Assembly: GCA_944320495.1 (NCBI GenBank)
Contig: CALUHR010000002.1
Location: 1-64,000 of the forward strand
DNA length: 64,000 bases
Reading direction: 5' to 3'
Source: Candidatus Methanomethylophilaceae archaeon
GTDB lineage: Archaea; Thermoplasmatota; Thermoplasmata; Methanomassiliicoccales; Methanomethylophilaceae
Below the pieces are notes generated by a model, which was not told where the DNA came from, made no database searches, and saw nothing but the letters and a program-made list of their open reading frames with translations. Positions 1 to 64,000 of this stretch are shown here, in pieces. Numbering within the stretch: position 1 is the stretch's first letter; the number at the start of each line of letters is the position of its first letter. A program made the position numbers and the translations under genes.

Positions 1-961
1 GGCCGTGCAGGGTCCCGGACTTCTCGTGCCTGTGAACGACCCCGAGCTCCCCGAGCCTGAGCGGGAGGTCCCTGTAGGACCTGGGCTCCGTCTTGTACAC
101 CAGGATGCTGCCGGGGCAGTTCATCGGTTTGACGCAGTAGATCTCGTCGTCGATGGTGGTGGTGTACATGTTGTCCTTGTAGTGGTCCCAGTGCCCGGAG
201 CGGAGCCAGAGCGCCTGGTTGAGGATCATGGGGGTGGAGATCTCCTGGTAGTTCTCCCTGGTGTGGATCTCCCTCCAGTAGTCGATGAGGGCGTTCTTCA
301 GGATCATACCCTTGGGGAGGAAGAACGGGAATCCGGGGCCCTCCTCCATGATGGCGAACAGACCGAGCTCCTTGCCGAGCTTGCGGTGGTCCCTCTTCTT
401 GGCCTCCTCCAGCATGGTGAGGTACTTGTCGAGGTCCTCCTTGCTCTCCCATGCGGTCCCGTAGATTCTGGTGAGCATCTTGTTGTGCTCGTCGCCCCTC
501 CAGTACGCGCCGGCGATGGAGGTGAGCTTGAAGGCCTTGACCGCCTTGGTGTAGAGGCAGTGGGGTCCGGCGCAGAGGTCCACGAACTCGCCCTGCTTGT
601 AGAAGCTGATGGGGGCGTCCTCCGGGAGGTCCTCCACGAGCATGACCTTGTAGTCCTCGCCCCTTCCCTTGAGGTAGTCGATGGCCTCCTGCCTGGGCAG
701 GGTGTAGGTCTCGACCTTGAGGTTCTCCTTGACGATCTTCTTCATCTCGGCCTCGAGCGCGTCGAGGTCCTCGGGGGTGAACCCTCCCTCCCTGTCGAAG
801 TCGTAGTAGAACCCGTCGTCGATGGCGGGGCCGATGGCCAGCTTGGTGCCGGGGAACAGCCTGAGCACGGCCTGTGCCAGCACGTGGGCCGCGGTGTGCC
901 TGATTACGGGGAGCGCGTCCTCGGTCTCCTGGACCGATCCGTCGGAGTAGAGCGCCTTCAT
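1..961 (-). CDS. thrS: Threonyl-tRNA synthetase, bacterial type (N-terminal part; runs off window)
   Basis: Not in ORF track. Manual translation from ATG 961: MKALYSDG...RHTAAHVLAQAV...IGPAIDDGFYYDFD...DLCAGPH...RDHRKLG...KPMNCPG...RDLPLRLGELGVVHRHEKSG (ThrRS editing domain and class II motifs). Confidence 0.97.
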   Translation of the reverse strand, partial: MKALYSDGSVQETEDALPVIRHTAAHVLAQAVLRLFPGTKLAIGPAIDDGFYYDFDREGGFTPEDLDALEAEMKKIVKENLKVETYTLPRQEAIDYLKGRGEDYKVMLVEDLPEDAPISFYKQGEFVDLCAGPHCLYTKAVKAFKLTSIAGAYWRGDEHNKMLTRIYGTAWESKEDLDKYLTMLEEAKKRDHRKLGKELGLFAIMEEGPGFPFFLPKGMILKNALIDYWREIHTRENYQEISTPMILNQALWLRSGHWDHYKDNMYTTTIDDEIYCVKPMNCPGSILVYKTEPRSYRDLPLRLGELGVVHRHEKSGTLHG

Positions 962-1129
962 GAAATCATCTCCGCCCCTCTTCACGGGGGCAAACGGACC
1001 CCCCTATGCCTCGGCCCTCTTATAACTACGCGTGCGCGCATCCCGATTCAACCGTCATGAAATGGCCGTGCCAGCGCATCTCACTCCAAAGTTTTATCTA
1101 AGGGAATGTGTTCGGCGGTTCTGCTTCAT

Positions 1130-1204
1130 GGCCGGGATAGGGTAGCTTGGTTATCCTAGGGGACTGTGGATCCCTTGACTCGGGTTCAAATCTCGGTCCC
1201 GGCC
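1130..1204 (+). tRNA. tRNA-His(GUG), G-1 genomically encoded, CCA not encoded
   Basis: Acceptor GCCGGGA/TCCCGGC, anticodon arm GGGGA-CT GTG GA-TCCCT, T-loop GGTTCAAATC; G at 1130 can pair with discriminator C1204. Confidence 0.95.
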
Positions 1205-1273
1205 CTCATTCTCAACCCGAACCTTCCATCGCTCGATTTTTAATCGCCCATCCGTTCACCGCGCCGATGCCCT

Positions 1274-2257
1274 ATGTCCAGGACCCGCGACAACATTGAC
1301 GACTACCGCAGACTCTGCATCGATTGCGGCGAATGCCGCGATGTGTGCCCGTCATACCGTCTGGGCGGATGCGATCCGCTCGCCGTCATGAAGGGGGACA
1401 ACTCGAGGGTCTTCGGATGCATCGGATGCGGGAACTGCTCCAGGGCATGCCCCGAGACCGACCCGAAGATCGTCATGCTCGCGGCGTACAGCATCATGCT
1501 CGACAGGCCGGTGAGCCAGGCGTTCCTCGACACGGGACTCTCCAGATACGTCTCCGAGGAGGCCCCCGGGCTCGGTCTCGAGCCGATCTGGGAAGGCGAC
1601 GATGTGTATGTCATGCCCGGATGCGTTGCGAAGTGCGAGGTCCCCTATGTGGTCTACGCCGCCTCGTCGGCGCTCAAGGGCATGGGGGTCCGTGCATCGG
1701 AGCTCCCGGAATTCACCTGCTGCATGTACCCGATCCAGTTCGGCGGGATGGACGACGACGAGAGGGAGGGCTACATCGGACGCATGGGCGAGACCGCCGG
1801 GAACAGGCCCCTGGTCACCCTCTGCGGCGGATGCAGCGAGATCATGAACCGCCACGGCACGGAGTGCCAGCACCTGATCCCGTTCCTCCACGCCCGCATG
1901 GACCTCCTTCCGAGGATCAGTGGGACTCTCAAGGTCTCCGTGGAACCCGGGTGCGCGGCGATCGTGTACAGGGACATGATGACCGAGATTGTCGAGAGGC
2001 TCGGCTGCGAGCCCGTCGGCAACGAGCCGGGATGCTGCGGGAAGAACGTCAGGGACATCTCCACCTCATTGATGCGCGAGAGGCAGGAGGCCGCCTCCGA
2101 AGCCGACGTCATCGTGGTCGGATGCCCCATGTGCCAGGCCAAGTACGACGCCTTCCCCGGCGGGAAGCCCGTGATGTACCTGGCGGAGCTCGTTGCCGCC
2201 GCCTACGGAGACAGGGCGTCCCTGGAATGCCACAGGATCCCCGTGCCGGACCTCTGA
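1274..2257 (+). CDS. Heterodisulfide-reductase-like Fe-S protein (short HdrC-like ferredoxin domain fused to HdrB-like CCG domains)
   Basis: CxxCxxCxxxC twice (CIDCGECRDVC, CIGCGNCSRAC), followed by CCG-type motifs (GCV, TCC, CGGC, GCCG, CPMC). Confidence 0.8.
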   Translation: MSRTRDNIDDYRRLCIDCGECRDVCPSYRLGGCDPLAVMKGDNSRVFGCIGCGNCSRACPETDPKIVMLAAYSIMLDRPVSQAFLDTGLSRYVSEEAPGLGLEPIWEGDDVYVMPGCVAKCEVPYVVYAASSALKGMGVRASELPEFTCCMYPIQFGGMDDDEREGYIGRMGETAGNRPLVTLCGGCSEIMNRHGTECQHLIPFLHARMDLLPRISGTLKVSVEPGCAAIVYRDMMTEIVERLGCEPVGNEPGCCGKNVRDISTSLMRERQEAASEADVIVVGCPMCQAKYDAFPGGKPVMYLAELVAAAYGDRASLECHRIPVPDL

Positions 2258-2329
2258 CACCTCGGTCGATCGTCCTTCGGAATCACTTATTAGCAGACAT
2301 GACATCCCCGTCCTCTCCGAGGTGCGAAG

Positions 2330-3781
2330 ATGGCATGGGAAGGCACGCTGAAGAGGATCGACGACAACAGATGGGAGATCCCCATGGATGAATCCACGGG
2401 GATGAAGACCAACGCGGTCATCTACGCCAGCGAGGCGATGATCTCGTCCATCCGCGCCGACAACGCGCCCCAGCAGGCCGCCAACGTCGCATGCCTCCCC
2501 GGTATCGTGGGGAGCTCCATGGCCATGCCGGACATCCACTGGGGATACGGGTTCCCCATCGGCGGCGTGGCCGCTGTGGACGCCGACTCCGGGTCCATCT
2601 CACCGGGAGGCATCGGATTCGACATCAACTGCGGCGTGCGCCTCATCAAGACGGACCTCACCCTCGAGGACATCGGCGACAGGAGGGACGCCCTCGTGGA
2701 CGAGCTCTACAGGAACGTGCCCTCCGGACTGGGGTCCAAGGGCCTCACAAAGGTCGGATACAAGGAGCTGGACGAGATCCTCATGAACGGCTCCGAATGG
2801 GCCGTGGAGAACGGCTACGGCTGGGAGGAGGACCTGGACGCCACCGAGGAGCACGGCCACATGGAAGACGCCGACCCCACAAAGGTGAGCGACAAGTCAC
2901 GCAAGCGCGGTCTCCCCCAGCTGGGATCCCTCGGATCGGGCAACCATTTCCTCGAGCTCGACGTCGTCGAGAACGTCTTCGACGAGCAGACCGCCCGCGC
3001 CTTCGGTCTGAGGGAGGGGCAGATCACCGTCACCGTCCATTGCGGTTCCCGCGGGTGCGGCCACCAGATTGCCACCGATTACCTCCAGGAGATGGAGCGC
3101 TACATCAAGCAGAACTCCGTAGGCCTGCCGGACAGGCAGCTCGCCTGCGCCCCGCTGGACTCCAAGCTCGGCATGGACTACTACCATGCCATGTGCTGCG
3201 GCGCCAACTACGCCTGGGCCAACAGGCAGATGATCACCCACTGGGTCAGGGAGTCATTCGAGAAGATCCTCGGGGACTCGGCGGAGAGCATGGGCATGGG
3301 CGTCGTCTACGACGTGGCGCACAACATCGCCAAGATGGAGCGCCACGACATCGACCGCCATCACGCCGACGTGCTCGTCCACAGGAAGGGTGCCACCAGG
3401 GCGTTCGCCCCGGGAAGGGCCGAGGTGCCCCTGAAGTACCGCGACCACGGGCAGCCCGTCATCATCCCCGGCGACATGAGCGTCGGGACCTACGTCCTCG
3501 CCGGGAGGAGGGGCAGCATGGAGCAGACCTTCGGCTCCTCGTGCCACGGCGCGGGCAGGAAGATGTCCAGGAAGGCGGCCATCAGCTCCCTCACCGTTGA
3601 CGGCGTGAAGAGGGAGATGTCCGAGAAGGGAGTCTACCTGAGGAACGGCACCGACGAGGGCGTCCTGGAGGAGGCCCCCGAGGCATACAAGGATGTCGAG
3701 GAGGTGGTCAGCGTCGTGTGCGACGCGGGACTGACCGCCAAGGTCGCCAAGCTCACCCCGATCGGCGTGATCAAGGGCTGA
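2330..3781 (+). CDS. rtcB: tRNA-splicing ligase RtcB
   Basis: MPDIHWGYGFPIGG, GFDINCGVR, GSGNHF, HCGSRG, HNIAK, HRKGAT, SCHGAGR motifs. Confidence 0.98.
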   Translation: MAWEGTLKRIDDNRWEIPMDESTGMKTNAVIYASEAMISSIRADNAPQQAANVACLPGIVGSSMAMPDIHWGYGFPIGGVAAVDADSGSISPGGIGFDINCGVRLIKTDLTLEDIGDRRDALVDELYRNVPSGLGSKGLTKVGYKELDEILMNGSEWAVENGYGWEEDLDATEEHGHMEDADPTKVSDKSRKRGLPQLGSLGSGNHFLELDVVENVFDEQTARAFGLREGQITVTVHCGSRGCGHQIATDYLQEMERYIKQNSVGLPDRQLACAPLDSKLGMDYYHAMCCGANYAWANRQMITHWVRESFEKILGDSAESMGMGVVYDVAHNIAKMERHDIDRHHADVLVHRKGATRAFAPGRAEVPLKYRDHGQPVIIPGDMSVGTYVLAGRRGSMEQTFGSSCHGAGRKMSRKAAISSLTVDGVKREMSEKGVYLRNGTDEGVLEEAPEAYKDVEEVVSVVCDAGLTAKVAKLTPIGVIKG

Positions 3782-5081
3782 CCCCGAGCACCCTGCGGGA
3801 TGCGCGGGACACGGCCTCGACCCTCTCAGGAGGGCATGCCACGAGGACCGCCCATCCGTATGGGTCGCGGGACTGCAGCGCACGGGCGATCGGAGAGTAC
3901 CTGGCGAGCGAGCGCACCCTCCCGGATTCGTCGTATATCGACACGTCGGTCTTCCCGACGTTCATCTTGCCCTGGAGGTTCGCCTTGGACGTGACCTCGC
4001 AGCAGACGTCCATGCCATCCACCCCGGCCGCGTCGGCGATCTCAGCCTCCAACTTCCTGGTCCCGGCCCTGCCGGTGTAGGCCATGAGCGTCTCCGCGGT
4101 GGCCTCGTCCATCTCCTGGCTGTATATCGCCAGGGCCTTCTTGTCCAGACGGCGGGCGCGCACCCTGCGGGCCTCCAGCGAGGGCCTCCCTCCGGCATCG
4201 ATGAGGAGCGACTGCAACTCGGCATCGCCCATCAGGTGTATCCGGGAGAGGTCCACCTCCGACTCCTCCGCGGCCTTGGTTATCATCCTCTGCGCTATGC
4301 GCGTGGTCTCATGGAAGTAGACCGAGGTGTACATCAGGGACCTGGAGACCATCAGACCCTCGGCGGCGGTTATGCCCCCGCGGCTAAGCGCGATGCGGTC
4401 GTTCACGACGGCCATCGTCTTGATTAGGCGGTCGCAGTCGATCCTGCCGTGGCACACGCCGGTGTGGAGCGAGTCCCTCATGAGGTAGTCCATCTGGTCC
4501 GCGTCCACCGGACCGTGGATGATCTGATGGGCGTAGTCCTTGGACGGGAAGTACTCGTGCCTGTTCCAGAACCTGTCCAGGACCTCCGTCCCGGTGGATT
4601 CGGGCGACGATATGAACCCGCAGACAGCCTCCGGCGATATGCCGGCGGCCTCCATGGTCTCGGCTATGGTGTCCAGACCCCCGTAGATGTCGGAGTCGCA
4701 CTCCCTGTAGAACGGTACATCGCCGAAGATCAGCGCCCTGGCCATGCCCATGTGCCCCATGCCCGTGGCGTCCTCCATCGCGCCCTCGAGGGCGTGGGAG
4801 AACGGCGGGTGGCACACGTCGTGCAGGAGCCCCGCCATCCTCACGGCGGCGGAATCCTCATCGTCCAGGCCTATGGCCTCGGCCATCATGCCCGCGAGAT
4901 GGTATGTTCCGAGGCAGTGCTCGAACCGGGTGTGGTTCGCTCCCGGGAAGACCTGATCCCCGAGGCCGAGCTGCCTCACGGACCTGAGCCTCTGCATCTC
5001 CGGGCGATCCAGGACGTTCAGAAAGACCCCGTCCACCCCTATGGTGCCGTGCACCGGGTCCTGGATCACCTTGGATGCCAT
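3771..5081 (-). CDS. HD-domain phosphohydrolase (dNTP triphosphohydrolase-like)
   Basis: DPVHG, QRLR..RQLG, HTRFEHCLG, LLHDVCHPPFSH, DADQMDYL motifs. Confidence 0.9.
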   Translation of the reverse strand: MASKVIQDPVHGTIGVDGVFLNVLDRPEMQRLRSVRQLGLGDQVFPGANHTRFEHCLGTYHLAGMMAEAIGLDDEDSAAVRMAGLLHDVCHPPFSHALEGAMEDATGMGHMGMARALIFGDVPFYRECDSDIYGGLDTIAETMEAAGISPEAVCGFISSPESTGTEVLDRFWNRHEYFPSKDYAHQIIHGPVDADQMDYLMRDSLHTGVCHGRIDCDRLIKTMAVVNDRIALSRGGITAAEGLMVSRSLMYTSVYFHETTRIAQRMITKAAEESEVDLSRIHLMGDAELQSLLIDAGGRPSLEARRVRARRLDKKALAIYSQEMDEATAETLMAYTGRAGTRKLEAEIADAAGVDGMDVCCEVTSKANLQGKMNVGKTDVSIYDESGRVRSLARYSPIARALQSRDPYGWAVLVACPPERVEAVSRASRRVLGVSP

Positions 5082-5573
5082 TCACTCACCAGACTTCCAG
5101 AGCCTGTCGCCCACGTAGTGGACGGTCTTCACGGCCTTGCCGGACTTCTTCTCGGCGAGCTCCGCTGCTGAGCGGAGGGAGATGCCCACGGCGAGCGGGG
5201 CGCCGTTCCTGGCGTCCCTGACCCAGACGAGGTCCCCTTCGGCTATGTCCGGATCCGTGTCGACGATGCCGGGCCCCATGACGTCGGCCCCGTTGGTGAC
5301 GAACGGCACCGCGCCCATGTCGACCGTGACGTAGCGCCTCTCGGGACGGTACTTGAGGATGCCACGGATGGTCAAGAAAGGCTTCCCGTCCATCACGATG
5401 GCGAGGATGTCGCCTTTGACGAACACCAGGTCGTAGTCGGTGCTCTCGGCCATGTCGACGCCGTCCGCGGGGACGAAGGTCTGTATGCCGAAGACCTCCT
5501 CGATCTGCTGCGCGAGGGCCTTGACGTCCTTGTCCCTCATCCTCTTCCTCTTACGGATCATGATGTCTGCCAT
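5082..5573 (-). CDS. PUA-domain RNA-binding protein (DUF1947/MCT-1-like)
   Basis: VTVDMGAVPFVTNGADVMGPGI...GKAVKTVHYVGD; start placed at ATG 5573. Confidence 0.9.
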   Translation of the reverse strand: MADIMIRKRKRMRDKDVKALAQQIEEVFGIQTFVPADGVDMAESTDYDLVFVKGDILAIVMDGKPFLTIRGILKYRPERRYVTVDMGAVPFVTNGADVMGPGIVDTDPDIAEGDLVWVRDARNGAPLAVGISLRSAAELAEKKSGKAVKTVHYVGDRLWKSGE

Positions 5574-5683
5574 ATCGTCCCTCCATGGCACCGACCGATA
5601 ATTATGTTTGGCCCGTCTGGGTATGAAAACGGCGCCTGTAGATGGCGCAGTCGGGAGAGAATCTGGGCGGCCTGCCGCGGACA

Positions 5684-5701
5684 GGATGGATGGATGGATG
5701 G
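5684..5701 (+). repeat. (GGAT)4-GG microsatellite in intergenic region
   Basis: GGATGGATGGATGGATGG read directly. Confidence 0.8.
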
Positions 5702-5877
5702 TTGCAGAAAGCGACCGACCGCCCCAGAAGACCGAGCCATTGGGTTTCGACTCGCAGTCTTCAGAATAACGATTCCCTGGAAGGTATTTAAAGGAAACAA
5801 GGGGGGTACACCGAAAAGGGTACCCCCGGTTTTTGATATCTGGCTATGTTGGAAAACCGAGCGAAAACCCACCCAGG

Positions 5878-7563
5878 TCACTTCGTCTTGTGGCGCACCT
5901 TCACGGCTATGCCCCTGTTGAGCTCGGTCATCTCACGGCCGCACATCTCGGCGACACCGACGCCGCGGACCTCCCCGTTGCACACGAAGATGGCCTCGTC
6001 GCCCACGTGTATCGCCGGGTCAGCCCTGACGACCCCCACGGCGAACAGGTTACCCCTGAGCTCGAAGTCCTGAATCTCCACCACGTTGTGGCCGAGGCCC
6101 GCCACGATGGCCGCCCCGTCGATGGTTAGGGACACCATTCCCCTCTCGGGGGTCATCATGCCCAGCTGGATCTTCTTCCCGTCGCGCTCGCGGATGATCT
6201 TCCAATAGGGGAACTTCCCGATGGCATAAGTGTCGGCGTCCATGATAGCGTCCGCCACATCCTGTCCGAACTGGAACCCCAGGACGCTGTGGACGTAGTC
6301 GTTGCGCTCCTCCAGGTAACCGACCTTGTCCATGCCCTTGGCAGCCTCGCGAAGGGCCCTGTCGAGGTTCTCCAGGGACTTGGGGGACGTCGGATCTCCC
6401 ACGACAGTGCACTCCATATCGGCAAGCCCCTCGACGAGCTCGTAGTCCTCGCCCAGATGGCAGATGACCTTGTCGTACCCCTGGGCCAGTATCGCCGAGA
6501 CGGACTCGCGGATGAACGCCTTCTCCTCGCATTTCCACTCGCCGGTTACGGGGATGTCGTAGGAGTTGGCTGGGAAGAACATGTCGAGCTCCCTGGGGAC
6601 GGCCCCGAGAGGGGAGGTGACGATGACCTCGTGCACCAGGGTGTCATGCTGGGCGGTGTGGATCGCCGATGCGAACGCCCTATGCGATTTGGAGATGTGG
6701 TATGGCTTCTTGGCGGAGCAGGGCAGGAGCACCAGGATCCTCTTGCACGCTGGCTTCCTGTACTCCTTGATGGCGTGGCGCCAGCGGACGACCTCCGGAC
6801 GACGTAGGGACTGGGTGGTGTTGCAGCAGAACCTGCAGCCCACGGTGGAGCAGGTCTCCTCCGCGAAGGCGTATCCGACGCGGTCGTAGAGCCTGAGCGT
6901 CGCCACGCCATAGGGCGAGAACGACGAGCGCTGGTCCGCCAGCTCCCTCAGCCTGTCAGCTTTGATGAAGTCCCTGACGAGCCCGATCTCGGCCTCCAGG
7001 GCGCGAACGTTCTCGACGGAACAGTCGCGGCCGACCGCCATCTCCGCCTCGGGGACCATCCTCGTCCCAGCGATGCCGGCGGCCCTGCAGAGCGTGTCGT
7101 CGACTACGTCGACGCCCATGAGCACCAATATCGCCGCCATGGACGGCTCGCCTATGCCGAGCATGCAAAGGATGCGGTTGAATCCGACGGCCTCCCTCAG
7201 GCGGATCACGTTGTCGACGAGGCGGCGCGGGTCGCGGCGCAGCTCGAAGGCATTGGGAACCACGACGAACTCCGCCGACGGGTCCACGGAGAAGTCCTCT
7301 GGAAGCGGGAGTCTGACCACCTCGATCCCGTCGCGGACGCACGGCTCCGACGGCATCCCCGAGGAGGCCGTCCTGAGGAGTCCTGACTCCAACGGGACCT
7401 CGGTCCCCAGGATGGAGAGCGTCCTGCCGCCCTCGGTTACCTTGATACAGGCATCGTCGCCCTCGGAGACGATGACGCAGGGTGTGGACAGCTTCGGACC
7501 GCCCTTCTCCCTGGAATACTCGCAGAGCCTCGCCCTCTGGGACCTGGCCAGCACATCCAACAT
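5878..7563 (-). CDS. arcS: Archaeosine synthase ArcS (TGT-like + DUF5591 + PUA)
   Basis: LLPCSAKKPY..SKSH, EVIVTSPLGAVPRELD, YDIPVTGEW, C-terminal PUA domain. Confidence 0.9.
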   Translation of the reverse strand: MLDVLARSQRARLCEYSREKGGPKLSTPCVIVSEGDDACIKVTEGGRTLSILGTEVPLESGLLRTASSGMPSEPCVRDGIEVVRLPLPEDFSVDPSAEFVVVPNAFELRRDPRRLVDNVIRLREAVGFNRILCMLGIGEPSMAAILVLMGVDVVDDTLCRAAGIAGTRMVPEAEMAVGRDCSVENVRALEAEIGLVRDFIKADRLRELADQRSSFSPYGVATLRLYDRVGYAFAEETCSTVGCRFCCNTTQSLRRPEVVRWRHAIKEYRKPACKRILVLLPCSAKKPYHISKSHRAFASAIHTAQHDTLVHEVIVTSPLGAVPRELDMFFPANSYDIPVTGEWKCEEKAFIRESVSAILAQGYDKVICHLGEDYELVEGLADMECTVVGDPTSPKSLENLDRALREAAKGMDKVGYLEERNDYVHSVLGFQFGQDVADAIMDADTYAIGKFPYWKIIRERDGKKIQLGMMTPERGMVSLTIDGAAIVAGLGHNVVEIQDFELRGNLFAVGVVRADPAIHVGDEAIFVCNGEVRGVGVAEMCGREMTELNRGIAVKVRHKTK

Positions 7564-7702
7564 GAGTCTGCGACACACGACGCCGTATTAACGGTTGCGC
7601 CAGGCGCTCACACCGTATAGAAACATCGGTAAGGGGGGTTTGGTGGCCGACACGGTGACGTCGACCACCGGGTTGCATTCGTAGGTGCGGTCCATCCGCG
7701 TT

Positions 7703-8005
7703 TCAAGAGTCCCGGGCGGTCTCCCGCCGGGACTCTATCATGTATTGATTCAATCCTTCCAATCTTCTCGCGACTTCCGTACCCGTCTCGGTGAGACTGA
7801 GCGTCACCGAATGGGTGTGCGGGCTCTGTGTGAGGAGACCTGCCGATTCGAGGGCATCGAGCTTGTTAGGCATGTTGTTCGAGAACGCGACCGCCTGGTA
7901 GAGGTCCGATTTCGTACAACCATCGTGCCCGCCGACGTACAGCAGAATTGAGATCATGTGCTTACCCTCGAGGATCTTTGTACCCTCGTGGATGTCGCCC
8001 TTCAT
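7703..8005 (-). CDS. Winged-helix (HxlR/MarR-like) transcriptional regulator
   Basis: 100 aa; ILLYV...TKSDLY...KLDALESAGLL...SLTETG wHTH pattern. Confidence 0.75.
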   Translation of the reverse strand: MKGDIHEGTKILEGKHMISILLYVGGHDGCTKSDLYQAVAFSNNMPNKLDALESAGLLTQSPHTHSVTLSLTETGTEVARRLEGLNQYMIESRRETARDS

Positions 8006-8348
8006 CTCTACGTCCTGTCTTATTCAAGATCATCACCGTCCTCTCCATTTTGGAGATAACAATCCATTTCGGTGTAATGTATATAAAACAGTCACCACCG
8101 ACCCGATAATTGGGTGGTTTAGCATTGCAAATAAGAATTTTGTATATGCAATGCTGACTGAAAACGGGCGAAATCAAAGTATTTTGATGCGATTGTTAAT
8201 CAACATTCTTATAACTAAAAGTTTAATTTAAATAGTATACGTTATGCGGTCTATATTTCGTATTAAAATAAAGAGAGTACCGAATGTAACGTGCAGGCAC
8301 TTAATAAGCCCTTCGTCAACAGTCGGGTCCATACTCCTGGCCACGCCT

Positions 8349-9302
8349 TCAGAACACCTCGTAAGTCCTCCAGATAACGTAGTCTTCAGGCACCTCTCCG
8401 ACATGAAGGTCCGCTCCGGACTCCGGCGACGACTCGCAGTACCAGAAGCGGAGGTTGTGAACCAGCACATGGGATCCGGTGGCGTGCTCGACGTTGACCC
8501 CGACGGCCATGTGGGATCCGACGAGCCTCTCGTCCTCGAAGATGTTCACGTAGTGGAGCACCGTGTCGTAGCCCATCGCCTCCAGGATCGACGACAGCAG
8601 TATCGCGTGATCCTCGCAGTCCCCCGTGAGCTCCCACAGAGTCTCGACGGGGTATCTGAAGTAGTCGGACTGCCCGGTGGACTCCTCGTCCGTGGACGTG
8701 GGGATGCCGCGGACCATGTCCAGCACGCACTCTACACGCTCGAGGTCCGTGAGCCCGGCGGTCGCCTCCATCACACCAGCGGCGATCTCGCGGATCGTCT
8801 CATCCTCGGGGGTGACGAAGAAAACGCAGTCCCCACCCAGCGTGCGATAGTCGCGTGCGACGTCATCGTCGCTGTACTCGTGATACGATGATCCGGATAT
8901 CTCGACATGGATGGACCCCGAGCTCGCATCCGTGTCCCAGCTCAGCATGAGATCCTCGGAGCCGGGGGAGAAGTGCGCCTCAAGATGGGAGTTCTTCGTG
9001 ACCTTGAACGTGTAGGACTCGTCCGTGGACACCAGGACGCCGTCATCGTACCATCCCTCGAAGATGCAGCCGTCATCGGCCTCCGCGGTGACGGTGACCG
9101 TCTCGCCGTCGCGATAGTATCCTCCGCCGTCAACATGACCCATCCCGTCGATGCCGATGGTCACCTCGCTCATGAACGAGGAAGCGATCAGTACGACCAT
9201 TACGGAGAACATGGCGAGCGCACACGGAATCGTTATGCGACGCGTACGGCGGGGCCTCGATGCCTCGTCCCTGCGAGAACCCGGAGCCTTGCCGGGTCCC
9301 AA
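8349..9302 (-). CDS. Surface-anchored protein: InlB-B-type repeat + transglutaminase-like cysteine protease domain
   Basis: N-terminal hydrophobic segment; GGGYYRDGETVTVTAEADDGCIFEGWY repeat; GDCEDHAILL...HMAVGV...CES core. Start uncertain. Confidence 0.75.
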   Translation of the reverse strand: MGPGKAPGSRRDEASRPRRTRRITIPCALAMFSVMVVLIASSFMSEVTIGIDGMGHVDGGGYYRDGETVTVTAEADDGCIFEGWYDDGVLVSTDESYTFKVTKNSHLEAHFSPGSEDLMLSWDTDASSGSIHVEISGSSYHEYSDDDVARDYRTLGGDCVFFVTPEDETIREIAAGVMEATAGLTDLERVECVLDMVRGIPTSTDEESTGQSDYFRYPVETLWELTGDCEDHAILLSSILEAMGYDTVLHYVNIFEDERLVGSHMAVGVNVEHATGSHVLVHNLRFWYCESSPESGADLHVGEVPEDYVIWRTYEVF

Positions 9303-9601
9303 GCCCGTGCTCCCCAGCCTACGGTCGGGAGCACCACGTGAGTCCGACCTCGTTGTAAGACCTTCTCGGGGACGGCGGCTCTCGGGAGACTGTGCGGATC
9401 ACCGGGGGTCTCCGCCCACCGTTGTTTTACTACCAAGGCCGGCTCTAATAAACATTGTGTGTGAACCATGCTCTAAGTACGTTATACAATCGAACATATA
9501 TCATGTCTAATTGAATGATGGGACATCCGTCGGTATGCACCGCGGACCCCTCTCCGTCCGAGCTCCGAACAATTAATACACCGACGGACAATCGCCCGGA
9601 C

Positions 9602-10534
9602 ATGGACCTGTACGACAAGGACGTTGTATCCATCAGGGACCTGACCAAGGCTCAGATCGAGGAGATACTGGACTTCTCCGAGACGATGATCCCCTACGCG
9701 CTCGGGGAGAAGCGCAGCCGCGCCCTGGACGGGAAGATCCTGGGCAACCTCTTTTTCGAGCCCTCCACCCGCACGAAGCTCTCCTTCGAGAGCGCGGCGC
9801 TCAGGCTCGGATGCGACGTCATCGACGTGTCCGAGATGTCCATGACCTCCATAGCCAAGGGAGAGACCCTGGCTGACACCATCAAGATGGTCGATGCCTA
9901 CTGCGACCTCATCGTCCTCAGGCACCCCTACGAGGGGGCCGCGAGACTGGCCGCCAAGTTCTCCGAGAACCCTGTCATCAACGCCGGGGACGGAGCCGGA
10001 TCCCACCCCACCCAGACGCTTCTGGACCTGTTCACCATGCGCGAGGCCAAAGGCTCCCTCGAGGGGCTGAACGTGGCCCTAGTCGGTGACCTGAAGTACG
10101 GCAGGACCGTCCACTCCCTCGCCGACGCACTGACGATGTTCGGGGCCAAGCTCACCCTCGTCGCGCCGGATTCCCTGCAGATGCCGGAGGACACCGTCTC
10201 CCATCTGAAGGAGAAGGGGTGCAACCCCGTCAAGACCGACCGCCTCGAGGACATCATCTCCGACGCGGACGTGCTCTACGTCACCAGGATCCAGAGGGAG
10301 AGGTTTCCGGACCCGGCCGAGTACAACAAGGTGGCCGGCACGTACAGGATAGACAACGCCATCCTCAGGGAGGCCAGGAGCGACATGATCGTCATGCACC
10401 CCCTGCCCAGGGTCGGGGAGATCGCCCCCGAGGTGGACTCCACCACCCACGCCCGCTACTTCAAGCAGGCGTTCAACGGGGTGCCGGTGAGGATGGCTCT
10501 GCTCTGCTCGATACTCGGAGGTGAGCTGGAATGA
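9602..10534 (+). CDS. pyrB: Aspartate carbamoyltransferase catalytic subunit
   Basis: FFEPSTRTKLSFE, INAGDG..HPTQTLLD, MHPLPR. Confidence 0.98.
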   Translation: MDLYDKDVVSIRDLTKAQIEEILDFSETMIPYALGEKRSRALDGKILGNLFFEPSTRTKLSFESAALRLGCDVIDVSEMSMTSIAKGETLADTIKMVDAYCDLIVLRHPYEGAARLAAKFSENPVINAGDGAGSHPTQTLLDLFTMREAKGSLEGLNVALVGDLKYGRTVHSLADALTMFGAKLTLVAPDSLQMPEDTVSHLKEKGCNPVKTDRLEDIISDADVLYVTRIQRERFPDPAEYNKVAGTYRIDNAILREARSDMIVMHPLPRVGEIAPEVDSTTHARYFKQAFNGVPVRMALLCSILGGELE

Positions 10535-11007
10535 GCGAGACGCCGATCAAGGAGGTCAAGCTCCCGCCCATTAGGAACGGGACCGTCATCGACCACATCA
10601 CATGCGGACAGGCTCTCAACGTCATGAAGATCCTGAAGGTGAACTACAGCAACATCGACTCGTCCATCAGCATCGGCATGCACGTCGTGTCGACGAAGGG
10701 CGACCGCTGGAAGGACATCATCAAGATCGAGGACAGGGAGCTCGATGCCAAGACCGTCGACAAGATCGCACTCATCGCACCCGATGCAACGATCTCGATC
10801 ATCCGCGACTACTACGTGGCCGAGAAGTACCAGGTCTGCCTGGAGGACCACGTCGTGGGGCTGGCGAGGTGCAGCAACCCCAACTGCATCACCAACCGCG
10901 GCGAGCCCGTCGCGCCGGAGTTCACCGTCGTCGGCAGGCACCCCCCGCAGCTCAGATGCTGCTACTGCGACAGGCTCCTGACGAACATCCCCGACAACCT
11001 GCTGTGA
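10531..11007 (+). CDS. pyrI: Aspartate carbamoyltransferase regulatory subunit
   Basis: IRNGTVIDHI, CSNPNCIT, CCYCD zinc motif; ATGA overlap with pyrB. Confidence 0.97.
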   Translation: MSETPIKEVKLPPIRNGTVIDHITCGQALNVMKILKVNYSNIDSSISIGMHVVSTKGDRWKDIIKIEDRELDAKTVDKIALIAPDATISIIRDYYVAEKYQVCLEDHVVGLARCSNPNCITNRGEPVAPEFTVVGRHPPQLRCCYCDRLLTNIPDNLL

Positions 11008-11012
11008 TCCAC

Positions 11013-11537
11013 ATGAGGATCATACTCGTGGCGGGAATGCCCGGTGCGGGCAAAGAGGAGCTCCTCACCGTAGCCCGCGGCATGGGGCTCCCGTTCCTGC
11101 GCATGGGCGATCTGGTCCGCGAGGCCTACGCAGCCTCCGGCAGGACCGACATCACCGCCGGCGGATTCGCCGACGAGGAGCGCAGGACCCACGGGAAGGA
11201 CGTCTGGGCCCGCAGGGCCGTGGAGCGCATGTCCGGCGACGTGTTCCTGGTGGACGGATGCAGGAGCATGGACGAGGTGCGCGCTTACCGCTCCCTCGGC
11301 GAGGACATCGTCATCCTCGGCATATCCGCCCCTCCGTCGGCCAGATACGAGAGGCTCGTGAGGCGCGGCAGGGAGGACGCCCCGCGCAGCATCGGGGAGT
11401 TCGATGCCCGCGACTCCCGCGAGATGGGGTGGGGCCTCGCCGAGGTCCTTGCCCTCGCGGACGTGATGATAGTCAACGACTCCGACCTGGAGACGTTCCG
11501 CATCGCCGCCGCGGAGAGGCTGGGGGCGATGATATGA
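11013..11537 (+). CDS. UPF0200-family P-loop nucleotide kinase-like protein
   Basis: VAGMPGAGKEE Walker A; LVRRGREDAP...RDSREMGWGLAEVLALAD. Confidence 0.85.
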   Translation: MRIILVAGMPGAGKEELLTVARGMGLPFLRMGDLVREAYAASGRTDITAGGFADEERRTHGKDVWARRAVERMSGDVFLVDGCRSMDEVRAYRSLGEDIVILGISAPPSARYERLVRRGREDAPRSIGEFDARDSREMGWGLAEVLALADVMIVNDSDLETFRIAAAERLGAMI

Positions 11538-11800
11538 GGTTCACCACCGCACGCCTATGCGGGGGCAAGGCCCTCATGGCCATATCCGCGGACGAGCTGG
11601 ACATCGACCCTGCGAAGGCCGCGGCCAAGTTCGAGGCCGAGGGATGCAAGATCACGCAGGTCGACGACATGATGGCCGTCTTCCAATGGAACGGGATGGA
11701 GGTCACCCTCTACCGCAACGGCAAGGTGATGTACTTCCCCCTCGAGGACAAGCCCCTCTGCATCAAATACGCGACCGAGATGCTCGAGTCGCTTCTCTGA
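11534..11800 (+). CDS. Small hypothetical protein (88 aa)
   Basis: MRFTTARLCGG...EVTLYRNGKVMYF; ATGA-coupled to upstream gene; typical codon usage. Confidence 0.75.
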   Translation: MRFTTARLCGGKALMAISADELDIDPAKAAAKFEAEGCKITQVDDMMAVFQWNGMEVTLYRNGKVMYFPLEDKPLCIKYATEMLESLL

Positions 11801-11851
11801 CGGGCCCCGGCCCGTACCAACCCTTTTTATCGGAGTCCCTTATCGACTCTC

Positions 11852-12574
11852 ATGGAAGAGGCCTATCTCGTGGCGGCCGCCGTGATCATCTCGGCGATAA
11901 TGTCGCTCGAGGCGTACAAGCTCGGTTGCCTGACTAGGGACGGCGCCGTCGCCTCGTTCCTCGTCGGCGCCTTCGTGGGCGTCTTCGCATCGATCAACGC
12001 GTTCTTCCTCCTGGCGGTCTTCACGATCGCGGGATTCTTCGCCACAATGAGGGACATCGGTCGCAAGAAGGCCGAGGGGCTGCAGGAGGGCAAATCAGGA
12101 GAACGCAACTGGAAGAATGTGGCGGGAGTCGGCATACCGCCCTGCCTGATAGTCGCCCTCGCAGCACTGGGCATCATCGACCAGACCATGTTCGCGATCA
12201 TGTTCGTATCCACCATAACCGTGGCCGGCGCAGACACCATCGCCAGCGAGATCGGTGTTCGCGACAACAGAGTGTACATGATCACCACCGGCAAGAGGGT
12301 CGAGCCGGGCGTCAACGGAGGCGTGTCGCCCCTAGGCACCGCCACGTCCACGGTGGCCTCCCTGCTCATCGCCATCCTCGGCTGGGGAGTCGTCACGGAG
12401 TCCCTCGGATGGATGCTGCTGATCCCGTTCGCGATGGGAGTCCTCGGCAACCTTCTGGACAGCGCGTTCGGGGCAGTCCTGGAAAATCCCGGATACATCT
12501 CAAAATACACCAACAACTGCTCGACAGCCCTAATCGGAGCGGTCATCGGCCTCGCCATTTACCTGATTCTGCGA
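11852..12574 (+). CDS. DUF92/TIGR00297 membrane protein (ends at CGA 12572-12574; standard-code end 12595)
   Basis: GERNWKNV, ADTIASEIG, VEPGVNGGVSPLGT, DSAFGAVLE, NNCST motifs. The residues after CGA overlap the 5S TATA box. Confidence 0.9.
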
Positions 12575-12579
12575 TATCA

Positions 12580-12586
12580 TTATATA
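12580..12586 (+). promoter_or_regulatory. TATA box of 5S rRNA gene
   Basis: TTATATA about 25 nt upstream of the 5S start. Confidence 0.7.
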
Positions 12587-12607
12587 CTAGTGTGATATCC
12601 ACAGTCT

Positions 12608-12733
12608 TGGTAAGACGGCCATAGCGGCGGGGTAACACCCGGTCCCATTCCGAACCCGGAAGTAAAGTCCGCCCGCGTATCTGCCTGTACTGTAGTGCGC
12701 AAGCCTACGGGAACTCAGACACGCTGTCTGCCA
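12608..12733 (+). rRNA. rrf: 5S rRNA (not linked to 16S/23S)
   Basis: ACGGCCATAGCGGCGGGGTAACACCCGGTCCCATTCCGAACCCGGAAGTAAAGTCCGCC...; terminal helix TGGTAAGACGGC/GCTGTCTGCCA; T-tract follows. Confidence 0.97.
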
Positions 12734-12749
12734 CTTTTTCATATTCATC

Positions 12750-13110
12750 TTGTGGCCGAGAGGCTTCTTCGATTCCCGAGGAGATTCTTCGAGAATCCAG
12801 ACAGGCCCATGAGATAGTTCTCCGAGTTCATACAGCGCATGTGCGACACGCATACGCGCCCTCACCCCATGTGCAGGCCGTACAACTCCCTGAAACGGAT
12901 GCCACGGTCGAAACAACCCAGCGTGTTCTCGACATTCTTCGACAGCGCCAGACCAGCGAGCCCTCGACCTCCTCGGCGCCGTCGAAGGGCGTCTCGTCGA
13001 AAAACACACGGCATCCTACAACAATGTCTCCCTGTGCCTCAGGCCCCGCCCATTCTGATACAGTCGCCTATGTCGTCCGTGACGATGATGATAGGTGATC
13101 GCGGAACGGG
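12750..13110 (-). pseudogene. Possible decayed gene fragment (weak glycosyltransferase-family-2-like words)
   Basis: Protein-like segments in three different frames (PIIIVTDDIGD; QGDIVVGCRVFFDE; RFRELYGLHMG*...), broken by frameshifts and TGA. Identification is speculative. Confidence 0.25.
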
Positions 13111-13210
13111 ATCCAAGTGATATAATCATGACAGCCTTACTGTACAGGTCGTTGCGGGAGGCCACCCAGAAGTCCAGGGAATCTAGGCGTAATCGCCTGC
13201 GACCCGCGGA

Positions 13211-14548
13211 TCATCCGATTCCGCCGAGCAACGCCCCTGCCACCAAGGCCACAATGGCCAGTGCACAGTAGACGTACTTGCCGGTCGGGAAGAACCATCT
13301 GCCGATCGGTCTGTGGGCGCCCTCGTTGACGCTCTCCAGGACGTAGTCCCTTCCAGCGATCCAAAAGAACATGATCGCCGCTAGCAGGGCGCCCAACGGA
13401 CACACGTAGATCGAGACGGCATCCATCCACTGGGACACTATGGCCTGGATGCACAGACCGACGGCGCAGCCCAGGACGATGACGACGAGGGACGATGTGG
13501 CGCGGCTCCTGCGGAACCTCTCCTGGACGTAGGATATCGGCGCCTCGTACAGGTTGATCAGGGACGTCAGGCCGGCGAAGGTTACGCACAGGAAGAATAT
13601 CGCACCGATGATCTGACCGCCCGCCATCCCGTTGAAGACCTCAACCAGGTAGATGAACATCAGACCGGGGCCGGCGGTGTCCAGCTGACCTCCGGCGGCG
13701 GCCATGGCGGGTATGATGACCATCGCGGCCATCATGGCGCCGATGGTGTCGAACAGCGCCACGTATCTGGCACTGCTCGGTATCGATTCCTTCTTGGATA
13801 GGTACGACCCGTAGACGACGCTGCCGTTGCCCGCCACGGACAGGGAGAAGAACGCCTGTCCGAACGCGAAGACCCAGACGAGTGGGTTCAGAAGACCCTC
13901 CGGGTTGAGGGTGAAGATGTACTCGTAGCCGAGCTCGGAACCTGGCAGCGTGAAGATGTAGATGCCCAGGCCGATGAACAGGGCGTAGAGGATCGGGAGC
14001 ATGAACTTGTTCGCGCGCTCGATCCCTCCAGCCACGCCGAGTGACATGATCACGAGTGTGACGACCGCCGTCAGTATGACCCAGATGTTCGCGCCCCACG
14101 CACTGGCGGTGGAGTCGAACATGCCGACGATGGGGCCGAGCTCCTCGCCAAGCCCCACGAGGTCCCCCGAGAACGCCATGTATGTGTACTTCAGGACCCA
14201 GGCCATCACACAGGTGTAACCGATGGCCATGGCCAGGGACCCCAGGACTGGGATGATCCCTACGATCTCACCGATCCTCCTCTTCCCTATCCCCACCTCG
14301 GTGCACTTCCCGAATGCCCCCACCGGCCCGGAACGGGCCGAACGTCCGAGGGCGAACTCGGAGATCACGCCGGTGCTGGCTATGAGCACGACGAAGATGA
14401 AGTATGGGATCAGGAAGGTCAGTCCGCCCCATATGCAGACCATGATGGGGAAACGCCAGATGTTCCCCATACCCACGGCGGACCCGATGCAGGACATGAT
14501 GAAGCCGCGCTTGGATGTGAATTCCTCGCGCTCGACCTCTTCCACCAT
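13211..14548 (-). CDS. Sodium-dependent transporter, SNF/NSS family
   Basis: IGSAVGMGNIWRFP...GGLTFLIPY; AFGQAFFSLSVA; about 12 TM helices. Confidence 0.95.
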   Translation of the reverse strand: MVEEVEREEFTSKRGFIMSCIGSAVGMGNIWRFPIMVCIWGGLTFLIPYFIFVVLIASTGVISEFALGRSARSGPVGAFGKCTEVGIGKRRIGEIVGIIPVLGSLAMAIGYTCVMAWVLKYTYMAFSGDLVGLGEELGPIVGMFDSTASAWGANIWVILTAVVTLVIMSLGVAGGIERANKFMLPILYALFIGLGIYIFTLPGSELGYEYIFTLNPEGLLNPLVWVFAFGQAFFSLSVAGNGSVVYGSYLSKKESIPSSARYVALFDTIGAMMAAMVIIPAMAAAGGQLDTAGPGLMFIYLVEVFNGMAGGQIIGAIFFLCVTFAGLTSLINLYEAPISYVQERFRRSRATSSLVVIVLGCAVGLCIQAIVSQWMDAVSIYVCPLGALLAAIMFFWIAGRDYVLESVNEGAHRPIGRWFFPTGKYVYCALAIVALVAGALLGGIG

Positions 14549-14743
14549 TTTATACAATCCTGCCTGTATATGGACCATTGGGGTTTGACAGATATAACCT
14601 TTCTTTCCAGGACGGCCCGATGTGGACGGATGCGTCCTGCAGAATCGTCGTGACAATGAGGGTTTTACCGTGACGGCAGGAAGGTGCCTACCATCACGGC
14701 ATGGGACCGACTCCATGCGGGTACCTCGCACTTCGCCCGAGCC

Positions 14744-15316
14744 TCATTCGGTCGGCACATCGCCGATCTTCCTCGCAGGAGAGCCGGCAACGATGGTGTT
14801 CGGCGGGACGTCGTGGGTAACCACTGAGTTCGCGCCGACGATGGAGTTGTCGCCGATGGTCACGCCCGGCAGCACCGTTGAGGCGATGCCGATCCACACG
14901 TTTCTCCCGATGGTGATCGGAGCTCCATATGTGCAGTTGCGCTTGGACGGCTCCACAGGGTGGTTGATGGTGATCAGGTTCACCTTGGGGGCGATGAACG
15001 TGTTGTCGCCGATGGTGATGCCGCAGCGGTCGAAGAAGGTGCAGCAATGCTGAATCAGCACGTTCTTGCCGACCCTCAGGTTCCTCCCGAAGTCCATGTA
15101 GAACGGAGGGAACAGGGTCAGGGTCTCATCGACCTCGGTCCCGGTGACCTCCGCGAACACCTGCCTGACCTCGTCGGCGCTCATCACCGACGAGTTCATC
15201 CTCTGGAGTTTGGCCATCGTGTCGCGGATGACGTCGTATATCAGATGGAAGTCGGGGTCGTCCATGGAGGCCACCTCCCCGGACCTGTCGCGCTCGAAGA
15301 TATCCTTCTCTGTCAT
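14744..15316 (-). CDS. Sugar (maltose/galactoside) O-acetyltransferase, hexapeptide repeat
   Basis: PPFYMDFGRNLRVGKNV...ITIGRNVWIG...VTIGDNSIVGANSVVTHDVPPNTIVAGSPA. Confidence 0.92.
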   Translation of the reverse strand: MTEKDIFERDRSGEVASMDDPDFHLIYDVIRDTMAKLQRMNSSVMSADEVRQVFAEVTGTEVDETLTLFPPFYMDFGRNLRVGKNVLIQHCCTFFDRCGITIGDNTFIAPKVNLITINHPVEPSKRNCTYGAPITIGRNVWIGIASTVLPGVTIGDNSIVGANSVVTHDVPPNTIVAGSPARKIGDVPTE

Positions 15317-15388
15317 GCGGATGACAAGGGCGTCCAATTAAAAAACATATAGTCACCAAAATATGGTTCAGGTAACGATATGTTATCG

Positions 15389-15402
15389 GGGCCCGAAGGC
15401 CC
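15389..15402 (-). terminator. GGGCC-UUCG-GGCCC hairpin 3' of por operon
   Basis: Perfect 5-bp stem with cUUCGg loop, about 15 nt after the porB stop. Confidence 0.7.
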
Positions 15403-15417
15403 CGTGAATTGGTTTTA

Positions 15418-16365
15418 TCAGAGCTCGGTGAGCTTGATGAGCCTCTCCCAGCGCCTGTCGACCTCCGCCTGGTAGGCCTCGACGATGGGCTCGGCCCTCT
15501 CGGTCATGAGGTGCTTGAATCTGCCCTGGGCAGCGAACCAGTCGGTGATCGGCTTCTTCTCCGCCTTACCGGCGGCGATCCTGGCGCTCTCGGCGGTGAG
15601 GGCATACTTGCCGTCGACGACCTCGAACAGGGGCCAGACGCAGGTCTCGACCGCGAGCTTCGCGATCTCGATGGTGCGGTCGGAGGGGAACCTCCATCCC
15701 CTGGGGCACGGGGAGATGGCGTTGATGAACGCCGGCCCGTTGGCCTCGAATCCCTTGGACGCCTTGGTCACGGTGTCCCTCCAGTTGTGGGGGGAGACCT
15801 GGGCGACGTAGGGGATGTTGTGGGCGACCATGATGGACGTCATGTCCTTGGAGTACTCCTTCTTTCCCATCTGGACCGATCCGGCCCAGGAGGTGGTGGT
15901 GGAGGCTCCGAGGGTGGTCGCGGAGGACCTCTGGATTCCCGTGTTCATGTACGCCTCGTTGTTCATGCAGACGTACATCATGCGGTGTCCCCTCTCCATG
16001 GCTCCGGACAGGGCCTGGAGTCCGATGTCGTAGGTCGCACCGTCTCCGGCGAAGTTGACGAAGCGGATCTCCTCGTCGATCTTGCCCTTCTTCTTCAGGG
16101 CGTTGTAGGCGGTCTCGAGACCGGCGCAGGTGGCCGCTCCGTTCCCGAACGCGGTGTGGATGTACGGGACGTTCCACGAGGTGTACGGGAACACGGTGGT
16201 GGAGACCTCCATGCAGCCGGTGGACAGGGACACGGCCACCTCGTCGGAGGTGCCCATGAGGATCTGCTTCGCGATGATCGACTCCGCGCATCCGGCGCAG
16301 AGCCTGTGGCCGCTGGCCAGCCTGACCGGCAGCTTGTTGAGCTCCTTGAGAGACAGAGAGGTCAT
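15418..16365 (-). CDS. porB: Pyruvate:ferredoxin oxidoreductase beta subunit
   Basis: GHRLCAGC, STGCMEV, AGDGATYDIG, NNEAYMNTGIQRS, SPCPRGW. Confidence 0.95.
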   Translation of the reverse strand: MTSLSLKELNKLPVRLASGHRLCAGCAESIIAKQILMGTSDEVAVSLSTGCMEVSTTVFPYTSWNVPYIHTAFGNGAATCAGLETAYNALKKKGKIDEEIRFVNFAGDGATYDIGLQALSGAMERGHRMMYVCMNNEAYMNTGIQRSSATTLGASTTTSWAGSVQMGKKEYSKDMTSIMVAHNIPYVAQVSPHNWRDTVTKASKGFEANGPAFINAISPCPRGWRFPSDRTIEIAKLAVETCVWPLFEVVDGKYALTAESARIAAGKAEKKPITDWFAAQGRFKHLMTERAEPIVEAYQAEVDRRWERLIKLTEL

Positions 16366-17525
16366 ATCTTCACCCCCAGGTAGGTGATGCGCTTGGCATC
16401 TCCGGAGGCGACGGCCTCCATCATCTTCTTGAATCCGGCGACGGTGGCGTCGGCGCCTCCGAGACCGTAGATCACGTTGTACATCTTCGGCACATCGCCG
16501 TTGAGAGTGGCGGCGGTGACGACCTCGGGGAACATGGGGCCGTACGCTCCGATGCTCAGGTGCTTGTCGAACACGGCGACGGCCTTCTTGCCCGCCAGGA
16601 TCTTGGCGAGGGCCTCCTCCGGCCAGGGCCTGTAGACATGGGGCATGCAGCATCCGACCTTGATGCCCTCGTCCCTCAGCTGGTCGACGGTCTCCTTCAT
16701 GGTACCGTAGGAGGATCCGAGGATGACGGCCACGTAGTCGGCGTCCTCGCACCTGTACTGGTCGACGAGATGGTACTCCCTTCCAGTCAGCTTGGCGAAC
16801 TCGGCGAAGACCTCCTCAGCGACCTCCAGGGCCTTGTCCATCGCGAGGACGGACTGGACCTTGTGCGGGTAGTAGAAGTCGGGTCCGTCCATGTTGCCGT
16901 GGGACACTGGGTGCTTGGTGTCGAGCAGGGGGTACAGGGGCTTGTACTCGCCGACGAACGCCTTGACGTCGTTGGTGTCGATCATGGTCATCCTCTCGAT
17001 GGCGTGGGTGAGGATGAATCCGTCCAGGTTGACCATGCAGGGCAGCTGGACGTCGTGGTGCTCCGCGATGCGGGGCGCGATGATCGAGTTGTCGTACGCC
17101 TCCTGGACGTTCTCGGAGAACAGCTGGAGCCAGCCGGTGTCGCGTCCGGACATGGCGTCCCCGTGGTCGTTGTTGATGTTGATGGGTCCGCTGACCGCCC
17201 TGTTGGCGACGGCCATGATGAGCGGGGTGCGCATGGCGGCCGTGATGGGGAGCATCTCCCACATGTAGGCGAGCCCCTGAGAGGCGGTGGCGGTGAATGT
17301 CCTGGCTCCGGCGGAGCACGAGGACGTGCACAGGGTCAGCGCGGAGTGCTCGGACTCGACGCAGACGAACTCTGTGGAGACCTCCCCGTTTGCCACGTAC
17401 TCGGCGAACTTCTCGACGATGATGGTCTGGGGGGTGATCGGGTACGCTGCGCACACATCGGGGTCGATCTGCTTCCACGCGAGGGCGACCGCGTTGTCTC
17501 CGTTGATGGCTATGTCGTGGCTCAT
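16362..17525 (-). CDS. porA: Pyruvate:ferredoxin oxidoreductase alpha subunit
   Basis: AYPITPQT, VESEHSA, TATASQGL, NRAVSGPININNDH. Confidence 0.95.
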   Translation of the reverse strand: MSHDIAINGDNAVALAWKQIDPDVCAAYPITPQTIIVEKFAEYVANGEVSTEFVCVESEHSALTLCTSSCSAGARTFTATASQGLAYMWEMLPITAAMRTPLIMAVANRAVSGPININNDHGDAMSGRDTGWLQLFSENVQEAYDNSIIAPRIAEHHDVQLPCMVNLDGFILTHAIERMTMIDTNDVKAFVGEYKPLYPLLDTKHPVSHGNMDGPDFYYPHKVQSVLAMDKALEVAEEVFAEFAKLTGREYHLVDQYRCEDADYVAVILGSSYGTMKETVDQLRDEGIKVGCCMPHVYRPWPEEALAKILAGKKAVAVFDKHLSIGAYGPMFPEVVTAATLNGDVPKMYNVIYGLGGADATVAGFKKMMEAVASGDAKRITYLGVKI

Positions 17526-17527
17526 CC

Positions 17528-17803
17528 TCACTCCTCCTTCATTGTGATGGCGCCCTTGGGGCAGACCCTGGCGCAGATGCCGCATCCCTTGCAGTGGCTC
17601 ATCTTGATTCCGGACATCTTGTCGTCCCTGAAGACGATGCTGTTGTCGGGGCAGTAGATCCAGCATGTGTAGCAGTCGATGCACTTGTCCTGGTCGACGA
17701 CGGGGACGTAGCTCCTCCAGTCCCCGGTGGCGAAGTTCTCGGAGGAACCGGGCTTGATGATCCTGCCTCCGACCACGAGATCCTTGATGTTTGCCATTGC
17801 CAT
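17528..17803 (-). CDS. porD: Pyruvate:ferredoxin oxidoreductase delta subunit
   Basis: TGDWRSYVP, CIDCYTCWIYCPD, CKGCGICARVCP. Confidence 0.95.
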   Translation of the reverse strand: MAMANIKDLVVGGRIIKPGSSENFATGDWRSYVPVVDQDKCIDCYTCWIYCPDNSIVFRDDKMSGIKMSHCKGCGICARVCPKGAITMKEE

Positions 17804-17804
17804 G

Positions 17805-18356
17805 TCACTGCACCTCGTTGTAGCCCCTCTTGAGGGCGGAGAGGTTCTTCACGATGACCTTGTCGGCGAGCTTGCCGGTGAACTTGTTGGTGATCTGGTC
17901 CTCGAGCATGTCATAGGGGATGCTCGGAACGGACTTGATGAGGGCGCCCAGCATGACGGTGTTGACCATGGGCTTGCCGATCTCGTCGATGGCGATCCTG
18001 TTGGCGTCGAGGGTGTGGCACTCGACGTCGGTCCCCAGAGCCTCCTGCAGCTCCTTGGGGGATCCGGTGTAGTTGGCGACGATCACGGAGGTCTTCTTCA
18101 GGCCACGGGTGACGTCGACCTTGCCCACGAGGGTGCCGTCCATGATGACGACAACATCGGGCTCGTAGACCTGGCTGTGGACCCTGATCGGCTCGTCGGA
18201 GACCCTGGTGAAACCCCTGATCGGGGCTCCCATCCTCTCCGGACCGAACTCCGGGAACGCCTTGACGTACTTGCCCGAGGCGATGGCGGTCTCGGCGAAG
18301 ATCTCGTTCGCCGTGACGAGACCCTGACCTCCCCTGCCGTGCCAGCATAGTTCCAT
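17805..18356 (-). CDS. porC: Pyruvate:ferredoxin oxidoreductase gamma subunit
   Basis: WHGRGGQG, FPEFGPERMGAP, NTVMLGA; start 18356 or 18362. Confidence 0.95.
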   Translation of the reverse strand: MELCWHGRGGQGLVTANEIFAETAIASGKYVKAFPEFGPERMGAPIRGFTRVSDEPIRVHSQVYEPDVVVIMDGTLVGKVDVTRGLKKTSVIVANYTGSPKELQEALGTDVECHTLDANRIAIDEIGKPMVNTVMLGALIKSVPSIPYDMLEDQITNKFTGKLADKVIVKNLSALKRGYNEVQ

Positions 18357-18653
18357 GTGCATTGGTACCACTGTGGCTCCGTATGGGTGCGATATTTTAA
18401 ATCCTTCCTCACCAGACGTGTCCAAATCGACGGTTGGAGCATTTAGGAGGCCCTTTTTCTACGATTTCCGTAATTTTTTCTACGAATACACTCAATATTC
18501 CTATGTTTGACGCAGCATCCGCCCCTCCGGGGGCCATTATTCTAGAATCTCTTTCGCGCGTACTATCGAAACGATTTATAACTCCGAACCATACCGAGAA
18601 AACATACGGCACAGGGTGCCTCAAAACGACATTCCGGAATCGGGGATTTTCCA

Positions 18654-20978
18654 ATGGACAGAAAGATCGTGGATGTAAACGAGCTGCACGTCGAAGACAT
18701 ACCGATAGTCGGAGGGAAGGGGGCAAACCTCGGGGAGCTCACCAACGCCGGCTTCCCGGTGCCCGAGGCATTCGTGCTTACCACCGAGTCCTACGACTAC
18801 TTTGTGAAAAGCGGGGACCTCATGCCCAAGGTCAACGAGAAGCTGGCCGGGATCGACAGGACCTCCGACGACAGCCTCGCCGAGGCATCCGCGCAGATCA
18901 GGGCCATCTTCGAGGAGTGCGACATCCCCGCGGACCTGAAGAAGGAGATCGTCTCCAGGTACAGGCTCCTGGTCCCAAAGGGCAAGGTCGGGTTCGTCGC
19001 GGTCCGCTCCAGCGCCACCGCCGAGGACCTGCCCGACGCGAGCTTCGCCGGACAGCAGGAGACCTACCTGAACGTCGCCGACGAGGACGACCTCATGGAC
19101 AAGATCAGGAAGTGCTGGTCCTCGCTGTTCACCGCCAGGGCCATCGCCTACCGCGAGAAGCAGGGCTACTCCCATGAGGATGTCAAGCTCGCGGTCGTCG
19201 TCCAGAGGATGGTCAACTCCGAGTTCTCCGGTATCATGTTCACCGTCGACCCCAACAGCGGCGCCAAGTACAGCGTCATCGAGGGAGGCTACGGGCTGGG
19301 AGAGGCCATCGTCGGAGGGGAGGTCACCCCCGACACCTACGTCGTCGACAAGCAGAAGATGGAGATCCTGAAGAAGAGAATCTCCACACAGACCTGGAAG
19401 TACATCCGCGGACCCAAGGGCGGTGTCGTCAAGGAGGACATGCCCAAGGACGCCGTCAAGGCCCAGAAGATCCCCGACTCCCGCGTGCAGGAGATCGCCG
19501 AGATCGGAAGGCAGATCGAGATCCACTACGAGAAGCCCATGGACATGGAGTGGTGCATCGAGGACGACAAGGTCTACATCGTCCAGGCGAGGCCCATCAC
19601 CGCCACCGGCAACTCCGCCACCAACGAGTCGATCGGCACCGTCGCTCACAGCGAGGACATCCTCGCCAGCGGACTCGGGGCCAGCCCCGGCCTCGCCACC
19701 GGCAGGGTCGTCATCTACGACATCAGCATGAGCCTGGACGCCGTCAAGGAGGGCGACGTCCTGGTCACCAAGATGACCATGCCCGACATGGTCCCCGCCA
19801 TGAGCAGGGCCGCGGGCATCGTCACCGACGAGGGAGGCATGACCTGCCACGCCGCCATCATCTCCAGGGAGCTCGGAACCCCCTGCGTCGTCGGTACCGG
19901 CAACGCCACCGAGGTCCTGAAGGACGGCATGGAGGTCACCGTCGACGGAACCACTGGAACCGTCTACAAGGGCGCCCTGAAGAACGCCGCCTCCGAGGAG
20001 CAGGCAGCCGCCCAGGGAGCACCCACCGCCATGGCGGAGTTCGTGCCGATCACCGGGACCAAGGTGATGGTCAACATGTCCATGCCCGCCAAGGCCGAGG
20101 AGATCGCCAAGCTCCAGTGCGACGGGGTCGGTCTGATGCGCAGCGAGTTCCTCTTCACCAACTACATCGGAGAGCACCCCTGCGCCGTCATCGAGGAGGG
20201 CAGGGCGGAGGAGCTCGTCGACAAGCTCGCGGAGGGCATCTCCAAGGTCTGCCGCGCGTTCTACCCCAGGCCCATCACCCTTCGCACGTCCGACTTCAAG
20301 ACCAACGAGTACAGGGACATGAAGGGCGGCGCGGACTACGAGCCCAACGAGGACAACCCCATGATCGGATGGAGGGGCTGCTCCAGGTACGTCTCCGACT
20401 CCTACCGCGAGGCGTTCATGTGCGAGCTCAGGGCCATCAAGAAGGTCAGGGACGAGATGGGCTTCAAGAACCTCAACATGATGCTCCCGTTCGTCAGGAC
20501 CATCGAGGAGGTCCAGGACATCACCGAGATGATGAGGGCCGTCGGCCTCCGCAGGGGCAGGGACTTCAAGCTGTACTTCATGGCCGAGGTCCCCGTGAAC
20601 ATCTTCATGGCCGACGAGTTCTGCAAGTACTGCGACGCGTTCTCCATCGGGTCGAACGACCTGACCCAACTCACCATGGGATCCGACAGGGACTCCGACA
20701 TCCTGGGCCACATGGGATACTTCGACGAGAGGCAGGAGGGCGTCAAGAGGGCCATCGCCCAGCTGATCAAGGTCGCCCACGAGAACGGTAAGTTCGTCAG
20801 CATCTGCGGGCAGGCCCCGTCCGTCTACCCCGAGTTCACCGAGTTCCTGGTCGAGCAGGGTATCGACTGCATCTCCCTCAACCCGGACACCTTCAACAAG
20901 ACCAAGAGGATCATCGCGTCCGCCGAGCAGCGCGTCCTGCTCAGGGACCTGAGGACCCTCAGGCAGAGGCTGAACTGA
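18654..20978 (+). CDS. ppsA: Phosphoenolpyruvate synthase
   Basis: VGGKGANLGEL, AVRSSATAEDL..ASFAGQQET, GGMTCHAAIISRELG, SIGSNDLTQL. Confidence 0.97.
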   Translation: MDRKIVDVNELHVEDIPIVGGKGANLGELTNAGFPVPEAFVLTTESYDYFVKSGDLMPKVNEKLAGIDRTSDDSLAEASAQIRAIFEECDIPADLKKEIVSRYRLLVPKGKVGFVAVRSSATAEDLPDASFAGQQETYLNVADEDDLMDKIRKCWSSLFTARAIAYREKQGYSHEDVKLAVVVQRMVNSEFSGIMFTVDPNSGAKYSVIEGGYGLGEAIVGGEVTPDTYVVDKQKMEILKKRISTQTWKYIRGPKGGVVKEDMPKDAVKAQKIPDSRVQEIAEIGRQIEIHYEKPMDMEWCIEDDKVYIVQARPITATGNSATNESIGTVAHSEDILASGLGASPGLATGRVVIYDISMSLDAVKEGDVLVTKMTMPDMVPAMSRAAGIVTDEGGMTCHAAIISRELGTPCVVGTGNATEVLKDGMEVTVDGTTGTVYKGALKNAASEEQAAAQGAPTAMAEFVPITGTKVMVNMSMPAKAEEIAKLQCDGVGLMRSEFLFTNYIGEHPCAVIEEGRAEELVDKLAEGISKVCRAFYPRPITLRTSDFKTNEYRDMKGGADYEPNEDNPMIGWRGCSRYVSDSYREAFMCELRAIKKVRDEMGFKNLNMMLPFVRTIEEVQDITEMMRAVGLRRGRDFKLYFMAEVPVNIFMADEFCKYCDAFSIGSNDLTQLTMGSDRDSDILGHMGYFDERQEGVKRAIAQLIKVAHENGKFVSICGQAPSVYPEFTEFLVEQGIDCISLNPDTFNKTKRIIASAEQRVLLRDLRTLRQRLN

Positions 20979-20985
20979 TCACAAA

Positions 20986-21003
20986 GAGGGCCTTCGGGCC
21001 CTC
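20986..21003 (+). terminator. GAGGGCC-UUCG-GGCCCUC hairpin plus pyrimidine tract after ppsA
   Basis: 7-bp stem, cUUCGg loop, 8 nt after the stop. Confidence 0.75.
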
Positions 21004-21303
21004 CCTTTAACCTTCTATTCATCGTCGTCTGATACCAGAAGCTGCCCCTCGACCGATATGCGGATTCATTAGGGAAATTCCAATGAATCTGACTTATCAG
21101 GGAAAATCGAATGAGCCCGTGTCAGACGACGGATCGAACGCCCCTACAGAGGTTCTACGGATATGGCCTGCGCGACTGTACGGAGGAGCAGGGCATCATC
21201 CTGATCGATCCGGATGCGCTGGTCGGGGATTCCCCGGTACTGGGACTCCGATCCGGACCCGACCCCGCTATATAGGGGGAGGCCTTCCGAGTGCGCGACC
21301 CAC

Positions 21304-22014
21304 ATGGGAGAATGGAAGGAGGCTCTGACCAAGGCATTCCCCTACACCATACCGGTGCTGGCGGGATATCTCTTCATAGGCGGAGCCTTCGGCGTCATGT
21401 TCGCCGACGAGGGCTACAGCGTCCTCTGGGCCATCCTCATGAGCATCGTCGTCTACGCCGGGTCCGGACAGTACCTGGCCACCACGTTCTTCGTTCCCGG
21501 TTTCTCGCTGGTGCAGGCAGCGTTCCTGACGATCATGGTCAACATCAGGCACGTGTTCTACGGCCTGTCCCTGGTGGACCGCTACAACCGCTACGGGAAG
21601 AAACGCTGGTACATGGTGTTCGGGATGACCGACGAGACCTACTCGCTCATCTGCACCACCGACGTCCCGGAGGGCGTGAGCGAGGAGAAGTTCCTGTTCT
21701 CGATCACGCTGCTGGACCAGCTCTACTGGATCCTCGGAACGATCGTCGGATCCCTGCTGATGTCGACCTTCGGATTCAACTCGGACGGGATCGAATTCGC
21801 CATGACGGCGCTGTTCATCGTGATGTTCATGGAGCTCTGGTACAGGCGCACGAACCGTCCGGCGGAGCTCATCGGCGCCGGTGCGTCCATCGTGTGCCTG
21901 GTGGTGTTCGGTGCGGACGGCTTCGTCCTTCCGGCGATGCTCCTGATGATCGCGATAATCCTGATCGCCCGCAGGAGACTGGACAGGAACACGGGAGGCG
22001 AGACGAATGCTTGA
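21304..22014 (+). CDS. azlC: AzlC-family branched-chain amino-acid transporter permease
   Basis: AFPYTIPVLAGY, YAGSGQY, MVNIRHVFYGLS, FGMTDETYS, FAMTALF. Confidence 0.95.
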   Translation: MGEWKEALTKAFPYTIPVLAGYLFIGGAFGVMFADEGYSVLWAILMSIVVYAGSGQYLATTFFVPGFSLVQAAFLTIMVNIRHVFYGLSLVDRYNRYGKKRWYMVFGMTDETYSLICTTDVPEGVSEEKFLFSITLLDQLYWILGTIVGSLLMSTFGFNSDGIEFAMTALFIVMFMELWYRRTNRPAELIGAGASIVCLVVFGADGFVLPAMLLMIAIILIARRRLDRNTGGETNA

Positions 22015-22339
22015 TCCGATACCCTCCCTGATAATGATCGCGGTGGTGGCCGTGGCGACCTTCGCCACTCGCGCCGCATCCTTCATCGCCTTCCCCAAGG
22101 GGAGGGAGATACCCCCGACCGTGAAGTACATCGGAGCCGTGCTCCCGCCGGCGGTGATCGGGATGCTCGTAGTGTACTGCCTCAGGTCCACGGAGGTCCT
22201 GGGATACCCGTACGGCATCCCCGAGCTGATAGCGTGCCTGGTCGTGATAGGGCTTCACGCCTGGAAGAGGAACGTCATCCTCAGCGTTGGGGTCGGCACC
22301 GTGCTGTACATGGCGCTGATACAGGCGGTGTTCGTGCGA
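22007..22339 (+). CDS. azlD: AzlD-family small subunit (ends at CGA 22337-22339; standard-code end 22591)
   Basis: ...LHAWKRNVILSVGVGTVLYMALIQAVFV then CGA, 2 nt from the stop of the convergent gene. Confidence 0.92.
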
Positions 22340-22341
22340 CG

Positions 22342-23184
22342 TCATTCGTCCTTGACGCTGTCCATCAGCCTCTGGTTGATACCGTCCGCCTCCTCCGACG
22401 GAAGGAGCATGGTGGTGATCTCCATGAACGGGTGCTTTGAGCCCTCGATGATGTTCACGTCGTCCAGAGTGCGGAGACCCCACCTCTCGGCGGTCTTCTC
22501 CAGACCGATCTTGGTGTCGAAGTCATTCGGTACGAGGACTATGGCCTTGAACTCCTTCAGACCGAGCTTCTTGGCGGCCATGATGCGGTGATGTCCGTCC
22601 ACCAGGAGATAGCCATTGCGCCTCTGCACGACGATGAGGGGCTCGTTGAGCCCGCGCTTGAGCTCGTACTGGCGGCCGATGAGCTCGTCCATGTACACCT
22701 CCTTCTGAGTGGGGATGATCATGTCGATGGGGATGTCCTTGTTGACCACCTTGAAGCGGAGGCTGTTCTGCTGCTCGAGGAAGTTCTTGACCGACATGAC
22801 CTTGCCCGGACGGGACTTCTCGATCTGGGAGCGGACGATGTCGATGTTGGAGATGATGCCGACGAGCTTCTTGTCGTCGTCCACGACCGGCAGGTTCCTG
22901 AGGCCGTATCTGAAGAGGATGCGGGTGGCGTCGTCGGTGGACATGGAGGGGATGGCGCAGAGCGTGCCCCTCTTCATGACGGAGCGGATCTTCGCATTGG
23001 GCTTGTCGATGTGGCGGAGCAGCTCCTTGGCGGTGACGAAACCCAGCAGATAGCCCTTCTCGGTGATCGGGAATCCGTGGAAGTTGGAGTTGATGATCTC
23101 CTGCCTCACCTGCTCCACGGTCATATCCGGGCTCACGGTGTGGACGTTCCTGATCATGTACTCTCCGACGGTTGCTTCTGGCAT
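22342..23184 (-). CDS. CBS-pair + ParB/sulfiredoxin-like domain protein
   Basis: Two CBS repeats (VSPDMTV...FHGFPI; RNLPVVDD) then IIPTQ...EPLIV...LLVDGHHRIMAA. Confidence 0.88.
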   Translation of the reverse strand: MPEATVGEYMIRNVHTVSPDMTVEQVRQEIINSNFHGFPITEKGYLLGFVTAKELLRHIDKPNAKIRSVMKRGTLCAIPSMSTDDATRILFRYGLRNLPVVDDDKKLVGIISNIDIVRSQIEKSRPGKVMSVKNFLEQQNSLRFKVVNKDIPIDMIIPTQKEVYMDELIGRQYELKRGLNEPLIVVQRRNGYLLVDGHHRIMAAKKLGLKEFKAIVLVPNDFDTKIGLEKTAERWGLRTLDDVNIIEGSKHPFMEITTMLLPSEEADGINQRLMDSVKDE

Positions 23185-23332
23185 CAGACCCCGAATCGGC
23201 GTTCGAGACATATAATCACTCACACATGGAGTTGATTGCCGACAAGGCGATTGGTCGTCGAGCAGACGGCGGGACCGTTGCATCAGAACGGATGTACGCT
23301 CACCGGACCGTGGCCGCCGGTGAGCGGCTACG

Positions 23333-23842
23333 TCGGACCCTGAACCTCCAGGGCCTGGTCCGGTCCTCCTCCGACGCATACCCGATACCGATGCGAGGGG
23401 ATGCGGTGTATCCCGGACGGCACCCGTTGTCTTCCATCCAGAGCACCCCGTCCGGAGACATCTCCGAGCCGTACATCGAGAGCTCCAGGCCCAGCTCCCT
23501 GCCGACCCTTCCCGGACCGTCGAAGCCGTCCACGCCACGAACCAGGACGCCCTCTGGATGGCCCTCATGTCCGGTGACAATGGTCAGCAGGTTGAACATA
23601 TGGCATCTGTGAACGTATGCCAGACCGCCCGATTCGAACATTATCCTCGCACGTCCGGTGGGACAGCGATGGGCATGACATGCCGTATCCTCCATCCCGT
23701 AGTAGATCTCGGTCTCCGTGACACGGTACCTGCGGACCCCGTCCAGGAAGCGACGGCAAAGGAGCTTTCCCAGCATGTCCGGGGCCAGCTCCGTCGCGGG
23801 ACGCGCGTAGTACGACCTATCCAGAACCGCCGAGTCGGCCAT
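23333..23842 (-). CDS. mpg: 3-methyladenine DNA glycosylase (ends at CGA 23335-23333; standard-code end 23300)
   Basis: LLGK-like LGKLL, VTETEIY, DTACHA, VLVRG..GPGR, SPRIGI...PWRF. Confidence 0.92.
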
Positions 23843-23946
23843 GAAGGAGTCATCGCAATCGGCGATGTAACGGAGCTGTCACCGCGGACATGGGCTGGCA
23901 ACCCTTTAAGGCGGAACCAGCGATACCCGCCACTCAGAGGCATAAC

Positions 23947-24771
23947 ATGGCAGGCAACGTCATGACCGCCGAGGCGATAGAGGAGCAGACCAGGCTCCAG
24001 GACACCCTCGGTCACATCAAGCACATCATCATCGTTATGAGCGGAAAGGGAGGCGTCGGGAAGAGCACCGTGTCCTCCAACCTGGCCACCGAACTCTCCA
24101 TGAGAGGCTACCAGGTGGGGCTCATGGACGTGGACATCACCGGACCCAACATCCCCAAGATGTTCGGCGTCGAGGACGAGAAGCTCCATGTCCTGGACGA
24201 GAGGCTCATCCCCGTCACTGTGCCACCCTCCATGAAGCTCATCTCCATGGCGTTCCTCCTTCCTGACAAGGACTCGCCGGTCATGTGGCGCGGACCCGTC
24301 AAGATGGGTGCCATCAAGCAGTTCATCGAGGACGTCAACTGGGGCGACCTCGACTACCTTGTGGTCGACATGCCCCCAGGAACCGGGGACGAGGCCCTGT
24401 CCATCGTACAGCTCATGCCCAAGGCCGACGGCATGATCATCGTCACCACCCCGCAGGACGTGGCGCTCCTGGACAGCAGGAAGTCCCTCAGGTTCGGAGC
24501 CGAGACCAACGTCCCGATCATCGGAATCGTCGAGAACATGAGCGGATTCGTCTGCCCGCACTGCGGCGAGGTGACGGACATCTTCAAGTCCGGAGGCGGG
24601 GAGAAGGCTGCGAAGGAGCTCAACGTGCAGTTCCTCGGGAAGGTCCCCATCGAACCGGGCGTCGTCGAGAGCGGCGACAGCGGCATGCCCGCGGTCCTGA
24701 AATACCCCGACTCCGCGTCGGCCAAGGCCTTCAAGACGATCGTCGACAAGGTCGTGAAGACGGTAGAATGA
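23947..24771 (+). CDS. mrp: Mrp/NBP35 (ApbC) Fe-S cluster carrier ATPase
   Basis: SGKGGVGKSTV, DVDITGPNIP, DMPPGTGD, ENMSGFVCPHC. Confidence 0.96.
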   Translation: MAGNVMTAEAIEEQTRLQDTLGHIKHIIIVMSGKGGVGKSTVSSNLATELSMRGYQVGLMDVDITGPNIPKMFGVEDEKLHVLDERLIPVTVPPSMKLISMAFLLPDKDSPVMWRGPVKMGAIKQFIEDVNWGDLDYLVVDMPPGTGDEALSIVQLMPKADGMIIVTTPQDVALLDSRKSLRFGAETNVPIIGIVENMSGFVCPHCGEVTDIFKSGGGEKAAKELNVQFLGKVPIEPGVVESGDSGMPAVLKYPDSASAKAFKTIVDKVVKTVE

Positions 24772-25115
24772 GAATACTCGTCGTATCAGAGGGGGAGTCC
24801 CTGGACTCCTACGTGGCCGATGACTTCGGCCACGCCCCCTGCTTCCTCCTCGTCGACTCGGAGACGCTGGACTACAGCGCCATAATCAACGAGTTCGTCA
24901 ACGAGGAGGGCGCCGGCATGGCGGTCGCCAGGGCAATCGTGGGCCTGAAGGTCGATGCCGTGCTCACCGGGGGAATCGGAATGCACGGGATGCAGATCCT
25001 CCGCGAAGCGGGGATAGACGTGTCGTCCGATGAGGAGGGGACGGTCGAGGAGGCCGTCACCGACTACCTGAGACGCATAGAGCGCAGGAAGAAGTTCGAG
25101 TCCCAGGGACAGTGA
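24768..25115 (+). CDS. NifB/NifX-family (FeMo-co-binding-like) protein
   Basis: DDFGHAPCFLLVD...GAGMAVA...DAVLTGGIG...GTVEEAV; ATGA overlap with mrp. Confidence 0.9.
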   Translation: MRILVVSEGESLDSYVADDFGHAPCFLLVDSETLDYSAIINEFVNEEGAGMAVARAIVGLKVDAVLTGGIGMHGMQILREAGIDVSSDEEGTVEEAVTDYLRRIERRKKFESQGQ

Positions 25116-25171
25116 AACGGGACGGGCCTCCGGCCCGTCCATTATTCTCACGGCCGATGCAGGCCCGGCTG

Positions 25172-25867
25172 TCACTGGTCTATCCTTCCGTAGAACAATA
25201 CGGTGTACGCATGTATGGTGAGCGCCGCGACCATCCCGGCGGATGCCACGAATACCGCGACTGTGAATCCCTGATCCCATCCGAAGGTGAACGAGAGCAT
25301 CGATCCAAGTACTAAGGCCAGTAGGAGAAGCCCCCCTCCGACCGTTCCGGTGATGGCCGTCACATGACCGCTGTAATGACCGTACCTGTGCCCAAGACCG
25401 AGAAGCTCGCTCTCCCTTATCGAGCGATAGATTGATCCTCCGTTCAGGTACCACGCGTTCTGGAACACGGTCCCCAGCAGGAAGAGGGTGGCACAGGCCA
25501 ACATGGCCGTTCCCGTCATCGCATCAACGACGAACGAGACGATGGCCGCGAGGATCATGGACGGAAGGGCGATGACGAGACAGGAGAGGTTCCTGGACGT
25601 CACCAGGTCCCTCCTGTCTACGACCGTCACGACGAACGTTCTCCATCCACCTCCCTCCGACCTGACTCCGAAATCCCTGACCTTGAACACCGCTCCGACC
25701 ATCTCCACCATGACCACTGCTGCGAATAGGGAGACCGTCACGGGGATGACGGGGCCGTCGCTCAGCAGCGCGGCCGCCGTCGCCACCGCGGATGCCGCGG
25801 CATATGCGACCGCCAACCACCTCAGCGATTGGAGGTTCAGCCTGAGGAGCGCCGCGACACCCGTCAT
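25172..25867 (-). CDS. ABC-2 type transporter permease (second, divergent copy)
   Basis: About 6 hydrophobic segments; ATGA overlap with upstream permease. Confidence 0.75.
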   Translation of the reverse strand: MTGVAALLRLNLQSLRWLAVAYAAASAVATAAALLSDGPVIPVTVSLFAAVVMVEMVGAVFKVRDFGVRSEGGGWRTFVVTVVDRRDLVTSRNLSCLVIALPSMILAAIVSFVVDAMTGTAMLACATLFLLGTVFQNAWYLNGGSIYRSIRESELLGLGHRYGHYSGHVTAITGTVGGGLLLLALVLGSMLSFTFGWDQGFTVAVFVASAGMVAALTIHAYTVLFYGRIDQ

Positions 25868-26478
25868 AGGTCCCTCGATTCGAGCCTGCGGCAGGAGGCC
25901 TTGTAGGCGACGGCGATCGCGACCACGGCGATGACGGCCATGACCACGATCACGGAGACCGCTCCGTCCAGCATCTCGGTCATTATGATGGATCCCGAGA
26001 CCATCGCGATGATGCTCACCACCATTATGCCGGTGGACATATACTGGGCCTTGGCGCTGTCCCCCGTCCAGTAGGTTATCGCTATCGTGAGGCACATCAC
26101 CACCATGGCGACTATCGCCCCGAGGGCCACTCCCTGGAGGTTCTCCACAAGGGTCATCTCGTTGAATCCGGCGACCGTGAACACGACGGCGGCGATCAGC
26201 CCTATCAGCGTCCCCATCGCGACGAATACGGCCCCTGCCTCGAACTTGGAGAGCACGAGCGTCCTCCTGGGTATTCCGGAGGACACTGCGAAGGTGTTCC
26301 ACTGGCACTGCTCGTCCCATGTCAGGGTGCTGTTGCCGATGTTGCAGAATAGCAGCGTGACGATCATCGGCCCTGTCCAGGAGTCCTTGAACAGGAGACC
26401 GAACACCAGCGCGAACAGGAGTATGGCGAACACACCGGACCTCGCGGAGTACAGGTCCTTCCATACCAGACCGATCAT
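25864..26478 (-). CDS. ABC-2 type transporter permease
   Basis: MIGLVWKDLY...WDEQCQWNTFAVSSGIPRRTLVLSKF (ABC2_membrane_5-like). Confidence 0.88.
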   Translation of the reverse strand: MIGLVWKDLYSARSGVFAILLFALVFGLLFKDSWTGPMIVTLLFCNIGNSTLTWDEQCQWNTFAVSSGIPRRTLVLSKFEAGAVFVAMGTLIGLIAAVVFTVAGFNEMTLVENLQGVALGAIVAMVVMCLTIAITYWTGDSAKAQYMSTGIMVVSIIAMVSGSIIMTEMLDGAVSVIVVMAVIAVVAIAVAYKASCRRLESRDL

Positions 26479-27326
26479 GGCCTCTCACCCCTCACGGTCA
26501 TGATGAGGATGTCCTCGAGGGATGCGTCGTCCACGACCAGCTCCGGGAAGGCCTCACGGACCCCGTGCTTGTCCCTCACCAGGGCAGAGACGCTGTACCC
26601 TTCGCGCCTGATGCTGACCACGTCGTCCCTGTCGAGCGCGGAGATCGCGGACTCCCCTCCCTTGGCGATGCCGTAGCTGTCGAGGATGTCGTCCTTCGCA
26701 CCGCTCATGACGATGCGACCTGCGTGCATGAACACTATGTAGTCCGCTATCCTCTCGAGGTCGGACGTGATGTGTGACGAGATTATCGCCGTGTGGCCCT
26801 CGTCCATCATGTATCCGCGGACCTGGTCCAGGAACTCGTCCCTGGCCGCCGGGTCCATCCCGGCGGTCGGCTCGTCCATGATTATCATGTCCGGGGAGTG
26901 GGCCATCGCCACGGCGACCTGCACCTTCATCCTCATACCGCGGGAGTACTCCTTGACCCTCTTGTCCATGGGTATGCCGTACTCGGACATCATGTCCTCG
27001 AAGACCTTCCCGTCCCACCTCTCGAAGAGCATGGACATGAGCTTGGACAGGTGTCTCCCGTCGAAGTTCGCCATGAACTTGCACTCGTCGAAGACGACGC
27101 CGATCCTCGACCTGTCCGCCTCCGCGAAGGGCTGGCCGAACAGGCGTATCTCTCCGGCGTCCGGGATGTTGGCACCCGTTATGCACTTTATGAGCGTCGT
27201 CTTTCCCGCCCCGTTCTCACCTATCAGCCCGACCACATACCCGGTCGGTATGACCAGGTCGAGCCCGTCCATCGAGAAGTCCCCGCGCCTCTTGCAGAGG
27301 CCCCTGATCTCTACAGCGTTGTCCAT
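26475..27326 (-). CDS. ABC transporter ATP-binding protein (YtrB-like)
   Basis: GENGAGKTT, YSRGMRMK, IIMDEPTAGMDP, SSHITSDLE. Confidence 0.95.
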   Translation of the reverse strand: MDNAVEIRGLCKRRGDFSMDGLDLVIPTGYVVGLIGENGAGKTTLIKCITGANIPDAGEIRLFGQPFAEADRSRIGVVFDECKFMANFDGRHLSKLMSMLFERWDGKVFEDMMSEYGIPMDKRVKEYSRGMRMKVQVAVAMAHSPDMIIMDEPTAGMDPAARDEFLDQVRGYMMDEGHTAIISSHITSDLERIADYIVFMHAGRIVMSGAKDDILDSYGIAKGGESAISALDRDDVVSIRREGYSVSALVRDKHGVREAFPELVVDDASLEDILIMTVRGERP

Positions 27327-27701
27327 TCACTCACCGTCGTACTCGATGTCGAGGATCTCGTGCAGCTCCTCGCGGGAGATGCCCGCACGCCTGGCGATCT
27401 CCACGGCCCTGCCGATGTGCGCCTCCGCCTCGCGGAGGTTGCTCTCCCTCAGGAGCTGGGGATCCTGGGCAGCCACGAAGCTCCCCTTCCCGGTGACCGT
27501 CTCTATGAAGCCCTCGGCCTCGAGGTCGTTGTACGCCCTCTTGGTGGTGATCACGCTGACCCTCAGGTCCGCGGCTAGGATGCGCATGCTCGGCAGGGGG
27601 TCCCCTGCCTTCAGCGAGCCCGCCATTATCTGGGCCTTGATCTGGTCCGTGATCTGCTCGTAGATCGGTTTACCGCTGGAGTTGCTGATGACTATCTCCA
27701 T
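27327..27701 (-). CDS. GntR/YtrA-family transcriptional regulator
   Basis: KPIYEQITDQIK...LPSMRILAADLRVSVITTKRAYNDLEAEGFI..V.GKGSFV. Confidence 0.95.
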   Translation of the reverse strand: MEIVISNSSGKPIYEQITDQIKAQIMAGSLKAGDPLPSMRILAADLRVSVITTKRAYNDLEAEGFIETVTGKGSFVAAQDPQLLRESNLREAEAHIGRAVEIARRAGISREELHEILDIEYDGE

Positions 27702-27741
27702 CGATTCCTCACGGTGATGTGTATGTGATGGTCGTATATAA

Positions 27742-27762
27742 GTGTATATGCACGGTATACAC
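27742..27762. promoter_or_regulatory. Inverted repeat GTGTATA-N7-TATACAC, candidate YtrA operator next to TATA box
   Basis: Perfect 7-bp arms, adjacent to minus-strand TTATATA at about 27735-27741, 40 nt upstream of the gntR start. Confidence 0.7.
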
Positions 27763-27779
27763 ACTAATCACATGTGACC

Positions 27780-28412
27780 TCGGACACCGGTCCTGTTGCC
27801 CCAGATGATCTTGTGGAGCTGGGGCAGCACCCTGACGTCGAGATGCTCCTCGAGTACCCTGTAGACCAACCTCTCGAGGTTCACGGTCCCCCCTACGGGG
27901 CCGAATATGACGTTGGTCCTGGAATCGAGACCGCGACTCCTCACGAATCCCACGGCATAGTCCAGGTCCCCCTCGTCCCCGATGACGAACTTGAGCTGGT
28001 CCTTCCTACCGAGTAGGTCCAGGTTGGACTCCAGCATGCTGCCGGTGGAACCTGACAGGGGGCACTTCCAGTCCATGCTTATGAGGACCGCATCGTCCCT
28101 CGGGACCCCGGACAGGTCCACGGAACCGTTGGTCTCCAGGTCGATGGACCTCCCCATGGACAGGAGCCTGTCCATCAGCTCTACGGCGTCGGGCTGGAGC
28201 AGGGGCTCCCCTCCGGTGAGACAGACGCGGGGGCAGTCCCCCACCTCTTCCAGGATGTCGTCGACGGACATGTCGCGCCCGCCCTCGAAGGAGTAGCCGG
28301 TGTCGCACCAGCTGCAGCGGAGGTTGCACCCGACGGCGCGGACGAACACGGTGGGGAGCCCCATCTGGAGCCCCTCGCCCTGTATCGAACGGAAAATCTC
28401 ACAGATCCTCAT
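27780..28412 (-). CDS. queE: 7-carboxy-7-deazaguanine synthase (radical SAM) (ends at CGA 27782-27780; standard-code end 27768)
   Basis: EIFRSIQGEG, GCNLRCSWCDT, LTGGEPLLQ, ETNGS, PQLHKIIWGNRTGV. Confidence 0.95.
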
Positions 28413-29095
28413 TGCAGGTTCTCGCCGTGCTCGTACTCGATCTCGTCCACGTAGCCGGCCTCCTTGAAGCCCTGGAGCCTCAGGCGGCAGGAGTCGCAGT
28501 GGCCGCAGGCCTTCTCCCCGCCGTTGTAGCATGACCATGTGAGGTGCAGCGGGGCGCCCAGCCTCTTGCCCCTGCGGACGATGTCCGCCTTGGAATCGTG
28601 CAGGATGGGCGTGACGATCCTGATGGGATTGCCCTCGACGCCCGCCTTGGTACCCACGGCGAGCATCGCCTGGAAGGCCTCGTAGAACGCGGGGGTGCAG
28701 TCTGGATATCCGGAGAAGTCGACGGAGTTCGCGCCGATGTATATCCTGTCGGCGTCCACCGACTCGCACAGCCCGGCTGCGATGCTCAGGAACACGATGT
28801 TCCTGGCGGGGACGTACGTGACCGGGATCTTGGAGCTGAGCTCCCCTTCGCGGTCCATCGGGACGTCGATGTCCTTCCTGGTGAGCGCCGAGCGGAACGA
28901 GCTCAGGTCGAGGTCGATGACCACGTGGTCCACGTCGTAGAAGTCGCACACGGCCTGCGCGGACTCCAGCTCCCTGGTGTGCCTCTGGCCGTACCTGAAG
29001 CTGATGGCGGTGACCTCGCAGCCGTCCTCCAGGGCCTGTGCCAGGCACGTCGTGGAATCCAGCCCTCCCGAGAGCAGGACGACGGCCTTCGGCAT
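28409..29095 (-). CDS. queC: 7-cyano-7-deazaguanine synthase
   Basis: LLSGGLDSTT, YGQRH, TYVPARN, SGYPDC, TWSCY..GEKACGHCDSC. Confidence 0.97.
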   Translation of the reverse strand: MPKAVVLLSGGLDSTTCLAQALEDGCEVTAISFRYGQRHTRELESAQAVCDFYDVDHVVIDLDLSSFRSALTRKDIDVPMDREGELSSKIPVTYVPARNIVFLSIAAGLCESVDADRIYIGANSVDFSGYPDCTPAFYEAFQAMLAVGTKAGVEGNPIRIVTPILHDSKADIVRRGKRLGAPLHLTWSCYNGGEKACGHCDSCRLRLQGFKEAGYVDEIEYEHGENLQ

Positions 29096-29568
29096 CGGAG
29101 CACCTCGGTGTACCAGGCGGTCTGGCCGCGCTCCTCGTCGAGTCCGACGGAGACGGTCCTCACGTTGGGCGGGAACTCCACATCGGCGACGAGCCTGAGC
29201 GTCATCATCTTGGCCATCTCCTCGGCGGTGGTGTTGGGGACGTCGAGCAGCGTGACGTCCATCCTCGGGAACACGTAGCGCTTCCCGCAGGACACGGCCT
29301 CCACGGACTCCTCGTCGTATGTCACCTTCACGTCCTGTGACGCCGTGGGGACCAGGGTCTTGTGGTCGAGCTCCTCGATCATCGCCTTCAGGGCCTTCTT
29401 CAGGACCACGAAGTCCATGATCATGCCCTCCTCTCCTATGTCCCCCTCCAGCCTGAGCCTCACGATGTACGAATGCCCGTGGAGCCTGGAGCACTTCTCA
29501 TGCCTGGGTATGAAATGGCACGCGGAGAACCTAATCCCCGAGTAGCCTCCGTCGATCTCAAGTATCAT
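29095..29568 (-). CDS. queD: 6-carboxytetrahydropterin synthase (ends at CGA 29097-29095; standard-code end 28903)
   Basis: FSACHF, CSRLHGHSY, MDFVVLK, LDHK, TTAEEMA. Confidence 0.95.
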
Positions 29569-29570
29569 CC

Positions 29571-30311
29571 TTATGCCTCCGTCAGCCTCTTAGCCAGGGC
29601 TATGGAATCCCTGTAATCCGTTTTCGCCCTCGATGTGTCCACGAACACCCTCGGGGCGTTCAGCACGGGCGCTCCCAGCGCCTGCGCCCCTCCCAGGAAA
29701 TGGAGGGTCCTGAACATGATGTTTCCCGTCATGCCGTCCGTGGCCATGACCACGCCGGCGTTCCTGACCGCGTCCTCTATCAGTATCTGGCACCCGTATG
29801 CGTCGTATCCGTCGCGGACCAGCGCGTCTACCACGTTCGCAGACGAGTCTATGGTGCGGTCCACCTCCGGGCACCTCCCGCGGTCGTCGTCGCGCCCGCC
29901 GGACATGACCGCGATCCTCGGATCCATGCCGATCCTGCGGGCGAGGTCCGACGCCCTCTCGGCAATGTCCACCTTCTGGGCGTCGTCCCAGCCTTCGTCT
30001 ATCCCGACCGGCGCGAGCATGAACATCCTGCCGTCGACGGGCTGGAGCAGCACCGCCCTCTCCAGACGGTCCATGCCCATGCCGGCCCTGACCGCCGGGA
30101 TCATGGATTCGGACGTCAGGTCCCCGCGGACGGCGACGTCTATCTCCCCGGACATCAGGTCGGATACGAGGGACTCGGCGTCGTCGTATATCCGCACGCC
30201 GTCGAACGCCCCGGCGGACCTCTCCACGCAGCCGCGGGAGGAACCGCGACCGATGCCTACCCTCACGTCCGGGAGCGGCCCCGCCAGGAGCTCCTCCACG
30301 TTCGCTATCAT
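29571..30311 (-). CDS. mtxX: Methanogenesis marker protein Mmp4/MtxX (phosphate acyltransferase-like fold)
   Basis: AVRGDL, LAPVGIDEG, AVMSGGR, ILIEDAV, DGMTGNIMFRTL, FVDTSRA. Confidence 0.9.
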   Translation of the reverse strand: MIANVEELLAGPLPDVRVGIGRGSSRGCVERSAGAFDGVRIYDDAESLVSDLMSGEIDVAVRGDLTSESMIPAVRAGMGMDRLERAVLLQPVDGRMFMLAPVGIDEGWDDAQKVDIAERASDLARRIGMDPRIAVMSGGRDDDRGRCPEVDRTIDSSANVVDALVRDGYDAYGCQILIEDAVRNAGVVMATDGMTGNIMFRTLHFLGGAQALGAPVLNAPRVFVDTSRAKTDYRDSIALAKRLTEA

Positions 30312-30928
30312 TCGGAACCCTCCGTCGCATGCCCCACGAGGACGGCCTCGTCCCCCGGGGTCCTCTCCTTCGGACCCGGCCCGTCGACGATGCGTCCGAA
30401 GACCATCTGGGACACGAGCCTCCATCCGTCAGGGATTTCGAACGTCCTGGCAACCATGCCGTCTATGAGCGGGTTGTAGTGCTGCAGGTTGACCCCCAGG
30501 CCCATGTCGCACAGGGCGACCCATGCCGCGTACTGGGCCATGGCGATTCCCTGCTCGGACCATACCGGGAAGTTCCCCGCGTACCTCGGGTTGTCTGCTG
30601 CGATTCCCGCGACCGATGCCGTGTCCTCGTAGAACAGGATCGTGCCCGCGGCGGACGAGAAGGATTCCATCTTCGCCTCCGTGGCGGAGAAGTCCCTCCC
30701 CTCCATCCTCGCGCGCAAGATCCCCTCGACCCCTCTCCAGAGCCTCCTGTGGTCGTCCCCGAACAGGACCACCGTCCTGACGGAACGCATGTTGAAGGCG
30801 GAGGGCACCAGGGGGATCACTTCCCTCAGGGTCTCGATGACCGAGCCCTCGGACACGCCCACCGCGCCGATTTCATCGTCGAGAGAATATGCGGAGCGCC
30901 TGGCGGCGACAGCATCGCGGAACTCCAT
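30308..30928 (-). CDS. Nitroreductase-family protein
   Basis: RRSAYSL, PSAFNMRS, GTILFYED, NLQHYNPLID, WRLVSQMVFG. An in-frame CGA lies upstream of ATG 30928, which supports this start. Confidence 0.92.
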   Translation of the reverse strand: MEFRDAVAARRSAYSLDDEIGAVGVSEGSVIETLREVIPLVPSAFNMRSVRTVVLFGDDHRRLWRGVEGILRARMEGRDFSATEAKMESFSSAAGTILFYEDTASVAGIAADNPRYAGNFPVWSEQGIAMAQYAAWVALCDMGLGVNLQHYNPLIDGMVARTFEIPDGWRLVSQMVFGRIVDGPGPKERTPGDEAVLVGHATEGSE

Positions 30929-31012
30929 GCCCGCTGATAATCGCCTACCTATAAACCCGTTGTTCGGGACGGACGGACTTCCCTTATCTATTATCATGCA
31001 TTGACGAGGGAC

Positions 31013-31300
31013 ATGGACAGGTCGCCCCTGATGCTGATAGCCGCGGTGGTCGGATTCATCGCCATGGTCGCCGGATTCGCAGGATACGTCATCGACCCGA
31101 AGACGTCCTACGCGGCGGTCTTCGCCGCGGGGCTGATCCTGCTGATGGCCGCATATGTCCTCCTATCGATCGAGAACAGGAGGATCGACGCCGCGGCGCA
31201 GGCCATCGACGATCACGAGACGGCCGAGGGGTACGTCTACTACATGCACGGGACCCCCGAGGACAACCCCGCCACCATCGTCGACCTGAGGGAGAGGTGA
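31013..31300 (+). CDS. Small membrane protein (2 TM)
   Basis: Two hydrophobic segments and an acidic tail; directly upstream of the HD gene. Confidence 0.75.
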   Translation: MDRSPLMLIAAVVGFIAMVAGFAGYVIDPKTSYAAVFAAGLILLMAAYVLLSIENRRIDAAAQAIDDHETAEGYVYYMHGTPEDNPATIVDLRER

Positions 31301-31301
31301 C

Positions 31302-32444
31302 ATGCCGGCCCTGAACGCGGACATCCTGTACCTGCTGTTCAACTCGGCGAACATGCACAGGTGGAACGACCACATGCGCCCCGTCGACCTGACGGAGCTG
31401 GACAAGCAGGCCCACAAGGCGGCCATAGCATGGGTCCTGGGCAGGTTCGAGGAGTCCGCCGGGAACGCCGTGGACTGGCGCACCGTCATCGAGCACACCC
31501 TGTTCTCGTTCATCCAGAGATCCGTCCTCACCGACCTCAAACCTCAGGTCTTCCACCGCATCGCCTCGGAGCGCAAGGGACCCGTCAACGAGTTCGTCAT
31601 GTCGGAGTTCGACAGGCTCGTCCCGGACTCCGATCCCGCGTTCAGGGAGAGGCTCGTGGAATACCTGGACTCCGACAGGGACTCCCTGGAGGACAGGGTC
31701 ATCCGCGCCGCCCACTACCTGGCCACCCGCTGGGAGTTCCGTCTCATCTACGACTCCAACCGCTCCCTCTACGGGATCGAGCAGACCCGCGAGGAGATTG
31801 ACGAGCAGATCGGCCAGCACACCGACCTCGTCGGAGTCAGGAGGATCATGGACCACGGCGACTCGTACCACTTCATCGACCTCATCGGGCAGCTCAGGTT
31901 CCAGCAGCGTTGGGCCCGCACCCCGCGCATACCGAAGACCACGGTGCTGGGGCACTCGCTGATGGTGGCCGACTCAATGTACCTCCACGACCTGGACGTT
32001 GGCGCTTCCGACACGAGGGTCTACAACGACTTCTACACCGGGCTCTTCCACGACCTGCCGGAGGTCCTGACCAAGGATGTGATCACCCCCATCAAGACCA
32101 ACGTGTCCGGGCTCGCCGCGATACTCGAGGAGTACGAGCACGACATGATGGAGTCCACGATCATCCCCCTGATGGACGAGGACTGGCAGGACGGGTTCCG
32201 CATGATGGTCTACGACCCGTTCACCGACATCGACGACCCCGTGTTCGGGGAGAGGGACGGGACCGACCTGAAGGCCTGCGACCTGCTGGCCGCGTACATG
32301 GAGGCGTTCATATCCAGGCGCTACGGGATAACGTCCAACACCCTGCTTGAGGGCGAGAGGAGCATACGCGACAGGCTCGTGGAGAAGGGCTCCGGGATCG
32401 GCGCCAGGATGCTGATCGAGGGCCTGGACCGGATGAGGATCTGA
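31302..32444 (+). CDS. Tandem HD-domain (YfbR/5'-nucleotidase-like) protein
   Basis: MHRWNDH...ELDKQAHK; second domain RFQQRW...VLGHSL...LFHDLPEVLTKDVITPIK...DLLAA. Confidence 0.85.
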   Translation: MPALNADILYLLFNSANMHRWNDHMRPVDLTELDKQAHKAAIAWVLGRFEESAGNAVDWRTVIEHTLFSFIQRSVLTDLKPQVFHRIASERKGPVNEFVMSEFDRLVPDSDPAFRERLVEYLDSDRDSLEDRVIRAAHYLATRWEFRLIYDSNRSLYGIEQTREEIDEQIGQHTDLVGVRRIMDHGDSYHFIDLIGQLRFQQRWARTPRIPKTTVLGHSLMVADSMYLHDLDVGASDTRVYNDFYTGLFHDLPEVLTKDVITPIKTNVSGLAAILEEYEHDMMESTIIPLMDEDWQDGFRMMVYDPFTDIDDPVFGERDGTDLKACDLLAAYMEAFISRRYGITSNTLLEGERSIRDRLVEKGSGIGARMLIEGLDRMRI

Positions 32445-32456
32445 GAATCTTGGTAA

Positions 32457-32474
32457 AAGGGCCCGAAGGCCCTT
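32457..32474 (-). terminator. AAGGGCC-UUCG-GGCCCUU hairpin plus U-tract after serS
   Basis: 7-bp stem, cUUCGg loop, followed by UUUUACC in serS sense; sits between convergent genes. Confidence 0.8.
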
Positions 32475-32490
32475 GGGTGTTTGGCGACCG

Positions 32491-33765
32491 TCAGTTGTGA
32501 CGGTCGATGACCTCCTGCCCGCGCATGTAGGGGCGGAGGACCTCGGGGATCGTGACGGTGCCGTCCTTGTTCTGGTAGTTCTCCAGGATGGCGACCATGG
32601 TCCTCGGGAGCGCGAGACCGGACCCGTTGAGGGTGTGGACGAACTCGCTCTTGAGGTGGGGCTCGCGCCTGAACTTGATGCGGGCCCTGCGGGCCTGGAA
32701 ATCACCGAAGTTGGAGCACGAGGAGGCCTCGAGCCAGGCGTCCTTGCCGGGGGCGTAGAGCTCCAGGTCGTAGCACTTGTTGCAGGAGAAGCTCATGTCC
32801 CCGGTGCACAGCAGGAGCACCCTGTACGGGAGATCCAGGGCGTTGATGATGTCCTCTGCGTTCTTCCTGAGCTCCTCGAGCCTGGCGGCGGAGTCCTCGG
32901 GCTTCACGAAGTTGACCATCTCGACCTTGTTGAACTCGTGGACCCTGATGATACCGCGGGTGTCGGCGTGCTTGCCGACCTCCCTCCTGAACGAGGGGAG
33001 GTACGCGGTGTAGTAGATCGGCAGGTCGTTGATGTCCAGAATCTCGTCCTGCAGGAGGTTCGTGATGGGGACCTCCGCGGTGGGGTTGAGGAACATGTCG
33101 TCCCTCTCGAGGTAGTACATGTCGTCCTTCAGGTTCGGGTACTGGCCAGTCCCGATGACCGCGGCCTTGTTGACGACCACGGGCGGGAACAGCTCGGTGT
33201 ACCCCTGGTCCTGGTGCGTGTCCAGGAAGAAGTTGATGAGTGCCCTCTCGAGCCTCGCACCGTCTCCCTTGAGGCAGTAGAACCCGCTTCCGGCGACCTT
33301 GACGGCTCTGTCGAAGTCGATGATGCCGAGGTCCTCGGCGATCTCGAAATGCTGCTTGGGGGTGAAGTCGAACTCCCTCCTCCTGCCGGCCTCGTACACG
33401 ACGACGTTGTCGTGCTCGTCCTTGCCGAGAGGCACATCGGCAGCGGGTATGTTCGGGATGTTGAGGACGCAGTCGGTCCTGATCTCCTCGAGCTGTGCCA
33501 TGCGGTCGTCGTTGGCCTTGATCTTGTCGGAGACCTCCCTCATCTCCGCGATCTTGGCGTCCTTCTCGGAACCCTTGGGCATCTTGGAGATCTGGAGGGA
33601 GACCTCGTTGCGGGTCTGCCTCAGACGGTTGTTCTCGTCGGTGAGGGACCTCCACTCGCCGTCCGCCTCGAGGAATCTGTCGAGGATGGCCTCGTCCTTG
33701 TTCCTGTTCCTGAGCATCTCCCTGATCTTGTCGGGATCGGCCCTTATGACGTTTACATCAAGCAT
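32491..33765 (-). CDS. serS: Seryl-tRNA synthetase, bacterial type
   Basis: LNIPNIP, PTAEVP, FRREVG..TRGIIRVHEFNKVE, EASSCSNFGDFQARR, HTLNGSGLA. Confidence 0.98.
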   Translation of the reverse strand: MLDVNVIRADPDKIREMLRNRNKDEAILDRFLEADGEWRSLTDENNRLRQTRNEVSLQISKMPKGSEKDAKIAEMREVSDKIKANDDRMAQLEEIRTDCVLNIPNIPAADVPLGKDEHDNVVVYEAGRRREFDFTPKQHFEIAEDLGIIDFDRAVKVAGSGFYCLKGDGARLERALINFFLDTHQDQGYTELFPPVVVNKAAVIGTGQYPNLKDDMYYLERDDMFLNPTAEVPITNLLQDEILDINDLPIYYTAYLPSFRREVGKHADTRGIIRVHEFNKVEMVNFVKPEDSAARLEELRKNAEDIINALDLPYRVLLLCTGDMSFSCNKCYDLELYAPGKDAWLEASSCSNFGDFQARRARIKFRREPHLKSEFVHTLNGSGLALPRTMVAILENYQNKDGTVTIPEVLRPYMRGQEVIDRHN

Positions 33766-33775
33766 CGGAATAACC

Positions 33776-34069
33776 TCGGAACTTCTTCTGGCAGAGGGAC
33801 GTCCACGTCCTCTTGTCGGTGAGGACCATCACCCCTCCGCGGATGTCTACCACGATGCATCCCGTGGCCTCCGCGATGGCCTCTGCGGCGGTCCTCACGT
33901 CGTCGTCGGAGTTCGAGAGAACCTTCGCCTTGATCAGGCGGTTCTTCTTCAGCTGCGCCGTGACCTCGTCGAAAACCCCCTGATCGAGGCCGTCCTTGCC
34001 GACCCTGACGGTCGGGCTGATATCGTTGGCGCGCCTCATCAGCTCCTTCTTGGCGTCCTTCTCGCTCAT
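33776..34069 (-). CDS. yhbY: YhbY/CRM-domain RNA-binding protein (ends at CGA 33778-33776; standard-code end 33758)
   Basis: PTVRVGKDGL...QLKKNRLIKAKVL; 97 aa to CGA. The CGA overlaps the GAGGT RBS of serS. Confidence 0.9.
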
Positions 34070-34385
34070 GTGATTGCTCCCTGATGTAGGGCATGCGGCG
34101 GACTGCGCCGCACAACCCGCATGTGGTCCGCACCATGTGGCCGCCCACCCTGACCGTGCAGGTGACCCCCGGCATCAGAGGTGCCAGGCATCCGTCGCAG
34201 TACGGACGGGCCTTGGGCATGGGGACGCGCGTCTTGGCGCTGATCCTCCTCGCAAGGTCCACGTAGTGGCAGGCGCGATCCATCCTCCCGGCGCGAACCG
34301 CTTCCTCGGCCAGGTCCAGGAGCGTCGATATGCGCTCGCGGCCTATGTCCGCGACGGCGTTCTGAGAGATGCGCCTCTTGCCCAT
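34062..34385 (-). CDS. rnp4: Ribonuclease P protein component 4 (Rpp21) (ends at CGA 34064-34062; standard-code end 33753)
   Basis: IGRERISTL, YVDLARRI, CDGC and CGLC zinc motifs, RRMPY; 107 aa. Confidence 0.92.
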
Positions 34386-34436
34386 GGTGCTCTGGGCGCA
34401 CGATATGTCCCGTGTTCTTATAGGTGTCGCGCGCGC

Positions 34437-35429
34437 TCAAGGGAAGGCCATCGACCTGAGGAGGTCGCTGACGTCCTTCTCCTCACCCTCGAACTCGTCG
34501 TTGGACTCGGCGTAGGTCTCCCAGAGGAACATGAAGTACTCGTGAAATGCCCAGACCGCCTCGTCCCAGGACGGCTTCGAGACGTCGATACCCAGATCCT
34601 CGTTGACTAAGGTCCACATGCCCTTGGTTGCGTTGTACCCTGGGCACGCCAGGACGGGGTTCAGGAGGAGCACGTCCCGGTCCTCGGTGAGGATCCTGTG
34701 GAACTTCACGACCGGGAAGACATAGCATGCCGAGACGTCCCTGAGGCCGGTCATCCTACCGTCCTCCAGCACGACGCACCCCGTGGCTATGAGCGGCCCG
34801 GCGCCGACGAATGACTCTCTGTCCTGCTGGGGGACGGAGTCGGAGAACTGCAGCGGGACCGGAGCCTGTGAGTTGGATATGAGCCAGCGCCCCCTCCTCT
34901 CGGGATCGTGGGACACCACGCCGATTATCGCCCCGGACATGCCGGACGGGTCCTTGGAGGCCTCCGTCTCCAGCGACTTGCGGGCGTTCATCCTGAACCT
35001 GCGCATGTCCCCCTCGACCCCGTACGTGAGCGTGTACCCGTCGAGGTGGTCCCAGAGTGCCAGCACGTCGGCGGCAATCTCCCTGCGGCACATGGCCTCG
35101 ATGTGGTTGCTGACCTCCTCTGGCACTGTTGTGCTGAGATTCGCCCTGTCTAGCTCCGCGCAGACCTTGGTGAGGGCGTCCTCGAGGAGCGCCCCGTCCC
35201 TCCTGGATCCAGCACCTTGGCCCTGCATCCTGAGGGTGAAGCGGTCCTTTATCCAGTCTGGCAGCATGTCCTGGGTCCTCAGCTCCTGGCGGACCATTAG
35301 CTCACCGATGTGGGAGATGAGATTCTGGACGTCGACCATTATCTGGCCGGCGACCGCCACCGGGACCTCCGCATCCTCGTCCTCGGCGCTGACGACCTTG
35401 AAGTTGAACTGCTGCATCTGGGGGGCCAT
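34437..35429 (-). CDS. Hypothetical protein (about 330 aa)
   Basis: Long ORF with native codon usage; no family recognised. Confidence 0.8.
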   Translation of the reverse strand: MAPQMQQFNFKVVSAEDEDAEVPVAVAGQIMVDVQNLISHIGELMVRQELRTQDMLPDWIKDRFTLRMQGQGAGSRRDGALLEDALTKVCAELDRANLSTTVPEEVSNHIEAMCRREIAADVLALWDHLDGYTLTYGVEGDMRRFRMNARKSLETEASKDPSGMSGAIIGVVSHDPERRGRWLISNSQAPVPLQFSDSVPQQDRESFVGAGPLIATGCVVLEDGRMTGLRDVSACYVFPVVKFHRILTEDRDVLLLNPVLACPGYNATKGMWTLVNEDLGIDVSKPSWDEAVWAFHEYFMFLWETYAESNDEFEGEEKDVSDLLRSMAFP

Positions 35430-35576
35430 CACGTCCACCCTCTTTAATAATTAGTGCGCGCATACGCGAACCCTAACGCGCGTGCTATTTCTCGACGAAA
35501 TGCTTATAAGAGGGTCCTGTATCGGCTCGTTCATTCACGGAGACATGATGCTCCGTTCACAATCAAGGTGATTTAA

Positions 35577-36095
35577 ATGGTAAGAAAGCCAGCATCAATG
35601 TACAGGCAGATCAAAGGCCAGGCCTACACCCGCCGCGAGTACATGGGTGGAGTCCCCAACAGCAGGGTCAGCCAGTACGTCATGGGAAACGCCAAGGCCG
35701 AGTTCCCCGTCACCCTCACCCTGAAGGTTAAGAACAGGGTCCAGATCAGGCACACCTCCATCGAGGCGGGACGTATCGCCGCCAACAAGGTGCTGACCTC
35801 CCAGTGCGGAGCCCCCAACTACCAGATGGTCGTCAGGGCCTTCCCCCACGTCGTCCTCAGGGAGAACAAGCTCGCTACCGGCGCAGGAGCGGACCGTGTG
35901 TCCAGCGGAATGCGCCAGGGATTCGGAAAGACCGTCGGAACCGCTGCCAGGCTCGAGCGCAACCAGGCTCTCCTGACCGTCAGCGTCCCCGCCGACAAGG
36001 TCGCCGTCGCCAAGGATGCCCTCTGGAGGGCCTCCATGAAGTTCCCCTCCCCGTGCTACATCGACGTGGACAAGGGACACGAGTACGTCAAGTGA
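35577..36095 (+). CDS. rpl10e: 50S ribosomal protein uL16 (L10e)
   Basis: RKPASMYR, YTRREYMGGVP, EAGRIAAN, ATGAGADRVSSGMRQGFGK. Confidence 0.97.
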   Translation: MVRKPASMYRQIKGQAYTRREYMGGVPNSRVSQYVMGNAKAEFPVTLTLKVKNRVQIRHTSIEAGRIAANKVLTSQCGAPNYQMVVRAFPHVVLRENKLATGAGADRVSSGMRQGFGKTVGTAARLERNQALLTVSVPADKVAVAKDALWRASMKFPSPCYIDVDKGHEYVK

Positions 36096-36102
36096 AGACC
36101 CG

Positions 36103-37086
36103 ATGTTCGATCTCGAACTCGAAAGGGTCGCCAAATGGGTCGGCGACGGGGGATACTCCTCCGTCGCCATCCAACTTCCCGAGGGCCTGAAGATCCGGGC
36201 CCCGGAGATTTCTGAATACATTACAAAGAATACAGGTGCATCAGTCCTGATCATCGGACGCCCGTGCTACGGCGCCTGCGACCTGTTCGACCACCGCGAA
36301 TGGGCCGACGCCCTCGTCCACTACGGACACTCCAGGATACCTTCCATGGGCGACGACCCGGACGTCCTCTACGTGGAGGCGCGCTCGGATGCGGGACTTG
36401 ACGGCCTCACTGAAGAGGTAGTGTCCTCGCTCCCCGACAGGATCGGACTCCTCGCGACGATACAGTACATCGACCTCATCCCGAAGGCGAAGGAGATCCT
36501 GGAATCCCGCGGGAAGACCGTGCTCGTGGGGGAGGGCGACGGCCGTCTGGCCTACCCCGGCCAGGTCCTCGGCTGCAACTGTACCGCGGCGGAATCCGTG
36601 TCCGGGGAAGTGGACTGCTTCCTGTACCTCGGAGAGGGGGACTTCCATCCCCTTGCGGCCGCCCTCGGAGCGGGCAGGACCGTCATGGTCCTCAACCCCG
36701 TGACCGGGGAGATCAGGGACATGTCGGAGTCCAGGGACCGCCTGATAAGGCGCAGATTCGCGGCGATACAGTCCGCCAGGGAGGCGCAGAGGTTCGTCAT
36801 CATCGTCTGCAGCAAGATAGGCCAATGCCGCAGGGAGCTCGCCGCGGAGGCGGAGCGCATGATATCCGAGACGGGACGCTCCGGCGTGACGGTGGTCCTT
36901 GAGGAGCTGACGCCAGACTCCCTCGCCTCGTACAACGCGGATGCGTTCGTGTGCACCGCATGCCCGAGGGTCGCAATGGACGAATCCGCCCGCTACGGCC
37001 GTCCGATGCTGACGGTCCCGGAGCTCGAGATCGCCCTCGGACTCAGGGAGTGGACCGGATACCCGTTCGATCAGATCAGGGGATGA
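36103..37086 (+). CDS. dph2: Diphthamide biosynthesis radical SAM enzyme Dph2
   Basis: IQLPEGLK, CYGACD, GQVLGCN, GDFHP, CTACPR. Confidence 0.95.
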   Translation: MFDLELERVAKWVGDGGYSSVAIQLPEGLKIRAPEISEYITKNTGASVLIIGRPCYGACDLFDHREWADALVHYGHSRIPSMGDDPDVLYVEARSDAGLDGLTEEVVSSLPDRIGLLATIQYIDLIPKAKEILESRGKTVLVGEGDGRLAYPGQVLGCNCTAAESVSGEVDCFLYLGEGDFHPLAAALGAGRTVMVLNPVTGEIRDMSESRDRLIRRRFAAIQSAREAQRFVIIVCSKIGQCRRELAAEAERMISETGRSGVTVVLEELTPDSLASYNADAFVCTACPRVAMDESARYGRPMLTVPELEIALGLREWTGYPFDQIRG

Positions 37087-37171
37087 GCCTGGCACATCCT
37101 GTCCGAACCCTTTCCGACGCACGTTCCTCCAGCCTCTAAGTATTTATAGGGACCCCATTTAACGGTGGTCC

Positions 37172-37336
37172 ATGGCAAAGAAGAACGACACGGGATTCCA
37201 GTCCTCTGCCGGTCTGATGAGGTACTTCGACACCGAGAACCAGAAGGGTATCAGGATCAGTCCCCGCACCGTCATCGGACTCGCGATCGGCCTGATCGTC
37301 GTGGTCATGCTTCTCGGCGTCTTCGTCCCCCTCTGA
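37172..37336 (+). CDS. secG: Preprotein translocase subunit Sec61beta/SecG (54 aa)
   Basis: Not in ORF track. Manual translation: MAKKNDTGFQSSAGLMRYFDTENQKGIRISPRTVIGLAIGLIVVVMLLGVFVPL. Confidence 0.92.
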   Translation: MAKKNDTGFQSSAGLMRYFDTENQKGIRISPRTVIGLAIGLIVVVMLLGVFVPL

Positions 37337-37484
37337 GACGAGACCTAAAAACTGCGGACGGTCGTCCGCGATTTACATTTCTATCTTTCAGCTGTTGCTA
37401 TGTGCGTTGCCCTGTCCGGCAAACGTTATCCGATTGGAACGATGAAGAAGGGCCGCCCGGCGATGCCGGGCATTGTTTGTTTGA

Positions 37485-38789
37485 TCAGACCCTGTCCTCT
37501 GGCAGGATCTTGTACTCGTCGTGGTACTTGGACCTGAACATCTTGGAGATGATCGGCGGCGCGATGAGCGTCGTAATGACGGACATCAGGACGACGACGG
37601 CATAGAGCTCGGAGGACATCGCACCGGAGGACAGACCGATGGATGCGACAATGATACCGACCTCTCCTCTGGGCACCATACCGAATCCGATGATGTTGAG
37701 GGAGTGCCTGTCCAGCGTCTTGTCTCCCATCTTGGAACCGAGGCTGCATCCGATGTACTTGCCGATGACGGCAAGGACGATGACGACGGCCGCGAGAAGA
37801 AGGACGGAACCGTTGGACAGTGTGTTGAGGTCCACCTGCATCCCTACGTTGAGGAAGAAGAAGGACAGCATGAACGTGGTGATCGAGTCGATCTTCTTCT
37901 CCAGGTCCCACTCCCATGCGTGATCAGCGAACATCATGCCTGCGAGGAACGCACCGATGATGGCCGCCAGTCCGATGATCTCGGCGAGAGCGGACATGGC
38001 GAGACAGACGATGATGGCGACGACCAGCATGTTGACCGACATCGGGACCTTACCCTCGGCCATCTTCGCCTTGCGGCGGGCCTCGAAGTAGTCATAGATG
38101 CGCGGGATGACCCACTTGCAGATCGCGATGATGGCGAGCACGAAGATGGCCGCCTGCGCGATGATGAGGATGATACCCCCTATGGAGAGAGAATCGCTCG
38201 TGGCCATTCCCTTGACGATGGCGAGGACGATCATCCCCAGGACATCATCGATGACCGCGGCAGCGATGATGATCCTAGCCTCGCGGGTGTCCATGAGCTT
38301 CATGTCCTTGATGATGCGAGCGGTGATTCCGACCGACGTGGCGACCATCGCTGCACCGAGGAACATGGCGTGGTTCATGTTGCCGTCATAGGCCATGATC
38401 ACGATCACGCCGAAGATGAACGGTACGATGACCCCCAGCAGGGCACAGAGGAAGGCTGGCTTCCCCGATTTCATCAGATCGTTGACGCGCGTCTCCAGCC
38501 CCACAGTGAACAGCAGGAATATCACTCCGATCTCGGCGAGCGCGTAGATCACATGGTAGACGTCGTTCCCATGATCGGTCAGGACTCCCGGCTCGGGCAT
38601 GACACATCCGAGCACGCCTTCGAGCAGGGTGGTGTCACCGATCGGAATGTTCGCTACCGCGATTCCGATGAGAATCTCCCCGATGAGGCCTGGGAGCCCG
38701 AACCTGGACACTATCGCAGAGCCCACGCGGGCGAGTGCGAAGAGGACCACCAGAGTCACGAGAATCTGGGCCAGGTATTCCAATTCCAT
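37485..38789 (-). CDS. Cation:proton antiporter (CPA2/Kef/NapA-like)
   Basis: GEILIG, LAEIGVIFLLFTVGLET, ATSVGIT, AAVIDDVLG, GMVPRGEVG. Confidence 0.93.
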   Translation of the reverse strand: MELEYLAQILVTLVVLFALARVGSAIVSRFGLPGLIGEILIGIAVANIPIGDTTLLEGVLGCVMPEPGVLTDHGNDVYHVIYALAEIGVIFLLFTVGLETRVNDLMKSGKPAFLCALLGVIVPFIFGVIVIMAYDGNMNHAMFLGAAMVATSVGITARIIKDMKLMDTREARIIIAAAVIDDVLGMIVLAIVKGMATSDSLSIGGIILIIAQAAIFVLAIIAICKWVIPRIYDYFEARRKAKMAEGKVPMSVNMLVVAIIVCLAMSALAEIIGLAAIIGAFLAGMMFADHAWEWDLEKKIDSITTFMLSFFFLNVGMQVDLNTLSNGSVLLLAAVVIVLAVIGKYIGCSLGSKMGDKTLDRHSLNIIGFGMVPRGEVGIIVASIGLSSGAMSSELYAVVVLMSVITTLIAPPIISKMFRSKYHDEYKILPEDRV

Positions 38790-38931
38790 GACGACGCGAA
38801 TCGTTCTGGATATATAACAAGGTGCGGAGGTTTTACATAACATTGGATGCACCCGGGGGAACCCCCCGGGTGCCGGGCCTCGGCCCGGGATGTGTGGATG
38901 TTTCCGGAAGTCGTTTGATTGGTGTTTAGCG

Positions 38932-39747
38932 TCAGAAGGAGAACGACACCCTCCATCCGCCCTCGGGGACCCTCTGGGGGCCGAAGGTGAACATCACGAG
39001 CGGCGTGTTCTCGACGGGCTCCGCCTCGGCGTCAGACTGGACGCATTCATCTGTGGCGGCCTCCGGGATCTCCATGTGCTCCGGCAGCGCCTCAGGGATC
39101 TCCGGAGCGGCGAGCATGAGGGCCCTCACGGGAGCGGCGAGCATGGCCATGGACGGCTGAGCGACCTCGTACACCGGCTCCGGCATACTGATGATGCCCA
39201 TGGCGGCGTAGTCGCAGAGGAATCCGCATTCCTCAGGCAGGTCGAAGGCGTCGCTGTCCTCGAACGGGACGTCCCACACGTGCTCCGAGTCGCCGACCAG
39301 GGAACCTATCGAGACCCAGTCGGGCTGCTCCTCGAAACCGCATGTCGTCGCCATCAGGGCTCCGAACGCGTCGCATGCCGCCTCCGGTACCTCGTACGGG
39401 ACCTCGGCCTCCTCGCGGGTGAGCACGTCGGCCCATATCGACTCTGAGCCGTCATCCGGAATCTCCGGATCCTCGCATACCGACTCGGCGGAGAGTTCCG
39501 CCACCAGGGGATCGGCCAGGCACATGAGGTCGAAGACCTCGTCCTTGACGCGCATCCTCGGCGTGTCATCGAATATGAAGGCCTTGACGAAGCGTTTGGC
39601 GCACCCATCGTCCGGCATCCATGGGTCCGGCTCGACCATCGGCTCCAGCTCGTCTATCGCGAGCCTGGGGACGGTCAGCACCATGACGTCGCGGACACGG
39701 TCCGTCACTTTGGCGGACTCCGCGACCTGGGAGCCGAGGCCCTTCAC
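38932..39747 (-). CDS. Acidic hypothetical protein
   Basis: GTG start overlapping the upstream TGA (GTGA); D/E/P-rich; ends WRVSFSF. Confidence 0.7.
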   Translation of the reverse strand: MKGLGSQVAESAKVTDRVRDVMVLTVPRLAIDELEPMVEPDPWMPDDGCAKRFVKAFIFDDTPRMRVKDEVFDLMCLADPLVAELSAESVCEDPEIPDDGSESIWADVLTREEAEVPYEVPEAACDAFGALMATTCGFEEQPDWVSIGSLVGDSEHVWDVPFEDSDAFDLPEECGFLCDYAAMGIISMPEPVYEVAQPSMAMLAAPVRALMLAAPEIPEALPEHMEIPEAATDECVQSDAEAEPVENTPLVMFTFGPQRVPEGGWRVSFSF

Positions 39748-41216
39748 TCCAAAGGGCTCTGGAGCCCCTCCTTGGACTCCTCCTTGTCGACGCTGACCAG
39801 CATTCCGTTGCTGAACTTGAAGCGGGCGGACCTCGTGGACCTGGGGCGGGTGATGACCGGGTCGGCCATGGGGGGCAGAGCCTCTCCCTCGGCATCGATG
39901 GCGCATCCGGGCCTGGTTGCCACGGCGGAACCGGTGGCCGCCATCTGCGGGGCGACCATGGTGGCCTCGATGCTGCTGGCGACGACGTCGGAGGAGGGTT
40001 CGCTGCCCTCGACGTGGAGACCCTCTATTACCTCGGCGGGCTTGGCGGCCTCCGCGGCGACGACCTCGTCGATCACCGCTCCGACCACGGCCTCGTCGAT
40101 GACGGACTCCGCGACCTCCTGCTCGATGACCGCCTCGATGTCGGCCTCGACGACGGGAGCCTCGATCGCGTCTGCGACAGGAACCTCCGCCTGGACCTCC
40201 TCGACGGGGGTCTCGACTGGAGTCTCGTCCACAGCCTCGACGACGGGGGTCTCCTCGACGGGAGCCTCGGCCTGGACCTCGGTCTCGTCATCATCGAAGA
40301 ACCAGTCGTAATCCTCGACCTCGACGTTGCTGTCGCAGTCGAGCGTCTCCGGCTCCTCGGCCTCGGGCTCCGCCTCAATGAAGAACTCCTCGTGGCGCTC
40401 GGTGGCGGGCATGCCCATGAACACATCCTCGTTGAGCACGGGGGCGGGCTCGGCCTGGACCTCCTCGACGGGGACGGGCTCGGCCTGAATCTCCGGGACG
40501 GCCTCCTCAGCAGCGTCAGCGACCTCATGGCGCGGGGCAGAGACGATACGGCTCATCAGGGAGTCGTACGCCTTGGTGGCCTCCTCGGGCTTGGATTCGA
40601 TTATGACGTGGTCATCATCGTCCTCGTCGTCGGCCACCTCGATGGAGGGGGCCGGATGGACGTTGCTGACACGGGTGACCTTATCCAGGAACCCGGGTCT
40701 CGTGACCTCGATGTGCCCGCCGTTGTTGACTCCGACCACTCCGACGTACGTGTTGGACTGCTGGGAGCTGAGCGGGACGTTCTTGAAGAGGCTCCTCGCA
40801 TCCTCGGGAGCCGGCTCGGACTCGGCCTTGGTCTCGCTGTTGGTGGCGAAGGGGTCGGAGGATCCGACGAAATTGCCCTCGGTCGCCCTGACGAGCACAG
40901 GCTCGCCGTCGTTGAACAGGGCCTTGTCGGACATCCTGGAGATGAAGATCTCGCTGTCGTCCTTTATGTTGTATCTCTCGTAGCCGTAGTTGTCGAGCTC
41001 GCGGACTCCCTTGGAGTACACGGACGAATCCCTGTTGGCCATCCTGCCGTGGAGGTTCGTCCCCCTGTCCTTGAAGCTCTCCATGCCGCGGGAGATACTG
41101 TCCCCGAGGTGCGTGAGTCCGTTCTTTATCGTTGATGTCGCATCCGATGCGCTGATCGGAATACGAGCCTTGAAGCTCCTGCGAGAGCTACCGCTGTCTT
41201 GAGTGTTATCACTCAT
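39744..41216 (-). CDS. Large acidic low-complexity protein (about 490 aa)
   Basis: E/D/A/V/P-rich, with (P/E)VEEVQAE-type repeats; native codon usage. Confidence 0.82.
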   Translation of the reverse strand: MSDNTQDSGSSRRSFKARIPISASDATSTIKNGLTHLGDSISRGMESFKDRGTNLHGRMANRDSSVYSKGVRELDNYGYERYNIKDDSEIFISRMSDKALFNDGEPVLVRATEGNFVGSSDPFATNSETKAESEPAPEDARSLFKNVPLSSQQSNTYVGVVGVNNGGHIEVTRPGFLDKVTRVSNVHPAPSIEVADDEDDDDHVIIESKPEEATKAYDSLMSRIVSAPRHEVADAAEEAVPEIQAEPVPVEEVQAEPAPVLNEDVFMGMPATERHEEFFIEAEPEAEEPETLDCDSNVEVEDYDWFFDDDETEVQAEAPVEETPVVEAVDETPVETPVEEVQAEVPVADAIEAPVVEADIEAVIEQEVAESVIDEAVVGAVIDEVVAAEAAKPAEVIEGLHVEGSEPSSDVVASSIEATMVAPQMAATGSAVATRPGCAIDAEGEALPPMADPVITRPRSTRSARFKFSNGMLVSVDKEESKEGLQSPLE

Positions 41217-41297
41217 ATCCACATCCCATCCGTCTTTCGTGTATGTGGTATCACTATAAAAAAAAGATGGAAGCTTAAAAAAGACGGGCGGGAATCG

Positions 41298-41681
41298 TCA
41301 TCCGCGGACGAATTTCACGTAGTCCGCCTTGCCCTCCGACTGAATGTCGCGAAGCATCCTCGACAGGGTCTCGCCGTCGCAGGAGACGACCATGACCTCG
41401 AGGCACTTGTGGTTCCTGAGGTGGGAATGGAGCTGGGTCTTGATCGTCCTCTCGTACCTCCCCTGTATGCACATCATCCACGGGTCCTCGTGGTTCCCGC
41501 GCACGATTATCAGGACTCCCTCGACGTCGCCCTCCATCGCCTCCATCTCACGGATGTCGGCGAGTGCGGCGTTTATGGAGGCGCGTACCGCCTCGGACCT
41601 CCCACTGAGGCCATAGGTCTCTTGAATCCTGTCCAGTGCCGCGAGGTTCTCGTCGTTCAGAGAGACGCTGACTATCCCCAT
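41298..41681 (-). CDS. nikR: NikR/CopG-family ribbon-helix-helix metal regulator
   Basis: VSVSL...GRSEAVRASI; QLHSHL...CLEVMVV. Confidence 0.9.
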   Translation of the reverse strand: MGIVSVSLNDENLAALDRIQETYGLSGRSEAVRASINAALADIREMEAMEGDVEGVLIIVRGNHEDPWMMCIQGRYERTIKTQLHSHLRNHKCLEVMVVSCDGETLSRMLRDIQSEGKADYVKFVRG

Positions 41682-41724
41682 GATGCCACCTTAATAACTC
41701 TGCATGCTGATAGAGGTGGCATAT

Positions 41725-41751
41725 TATTAACATTCTCAAAACACTTTAATA
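41725..41751. promoter_or_regulatory. Inverted repeat TATTAA-N15-TTAATA between divergent nikR-like and ZIP genes
   Basis: Perfect 6-bp arms; the spacing resembles NikR-type sites. Confidence 0.5.
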
Positions 41752-41773
41752 TTAACATGCCCAACACTCAGAC

Positions 41774-42568
41774 ATGGACACCGTCATCCTGTTCCTGGCC
41801 TATTCGATCGGTATCCTGGCGCTATCAATGATCGGAGCCTTCCTGCCCCGCATCAGGATGCTGTCGGACCGTCAGATCCACCTGCTGGTGGCGCTCAGCG
41901 CCGGCATATTCGTGGGTCTGTTGTTCCTCCTCCTGCTCCCAGAGGCCTTCGACGCCAACATCCACGCCTACGACGGCCACGAGGGGATCAACTATGCGCT
42001 CTACGCCATCCTGGCGGGATTCCTCCTGATCATGGCGGTCGAGATCTACCTGAAGCACCGCCACATGTCCGGATGCTCCTGCGAATGCGGATCCGACTCC
42101 CACAGCCACAAGCTCACGTCGATGTCCTCCTTCATCGGACTGTCCATCCACGCCGCCTGCGACGGTCTCGCACTTGCCGCCACCTTCCTGGCCGGGGGCG
42201 AGATAGCCGCCATCACCACGGTGGGTATGTGCGTTCACAAGTTCGTCGTCCTGTTCTCGCTATCGTCGATGCTCCTGGTATCGGACATCCCGAAGAGGAA
42301 GAGCATGTTTTACCTGCTGGGATTCGGCCTCATCACCCCCGTGGCGGGTCTCGTGTTCTTCGCCGTGCTCAGCGGGCTCTCTGACATCAGCGGCCTCACT
42401 GGGATCCCCTTGGCGTTCGCCGCGGGTACGTTCATGTACGTCGCGCTGTGCGACATCCTCCCGGAGGCGTTCCACCGCAAGAAGCAGGACCTCCAGTCCT
42501 TCGGACTCGTGATCCTGGGAATCGCGATCGTCCTAGCCATCACAATCATCTTCCCGCACACCCATTGA
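41774..42568 (+). CDS. ZIP-family divalent metal transporter
   Basis: His-rich loop (HRHMSGCSCECGSDSHSH), SIHAACDGLAL, CVHKF, GTFMYVALCDILPEAFH. Confidence 0.93.
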   Translation: MDTVILFLAYSIGILALSMIGAFLPRIRMLSDRQIHLLVALSAGIFVGLLFLLLLPEAFDANIHAYDGHEGINYALYAILAGFLLIMAVEIYLKHRHMSGCSCECGSDSHSHKLTSMSSFIGLSIHAACDGLALAATFLAGGEIAAITTVGMCVHKFVVLFSLSSMLLVSDIPKRKSMFYLLGFGLITPVAGLVFFAVLSGLSDISGLTGIPLAFAAGTFMYVALCDILPEAFHRKKQDLQSFGLVILGIAIVLAITIIFPHTH

Positions 42569-42646
42569 GTGCGCTCAAAACGGGGTTCGGCCCTCACGCA
42601 GGGCTTCCCCGCAACCCTTAAGGTATGACGGACATGGGGAATCCAC

Positions 42647-43582
42647 ATGCTGGTAGAATCGGACCTGTGGTACGTCTTCATCGCCATCATCATCGTGCTC
42701 CTGGCAGCCGATCTGTGGATCAACAGGAAGCCGCACCACATCCCCCTGAAAAGCGCTCTGGCCCAGACGTGCGTCTGGGTGGGTGTCGCCCTCGCCTTCG
42801 GCGTCCTGCTGTTCATCGTGACGAAGGACGCCGAAAAGACGATGGAGTACTACACCGCGTACGCCATCGAGGAGGCGATGAGCATGGACAACCTGTTCGT
42901 GTTCATCATCCTGTTCGCATACTTCGGAATCAAGGACGAGGATCAGCACCATGCGCTGTTCTACGGCGTCATCGGTGCCATCGTGTTCCGTGCGATCTTC
43001 ATCTTCGTCGGTGTGGAGCTCATCGAGAGGTTCGAGCCGATCCTCTATGTGTTCGGAGTGATCCTGCTGATAATAGCGCTGAAGACGCTGTTCAGCAAGG
43101 ACGACGACAACAAGGAGAACAAGATCGCGAAGTACATGAAGAACCGCTTCAACTACGTCGACGGCGACGAGACCCGCGGAAAGATGTTCGTGAAGGTCAA
43201 CGGCAAGCGCGTCATCACGATTCTGTTCCTGTGCGTCATCGTCATCGAGCTGACCGACATCGTGTTCGCCCTGGACTCCATCCCGGCGGTCCTGGCGATC
43301 TCCACCGACACACTGGTCATCTACACCTCGAACATCTTCGCGGTCATGGGCCTCAGGTCCCTGTTCTTCGTCATCCACGGAGGCATGGAGTCCATCAGGT
43401 ACCTCAAGTACGGTCTCGGGGTCATCCTGCTGTTCGTGTCCATGAAGCTGCTGTTCCTGCACGACTTCCCCGTCGTCTGGTCCCTGGTCATCATCATCGG
43501 AGTGCTCCTGATCACCATCGTGGCATCCCTGCTCAAGAACAGGTCCGAGAGGGCGAAGGCCGGAAAGGCGCAAAACCCCTGA
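42647..43582 (+). CDS. TerC/Alx-family membrane protein
   Basis: IEEAMSMDNLFVF, LFYGVIGAIVFR, IELTDIVFALDSIPA, SNIFAVMGLRSLFF. Confidence 0.95.
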   Translation: MLVESDLWYVFIAIIIVLLAADLWINRKPHHIPLKSALAQTCVWVGVALAFGVLLFIVTKDAEKTMEYYTAYAIEEAMSMDNLFVFIILFAYFGIKDEDQHHALFYGVIGAIVFRAIFIFVGVELIERFEPILYVFGVILLIIALKTLFSKDDDNKENKIAKYMKNRFNYVDGDETRGKMFVKVNGKRVITILFLCVIVIELTDIVFALDSIPAVLAISTDTLVIYTSNIFAVMGLRSLFFVIHGGMESIRYLKYGLGVILLFVSMKLLFLHDFPVVWSLVIIIGVLLITIVASLLKNRSERAKAGKAQNP

Positions 43583-43663
43583 AACTCCAGGACGGGGGCC
43601 TCCCCGTCCATCCTTCCTTCCCCCTACTCACATTCATTATGTCCAACCCGTTACGGGTTAGGT

Positions 43664-43936
43664 ATGAAGCAATGCATGGACGCGGACAATCTGCACCGTC
43701 GCCTCAAGAAGATCCAGGGGCAGATCGCCGCGATAGACCGGATGATCGACGAGGACGTCCCGTGCGAGGACATCATCGTGCAGGTCAACGCCGTGAAGAG
43801 CGCGGTCCATAAGGTCGGCCAGATCATCATGGAAGGACACATCCAGCACTGCGTCAGGGACGGTATCGAACACGGCGACGCCGACAAGACCATCGCCGAG
43901 TTCACCAAGGTCATCGAGCAGTTCTCTAAGATCTGA
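43664..43936 (+). CDS. csoR: CsoR/RcnR-family metal-sensing repressor
   Basis: RRLKKIQGQI...CEDIIVQVNAV...HIQHCV. Confidence 0.95.
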   Translation: MKQCMDADNLHRRLKKIQGQIAAIDRMIDEDVPCEDIIVQVNAVKSAVHKVGQIIMEGHIQHCVRDGIEHGDADKTIAEFTKVIEQFSKI

Positions 43937-43946
43937 CAACCTCTTG

Positions 43947-43990
43947 ATACCCCCTACGGGTATTAATACCACTACCCCGTAGGGGTATCA
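43947..43990. promoter_or_regulatory. Two tandem CsoR-type operators flanking a TATA-like TATTAAT
   Basis: ATACCC-CCTAC-GGGTAT (43947-43963) and TACCCC-GTA-GGGGTA (43973-43987), between csoR and the P1B-ATPase. Confidence 0.85.
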
Positions 43991-43994
43991 GAAG

Positions 43995-45896
43995 GTGATT
44001 AGCGTGTCCTTGGTCAAGGACGCCATATCCGAACAGAAGATACCGTTCGCCTGCATCGTCATAGGCATCGCCGCCCTGCTCGCTTCGTTCCTGGCCGAGT
44101 GGGCGTGGCCAATAGTTTTCGTACCGATTCTGATCTGCGGCGTCCCGATAGTCTGGGGCGCCATCATCGGCGTGGTGAAGGAGCACGACATCACCGCCGA
44201 CGTGCTCGTCTCCGTCGCCATCGTGGCTTCCGTCCTCATCGGAGAGTACGACGCCGCTGCCGAGATAGCCATCATCATGCAGATCGGAGGATTCCTCGAG
44301 GAGGCCACCGTCAACCATGCCAACGCCAGCATCATGAGGCTCGTGGGCATGAGGCCGGCGACCGCCAGGGTCGTCAGGGGCGGACAGGAATCCACAGTCC
44401 CGGTGGAGGACGTCGTCCTCGGGGACACCGTGCGTGTGATACCGGGCGAGATCGTCCCCGTCGACGGCGTCGTCCTCAGCGGGACCACCTCGGTAAACAA
44501 CTCCATCCTGACCGGCGAATCGGTCCCCCGCGACGTCGCCCCCGGGGACCGCGTCTCCTCCGGGACGGTGAACATGTTCGGTTCCGTGGACATCTCGGTG
44601 GACCGCGTGGGCGACGACACCACCATAGCCAGGATGACTAGGATCATCGAGAACGCGGACGCCGGCAAGTCCAGGGTCGTCCGCACTGCTGACAGATGGG
44701 CCGTCTACATCGTCATCATCGCGTTCACCGTGGCTATCCTCTCGTATCTCGCCTTCCAGGACGTATACAGGTCCGTGACCGTTCTGGTCGTGTTCTGCCC
44801 CTGCGCGCTAATACTGGCCACCCCCACCGCGATCATGGCCGCTGCGGGCAACATGTCGAAGAGGGGCATCCTCGTGAAGGACGGTGGCGCCGTCGAGCGC
44901 ATGGCGTCGGTGGACACCATCCTGATGGACAAGACCGGCACCCTCACCACGGGGGAGATCGTCTGCCACGGCTTCACCAGCACCGATACCGCTACCGATG
45001 CGGAGATCATCGAGCGCTTCGTCTCGGCGGTGGAGTCGCGCTCCGAGCACCCGCTCGGCAGGGCGATCGCATCCGCCCATAGGGGCGAGATGGAACCTGC
45101 GGAGGACTTCGCCTACATGCCCGGACGCGGGGTCTCCGGGACCGTCCGCGGCTTACGCGTCACAGCCGGCAACGAAGGTCTCATGACGGAGCTCTGCCCC
45201 GAAAACTTGGACGCAACGCTGGAATCCGCGGCCAAGGTCAGGGACGAAGGATACACCGTCGTGTTCTCCGGCATCGACGGGAGGACCGTCGGTTTCGCCG
45301 TGCTCTCGGACACGCTGAAGCGCGATTCCGCGGAGACGGTCTCCGAGCTCAGGGGCCTGGGCATCAGGACCGTCATGCTGACAGGGGACGACCGCCATGT
45401 CGCCAGGAGGATAGCCGATTCCCTCGGGATGGACGATGTGATCTGGGAATGCCTCCCGGAGGACAAGCTGCGGACCGTCGTCTCGATGGAGGGGGAGAGG
45501 ACCACCTGCATGGTCGGCGACGGGATCAACGACGCCCCCGCGCTCAAGCGTGCCGACGTGGGCATCGCCATGGGCGGCATAGGGAACGAGATGGCCACCG
45601 AGAACGCGGACATAGTGTTCGTCGACGACGACGTCTCCAAAATCGGAGGTGTGGTCAGGCTGAGCCGCAGGACGCTGTTCACGATCAAGGCGGGAATAAC
45701 GTTCTCGATCGTCCTCAACTCCGTGGCCATGGTCATGGCCGTGTTCGGGCTCATGGGTCCCATCGCCGGTGCGCTGGTCCACAACATCGGATCGGTCATC
45801 GTCATCATCATGGCCGCCCTGCTGCTCAGATACGAATGCTGGCCGTCCCCCGGTAGAGACCGCACGGGCCCCGGGAGAACCACGGCCTCGGTCTGA
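43995..45896 (+). CDS. Heavy-metal-translocating P1B-type ATPase
   Basis: LTGESVP, FCPCALILATP, DKTGTLT, SEHPLG, MVGDGINDAPAL. Confidence 0.96.
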   Translation: MISVSLVKDAISEQKIPFACIVIGIAALLASFLAEWAWPIVFVPILICGVPIVWGAIIGVVKEHDITADVLVSVAIVASVLIGEYDAAAEIAIIMQIGGFLEEATVNHANASIMRLVGMRPATARVVRGGQESTVPVEDVVLGDTVRVIPGEIVPVDGVVLSGTTSVNNSILTGESVPRDVAPGDRVSSGTVNMFGSVDISVDRVGDDTTIARMTRIIENADAGKSRVVRTADRWAVYIVIIAFTVAILSYLAFQDVYRSVTVLVVFCPCALILATPTAIMAAAGNMSKRGILVKDGGAVERMASVDTILMDKTGTLTTGEIVCHGFTSTDTATDAEIIERFVSAVESRSEHPLGRAIASAHRGEMEPAEDFAYMPGRGVSGTVRGLRVTAGNEGLMTELCPENLDATLESAAKVRDEGYTVVFSGIDGRTVGFAVLSDTLKRDSAETVSELRGLGIRTVMLTGDDRHVARRIADSLGMDDVIWECLPEDKLRTVVSMEGERTTCMVGDGINDAPALKRADVGIAMGGIGNEMATENADIVFVDDDVSKIGGVVRLSRRTLFTIKAGITFSIVLNSVAMVMAVFGLMGPIAGALVHNIGSVIVIIMAALLLRYECWPSPGRDRTGPGRTTASV

Positions 45897-45977
45897 GAAC
45901 AAAGCCGTTCGACGAAAGACGTATTTATCATTCGTCGAACGGCGTACACTTTTATATGATACCTGCATCAGCCACTC

Positions 45978-46535
45978 ATGGCCGACGAGACCGTATCGAC
46001 CAAGAAGGCCAACCCGGCGCCCCTGGGGCTCATCGGGTTCGGCATGACCACCGTGCTCCTCTCGCTCCACAACGCCGGAGCCCTCCCGCTCGACGGGGTG
46101 GTGCTCGCCATGGGCGTGTTCGTCGGAGGACTGGCGCAGGTGCTCGCCGGAATCATGGAATTCAAGAACGGCAACACGTTCGGAACCGTCGCTTTCACCC
46201 TATATGGGATGTTCTGGCTCACATTCGTTGCCACCCACTCCGGCATCGATGGGATGTCCGGTAACGGCGACACCCTCGGGGCCTGGCTCCTCCTGTGGGG
46301 ACTCCTGACCCTGTTCCTCTTCGTTGGGACCCTCAGGGGCAGGAAGTCGAACATGTTCGTGTTCGCCACCCTGACGATAACGTTCTTCCTGCTCGGGATA
46401 GGCAACGCCGGGAGCATCGACATGCTCGTCACCGCCGGCGGCGTCGTCGGGGTAATCTGCGGATTCTCCGCCCTGTACACCGCGTTCGCGGAGGTCCTGG
46501 CGGAGCAACTGGAGAGGGAGGTCCTCCCCTTCTGA
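45978..46535 (+). CDS. Acetate uptake transporter, SatP/GPR1/FUN34 family
   Basis: ANPAPLGLIGFGMTT, GGLAQVLAGIMEF..GNTFG...YGMFW. Confidence 0.95.
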   Translation: MADETVSTKKANPAPLGLIGFGMTTVLLSLHNAGALPLDGVVLAMGVFVGGLAQVLAGIMEFKNGNTFGTVAFTLYGMFWLTFVATHSGIDGMSGNGDTLGAWLLLWGLLTLFLFVGTLRGRKSNMFVFATLTITFFLLGIGNAGSIDMLVTAGGVVGVICGFSALYTAFAEVLAEQLEREVLPF

Positions 46536-46538
46536 GGG

Positions 46539-46880
46539 TCATCCCTCCAGGAGCTGGACGCAGTAGCCGTCCGGGTCCCTGACGAAGTAGAACGTCACCC
46601 CGGGGGACGGGGATATCGGTCCCCTGAACCCGGGATCCAAACGTGCGGCGAGTTCGCCCGCCCCCTTCACATAGAACCCGATGGAGATGCAGGGGTAATC
46701 GACACCACCGTCCCCGTCGCCGATTATCTCGAGATGCATTCCGTCCCTCTCCCCGAGCATCGCTATCCTGCGCCCGGGCCCTGCCTCGAAGACCGAGGCC
46801 ACCGGGAGCCCGATCCCCTCGGTGTAGAACGTGAGGCTCTTATCGAAATCCGATACATGGATCGTCGTGTGGGCGAACAT
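46539..46880 (-). CDS. VOC/glyoxalase-family protein (separate gene hidden in the 413-aa track ORF)
   Basis: MFAHTTIHVSDFDKSLTFY...HLEII...FYFVRDPDGYCVQLLE; own RBS GGAGGT directly before ATG 46880. Confidence 0.88.
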   Translation of the reverse strand: MFAHTTIHVSDFDKSLTFYTEGIGLPVASVFEAGPGRRIAMLGERDGMHLEIIGDGDGGVDYPCISIGFYVKGAGELAARLDPGFRGPISPSPGVTFYFVRDPDGYCVQLLEG

Positions 46881-46922
46881 GACCTCCAAATCGGCATCAT
46901 CGGCTTGACAGTTGCGACTGCA

Positions 46923-47780
46923 TCGTCCGGACCTGCGGACTGCCATGACCGCGATCGCCATGAACAGGGCGGTGACTGCGAGCGAGTACACCAGGGACGC
47001 GACCGCCGAGAACTCGAATCCTCCCAGCGCCAGGTCGAACCCCATGTCCGTCCTGAAGCCCTCTAGGACATCCGCGGGCGCTCCGGAGAACACGTCCCCA
47101 AGGGCCTCGGAGCACAGCGCCTCACGGAACAGCGCGGCCATCTGGCTGGCCGGGACCAGAGTCCCCACGACCTGCATCGCCTCTGGCATGGTGCCCATCG
47201 GCATGTAGATGCCAGACAGGAACCCGATCATCACGCTGACCACGGTGAAGAACCCGGAGAACGCCCCGGTGCTCCTGATGAACGACACCATCGCATACAC
47301 GATTACCGAACCGGTAAGAGCCGAAGGTACCAGGAGGACGATGCACTCCGCGACACCGGCGGCGGACAGCGGGCAGCCCACGGCGACCAAGTACGCGAGG
47401 CATATCACAAGAGCGATCAGGCTCATGACCAGGCCGGACGCGAAGGTGCTCAGCACGTGACCACCGACGACCTCCCACCTGCTCAGGGGCGTGACGGCGA
47501 TGTCCCTGTCCCTTCCGGACACACGGTCCTCGACCATGGTCTGCAGCGAACCCGCCGAGGCCGTGACGGGGACGATGCCCAGGATGCCCGCCATCACCCA
47601 TGCGTCGATGAGATGGGGCATCCCGTCCATCTCCGGGTACGAGGAGATGAGGATGTCCCTCAGGAACAGCAGGTACAGCAGCACCACGATGAGGACGGCC
47701 ATCAGCGAGAACAGGACCGACTGCCTGTCGCGAAGATAGCACAGGGTGTTCCTCTTCGCCAGTGCCAGCATCCCGCTCAT
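46923..47780 (-). CDS. ABC-2 transporter permease (ends at CGA 46925-46923)
   Basis: MLALAKRNTLCYLRDR...GFLSGIYMPMG...; 285 aa, last TM followed by RRSG and CGA. Confidence 0.9.
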
Positions 47781-48703
47781 TCCATCTCCTCCCCCGTGAT
47801 CCTGATGAACGCGTCGTCCAGCGTCCCTGTCCTGACCTCGAACGAGGACATCATGCCCTCCAGCCGTCCTAGGACCCCCACCGCATCCAGCGTGGAAACC
47901 ATGGGGACCTCGAAGACCCCGCGAGACTCCGAGTATCCCAGACCCATGGAGTCCAGGACCCCGCGGACGCCCTCCGGGTCCGATGCGGCCACCGTGAGCA
48001 TGTCCGAGCAGTACGTCTCCTTGAGGAACTCGGGCGTGCCGTGGGCAACGACCCTTCCGCGGTTGATGACCACCACGTCATCGGCATCGGCCGCCTCCTC
48101 CATGTAGTGGGTGGTCAGCAGGACGGTCATCCCCTCCTCGGAGCTGAGAGACCTGACGGTTTCCCAGATGCGCATCCTCGTCTGAGGGTCCAGGCCCGAT
48201 GTGGGCTCGTCGAGCAACAGCAGCCTGGGACGGTGTACCAGGGCCCTGGCTATGTCAGCCCTCCGCCTCTGCCCTCCCGACAGGTCCCCGTACCTGCGGT
48301 CGGCGAACTCGTCACAGTCCGCCAGCTTCATAGCGTCGAAGACGGCATCGGAGAGCTCGGTGCCCGAAAGACCATACATCCCTCCCCTCAGGGCCAGGTT
48401 CTCGCGGACGGTCAGGATACGGTCCATCATGGACCCCTGGAAGACCACCCCTACATCGCGCCTCACCGCCGGATCGCCCGCGTCCCTGCCGAACACCTCC
48501 ACGATACCTGAATCGCGTGCCAGGGTGGAGCATATGATGGACAGCGTGGTGCTCTTGCCGGCCCCGTTGGGGCCGAGGAAGGCGAAGAACGATCCCGCGG
48601 GGACCTCGAACCCTATGCCGTCGACCGCACGCACGCCGCCATAGCTCTTGACGAGGTCGCGGACGATCAGGGCGGGAACATCTGTGGTTGCGTCTTGGGC
48701 CAT
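47777..48703 (-). CDS. ABC transporter ATP-binding protein
   Basis: GPNGAGKST, LSGGQRRRADIARAL, LLDEPTSGLDP, TTHYMEEA. Confidence 0.95.
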   Translation of the reverse strand: MAQDATTDVPALIVRDLVKSYGGVRAVDGIGFEVPAGSFFAFLGPNGAGKSTTLSIICSTLARDSGIVEVFGRDAGDPAVRRDVGVVFQGSMMDRILTVRENLALRGGMYGLSGTELSDAVFDAMKLADCDEFADRRYGDLSGGQRRRADIARALVHRPRLLLLDEPTSGLDPQTRMRIWETVRSLSSEEGMTVLLTTHYMEEAADADDVVVINRGRVVAHGTPEFLKETYCSDMLTVAASDPEGVRGVLDSMGLGYSESRGVFEVPMVSTLDAVGVLGRLEGMMSSFEVRTGTLDDAFIRITGEEME

Positions 48704-48836
48704 TGTGGGACTCCCCCGGGTCGGAACGTGACAGACCGGCGAAACCGGAACACGGACCTCGGATATCAACCAACCGATGGAGTGCTATGGAGAACTGGCT
48801 CTTGGTATGATGAAAATTGAAGAAAAAGGAAATGAG

Positions 48837-48909
48837 TGCTCCCGACGGGATTTGAACCCGTGTCGAAGCCTCGAGAGGGCTTCATGATTGGCCGCTACAC
48901 TACAGGAGC
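48837..48909 (-). tRNA. tRNA-Glu(CUC)
   Basis: GCTCCTG acceptor, anticodon arm AAGCC-CT CTC GA-GGCTT, GGTTCAAATCC. Confidence 0.95.
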
Positions 48910-48935
48910 TTGTTAAACCTGGGAATGCTCCCATG

Positions 48936-48950
48936 TATATAATGTTTTCG
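48936..48950 (-). promoter_or_regulatory. BRE + TATA (CGAAAA-CA-TTATATA) of tRNA-Glu
   Basis: TATA 27 nt upstream of the tRNA 5' end. Confidence 0.75.
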
Positions 48951-48953
48951 GTA

Positions 48954-49736
48954 TCGGAAGTCACTCGGGCGGATCGCAGGCAGTCTCTTGTGCTCCATGG
49001 ACCTCACCTGAGCCCTGATTCTGGCGATTTCGGACAGTTCGAGACCCGTGTCTGCGGCGATCTGCGAGTCTGAACAGTCACGCTCGAGATCGAACAGGAT
49101 GCCGTCGAGATCCTCGTACCTGATGCCCATCTCCGACTCGTCAGTCTGTCCCTCCCAGAGCCCGGCGGACGGGGGCTTGGCGATTATGTCCTCCGGGACG
49201 CCGATGATCCTGGCCAGCTGCCTGACCTCGGTCTTGTAGAGGTTGGCGAGCGGAGTGACGTCGCATGCGCCGTCGCCGAACTTCGTGAAGTATCCCATCA
49301 TGATCTCGCTCTGGTTCGACGTACCGAACACCAGGTAGTCTCTCTTCTTCGCCATGTTGTACAGGACGATCATCCTGCATCTGGCGGAGATGTTTCCCCT
49401 CTCCAGAGGCGTCTCCTTCCCGGACAACAGGACCGCCGCCAGGGCGTCCACCGCGGGCTGGATGTCGACCACCTTGTACTCGGCCCCCCACATCGAGCTC
49501 AGTTCCGAGGTGACCTTGTAGTCCTCGGCGGGCGTCACACGGGAGGGCATGAAGATGTTGAGCACCCTGTCGGGACCCAGCGCGTCCGCGCACAGTTTGG
49601 TGACCGTGGCGGAGTCCAGACCTCCGCTGAGACCGACCACCGCTCCCTTGCATCCCGTGCGCTCGGCGGTGGTGCGGATGAATGAGACGAGGGCATCAGC
49701 ATCCTCTCTGGTGACCTGCGGGATCTTGGACGACAT
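48954..49736 (-). CDS. nadE: NH3-dependent NAD+ synthetase (ends at CGA 48956-48954; standard-code end TAG 48900 lies inside the tRNA)
   Basis: VGLSGGLDSA, GNISARCRM, GTSNQSE..MGYFTKFGDG, KPPSAGLWEGQTDE, MEHKR. Confidence 0.95.
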
Positions 49737-49812
49737 ACCCTCCGGGAATCGTGTGCTGCGGATTTAACGTTGTTCCCGATGGGATTTAAAGGGAGGGCAA
49801 CGATAAGAGTTT

Positions 49813-50595
49813 ATGCAAGTGGACATCGCACTGTGCCAGATCCGTCCGATGACCGGATCCCCGGAGATGAACGCAGAGACGGTGGCCAACATGCTGGTAT
49901 CCCGGGACGAGGAGGTCCTGATTTTTCCCGAGTCCTTCCTCACCGGTTACGGGGTGTCGCCCGAAGGCCTGGAGGAGCGCATCTCCGCCGCGCTGACCAC
50001 CATCTCTGACACCTGTCGCAAGTACGACAAGGCGGTGGCCGTGGGAACCCCCATGCCGAGTCCAGAGGGATGGACCAACAGCCTGGCGTTCCTATCTCCC
50101 GACGGCGACTCATATTACGACAAGATCCACCTCGCCAGGTTCGGCGTGTACGCCGAGGACGGGTACGTCGCCGGCAGGAAGCCGTCGATGGGGTCCTACC
50201 ACGGCATCAGGTTCGGATTCAGCATATGCTACGACATCTACTTCCCCGAGGTCCTGCACGGATGCTCCCTGAGACGCGCGGACGTGAACATATGTATCTC
50301 CGCGGCGGCCACCCCGTCCGCGCCTTACTTCGAGACCATCCTGCCCGCCAGGGCCCTGGAGAACGTGACCTACCTCGCGTTCGTGAACAACGTGGGTCCC
50401 GCCAACAGCCTCGTCATGGCAGGGACGTCCCGCGCCGTGGATCCTCTAGGCCGGGAGATCGTGCGCTGCCCCGCCGACACCGAAGCGGTCGAGACCTTCA
50501 CTTTCGACACGGAAGTTCTCGCGAAGGCCCGTTCCACACGCAGACATCTGCAGGATTTCAGGTCCGACATAGACTGGTTCAGGCAAAGCTTTTAA
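49813..50595 (+). CDS. Carbon-nitrogen hydrolase (nitrilase/amidase) family, divergent from nadE
   Basis: FPESFLTGY (E), YDKIHL (K), ICYDIYFPE (C) catalytic triad. Confidence 0.92.
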   Translation: MQVDIALCQIRPMTGSPEMNAETVANMLVSRDEEVLIFPESFLTGYGVSPEGLEERISAALTTISDTCRKYDKAVAVGTPMPSPEGWTNSLAFLSPDGDSYYDKIHLARFGVYAEDGYVAGRKPSMGSYHGIRFGFSICYDIYFPEVLHGCSLRRADVNICISAAATPSAPYFETILPARALENVTYLAFVNNVGPANSLVMAGTSRAVDPLGREIVRCPADTEAVETFTFDTEVLAKARSTRRHLQDFRSDIDWFRQSF

Positions 50596-50624
50596 TTAGG
50601 GGTTCGAGTTCCCCCAATCCTTAA

Positions 50625-50708
50625 GCCGAGATGGCCCAGCCCGGTAAGGCGCGAGCCTGGAAAGCTCGTGGGAACTTTCCCTCGGGAGTTCAAATCTCCC
50701 TCTCGGCG
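50625..50708 (+). tRNA. tRNA-Ser(GGA)
   Basis: GCCGAGA/TCTCGGC acceptor, CGAGC-CT GGA AA-GCTCG, long variable arm. Confidence 0.95.
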
Positions 50709-50781
50709 CTTCTTCCCATTTTTCCGACCCTCACCCCTATATACGCTCCGCCCATCACCGCCTCATAATAGGTGCGCGCGC

Positions 50782-51273
50782 ATGATAGTGAACGCTGAGC
50801 TCTACGTCAAGGACCTCCCTGGACAGCTGGTCGGCTCCCTCGAGCCCATATCCGTCGTGGACGGGAACATCCTGGGAGTCGTCCACAACCGCGAGAGGAT
50901 CGTGAACCACCGCATCTGCATCAACATCACGTTCGAGGCGGAGGACGACCAGCTCGAGAGGCTCAAGGCCATCTGGAAGTCCAAGGACATCATCATCTCG
51001 AAGATCGGGACCGCCTATGAGACCTTCACCATGGACTACATGCTGATAGGCGATATCGATGCGAGGTACATCGAGAGGCTCATCAACAAGGCATCCACGA
51101 TAGCGGACCTCGACGGTGTCGAGGTCAGCTACTCATCCAAGACCGGGGACTACTCCAAGCGCACCGGCATGCTCTCCGTGAAGACCAAGAGCCAAGAGGA
51201 CCTGGACAAGCTTGACGGCTTCCTCGACGACGAGTGCCGCCGCAGCGGCATCACATACGTGAGGGGTGTCTGA
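50782..51273 (+). CDS. ACT-domain protein (putative allosteric partner of homoserine dehydrogenase)
   Basis: [16 protein letters not shown]...[11 protein letters not shown] pattern; overlaps the hom start. Confidence 0.8.
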
Positions 51274-52276
51274 GATGAGGGTTTTCATCTGCGGATTCGG
51301 AACAGTGGGACAGGGCTTCTGTGAGGTCCTGGCCGCCCGCCGCCAGTTCCTCATAGACCGCTACGGGGAGCCAGTCACCGTCGTCGGGGCCATGGATTCC
51401 AAGACCTACGCCTACAACCCGAACGGGTTCGACCCCCTGGAGCTCGTCTCCGTCAAGCAGGGGACGGGGAGGGTCGGCACTGAGACGTACCAGGACTCCG
51501 TCGAGGTCCTCTCCGGAGCGGAGTTCGACATCCTCGTTGAGGTCAGCCCCACCGATGTGAAGACCGGCGGAGCCGGACTCAGGAACATAGAGTACGCGCT
51601 CGGCAACGGGAAGGATGTCATCACGGTCAACAAGGGCCCGCTGGCCCTGAAATTCCGCCATCTCATAGACCTGGCCGAGAGCAACGGATGCTGCCTCCGC
51701 TTCGAGGGATCCGTCGGCGGCGCCATGCCCATCATCAACCTCTGCCGCGACAACCTGGCCGGAGAGAGGATAGAATCCATACGCGGCATATTCAACGGAA
51801 CATGCAACTTCATACTCAGCAAGATGGACACCGGACAGCCGTTCGAGCAGGTCCTCAAGGAGGCCCAGCAGATGGGCTACGCCGAGACGGACCCGACAAA
51901 CGACATCGAGGGGTACGACAGCGCGTGCAAGGTCGTCATCCTCGCCAACGCCGTGTTCGGCCGCGACGTCACGTTCAACGACGTGAGGATCACCGGCATC
52001 ACATCGATCACCGAGGACGCCATCTCCCTGGCCGCCTCGCACAACATGGTCATAAGGCTCATAGGTGAGGTCTCCGAGAGCAAGCTGGAGGTGGGGCCCA
52101 GGCTCGTGCCCAGAGGACACCCCCTCGGCATCTCTGGGACACTGAACACCGCCCAGATCCTGTCCGACCTCGCCGGACCGGTAACGGTCACCGGCAGGGG
52201 TGCTGGCAGGATCGAGACCGCCTCGGCGATACTGAGCGACCTCATATCCATCATGGACGAGAGGGCGAGACGGCGA
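51266..52276 (+). CDS. hom: Homoserine dehydrogenase (CGA 52274-52276 directly before TGA 52277-52279)
   Basis: [61 protein letters not shown]. Confidence 0.96.
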
Positions 52277-53841
52277 TGAGACGTGTATTCATCTACGACA
52301 CCACGCTCAGGGACGGCGCCCAGTGCGAGGGCGTCTCGTTCTCCTGCGAGGACAAGCTGGACATACTGAGGAGACTGGACTCGTTCGGGACGGACTTCGT
52401 CGAAGGCGGATGGCCCGGATCGAACCCCAGGGACGACGAGTTCTTCGCCCGCGCATCCAGCCTGGGATTGACGAATACAGCGCTCACCGCCTTCGGCAGC
52501 ACCCGCAGGTACGGTGTGCGTCCAGAGGATGACGCGAACCTGAAGGCATTGGCATCCTGCCCAGCCGAGTGGTGCTGCATATTCGGGAAGTCCTGGGACT
52601 TCCAGGTCACGGAGGCCCTCGGCATCTCTCTTGAGGAGAACCTCGCCATGGTGGAGGACAGCGTGGCCTTCCTCGCATCCAAGGGCAAGAGGGTCATGTT
52701 CGACGCCGAGCACTTCTTCGACGGCTGGAGGTCCGACAGGGAGTACGCCCTGAGGGTCCTCGAGGCCGCCGAGAGGGGCGGCGCCGGGTGGGTGGTCCTC
52801 TGCGACACCAACGGCGGATCGCTGCCGTCCACGGTGGCGGAGGGGTGCAGGGACGCCATCTCCCGCGTCAGGATACCGGTCGGGATCCACTGCCACAACG
52901 ATTCCGATCTGGCCACCGCCTGCTCGCTCGCCGCCGTGGAGGCTGGATGCACCATGGTCCAGGGGACCGTGAACGGCCTCGGCGAGAGGTGCGGCAACGC
53001 CAACCTCTGCGCCGTCATCCCCGACCTGGCACTCAAGATGGGCGTGGACGTCGGCGAGGCGGACATACCCGGCATCACCGGGCTATCGAAGTTCGTGGGG
53101 GAGGTGGCCAACATGTCACCCTCCCCGGGGATGCCCTTCACCGGCGACCGCGCGTTCGCCCACAAGGGCGGGATGCACGTCTCCGCGCTGGTGAAGAACC
53201 CGCGCACCTACGAGCACGTCGACCCGGCATCGGTGGGCAACGCCAGGAGGGTCCTGGTGTCGGACATGGCAGGGAGAGCGAGCATCTCCGAGAAGCTGAG
53301 GGAGCTCGGCCTCGAGCCGGGCGAGGACAGCCCGGAGATCACCCGCATGATCAAGGAGATGGAGTCCCGCGGATACGAGTTCGAGGGGGCGGACGCCAGC
53401 TTCGAGCTCCTCGTCAGGAGGCTTCGCGGGGACCTCGCCCAGAGGTTCCGCGTGGAGGGCTTCAGGGTGTTCATGGACAGCCGCGAGGGCGGCATGGACT
53501 CCGAGGCCAGCGTGAAGGTCGTGGACGCGGACGGCGTGATGGAGCACACCGCCGCTGACGGCAACGGTCCCGTCAACGCCCTCGACAACGCGCTCAGGAA
53601 GGCCCTGCAGGGCTTCTTCCCGGGACTCAAAGAGATAAGACTGACTGATTACAAGGTACGCGTCCTCGACGAAAAATCGGCCACAAGGGCCAGCGTCAGG
53701 GTGCTGATCAGGACCACCGACGGGGTCAACAGCTGGACCACCGTGGGCGTGTCCGAAAACGTGATAGAGGCGAGTCTAATCGCACTCATCGATTCCCTGG
53801 AATACGCCCTCATGCTGCAGGGCCAGGAGGAGATACAATGA
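52276..53841 (+). CDS. cimA: Citramalate synthase (bacterial CimA type, alpha-IPM synthase family)
   Basis: [57 protein letters not shown]. Confidence 0.88.
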
Positions 53842-54110
53842 GCAGAACCATAGTGACCCTGGTCGGCAGGGACCACGTCGGCATCATCGCCGCAGTTTGC
53901 AACTTCTTCGCCGAGAACGACATCAACATCCTCGACATCAAACAGACCACAGTCCAGGACTACATCAACATGATCCTGATCGTCGACACCTCGGGATACA
54001 CCCAGGGGTTCGACAAGCTCAACGAGGGTCTGGAGAGGGTCGGCGAGAAGGTCGGCTGCATCATCAAGGCCACGCACGAGGACGTCTTCCAGATGATGCA
54101 CAGGATCTGA
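53838..54110 (+). CDS. ACT-domain protein (UPF0237)
   Basis: [13 protein letters not shown]...NILDIKQT...[11 protein letters not shown]. Confidence 0.92.
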
Positions 54111-54114
54111 GAAC

Positions 54115-55479
54115 ATGGTGGAGCTAAGCGAGGTCTTCGAGACCTACGAGATGGTCTCCCATGAGAACCTGGACGTCAGGACGATCACCATGGGCATCAG
54201 CCTGCTGGACTGCATCGACCCCGACCTGGACGCCCTCTGCGCCAAGATCCACGACAAGATCGTCAGGCTCGCCGGGAGGCTCGTCGAGGTCGGGGACCAG
54301 CTCGGCGTGGAGTTCGGTGTACCCGTCATCAACAAGAGGGTGTCCGTCACCCCGATCGCCATCGTGGGCGGGGCGGCGTGCAGATCGCCCGCCGACTTCG
54401 TGCGCATAGCCGAGACGCTGGACGCCACGGCCGACGAGATCGGCATCAACTTCATCGGAGGATACTCCGCCCTCGTCCAGAAGGGCATGACCCCCGCCGA
54501 CAGGATGCTCATAGAGTCCATCCCCGAAGCCCTGGCGAAGACCGAGCGCGTATGCTCGTCCATCAGTCTGGGATCCACTCGCACCGGCATCAACATGGAC
54601 GCCGTCAGGCTCATGGGCGACATCGTCGTACGCGCCGCTGAGGCCACGAAGGACAGGGACTCCATCGGATGCGCCAAGCTCGTCGTGTTCTGCAACCCGC
54701 CGGACGACAACCCGTTCATGGCCGGGGCGTTCCACGGCGTGACCGAGGCCGATCACGTGATCAATGTCGGAGTCAGCGGACCCGGCGTCGTCAGGGAGGC
54801 CCTCACGAAGGTCCGTGGAAGGAGCTTCGAGGAGCTCTGCGAGACCATCAAGAAGACCGCATTCAAGGTCACCAGGGTAGGCCAGCTGTTCGCCAAAGAG
54901 GCGTCCAAGAGGCTGGACACCCCGTTCGGCATCGTCGACCTCTCCCTCGCTCCCACGCCCGCAGTCGGGGACAGCATCGCAGACATCATCCACGAGATGG
55001 GCATGGAGTACGCCGGGGCCCCCGGGACCACGGCCGCCCTGGCCATCCTCAACGACCAGGTCAAGAAGGGTGGCGTCATGGCATCGTCCTACGTCGGAGG
55101 GCTCAGCGGGGCGTTCATCCCCGTGACCGAGGACAGCGCGATGGCAGAGGCGGCCGAGATCGGCGCCCTCACCCTCGAGAAGCTCGAGGCCATGACCTGC
55201 GTCTGCTCCGTCGGTCTGGACATGATCGCCGTGCCCGGGGACGTCCCCGCCACGTCCATCGCTGGGATCATCGCGGACGAGATGGCCATAGGCATGGTCA
55301 ACCAGAAGACCACCGCGGTCAGGATCATCCCCGTCATAGGCAAGACCGTCGGCGACCGCGTGGCATTCGGCGGTCTCCTGGGAGACGCCGGCATCATGCC
55401 CGTCAACAGGTACGACTGCGCCGACTTCGTAAACAGGGGCGGAAGGATCCCCGCTCCGATCCACAGCTTCAAGAACTGA
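54115..55479 (+). CDS. PFL-like/UPF0210 (DUF711) protein
   Basis: [52 protein letters not shown]. Confidence 0.93.
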
Positions 55480-55495
55480 CCGGGCGGAAGCCCGG
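55480..55495 (+). terminator. CCGGGC-GGAA-GCCCGG hairpin (GNRA loop) right after stop
   Basis: 6-bp stem; pyrimidine-rich sequence follows. Confidence 0.65.
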
Positions 55496-55640
55496 CAAAC
55501 CCCTTCCATTCTTCTCTCGATTCTTGCAGAAGGACCGGGTGCTCGGACCGATGATGGAATCATTCAAAAATTAAGGGATTTAAGAAAAGTTTGCTCGGCA
55601 CCGAAGTGCCAGAGAATTAGAAGTAGTGAAGTGCACAAGG

Positions 55641-55809
55641 TGGGGGCAGAGGGATTTGAACCCTCGTCAGCGGGTTTCCTCCACCGGGGAGCGACCCCGG
55701 ATGAATCAATGAGTCATCGCTCCAGTTAGTCATCAACTGTCAGCAAACCCATTTTCAATCACTCTCAATAACTGGAGCCCACCAGTCTGCCAGGTTAGCC
55801 TATACCCCC
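55641..55809 (-). tRNA. tRNA-Trp(CCA) with 96-nt intron (55676-55771)
   Basis: Exon 1 55809-55772 ends GTGGG-CT CCA G; exon 2 55675-55641 starts A-CCCGC; canonical 37/38 intron position. Confidence 0.93.
55676..55771 (-). ncRNA. Intron-encoded box C/D guide RNA
   Basis: C-like GTGATTGA, D' CTGA, C' TTGATGA, D-like ATGA; guides ATGGGTTTG and TAACTGGAG are complementary to the pre-tRNA and place C39 and C34 at the +5 position. Confidence 0.85.
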
Positions 55810-55835
55810 TTGTTGAGCGTGATTGCGAGTTGCAA

Positions 55836-55943
55836 TCACTTCTTGCGCATCTTCGCTGCTCTCTTTCTTCTCCTCATCTTCTTCTTGCGCCACTTCCAAC
55901 GCTGGTTGCCGCGTTTCTTCCAGGCGCGCGAGCTTCTCTTCAT
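55836..55943 (-). CDS. rpl41e: Ribosomal protein eL41-like (35 aa)
   Basis: Not in ORF track. MKRSSRAWKKRGNQRWKWRKKKMRRRKRAAKMRKK. Confidence 0.85.
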   Translation of the reverse strand: MKRSSRAWKKRGNQRWKWRKKKMRRRKRAAKMRKK

Positions 55944-55990
55944 GATCGTTCCTTCCTGAATGTTGTCCCCCGGAGGGGTTGCATCCTAGG

Positions 55991-56065
55991 CGGGCCCGCC
56001 GGGATTCGAACCCGGGGCGTCTGGCTTAGAAGGCCAGCGCTATATCCTGGCTAAGCCACAAGCCC
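55991..56065 (-). tRNA. tRNA-Arg(UCU)
   Basis: CTGGC-CT TCT AA-GCCAG anticodon arm; GGTTCGAATCC. Confidence 0.95.
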
Positions 56066-56116
56066 GCTCTTCCCCTCCATCTGCTAATATGATTTAAAGG
56101 TTACTCGGAGCCAGCA

Positions 56117-56695
56117 TCACGCACCTGTCGAGATGTAATCGGTAATCGAACCATAGCCCATGAACATGAACGCCGCCTCGGCGATGCATATCAGTCCCAG
56201 GACCAGGAGAAGGGGCCACCAGTTCAGAATCTTTCCCACGCCCTTGACGAGCGCCTCCGCGAAGTTGAGCAGCCCGTAGACCACCGCACCGAGTATGAAC
56301 GCGACGATGATCCTCACCGGGTTCTCGGAGAGGAAACTGACGTCGAAGTCGGACACGGTCGTCACACCTCCGAGCCAGATGTACACGAGAACCATCACGA
56401 ACAGCGCGATGATGACCGCGAAGTGGACCTCGCGGAACGGACGGATGATGAGCGTGAAGGCCGCGACGGCGACGAAAACCGACGTCACCATGGCCCATGT
56501 GCCGTAGTAGGAGGCGGCCTCTATGGCCATGAAGACCCCGAACAGGAAGCCGAGGAACATCAGCCCCTTGTACTTCCAGGAGTCCTTGTCTTTGACGTAC
56601 GTGACGGCGATGAGCACCGCCAACAGGCCTCCGATCAGTAGAATGGTCTGGGGGAGATTGTCACCCAGCCAGGTCATTATGTCTGTCCCATCCAT
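56117..56695 (-). CDS. Hypothetical multi-pass membrane protein
   Basis: About 6 hydrophobic segments. Confidence 0.8.
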   Translation of the reverse strand: MDGTDIMTWLGDNLPQTILLIGGLLAVLIAVTYVKDKDSWKYKGLMFLGFLFGVFMAIEAASYYGTWAMVTSVFVAVAAFTLIIRPFREVHFAVIIALFVMVLVYIWLGGVTTVSDFDVSFLSENPVRIIVAFILGAVVYGLLNFAEALVKGVGKILNWWPLLLVLGLICIAEAAFMFMGYGSITDYISTGA

Positions 56696-56731
56696 ATGTA
56701 AGAAAACGGATGATGGTTATAAAGGGGTTAG

Positions 56732-56749
56732 GCCCGCCCGGAGGCGGGC
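56732..56749 (-). terminator. GCCCGCC-UCCG-GGCGGGC hairpin
   Basis: 7-bp stem with UNCG loop, 7 nt after the stop at 56757. Confidence 0.6.
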
Positions 56750-56756
56750 TCTTGGA

Positions 56757-57155
56757 TCATGCGATCTGTTTTCCGGCGTCGGGATTGGCGCCCTGGTTGT
56801 AGACAGCCTCGACGTCGAACACCCACATCGCGTTGGCGTGGAGGTGAATGGGGGCGAGAGCCTCGTTCATCTTGTCGAGGTCGGCACCGGAGTCGATGCG
56901 GACAGGGTTCTTTACGTCAATCTCCCAGGCCTCCATGCCGGCGGCAATCATGAAGGAGGCTTTCGGATTCTCGGCCAGGTTGGCGGCCGACTTCTTCATC
57001 AGGACCTCTCCGACGACCATTTTGTCGGGAGCGGGGGACATGATGGTGCCGCAGACGATGGCATGGGGCTGCCCGTCTTTTCCAGCTGTGACGAGTACCT
57101 TGACGGTACCCTGTGCGTTCATTTTCTCGATGACATTGGACGGAATGCTTGCCAT
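56757..57155 (-). CDS. Pyridoxamine 5'-phosphate oxidase-like FMN-binding protein
   Basis: VLVTAGKDGQPH...KKSAANLAENPKASF...VEAVYNQGANPDAGKQI. Confidence 0.85.
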   Translation of the reverse strand: MASIPSNVIEKMNAQGTVKVLVTAGKDGQPHAIVCGTIMSPAPDKMVVGEVLMKKSAANLAENPKASFMIAAGMEAWEIDVKNPVRIDSGADLDKMNEALAPIHLHANAMWVFDVEAVYNQGANPDAGKQIA

Positions 57156-57337
57156 TCGAATCACCATATTCTGAATCGGGCTGTCAGTATTTGGGGGATT
57201 GGTATCATGGATGTAATCTGTCATCAGATTGGAGCATACGTCCAATATTTTGCCTGGACCACGTTTTTAATATCAAAAAGTGGCAACATTTATTATTATT
57301 CATAATAGTTAGTGACTAGATGTACCAGCACACATAG

Positions 57338-58198
57338 ATGACGTTCGAGAGCATGGAATCGGAGATCCAGGACCTCAGCTTCCACAGTGCCGTCCTGAGA
57401 AGGGACTCCCGCTCCGGTAGGCATTGGGATTCAACCGTCATGAGAACCCCCGATGGGAGCTTCACCAATCTCGCCCTCATCTTCTCTGACCAGTGCCCCT
57501 GGTCCTGCGAGATCCGCGTGGACGGCGATGCGGAGTACGTCGCGACTGGATCAGTACTCGAACAGATTCATGTCGTCGGACAGCAGGTAGTCACCATCCG
57601 CCGCAGGCTTTCGGAGAAGGCTGGGACCGGGGTGACGAAGATACAGGGTCTGGCGTTCTCGGAGGTCCTGCTCAACGCCATCTGCCATCGCAGCTACTGC
57701 GATCCCTCGCCCATAGTGGTGGATGTGAATCTGGAATGCACAACAGTGACCTCCCCCGGCGGCATGATGAGACTGGGGATAAGCTACAGGGAGCGCACGA
57801 GGAACCCGCGTCTGACCGAGATTCTCGTATCCATGGGATACAAGAACACGGCCATACGCGGCATGGCGGGTGTCAGGAGGGCCTATCGCAGCTGCTAGTA
57901 CAGGCCGGAGGTAACCGTCGGGGATTCATGGAGCGTCAGCCTGCCGGGGATGGTGGAGCTCGGCTCCGCCTATGAGGGCAGGAGATGCAACGTCATCAGA
58001 TACATGCTGGGACACGGCCCCGTAGACGAGGATGAGATCGTGAGAAGGCTCGGGATGGCGGCATCCACGGCGCACGAGGTCCTGTGCAGGATGACCGACG
58101 AGGGCGTCCTGTTCTCCATGGGAGACAGGGATGACAGGAGGTTCTTCCTGAGTGACAGACCCAGATGGGCAGGCATCGCGAACGGACACCGTCACTGA
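57338..58198 (+). CDS. RecG-C-terminal-like ATP-binding domain + wHTH protein with in-frame TAG at 57896-57898 (candidate pyrrolysine readthrough)
   Basis: EVLLNAICHRSY...VTSPGG...RNPRL domain; frame stays open after the TAG (YRPEVTVGDSWSVSLP...wHTH) to TGA 58198. Confidence 0.7.
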
Positions 58199-58220
58199 GA
58201 ATTGAAAGAAAGAAGAAAGG

Positions 58221-58293
58221 TGGACAGGGCGAGATTCGAACTCGCGGCCTCTACCATGCCAAGGTAACGATCTTCCAACTGATCTACCTGCCC
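58221..58293 (-). tRNA. tRNA-Ala(GGC)
   Basis: TTACC-TT GGC AT-GGTAG anticodon arm; GGGCAGG/CCTGTCC acceptor with G3:U70. Confidence 0.95.
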
Positions 58294-58320
58294 AGCAAAT
58301 TGTGGATAGTTTCCTAGTAT

Positions 58321-59742
58321 TTATAAGTTTGTTTTGTCGAAGTCCTGGACGAGGTTGGTCTGGAACCTGTGGACCTCTCCGGGGATCGAAGTGGGGTATT
58401 TTCCATTCACACAGGCCAGGCAGAGGTCGGCCTCCTTGAACCCGATGGCCTCGACGAGGCCCTCGATGCTGATATAGCCGAGACTGTCCGCGCCGATGAT
58501 CTGTCTGATCTCCTCGACACTGTGCTTGGTCGCTATGAACTGGTCGCGGGTCTTCATGTCCACACCGTAATAGCACGGCGCGATGATCGGCGGACTGCCG
58601 ATCCTGACATGGATCTCCTTCGCTCCGGCGGACCGGAGCATCTGGATGAGCTTCTTCAGGGTGGTACCCCTGACGATGCTGTCGTCGATGATCATGATGC
58701 GCTTGCCGCTGACCGTGCTCCTGATGGGATTCATCTTCATGGAGACGGCCTGCTCCCTCTGCTTCTGGTCGGGCATGATGAAGGTCCTCTCGGCGAAGCG
58801 ATTCTTCATGAAGCCCTCCTCATAGGGTATGCCTGTCGCGGCTGAATAGCCGATGGCGTGGGCGCGTCCGGAATCGGGGATGGGCATGACCAGGTCCACA
58901 TCTGCGGGGCATTCCCTCGCCAGGATCTCGCCGATGCGCCTGCGCACCTCGTATACCTCGCTCCCGTCGATGACGGAATCGGGACGTGCGAAGTAGACCC
59001 ACTCGAACATGCAGTAGGCCTTGGGATGCTGACCGACCGCGGGATAGATCTTGAACGTGTCCTTGGTGATCTCGCAGATCTCCCCGGGTTCGATGTCGCG
59101 GACGAACTCCCCGTGGAGCGCGTCGATGGCAGCGCTCTCCGACACGGCGATGTATCCCCCGTCGAGCCTTCCGAGGCACAGAGGCCTGAATCCGTAGGGG
59201 TCGCGGATGGCGAACAGCCTGTCGTTGATGAGGATCGTGAGAGCGTACGCCCCGTCGAGCTCGCCCATCGCGGCCCTGATCGCCTTGACCGGGTCGTTGT
59301 ACATGGTCATGTACTTGCCCAGGAGCTTGGTGACCAGCTCGCTGTCAGAATCCGTGAGGAAGGTCCAGCCCTCCTTCATGTAGCGGTCCTTCAGCTCGGC
59401 GAAGTTGGTGATGTCGCCGTTGTGCGCGACGGCCACGGTACCGAAGTTGGTCATGACCGTGAGCGGCTGAGCATTCACTATGCTCTTGGAACCGGTCGTG
59501 GAATAGCGGACGTGGCCGACACCGACGTGGCCGACCGCGGCCTGCACATCCGCCTTGGGGAGGGCCAGATTGACCAGCCCGTTCCCCTTGAGGGTGTCTA
59601 TGGAGGCGCCGTTGAAAACGGAGATGCCGGCGCTCTCCTGCCCGCGATGCTGGATGATCATGAGGGCCGTGTAAAGCGACGGAGCGACATCGTAGTCGGC
59701 GCTGATGCCGACAACGCCGCAGCTGTGCTTTGGCCCTGTCAT
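58321..59742 (-). CDS. purF: Amidophosphoribosyltransferase
   Basis: CGVVG, QHRGQESAG, GHVRYST, AHNGDI, CMFEWVYFARPDS, IDDSIVRGTT. Confidence 0.97.
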   Translation of the reverse strand: MTGPKHSCGVVGISADYDVAPSLYTALMIIQHRGQESAGISVFNGASIDTLKGNGLVNLALPKADVQAAVGHVGVGHVRYSTTGSKSIVNAQPLTVMTNFGTVAVAHNGDITNFAELKDRYMKEGWTFLTDSDSELVTKLLGKYMTMYNDPVKAIRAAMGELDGAYALTILINDRLFAIRDPYGFRPLCLGRLDGGYIAVSESAAIDALHGEFVRDIEPGEICEITKDTFKIYPAVGQHPKAYCMFEWVYFARPDSVIDGSEVYEVRRRIGEILARECPADVDLVMPIPDSGRAHAIGYSAATGIPYEEGFMKNRFAERTFIMPDQKQREQAVSMKMNPIRSTVSGKRIMIIDDSIVRGTTLKKLIQMLRSAGAKEIHVRIGSPPIIAPCYYGVDMKTRDQFIATKHSVEEIRQIIGADSLGYISIEGLVEAIGFKEADLCLACVNGKYPTSIPGEVHRFQTNLVQDFDKTNL

Positions 59743-59755
59743 GAGGATCCCTCGA

Positions 59756-59926
59756 TCAGTCGCGGATCTTAGCCCAGTTGTAGGACCTGATGGTTGCGGT
59801 CTTGCCGTACCCGCAGGAGGCGCAGACGCCCTTCCTGACGTGGTAGGCGCGCTTGCCGCACCTGCGGCAGGGGATGTGAGTCTTGTACTTGTTGTGTTTT
59901 CCCTGTGCGGGTGTTCCCTTTCCCAT
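59756..59926 (-). CDS. rpl37e: 50S ribosomal protein eL37
   Basis: Not in ORF track in this frame. [56 protein letters not shown]. Confidence 0.95.
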
Positions 59927-60040
59927 GATCATCACTCCAGTGAATCGTGAGCGCCATCTCTCACACGCGTACGCGTGCTATACTGGACGGCGGATGGGCC
60001 TGCCTATAGGCAGGCATTATTTGAAGGTATCTGCCGGGCG

Positions 60041-61153
60041 TCAGACGAACGCGCCGATGGTGGGCGCGTCCAGACGGTCCATGTCGTAGAAGATGATGGC
60101 CTCCCTCATGCCCTCGGCGCCGCATCCGGTGCCCATGAAGTGATCGAGCAGCGACATCCTCCAGAGCAGGTCCATGATCGACACGGACAGGCACCCATAA
60201 TAGGAGTTAGACATGTCGTCCTCGTAGCCGTTCTCGTCCATCAGGGAGAAGACGCTCCCCATGAAGCTGTCCCTGGAGTTCAGCGTACGTATGTAGTCCC
60301 TCAGGACCGCGGCACCCTCCTGGTCGGGCACCCTGAGCCGGACGTCGGCGGCGTCGGCGAACGCCTTGTGGTGGAGCTCGCCCTCGTCGTCCATGACCAT
60401 CCACTCGACGGTGCCGTCCACGGCCATGAACATGTTCCAGTTCCACTGCGGGTCGCAGTACACCGGAACGCTGAGCGGATCCTCGGAGCCCATGGACTCC
60501 ATCGCGGACTCCATCCCCGCCTCCTGCAGGGACGCCATGTCAGGCTCCCTGTCCGGCTGGATGGCGCGGAGGGACATCACCGGCTCGATGGAGGCGGCAT
60601 CCATGATCCTGCCCAGGTACGAGATGTCGGAGAACATGGCGAGGTTCTCGGACACGGACATCCTCAGACCGGAGGGGTCCACCATCACGCCGGCCTCGCG
60701 GCAGTTGGCGTAGAACTCCGTGTAGACGGCCTTGGACTCCGCCATCGCGGCGTCCGCCCTCGATGATGCCAGCGCCACCACGGAGCGGGCCTCGTCCATG
60801 GCGCTGACGCCGCTGCCGGTCCAAGCCCCCCTGCATGAGAGGTCGAGCTCGACCTGCAGACGGTCGCTGGCGTAGAGGTGGAACGGGAACTGGCGGCAGT
60901 AGGCCGGCCTGTCCTTGTACACGGAGCACCTCCTCCCGTTGAGGAACGTGCAGGAGCCGCGGCCCTTCTTCAGCGCGAGCGCGGTGTAGGGCTCCGGACC
61001 CCTGGATCTCACGAGCGCCGAGGGGTGGTTCCTCTTGAAGAACGGGCGCTCCTCCGGAAGGACCTCCGGCTGGCACAGGCAGCACATGCCGCACTGAGGG
61101 GGGCACTCGACGAGCCTCCCCGATATCTCTGAGTAATCGACCTCGTAGTCCAC
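60041..61153 (-). CDS. YkgJ/UPF0153 Cys-cluster (Fe-S/Zn) protein
   Basis: CPPQCGMCC...CTFL..RRCSVYKDRPAYCRQFPF; GTG start at 61153. Confidence 0.85.
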   Translation of the reverse strand: MDYEVDYSEISGRLVECPPQCGMCCLCQPEVLPEERPFFKRNHPSALVRSRGPEPYTALALKKGRGSCTFLNGRRCSVYKDRPAYCRQFPFHLYASDRLQVELDLSCRGAWTGSGVSAMDEARSVVALASSRADAAMAESKAVYTEFYANCREAGVMVDPSGLRMSVSENLAMFSDISYLGRIMDAASIEPVMSLRAIQPDREPDMASLQEAGMESAMESMGSEDPLSVPVYCDPQWNWNMFMAVDGTVEWMVMDDEGELHHKAFADAADVRLRVPDQEGAAVLRDYIRTLNSRDSFMGSVFSLMDENGYEDDMSNSYYGCLSVSIMDLLWRMSLLDHFMGTGCGAEGMREAIIFYDMDRLDAPTIGAFV

Positions 61154-62411
61154 GGACGTCCCTTCCGATTGGTTCGCCGCAGAACTCTCCGTCCCGTACT
61201 TGAAGGCTTCCCCTGACGCAGACGCATCTCGGGAAGACGGCCGGGAACCCCCCGTAGGGGGAGTGGCCACACCTGCTGTGCAGACGGGGCACGTCTATGG
61301 GTGCGGACCGCCTGAGGTCGAAGATCGCGAGGTCCGCATCGTAGCCCTCGGCAATCCTGCCCTTGGGGACGTCGAACAGCCTGCCGGCGTTGTACGATCC
61401 CATCCTGACCGCCTCGGACAGCTGGAGATCGCCCCTGCGGACCATCTCCATCATCATGGGCACCGCCGTCTCCACACCCGGTATGCCTGACGGCGCCTCG
61501 GCGAACGGACGGTCCTTCTCGTCGGCCGCATGGGGCGCGTGGTCGGTCCCGAGCATGTCGAACCCGCCCCCCATGAAGAGGGCGCGGAGGGCCTCCCTGT
61601 TGCGGGCGTCCCTCAGCGGGGGGTTCACCTTGTACTCGGCGCCGGGGTTGCGATCGGCGTCGAAGGTGATGTGGTGCATCGTGCATTCGGTGGAGAAGCC
61701 TGCATCCCTCGCCATGGCCAGACCCTCTGGGGTGGTCAGATGGCAGATGTTGATGCTGGATCCGCGGAAGTTCGCGGCCAGTCTGGAGATGGCCTTCCAC
61801 TCCGCTTCGGCCGGACGGTTCCTCAGGTGGTCCCTGCAGCACCGCTCCTCCCCCTTCGATATGAAATGGTCGTCCTCAGCGTGGACGCTCATGCGCCTGC
61901 CGGTGGCGAGCACGTCCCTGACCGCCGGGATCATCTCCTCGTCGTCGTCCAGGAGGATGTTCCCAGTCGTCGATCCCATGAACAGCTTGAACCCCACGAC
62001 GAGCGGCGCCAGCATCCCGGCGTTGATTCCCGCGGTGACCGCCGCGAACAGACCGTAGTCCGTGACGGCCTTCCTGCCGACGACGGCCTTCTTCTCCGTG
62101 AACGTGCGGACGTCGGTGACGGGCGGCACGGTGTTGGGCATGTCGTACACGCAGGTCACTCCCGCGTGGACCGCAGCTAGCGTCCCGGTGCCGAAGTCCT
62201 CCTTCCCGGTCATCCCGGGGTCGCGGAGATGCACATGTGGATCGATGAACCCGGGCAGCATGACGTCGCTGGTCCCCAGCTCGATCCTCCTGTCCCCTCC
62301 ACGCACCATGCTGCCTACGGAGACTATCCTCCCGTCACAGATCCCGACCTCGGTGTACCTGAGCTCCCCGTCGACGAGGGCCCTGCCGCACACCACGGTC
62401 TCGATGTCCAA
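61143..62411 (-). CDS. pyrC: Dihydroorotase (ends at CGA 61145-61143; standard-code end 60540)
   Basis: PGFIDPHVHLRDPG, DMPNT, KLFMG, HAED, KVNPPLR, GTDHAPH, GIPGVET; 422 aa; TTG start. Confidence 0.93.
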
Positions 62412-62997
62412 TGTCCTCCCTCCGGACGATGTCGCCGCGCGGGGTGGTCTCGCGCCAGGCCTCGCCCGTGAAGGTCTCTATCCTGGCCCCCTCGCGCCTC
62501 CATGTTCCCGGCGGGAGACCCGCCTTCATGCAGAGATGGTCGAGGTACTCCTCCTTGTCCCAGCCCTGCTCAACGGGGACCTGCGGGAGGAACAGCCCTC
62601 TGCGGCCCATGAACGATAGTATCAGCCCGTCGCGTCCGATGACGATGCTCTTCAGAATCCCCTCGGGCGTGTCCGCGCGTATCGCCTCCGGCCTGCTCAG
62701 GACGGTGACCTCGACGGTCACGCCGCCGAGCTCCCCGGGGGACAGGCGGGGGAACCTCGGATCGTTGCAGGCGGATCCGGCCGCCTCGACGATAGCCCTG
62801 CCCAGCGGCATCACGGGCATGGGGATCCCTATGCATCCGCGGAGCTCTCCGGCTGGGAACGTGTCCAGGGTGACGAACGCCCCTGCGGAGTCCGAGAAGG
62901 CGCCGATGTCGGGGATCGCCGGTGCCGGACGGCCCGAGGCCTCGGCCTCCACGGCCGATCTGGCCAGTCTAACTGCCTCCTCGCCCTGGAGCATCAT
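62401..62997 (-). CDS. AMMECR1-domain protein (ends at CGA 62403-62401; standard-code end 62335)
   Basis: GAFVTL...LRGCIG...DPRF...EVTVLS...GRDGL...GLFLPQVPVEQGW..EEYL..LC.KAGL. Confidence 0.93.
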
Positions 62998-63449
62998 CGC
63001 TCACCGACACCCTTGAAGACGCCGTCCGCGTCCCTGCGGTCGTCGGAGACGATCTCGACCCTCTTGGGGGCCTCCCTGCGGCATTCGTGGGCCCTGCAGG
63101 CGGCGTCCTTCATGGTGGCCTCGGTGCTGCGGAACCCGTCCCTGACGGGAGCCGGCATGGGAGCGCGCTCCATCAGGGCGCTCATGCCCATGAAGAACTC
63201 CAGGCCCATGTTCACGAAGTGCCTCTGCACCTCGGGGTCTGTGAATGCCGAATAGGCAGTGCGGGCGAGGTCCTCCGCCCTGGCGCGGGACTCGTCGGCG
63301 AATCCCCTGGCGTGCCCGTAGGCCTGCCTGGCCGCGTCCCTCTCGGCATCGACGAACTCCCTGGCGGCGCTCTTCTGCGTCTCGATCATCCTCTCTATGA
63401 GGTCCCTGTTGTTTGCGACGAACGCCTCGAACTCTTCATCTGTGGTCAT
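62997..63449 (-). CDS. Hypothetical helical protein downstream of ArsA-like ATPase (CGA 62999-62997 directly before TGA)
   Basis: 150 aa, A/E/R-rich; translationally coupled on both sides. Confidence 0.78.
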
Positions 63450-64000
63450 AGTAGACCCTCCTGAACTTGATAAGGAGCTTATCGCCCTTGAACTCTGCCC
63501 CGTCTATCTCCGAATCCATCATGACGTCGGGCAGCTGGACGTTGATCTTCTGGCTCCCGACATGGACCATCAGGGTGCTGCGGTCCAGCCTGAAGAGCTC
63601 GACCTCCTTCGAATCCACGAAGGGCATGCGGATCTCGACGATGTCGTGGTCCCCGGAGGTCACGAACCTCATGGGGCTGGCCTCAGAGTAGACCGCGGCG
63701 GGATCGCCGTCGCCGTAGATCAGGCGCGCCATCTCCCTGAGCTTCTCCTCCCCGCGGAGCTCGGTGCGCATCATGGGGCACCCCTTGATGACCATGGGGT
63801 CGAACGCGCTGTGGATCAGCGCCATGTTCTCCTCCTGCTCGGCGAACCTCTCCCTCAGGAACTCCGACTCGGACGCCTCCGGGGGCAGAATGCGGTTGAC
63901 GATCAGCGCCTCGACGTTCTTGTTGTAGAGGCTGAGGTAGGTGTAGGCGCGCATGGTCTCGCGGATGACCATCTTCTCCGGGTTCACCACGAGGCGGACG
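63436..64000 (-). CDS. ArsA/GET3-family ATPase with C-terminal HSP20-like domain (C-terminal part only)
   Basis: VRLVVNPEKMVIRETMRAYTYLSLY...NRILP...ELRGEEKL; beta-rich C-terminal domain. Confidence 0.88.
   Translation of the reverse strand, partial: VRLVVNPEKMVIRETMRAYTYLSLYNKNVEALIVNRILPPEASESEFLRERFAEQEENMALIHSAFDPMVIKGCPMMRTELRGEEKLREMARLIYGDGDPAAVYSEASPMRFVTSGDHDIVEIRMPFVDSKEVELFRLDRSTLMVHVGSQKINVQLPDVMMDSEIDGAEFKGDKLLIKFRRVYYDHR

Follow-up and report, generated by a model that had tools for sequence, protein, structure and literature searches.

CGA as a very probable fourth, partly leaky stop codon in a genus of Methanomethylophilaceae

CGA at Gene Ends in the Window

The window is a stretch of 64,000 nucleotides from the genome of a methanogenic archaeon of gut type, a Candidatus Methanomethylophilaceae archaeon (hereafter G000), in which a first-pass annotation, made from the sequence alone, had proposed that CGA serves as a stop codon at 13 gene ends. 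An in-frame CGA occurs at all 13 positions, 11 of which are informative. The genes and their terminal CGA codons are as follows (G013 is another genome of the genus; profiles are those of Pfam, given as positions matched):

11852–12574, plus strand: DUF92 gene, end CGA at 12572–12574; standard stop 7 codons downstream
22007–22339, plus strand: azlD, end CGA at 22337–22339; AzlD profile 98 of 99 up to residue 104, CGA as codon 110
23842–23333, minus strand: mpg, end CGA at 23333–23335; in-frame CGA is codon 169 of 180
28412–27780, minus strand: queE, end CGA at 27780–27782; end position identical in the G013 orthologue
29568–29095, minus strand: queD, end CGA at 29095–29097; PTPS profile 119 of 121 up to residue 154, CGA as codon 157
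34069–33776, minus strand: yhbY, end CGA at 33776–33778; identical end position in the G013 orthologue
34385–34062, minus strand: rnp4/Rpr2, end CGA at 34062–34064; Rpr2 profile 90 of 90 up to residue 93, CGA as codon 107
47780–46923, minus strand: ABC-2 permease gene, end CGA at 46923–46925; ABC2 profile 276 of 283 up to residue 279, CGA as codon 285
49736–48954, minus strand: nadE, end CGA at 48954–48956; NAD_synthase profile 240 of 242 up to residue 252, CGA as codon 260
52274–52276, plus strand: CGA as penultimate codon of hom; context CGG CGA TGA, uninformative
about 62411–61143, minus strand: pyrC, end CGA at 61143–61145; 11-nt overlap with the start of the next gene at 61153
62997–62401, minus strand: AMMECR1 gene, end CGA at 62401–62403; AMMECR1 profile 167 of 168 up to residue 180, CGA as codon 198
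62997–62999, minus strand: CGA as penultimate codon of the ArsA-neighbour gene; context GAG CGA TGA, uninformative

At hom and the ArsA neighbour TGA directly follows CGA, so that arginine followed by a stop is inseparable from a stop at CGA itself. At 12 of the 13 sites a Pfam domain ends upstream of the CGA; the ArsA-neighbour gene matched no Pfam family. The distance from profile end to CGA is 3 to 22 residues in eight genes, and in mpg, queE and pyrC the profile stops further upstream than in these eight. The DUF92 orthologue of G013 ends within one residue of the G000 CGA.

Reading through these codons yields tails of very different length, among them 10 extra codons in mpg (then TGA at 23300–23302), 64 in queD, 84 in azlD (overlapping a gene on the opposite strand), 103 in rnp4 and 201 in pyrC; that of nadE enters a tRNA-Glu gene (48836–48909). 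The false fusions noted in the first-pass annotation are borne out, for instance in the ABC-2 permease, where read-through joins the gene in frame to a glyoxalase-family gene and gives an ABC2 plus glyoxalase product with the glyoxalase domain from residue 302. The short overlaps that it described when CGA is taken as a stop are likewise correct: 1 nt at queD (29095), where the A of CGA is shared with the ATG of the next gene (CGATG), 8 nt between the end of rnp4 (34062) and the start of yhbY (34069), and 11 nt at pyrC (61143 versus 61153).

Position and Frame of CGA Across the Genome

Genes were called genome-wide with a simple purpose-written caller, not an established gene-finding program. 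The count of in-frame CGA by relative position, which the first-pass annotation had proposed as a check, places 326 of 453 codons in the last tenth of ORFs (4, 1, 4, 5, 4, 6, 16, 25, 62, and 326 from first to last tenth; standard-code ORFs only; chi-square about 2000). Over the same tenths the counts of other rare codons stay flat. The number of genes ending at CGA is 207 to 324 (about 16–23%), according to how genes are called.

Within gene bodies CGA occurs 0.12 times per 1000 codons in frame versus 17.8 and 69.9 times in the two shifted frames, the out-of-frame trinucleotide being 150–580 times commoner than the in-frame codon, and TGA behaves likewise. Avoidance thus acts on codons, because out-of-frame CGA stays common. 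The absence of internal CGA, noted earlier for more than 30 gene bodies, holds for every gene in the window, and CGG is an ordinary, rare arginine codon. Coding score falls from +0.37 upstream of CGA to -0.50 downstream (110 tails, each 10 codons or longer), and read-through tails, which reach 404 codons, overlap neighboring genes.

Three further properties concern the terminal codons themselves. CGA stops account for 9 of 266 genes in the two most codon-adapted tenths versus 198 of 1064 elsewhere (p = 6e-12), a scarcity that fits a weaker stop. The +4 position is T after 57% of CGA stops versus 29% after TGA. Standard stops in frame after CGA showed no significant enrichment (p = 0.16).

Orthologues and Distribution Among Relatives

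Alignment of C-termini to homologues, the other check proposed at the outset, indicates that orthologues stop at the CGA position. Ends within two residues of the G000 CGA were found for 32 of 39 orthologues in G013 (controls 177 of 192) and for 21 of 34 in G008. Considering exactly aligned ends only, orthologues mostly terminate with TGA: G000 CGA stands opposite TGA in 11 cases, CGA in 7 and TAA in 1 in G013, and opposite TGA in 13 in G008. In the 98.9%-identical G018 it faces CGA in 14 cases and TGA in 4, while two G000 TGA codons face CGA, so that the swap runs in both directions.

The distribution over ORF tenths is repeated in G018, G013, and G008, and the trait is a property of the whole genus and not of G000 alone. 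Within the genus the share of genes ending in CGA goes with GC content (about 4% at 54% GC, about 10% at 58% and 16–23% at the 62% of G000). In the sister genera CGA is a rare sense codon (0.04–0.65 per 1000) that does not gather at gene ends; in the basal genus g21 and in other families it reaches 1.9–4.0 per 1000, evenly spread in the latter. As codon capture predicts, relatives are nearly devoid of the codon before its new use.

CGA therefore shares with stop codons its absence from gene bodies, a location at homologous C-termini, interchange with a canonical stop and the loss of coding signal downstream. It is almost absent inside genes and marks the end of roughly every fifth to sixth gene. 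The proposal that it signals termination at these ends is sustained by position, frame, and orthologues alike, and these comparisons of sequence make CGA very probably a fourth, partly leaky stop codon in G000 and the whole genus.

A Retained tRNA-Arg(UCG) and Residual Decoding

The first-pass annotation had supposed that this lineage lost tRNA-Arg(UCG). That supposition is contradicted by a gene in G000 (C13:413317-413390), conserved genus-wide with compensatory changes at five stem pairs. A stop codon would be expected to have no cognate decoding tRNA; a conserved one is atypical and counts against reading CGA as a stop. The tRNA is itself unusual: the 31-39 pair is unpaired in 18 of 18 sequences, so that all members of the genus have an anticodon stem of 4 bp versus the normal 5-bp stem of a comparison genome, and the G000 species has U32/C38. 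In other systems short anticodon stems raise the level of near-cognate reading, a further point against. The tRNA is probably weak at CGA.

An absolute stop, on the other hand, is not compatible with two in-frame CGA codons, one at a conserved arginine of the essential aRF1 gene and one at the domain junction of a SIS (GmhA-like)–HAD (GmhB-like) fusion ORF. Because these ORFs carry it, CGA has to be decoded at some rate, and with aRF1 Arg88 and the SIS-HAD junction it occupies conserved internal positions as a codon of dual meaning would. The junction codon reads CGA in 17 of the genomes and TAG in another 4, which suggests programmed read-through. Also speaking against CGA as a stop, one flavodoxin-like gene has CGA where its relatives have AGG.

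The Release Factor aRF1

Among the routes to termination put forward in the first-pass annotation (altered aRF1, stall rescue, and mRNA editing), the evidence most favors an altered aRF1, on account of a methionine beside the NIKS motif: Met75 aligns with Arg68 of human eRF1, a position held by R or K in 122 and by M in 3 of 130 diverse aRF1 representatives. Free-energy calculations predict that Arg68 of eRF1 helps to exclude a first-position C, which would cost about 6 kcal/mol with Arg68 but 1–2 kcal/mol after the Arg68Ala change (PMC5681627), an effect computed for the human alanine mutant and not measured on methionine, the residue present in the archaeal family. The substitution alone is nevertheless insufficient, because CGA is still a rare, evenly spread sense codon in sister genera with Met or Leu at this position and occurs at 7.7 per 1000 in an unrelated contig encoding a Met-type aRF1. 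It is aRF1 itself, we infer, that reads CGA as a stop.

All 16 complete aRF1 gene sequences of the genus contain exactly one in-frame CGA, which lies in the part encoding the N domain. In 15 of them it encodes Arg88, the only CGA among 19 conserved arginine columns, and in the exception (G005) the sole coding-region CGA lies 33 codons before NIKS; a partial locus (G012), outside the 16, also has CGA at Arg88. In the other genera of the family a fixed-place N-domain CGA is found in 21 of 27 genomes (NIKS-33 in 16, NIKS-47 in 4, and NIKS-31 in 1).

The bacterial RF2 gene prfB is autoregulated through an in-frame UGA, which requires a +1 frameshift. The aRF1 gene resembles it in carrying, early and at a conserved place, an in-frame copy of the factor's own proposed target codon, which would provide a natural negative feedback, and differs in that the frame simply continues, the arginine being a conserved residue, and in that the function is putative. 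The likeness suggests that the aRF1 CGA may be a regulatory, RF2-like feedback sensor.

Proposed Mechanism and Alternative Explanations

The sequence evidence makes it likely that CGA is mainly a termination signal acting through aRF1 in competition with a weak tRNA-Arg(UCG). In the ribosomal A site the single release factor aRF1 and the retained, atypical tRNA would compete for the codon; methionine in place of the Arg68-equivalent would relax the demand for U over C as the first base of the codon, and release would beat decoding at most CGAs. With that outcome, in-frame CGA would be purged from gene bodies, TGA stops would be free to drift to CGA under GC pressure, and the leftover decoding as arginine could be used at a few conserved sites.

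A more elaborate version, which we hold only tentatively and as somewhat short of an even chance, gives CGA a true dual meaning in which a relaxed aRF1 is set against a deliberately weakened tRNA-Arg(UCG) and the balance is exploited. The CGA of the aRF1 gene would sense termination capacity in the manner of RF2, read-through of CGA or TAG at the SIS-HAD junction would give two products, and the feedback sensor would date from the base of the family, being older than CGA as a general stop.

The strongest rival to release by aRF1 is that CGA has in effect no assignment and is a "hungry" codon at which, because tRNA-Arg(UCG) is scarce or poor, ribosomes stall and are split by Pelota/ABCE1, the peptide being freed by peptidyl-tRNA hydrolase. 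The atypical anticodon arm of tRNA-Arg(UCG), the scarcity of CGA ends in highly codon-adapted genes and the presence of a Pelota gene agree with this explanation, but Pelota has no peptide-release motif, and such a route would be costly as the ending of about a fifth of all proteins. The single conserved CGA in the aRF1 gene family-wide and the change at the Arg68-equivalent moreover implicate the release factor. A study of yeast reports that slow decoding of CGA leads to truncated products, yet it puts the truncation down to eRF1, which can act on CGA, the sense codon nearest UGA, when decoding is slow (PMC7379694); what it describes is error or rescue at artificial CGA repeats and not a normal gene end. 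On balance stall rescue is unlikely.

Editing of the terminal C to U in mRNA, producing a normal UGA, would be consistent with the single C/U difference between the two codons, their interchange between orthologues and the +4 T preference, which might form part of a recognition motif. The route was among those first proposed and is very improbable, because avoidance of CGA is strictly frame-specific: it is confined to frame 0, to which an editing enzyme is blind, rather than affecting a nucleotide motif regardless of frame. Site-specific editing, for its part, would create no need to purge in-frame CGA elsewhere, and the aRF1 and SIS-HAD codons have to stay readable. In archaea no such system for editing C to U in mRNA is known to us.

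That CGA is ordinary arginine, the pattern arising from assembly error or tolerated C-terminal extensions, is hardly credible despite the existing tRNA-Arg(UCG) gene and the two of 13 sites with TGA at once after CGA, since four genomes of the genus, each assembled separately, share the pattern, the tails (up to 404 codons) lack coding signal and produce overlaps and false fusions, orthologues end at CGA, and a normal sense codon is not expected to be absent from bodies yet gathered at homologous ends.

Consequences for Annotation and Code Evolution

Standard table 11 would mis-annotate 16–23% of the proteins of the genus through false tails, false fusions and hidden neighboring genes, errors that are passed on to databases of proteins from gut and rumen methanogens. 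A well-supported cellular case, involving about 1,500 genes, would widen the known limits of code evolution, the sister genera representing intermediate stages (a rare codon, a changed release factor, an aRF1 sensor codon and then wide use as a stop); if the dual-meaning reading is true, they would form a stepwise record of a sense codon becoming a stop codon. The residue equivalent to Arg68 may, as a hypothesis, set U/C discrimination at the first position of stop codons. The PylRS/tRNA system of M. alvus, which is in wide use, comes from the family of G000, and genetic code engineering could profit from a natural fourth stop or dual-meaning codon.

Comparison With Known Systems

To our knowledge, sense-to-stop changes are known from organelles only, and CGA as a stop is established for no free-living organism; a literature search found no report of it in this lineage of Methanomassiliicoccales. 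In this order UAG is an ambiguous stop/pyrrolysine codon. CGA would be a second codon with stop and sense readings there, and four genomes have TAG in its place at the SIS-HAD junction; UAG, however, went from canonical stop to sense by means of a dedicated tRNA and synthetase, the direction opposite to that of CGA.

In organelles (AGA/AGG of vertebrate mitochondria, which belong like CGA to the arginine codons, and the sense-to-stop reassignments of green-algal mitochondria described in PMC6821328 and PMC12574857) the former sense codon is also found at gene ends and purged from bodies. Organelle genomes are tiny, hold few genes and mostly lack a cognate tRNA, whereas this free-living archaeon has about 1,500 genes, keeps the cognate tRNA and has conserved read-through sites.

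For two Njordarchaeales MAGs with CGG as Trp, CGA as a stop has been raised as a possibility (Melnykov, 2026, bioRxiv 10.64898/2026.04.02.715157). These are also archaea in which CGA is missing from recognizable domains, but they belong to another phylum, tRNA(UCG) was not found in them and CGG, which is not reassigned here, has changed meaning; that preprint, unlike the present case, offers neither codon positions nor orthologue ends as evidence for termination.

Context-dependent stop codons of dual meaning occur in Condylostoma and Parduczia (PMC4967479) and in Blastocrithidia (PMC12153298), where one codon both ends proteins and is decoded, context and the competition between release factor and tRNA deciding the outcome, as proposed here. 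In those eukaryotes canonical stops gained sense, while the archaeal CGA would be a sense codon gaining a stop function. In Blastocrithidia anticodon stems that have become shorter play a part, and these can be compared with the 4-bp stem of tRNA-Arg(UCG).

Probable Termination at CGA Codons

CGA codons genuinely accumulate at gene ends in this archaeon, to an extent that chance cannot account for. The proposal of the first-pass annotation that CGA serves as a stop codon has good support from independent lines of sequence evidence as regards termination at gene ends, but CGA is not an absolute stop, as exceptions in the aRF1 gene and in an open reading frame joining SIS and HAD domains indicate. 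No report of CGA as a stop in Methanomassiliicoccales was found in the literature searched; a 2026 preprint considers such a reassignment possible in two Njordarchaeales MAGs (bioRxiv 10.64898/2026.04.02.715157).

In the window, in-frame CGA is present at all 13 gene ends for which it had been claimed, although two of these sites (hom, 52274, and the ArsA neighbor, 62999) carry TGA directly after CGA and are thus uninformative. Pfam matches stop upstream of CGA at 12 sites, the exception being the ArsA neighbor, which has no Pfam family match; the profile end lies at most 22 residues from the codon in eight genes and farther upstream in mpg, queE, and pyrC. Reading through these codons would produce tails of up to 201 residues, overlaps with neighboring genes or fusions of unrelated genes such as the ABC-2 permease and a glyoxalase. 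The compact gene arrangement described for CGA as a stop is borne out, including the overlaps: at queD the stop and the next start share one base (CGATG), and overlaps of 8 and 11 nt occur at rnp4 and pyrC, respectively. No window gene contains an internal CGA. TGA is the dominant stop and TAG is rare (1 of 68 window genes; 13–53 genome-wide depending on the calling method), which fits a pyrrolysine-using lineage.

The genome-wide distribution was examined in the whole assembly (G000; 1.77 Mb, 62% GC, 14 contigs, the window being C2:1-64000) using ORFs predicted with the standard code alone, which builds in no assumption about CGA. The number of in-frame CGA codons per successive tenth of the ORFs was 4, 1, 4, 5, 4, 6, 16, 25, 62, and 326, while CGG, CGT, AGA, TCA, CTA, and other codons were flat in the same tally. 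Over the first 70% of gene length the frequency of CGA is 0.12 per 1000 codons in frame vs. 17.8 and 69.9 in the other two frames, a signature shared by TGA; as the depletion is confined to frame 0, the effect concerns codons and not nucleotides. The codon-usage score falls from +0.37 upstream of CGA to −0.50 downstream. Genes ending in CGA number from 207 (strict set) to 324 of 1,385 (four-stop calling) and are present on all contigs. Contig C4 (33 kb) shows a CGA end in 1 of 35 well-scoring genes vs. 15–36% on the other large contigs, possibly because its genes are highly expressed or its DNA is foreign.

Orthologous Gene Ends and History of the Codon

Comparison with other genomes of the same genus (g1, in the family Methanomethylophilaceae) places CGA where related genes end. 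Orthologues in G013 (83% amino acid identity) end within two residues of the G000 CGA in 32 of 39 cases, the control value for genes without CGA being 177 of 192; in G008 the figure is 21 of 34. Where the ends align exactly, the codon opposite the G000 CGA is TGA (11), CGA (7), or TAA (1) in G013, TGA (13) in G008, and CGA (14) or TGA (4) in the 98.9% identical G018. Two reverse cases, with TGA in G000 opposite CGA in G018, were also found; swaps in both directions between these close relatives indicate that CGA and TGA are interchangeable at gene ends over a very short time. The positional pattern is present in four separately assembled genomes, which argues against an assembly artifact.

The share of genes ending in CGA climbs with GC content, from approximately 4% in G008 (54% GC) and 10% in G013 (58%) to 16–23% in G000 (62%). 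In other families of the order, CGA is used at 1.9–4.0 per 1000 codons and is spread evenly along genes, as it is in g21, the basal genus of the family. In the other genera of this family, g1 aside, CGA is rare (0.04–1.2 per 1000, counted for the Methanomethylophilus alvus-like and other sister genera from 100 kb sampled per genome) and shows no build-up at gene ends. Near-loss of CGA followed by its return as a stop in g1 is the order expected for codon capture.

Some features bear on the strength of the signal. In the two tenths of genes with the strongest codon adaptation, CGA ends 9 of 266 genes vs. 198 of 1064 in the rest (p = 6e-12), an avoidance that fits a weaker or slower terminator. 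The base following the codon (+4) is T after 57% of CGA ends vs. 29% after TGA, and the CGATG stop/start overlap occurs at 28% of CGA ends. Backup stops downstream of CGA are not significantly enriched (p = 0.16).

In-Frame CGA Codons That Are Probably Decoded

The earlier claim that genes lack internal CGA does not hold genome-wide. Of 41 standard-code ORFs with CGA in the first 80% of their length, nearly all turned out to be in-frame fusions of two genes or to have starts placed too far upstream, but real exceptions remain at the following loci of G000:

C2:85936-87195, minus strand, outside the window: aRF1 gene
C2:86932-86934 (L002:1678-1680), minus strand, outside the window: in-frame CGA codon of the aRF1 gene
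C13:193618-194700 (L213:1096-2175), minus strand: SIS-HAD ORF (SIS GmhA-like, HAD GmhB-like)
C8:55331-55840 (within L233, C8:54110-57304): flavodoxin-like gene

The single in-frame CGA of the aRF1 gene lies at Arg88, 20 codons after the NIKS motif, a position that aligns with human Arg81. Of the 19 Arg columns conserved across 16 complete g1 sequences, Arg88 is the only one with CGA, in 15 of the 16, and a partial locus in G012 has it as well; its context is constant (GCT or TCT, CGA, CTN). G005, another g1 genome, has Lys at this position and its sole coding-region CGA lies 33 codons before NIKS, at the Arg immediately preceding the equivalent of the GTS loop. This second site also carries CGA in 16 of 27 sampled genomes of the other genera of the family (g13, g15, g17, g20, and g22), and g12 and g14 have CGA at a third position, 47 codons ahead of NIKS. 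In g13 (100 kb sampled) no called gene contains CGA apart from aRF1. A codon that has been purged elsewhere and is fixed in the release factor gene suggests a candidate feedback sensor of termination vs. decoding, similar to bacterial prfB, the RF2 gene with an in-frame UGA.

Exactly at the domain junction of the SIS-HAD ORF the codon is CGA in 17 genomes and TAG in four, while five others have SIS and HAD as two distinct, overlapping genes with TAA. From the junction to the HAD catalytic motif no start codon is conserved, so the fusion product needs read-through, and the junction is a candidate site of programmed read-through yielding two products. In the flavodoxin-like gene, CGA falls within the conserved motif GKTI-x-PFCT and corresponds to AGG in the orthologues of two relatives (G004 and G039); CGA may be a genuine but infrequent sense codon here, or the gene may be decaying.

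An Atypical tRNA-Arg(UCG)

In the most likely mechanism, every step of which is inferred from sequence, a relaxed aRF1 would compete at CGA with an atypical tRNA-Arg(UCG). Contrary to the first-pass annotation, this tRNA has not been lost: ARAGORN locates it at C13:413317-413390 (L054:1501-1574). Across g1 the UCG anticodon is kept and the cloverleaf contains five pairs with compensatory changes. An apparent absence in 25 of 61 g1 genomes by blastn was misleading, as a covariance search, with a model built on a cloverleaf given by hand, recovered divergent copies in G008, G015, and G059.

The peculiarities are found in the anticodon arm. Positions 31 and 39 do not pair in any of the 18 aligned g1 sequences, leaving a 4-bp anticodon stem. 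U32 and C38 are found only in G000 and G018, every other aligned sequence having C32 and A38. In G008, G015, and G059 the loop is CCUCGAC, in which C replaces the near-universal U33; in the M. alvus-like genome the stem is of the normal 5-bp length and the loop is CUUCGGA. Conservation together with the odd anticodon arm indicates a tRNA that is under selection yet unusual in the very part that governs decoding strength, and this arm may weaken the reading of CGA.

The Release Factor aRF1

G000 encodes one aRF1 and one Pelota. The Pelota gene (L001:1483-3360, C1 about 21184-23061) itself ends at CGA after residues ILRYRL; under table 11 it runs in frame into the neighboring HMGL-like gene (homocitrate/isopropylmalate synthase family), giving an 858-residue open frame.

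The NIKS and YxCxxxF motifs of aRF1 are standard. At the position four residues past NIKS, Met or Leu is present in this family and Arg (Gln in one family) in the outgroups, and g21, a normal user of CGA, is the only genus of the family that keeps Arg. The position aligns without gaps to Arg68 of human eRF1, a residue computed to hold the NIKS loop; its change to Ala is predicted to lower the penalty for a first-position cytosine from ~6 to 1–2 kcal/mol, CGA being tested explicitly (Lind, Oliveira and Åqvist, PMC5681627). The equivalent change in aRF1 would offer a concrete mechanism but not a sufficient one alone. As a sole cause it is contradicted by sister genera with Met or Leu that still read CGA as sense and by an unrelated contig (L278) that encodes a Met68 aRF1 and uses CGA at 7.7 per 1000. 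In G000 and G018, aRF1 (L002:679-1941, minus strand) additionally has Ser for Gly in the equivalent of the GTS loop (GRSTE vs. GRGTE), a substitution absent from the other genomes examined.

At the Arg68 position, a set of 130 diverse aRF1 representatives contains 112 proteins with Arg, 10 with Lys, and three with Met; the contig of the third Met68 protein, at only 2 kb, is too short to judge CGA use. Gly, Ser, Gln, or Asn occurs in P0075, P0102, P0129, P0086, and P0001, two of which have NIKD instead of NIKS, and these are possibly further lineages with altered stop-codon reading. The Met68 protein of L278 (L278:340-1395) is a short homologue of 351 aa on a metagenome contig of 37% GC, where it adjoins an integrase, a recombinase and many small unknown genes, and may be borne by a virus or mobile element.

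Follow-up and report, generated by a model that had tools for sequence, protein, structure and literature searches.

The NAD+ synthetase gene (nadE) of this Candidatus Methanomethylophilaceae archaeon raises the question of where its protein ends. Under the standard code the reading frame continues past two CGA codons, through what looks like the promoter of the next gene, and stops inside a tRNA. Here we report an analysis of a stretch of 64,000 nucleotides (the window; GenBank assembly GCA_944320495.1, contig CALUHR010000002.1, positions 1 to 64,000), of the genome that carries it (G000) and of the genomes of relatives. Our reading is that CGA probably serves as a translation terminator at gene ends in this organism, so that NadE would end at Phe260 and the standard-code tail would be an artefact of reading CGA as arginine. 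Termination at CGA is supported by the comparative evidence, although that evidence does not amount to proof.

The nadE end in this genome and in relatives

The features of the locus are the following.

48900..49736, minus strand: nadE ORF under translation table 11, 278 aa
48957..49736, minus strand: nadE in the CGA-terminated reading, 260 codons, last residues ...AIRPSDF
48954..48956, minus strand: first in-frame CGA, proposed nadE terminator, aligned with the TGA/TAA of same-genus orthologues
48948..48950, minus strand: second in-frame CGA of the nadE frame
48900..48953, minus strand: standard-code tail of nadE, proposed to be untranslated, 17 sense codons plus TAG
48945..48950, minus strand: CGAAAA, purine-rich and BRE-like, with the second in-frame CGA as its first three bases
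48936..48942, minus strand: TTATATA, TATA-box-like element of the tRNA-Glu gene
48836..48909, minus strand: tRNA-Glu(CTC), found by ARAGORN and by Rfam (RF00005, 59 bits)
48900..48902, minus strand: TAG, first standard stop in the nadE frame, at tRNA-Glu positions 8-10

NadE matches Pfam NAD_synthase (PF02540; E 1.3e-79) over residues 15-252 and profile positions 4-240 of 242, a full-length NAD+ synthetase domain, and its C-terminus is that of its orthologues, whose ...RPxxF end coincides with the CGA. The codons after ...AIRPSDF are CGA TAC CGA AAA CAT TAT ATA CAT GGG AGC ATT CCC AGG TTT AAC AAG CTC CTG TAG. The standard code therefore adds 18 codons beyond the conserved end ...RPSDF, running through both CGA codons and the BRE/TATA-like promoter to the TAG, and by their coordinates (48900.. 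and ..48909) the ORF and the tRNA overlap by 10 nt. The first-pass annotation, made from the sequence alone, had described a tail that crosses the tRNA-Glu promoter and stops at a TAG inside the tRNA, which the coordinates confirm; that TAG is not in the acceptor stem, as had been stated, but lies just 3' of the 7-bp stem.

Counted from the mature 5' end of tRNA-Glu, CGAAAA occupies -41..-36 and TTATATA -33..-27. The second CGA does open the BRE-like element, as had been noticed, and the proposed TATA box is present, but the 27 nt given as its distance applies to its 3' edge only. CGAAA(A/T) elements likewise precede tRNA-Asp, tRNA-Leu(gag) and tRNA-Ser(cga), and the region upstream of tRNA-Asp (CGAAATCATTATATA) nearly matches that of tRNA-Glu. 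By a crude regular expression, a TATA-like motif starting at -40..-23 precedes 30 of the 45 tRNA genes in the genome. With a spacing that fits an archaeal tRNA promoter, CGAAAA and TTATATA are a putative BRE/TATA-like promoter of tRNA-Glu, and the tRNA-Glu gene is also the next one after nadE in three relatives (L004, L005 and L012).

GC3 is 0.53 in the nadE tail and 0.85 in the body. The codon-usage score, 0.098 in the tail and 0.111 over the final 17 codons of the body, does not separate the two. An open tail of 18 codons in 62% GC DNA is not improbable by chance, so the case for a CGA stop in nadE is weighed by the comparative data and not by the tail. As support for CGA termination, for which it had been put forward, the tail by itself carries little, and it is the comparison with relatives that sustains the idea.

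In the alignment of homologues that had been named as a check, same-genus NadE orthologues have ...RPxxF followed by TGA or TAA exactly where G000, G018, G010 and locus L335 have CGA. CGA thus occupies the NadE stop position in three separate lineages, namely G000/G018, G010 (the same as L336) and L335. The survey covered 80 public NadE loci, of which 56 contained the motif EHKR; the protein ends 13 codons after EHKR, i.e. at the CGA position, in 49 of these 56. Their first terminator is TGA in 45, TAA in seven and CGA in four, and three of the four CGA-first loci (L259, L335 and L336) have it at the stop position of the genus. Beyond the CGA the nadE 3' sequences of G000 and G010 are unrelated and the tail is not conserved. 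Pelota repeats the pattern: relatives have TGA or TAA 2-3 codons after LRY, and CGA stands there in G000/G018 and in G014. The orthologue stops, the unconserved tail and the genome-wide tests described below all support the earlier proposal of a NadE that stops at the first CGA, with a tail that is not protein.

CGA at gene ends and inside genes

Genes were called with a home-made codon model, not a validated gene finder. In 452 pairs of orthologues, G000 has, opposite the stop of the complete genome G015, TGA in 272, TAA in 7, TAG in 3, CGA in 38 and another sense codon in 132. Other codons one base away from TGA were rare in the same pairs (TGG 0, AGA 2, GGA 4, TCA 1, TTA 0, TGC 1, TGT 0). 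In the reverse direction, none of 357 G000 stops was aligned to a CGA in G015. With G013 as the reference, CGA was the G000 codon at 18 of 201 stops and TGG at none, and the reverse direction gave 1 of 173. The tails beyond the aligned CGA codons have a median of 19 codons and reach at least 10 in 22 of the 38 cases; beyond other sense codons the median is 3.

The end of the coding signal gives a similar picture. Among 344 ORFs with a non-coding tail of at least five codons, a CGA lies at most three codons from that end in 71, compared with 5-20 for each of six control codons. At one-base stop/start overlaps of the form XGATG with a switch of frame, TGA was counted 45 times, CGA 25, AGA 0 and GGA 3; this count leaves out XGATGA (ATGA overlaps), which blur the test. 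Back-up stops are about two-fold enriched after CGA and were not used as evidence, because the candidate set includes short tails by construction.

Avoidance of CGA inside coding sequence was assessed with a flank test, which considers internal codons with coding signal on either side. In G000 only 2% of 641 CGA codons stand in such a context, against 43% for CGG, 61% for CGT, 74% for AGA, 85% for CGC and 90% for AGG. Elsewhere in the genus the test gave 3 of 88 CGA codons in G013, 6 of 42 in G010, 0 of 89 in 600 kb of G015 and, for the whole of G015, 6 of 241 compared with 163 of 363 for CGG, which remains Arg-like here. In G024, from an outgroup family, 41 of 53 CGA codons (77%) are in coding context. 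Among arginine codons in G000/G024 alignments, CGA accounts for 3 of 1847 in G000 and 52 of 1404 in G024. The avoidance is specific to the frame, CGA trinucleotides being common in the other frames. CGA is excluded from coding sequence throughout the genus, absent from conserved sense positions with the conserved exceptions of L18e and aRF1, and it replaces TGA at orthologous stops and at stop/start overlaps.

Outside the genus, CGA makes up 1 of 502 arginine codons in NadE loci. In ppsA it is absent in four other genera and occurs once, at a conserved Arg, in the g12 genome G033. These two genes were tried for dating the onset of CGA avoidance and set aside, since they hold too few arginine codons. 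Separately, one 20-kb stretch of G070, from another genus, appears to be without CGA in 12 tiling ORFs.

Within the window, four further CGA codons are candidate terminators.

46923..46925, minus strand: CGA between an ABC-2 permease gene and an in-frame glyoxalase-like gene, the sole CGA of a 413-codon ORF
29095..29097, minus strand: CGA terminator candidate where the coding signal ends, with a 63-codon tail and a second CGA two codons on
12572..12574, plus strand: CGA terminator candidate with a 6-codon tail
33776..33778, minus strand: CGA terminator candidate with a 5-codon tail

The last two are weak candidates because their tails are short. In the permease/glyoxalase ORF the ABC2_membrane families reach no further than residue 279 and the Glyoxalase domain begins at 302, with the CGA at codon 286 and an ATG at codon 301 in between. 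In-frame Pfam domains of different genes are split by CGA in this ORF and in NifH-like/NifD-like and Pelota/HMGL-like pairs. The standard-code tails reach 425 codons and join enzymes that are unrelated, Pelota and an HMGL-like synthase for example.

CGA as a sense codon and competing explanations

CGA has kept a cognate tRNA. The tRNA-Arg(UCG) gene of G000 has the Arg-like A20 and C35 and a TATA-like motif upstream, and the gene was found in all properly searchable genomes of the genus. Its loss had been considered after BLAST and pattern searches came back empty for G015, G008 and G007, and was rejected when ARAGORN found the gene in the whole of G015; the gene is thus present in G000 and in a complete genome. 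Its anticodon arm is unusual: positions 31 and 39 are mismatched in most of the genus, G000 has U32/C38 and G015 has C33.

A few CGA codons are retained within genes. The gene for the essential ribosomal protein L18e has a conserved in-frame CGA in every genome where the motif was found, 13 of the genus and 9 of the outgroup, and Rfam found no known RNA at this locus. The aRF1 gene carries a single in-frame CGA, standing at a conserved Arg, in all of the 11 genus genomes, with varying synonymous sites around it; across 13 other genera of the family, 19 of 20 genomes have CGT, CGC, AGG or AGA at that position and one, of g12, has CGA. The aRF1 gene also has one column in which CGT, a rare codon as well, does not vary. 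Conserved in frame inside genes, the CGA codons of L18e and aRF1 must be read as an amino acid, and since the tRNA-Arg(UCG) gene exists as well, CGA is not an unconditional stop. One further G000 gene has CGA inside a Flavodoxin_4 domain, and in a SIS-HAD (GmhA/GmhB-like) ORF a CGA falls at the domain junction with no start codon thereafter.

The aRF1 motifs NIKS and YxCxxxF are unchanged, and G000/G018 have STE where relatives have GTE; the sequence comparison identified no aRF1 change that would explain a C at the first codon position. A tRNA-Pyl(CUA) gene, the mark of a pyrrolysine-decoding archaeon, is found by ARAGORN in G015 and has an 87.5% identical homologue in G000 (contig C9, 68685-68755); the read-through of the nadE TAG that the first-pass annotation expects is a prediction.

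From these observations we infer that aRF1 may act at CGA, which differs from UGA by one base, and end translation there because the matching tRNA-Arg(UCG), though retained, has been weakened. Changes of TGA to CGA would then have become nearly neutral and could have built up in the GC-richer G000 lineage to some 8-16% of gene ends. NadE would have Phe260 as its last residue, 3 nt before the BRE/TATA-like promoter of tRNA-Glu, and would end where its relatives do with TGA or TAA. The tRNA-Arg(UCG) would still be required for the few conserved in-gene CGA codons of L18e and aRF1, which would make CGA a leaky or context-dependent stop and not an absolute one. Tentatively, this can be taken further to a dual meaning, with aRF1 termination as the default and a deliberately weak tRNA-Arg(UCG) reading a few sites (L18e, the SIS-HAD ORF junction and aRF1), where the CGA of the aRF1 gene might limit synthesis of aRF1 itself.

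The comparative evidence for termination fits equally well with a different process, in which CGA is 'hungry' or unassigned: ribosomes would stall on the poor tRNA-Arg(UCG) and be rescued by Pelota/ABCE1 and peptidyl-tRNA hydrolase, or drop off, with no part for aRF1 and with NadE again ending at Phe260. This is consistent with the unchanged codon-recognition motifs of aRF1 and with the non-canonical anticodon arm of a tRNA kept in both sub-lineages examined. We think it rather unlikely: a cell that had to stall and rescue ribosomes on 8-16% of its genes would pay a high price, CGA is retained in the highly expressed L18e, and CGATG junctions are used like the TGATG junctions of translational coupling (25 against 45), which suggests orderly termination. 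Unlikely too is an ordinary but very rare arginine codon, under which NadE would have a true 18-residue C-terminal extension and the other cases would be extensions or fusions caused by stop-codon loss. The tRNA-Arg(UCG) gene, the conserved Arg residues encoded by CGA in L18e and aRF1, the scarcity of CGA across the family even where it is possibly sense (as in the non-genus NadE loci) and a nadE tail whose codon score is not clearly non-coding all agree with it. Random stop loss, however, should produce TGG as often as CGA, because both are AT-to-GC transitions, and CGA was found 38 times against none for TGG. It would also require the same change from stop to CGA independently in three NadE and two Pelota lineages, as well as tails that fuse unrelated enzymes over up to 425 codons and yet are not conserved, and the outgroup G024 places its rare CGA codons inside genes in the normal way.

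C-to-U deamination is known in archaeal tRNA, and CGA and UGA differ by a single C/U, so editing of the mRNA could present the ribosome with a normal stop. We consider this very improbable, given that the avoidance of CGA is frame-specific and that the in-gene CGA codons of L18e and aRF1 would be edited too. The sequencing runs were available as contigs only, with one RNA contig over the nadE CGA and none over the permease CGA. That metatranscriptome contig covers the nadE CGA codons without a C-to-U change, which is weak evidence as such contigs may derive from DNA; at 48956 it has A in place of the first C (mRNA sense), its sole difference from the window. An artefact of assembly, binning or sequencing might be suspected in an assembly of 14 contigs with an estimated completeness of 90.6%, but DNA contigs from an independent sequencing run show 0 differences from the window, and G018, G010, G014, L335 and the complete G015 behave alike, which leaves hardly any room for this explanation.

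Significance and comparison with known systems

To our knowledge, the only established cases of a sense codon serving as a stop are organellar, with none in a bacterial, archaeal or nuclear genome, and a literature search found no earlier report of CGA termination in this group. If the proposed reading of CGA as a terminator is true, it would be a genetic-code change of a new kind for a free-living cell. About a tenth of the genes of this organism would be mis-annotated by standard pipelines, some with spurious C-terminal extensions and others as spurious fusions (Pelota-synthase and permease-glyoxalase, for example), and protein databases would carry such errors for a whole group of methanogens of animal and human guts. 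It would also represent a living intermediate of reassignment, in which CGA is purged from genes and used as a stop, the tRNA is present and a few fixed sites are read; such an intermediate would bear on the debate between 'codon capture' and 'ambiguous intermediate' and make it testable. The group probably also decodes TAG as pyrrolysine, so the way it terminates translation is of practical interest to those who engineer genetic codes.

Bacterial RF2 (prfB) is autoregulated through an in-frame UGA within its own gene. The aRF1 gene may resemble it as a release-factor gene with a conserved in-frame codon (CGA, 11 of 11) at which the factor itself may terminate, but no frameshift site was seen in it and read-through as Arg would be needed instead. 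We infer this link by analogy, and it would count only if CGA is a terminator. The dual meaning of CGA, itself tentative, would then be an archaeal read-through version of the prfB loop and possibly the first sense-to-stop change in a cellular genome.

Vertebrate mitochondria use AGA and AGG as stops. Some green-algal mitochondria reportedly have stops of the UCA/UUA type (PMC6551751). As with these organellar codons, a standard-code sense codon is found here at the ends of genes and is missing where sense positions are conserved. The organellar cases concern tiny genomes that have lost the cognate tRNA, whereas the present cellular genome of 1.8 Mb keeps tRNA-Arg(UCG) and a few in-gene CGA codons.

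An archaeal parallel is offered by a pair of hydrothermal-vent assemblies in which, in the accessible portion of the preprint, CGG is Trp, known domains contain no CGA and the author raises the possibility of CGA as a stop (bioRxiv 10.64898/2026.04.02.715157). The absence of CGA from recognisable domains is common to both. As far as that portion goes, the vent archaea have no tRNA-Arg(UCG) that was found, have CGG reassigned too, come without gene-end evidence and are apparently not Methanomassiliicoccales (bioRxiv 10.64898/2026.04.02.715157); here, CGG is Arg-like, tRNA-Arg(UCG) is present and there is evidence from stop positions. Bacterial reassignments of the arginine codons CGA and CGG found by Codetta are described, in the accessible text, as sense-to-sense changes to Trp or Gln, with which the present case shares that Arg CGN codons are the most labile in prokaryotic codes (PMC8629427). 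By the same text, Codetta cannot infer stops and returns a sense codon turned stop as an uninferred '?' (PMC8629427). Finally, some protists reportedly use tRNAs with 4-bp anticodon stems to read stop codons of ambiguous meaning (PMC13092985). Both systems combine a codon of stop and sense outcomes with a tRNA of unusual anticodon stem, here the 31:39 mismatch; in the protists stops have become sense, and here a sense codon has apparently become mostly a stop.

The 3' end of nadE and its relatives

Two overlapping features of the window bear on the end of nadE:

48900..49736, minus strand: nadE open reading frame (table 11), 278 aa
48836..48909, minus strand as for nadE: tRNA-Glu(CTC) gene (Rfam tRNA, 59 bits)

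By these coordinates the nadE ORF and the tRNA gene overlap by 10 nt. After ...AIRPSDF the frame reads CGA TAC CGA AAA CAT TAT ATA CAT GGG AGC ATT CCC AGG TTT AAC AAG CTC CTG TAG; this tail holds both CGA codons of the ORF, with zero in the remainder, and the NAD_synthase domain (Pfam) occupies residues 15-252. The motifs CGAAAA (-41..-36) and TTATATA (-33..-27), numbered from the 5' end of mature tRNA-Glu, form a putative BRE/TATA-like promoter of the tRNA gene. The layout is common to other tRNA genes of the genome holding the window (G000), for example tRNA-Asp (CGAAATCATTATATA), and a crude regular expression placed the start of a TATA-like motif within -40 to -23 at 30 of the 45 tRNA genes. 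The first-pass annotation had the standard-code tail pass two CGA codons and the promoter motifs to a TAG inside the acceptor stem. This observation holds except in one detail: the TAG corresponds to tRNA positions 8-10, just past the acceptor stem and outside it.

For comparison, 30 related genomes were searched for NadE and the 3' ends were read. Same-genus proteins end in ...RP(S/D/N/R)(D/E)F followed by TGA or TAA, and exactly at this stop codon CGA is found in G000, the near-identical G018 and the 83%-identical G010, an alignment that supports the earlier proposal that NadE ends at the first CGA. The sequences after this CGA have nothing in common between G000 and G010, and the G010 frame continues for 147 codons. 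Relatives with TGA or TAA (loci L004, L005 and L012) carry the same tRNA-Glu and BRE/TATA-like motif directly 3' of the nadE stop. The EHKR motif was found in 56 of 80 public NadE loci, whose first terminators were 45 TGA, 7 TAA and 4 CGA. Three of these four (L259, L335 and L336, from lineages of 99%, 74% and 83% identity) have the CGA 13 codons past EHKR, where the genus stop lies; the fourth belongs to a distant genus and has it at a different position.

The window occurs in sequencing runs of chicken, bird and gut metagenomes. A single contig from metatranscriptome run X16, at depth 3.9, carries a plus-strand T instead of G at 48956, changing the first nadE CGA to AGA; this could reflect either strain variation or an error. 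If CGA is a stop, NadE of a strain with AGA here would be two residues longer and finish at the second CGA.

CGA within genes, at gene ends and at junctions

The G000 assembly comprises 1.77 Mb in 14 contigs with about 61% GC. Genes were called with a self-trained codon model, a home-made procedure rather than a validated gene finder, which yielded 1165 non-overlapping stop-to-stop ORFs. Standard stops are mostly TGA (1025/1165 of these ORFs for G000; 1118/1239 for G015, of the same genus), and TAG is rare (55 and 34, respectively). The best-scoring coding segments of G000 contained 152 CGA in 406,483 codons, against 722 CGG and 501 CTA. A flank test asked whether codons flanked left and right by 40 or more others had coding signal on both sides, as was the case in G000 for 2% of CGA (n=641), 43% of CGG, 61% of CGT, 74% of AGA, 85% of CGC and 90% of AGG. 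Whole G015 gave 6/241 for CGA, 163/363 for CGG, 1349/1693 for CGT and 1487/1904 for AGA; CGA counts were 3/88 in G013, 0/89 in 600 kb of G015 and 6/42 in G010. CGA is excluded from genes in this genus. In the outgroup-family genome G024, 41 of 53 CGA codons (77%) were flanked by coding signal, like its other Arg codons; its overall CGA frequency is about as low (1.6 per 1000 codons), yet these codons lie within genes, and the method therefore does not merely penalise rare codons. The common Ser codon TCG reads CGA on the opposite strand, so CGA is frequent in antisense frames.

In 344 G000 ORFs the coding signal ended at least 5 codons before the standard stop, and CGA lay within 3 codons of that point in 71, compared with 5-20 for six control codons. 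Under a looser rule CGA accounted for 152 of 971 terminator candidates, the other 819 being standard stops, and CGA makes up 8-9% of aligned stop positions. These positions come from best-hit pairs in which the alignment reached the relative's standard stop and the G000 codon there was recorded.

Codons of G000 at the aligned standard stops of two relatives
Whole G015 to G000, 452 pairs: TGA 272, TAA 7, TAG 3, CGA 38, other sense codons 132
G013 to G000, 201 pairs: TGA 145, TAA 2, TAG 1, CGA 18, other sense codons 35

The commonest other sense codons in the G015 comparison were GAG (17), TCC (8) and CAG (7). The reverse test, from a G000 stop to the relative's codon, found CGA in 0/357 pairs with G015 and 1/173 with G013. 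From the aligned CGA to the next standard stop the median was 19 codons, with at least 10 in 22 of 38 cases, against a median of 3 for other sense codons; the distance reached 425 codons in the G013 and partial-G015 sets. Random stop loss could also produce aligned CGA codons. It predicts TGG as frequently as CGA, both being AT-to-GC transitions, but the counts differ: against 38 CGA in the G015 comparison there were 0 TGG, and the remaining one-base neighbours of TGA gave AGA 2, GGA 4, TCA 1, TTA 0, TGC 1 and TGT 0.

Gene junctions were counted as XGATG, a one-base stop/start overlap, where the upstream frame was coding, the ATG frame was coding downstream, neither signal crossed and no standard stop lay within 6 codons. 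There were 45 with TGA, 25 with CGA, 0 with AGA and 3 with GGA. In the window, the sole CGA of a 413-codon ORF (codon 286, 46925-46923) separates ABC-2 permease domains, which end by residue 279, from a Glyoxalase domain starting at 302; codon 301 is an ATG. Outside the window, a CGA likewise divides, in frame, a NifH-like from a NifD-like domain, and Pelota from an HMGL-like synthase. The Pelota genes of relatives have TGA or TAA 2-3 codons past ...LRY, where CGA is found in G000/G018 and, separately, in G014. Taken together, the genome comparisons show CGA in the place of TGA both where genes end and at junctions. Two genes of the window are closed by a CGA-TGA tandem, at 52274-52276 (plus) and 62997-62999 (minus).

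Elsewhere in the family, a 20-kb stretch of G070 (L367, another genus) keeps 12 tiling ORFs whole when CGA is read as a stop, which also deletes overlapping shadow ORFs, whereas G033 (genus g12) has CGA at a conserved Arg of ppsA.

In-gene CGA codons and tRNA-Arg(UCG)

In-gene CGA codons stood out in the following G000 genes outside the window, and a tRNA gene for this codon is present:

C13:191557-191913, minus strand: ribosomal protein L18e, an essential gene (loci L169-L196)
C2:~85,600-87,100, minus strand: aRF1, the archaeal release factor, also essential (L063-L075)
C13:193618-194718, minus strand: ORF with SIS (GmhA-like) and HAD phosphatase (GmhB-like) domains (L339)
C8:55277-55840, plus strand: flavodoxin-like gene (L340)
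C13:413317-413390: tRNA-Arg(UCG), with a TATA-like motif upstream

Codon 31 of L18e (ATC TGG CGA GAY) is CGA in 13/13 genus and 9/9 outgroup genomes with the motif, and 6 of 28 loci are without the motif. This suggests some constraint on the nucleotide sequence itself; no known RNA from Rfam was found at the locus. Elsewhere in the nine outgroup genomes CGA is an ordinary rare codon. In 11/11 genus genomes, aRF1 contains just one CGA in frame, at the position of a conserved Arg (..AIDSIAA-CGA-LKTYK..) and in the context NCT CGA CTN, and synonymous sites nearby vary. The same Arg is AGG, AGA or CGG in three outgroup-family genomes; among 20 genomes of 13 other genera of the family it is CGT, CGC, AGG or AGA in 19 and CGA in one g12 genome. 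The CGA of the SIS-HAD ORF, also present in G013, joins the two domains in one frame, and no start codon follows; the ORF may be a fusion that yields two products by read-through. The CGA in the Flavodoxin_4 domain corresponds to Val in an outgroup, and this gene may be a pseudogene or recently imported, or the codon may be read through. Given these conserved or in-domain codons, CGA is decoded as an amino acid at some sites.

Homologues of tRNA-Arg(UCG) were found in 11 further genus genomes, in G006, where a 5' half lies at the end of a contig, and in the complete genome of G015 (ARAGORN, c[1444186,1444260]). Pair 31:39 is mismatched in all 12 genus copies compared. G000 and G018 have U32 with C38, and other copies C32 with A38. 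U33 is near-universal in tRNAs; G015 has C33 instead, plus a 27:43 mismatch. The outgroup G024 has an ordinary loop, CUUCGAA. The anticodon arms of these putative tRNAs of the genus are unusual and non-canonical. tRNA-Pyl is present in G015, and a pylT homologue lies at C9:68685-68755 in G000; read-through of the nadE TAG, which the first-pass annotation expected in a Pyl organism, may occur. An intron-containing tRNA-Trp(CCA) is predicted in the window at 55639-55809 (minus), adjoining tRNA-Arg(TCT) at 55989-56065 (ARAGORN, introns allowed).

Possible mechanism and known systems

Termination at CGA, as the first-pass annotation read it, is supported by strong comparative evidence at the sequence level, and CGA probably acts as a terminator that leaks or depends on context, not as a clean stop. 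In-gene CGA would have been purged first; TGA-to-CGA changes, then nearly neutral, may have built up in the GC-richer G000 lineage. Release could be carried out by aRF1 in competition with a weak tRNA-Arg(UCG), or alternatively ribosomes might stall at CGA and be rescued. The aRF1 motifs NIKS and YxCxxxF are unchanged; G000 and G018 have STE at the position of GT(E/Q) in relatives and in the solved archaeal aRF1 (4af1). C-to-U editing, which would turn CGA into a stop, is unlikely because CGA avoidance is frame-specific, and the sole RNA-library contig over the nadE CGA has G>T on the plus strand rather than any such edit.

In the literature searched, no paper describes CGA acting as a stop for this group. 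Codetta (PMC8629427) cannot infer stops, and its tables may give CGA as uninferred for these genomes. The nearest item found is a 2026 preprint (10.64898/2026.04.02.715157), which describes two hydrothermal-vent archaeal assemblies with no CGA in known domains and no tRNA-Arg(UCG), and raises the question of CGA as a stop; unlike these assemblies, the present genus keeps a tRNA-Arg(UCG) gene. The conserved in-frame CGA in the gene of its own release factor suggests a feedback model on the lines of bacterial prfB, which for aRF1 is speculation.
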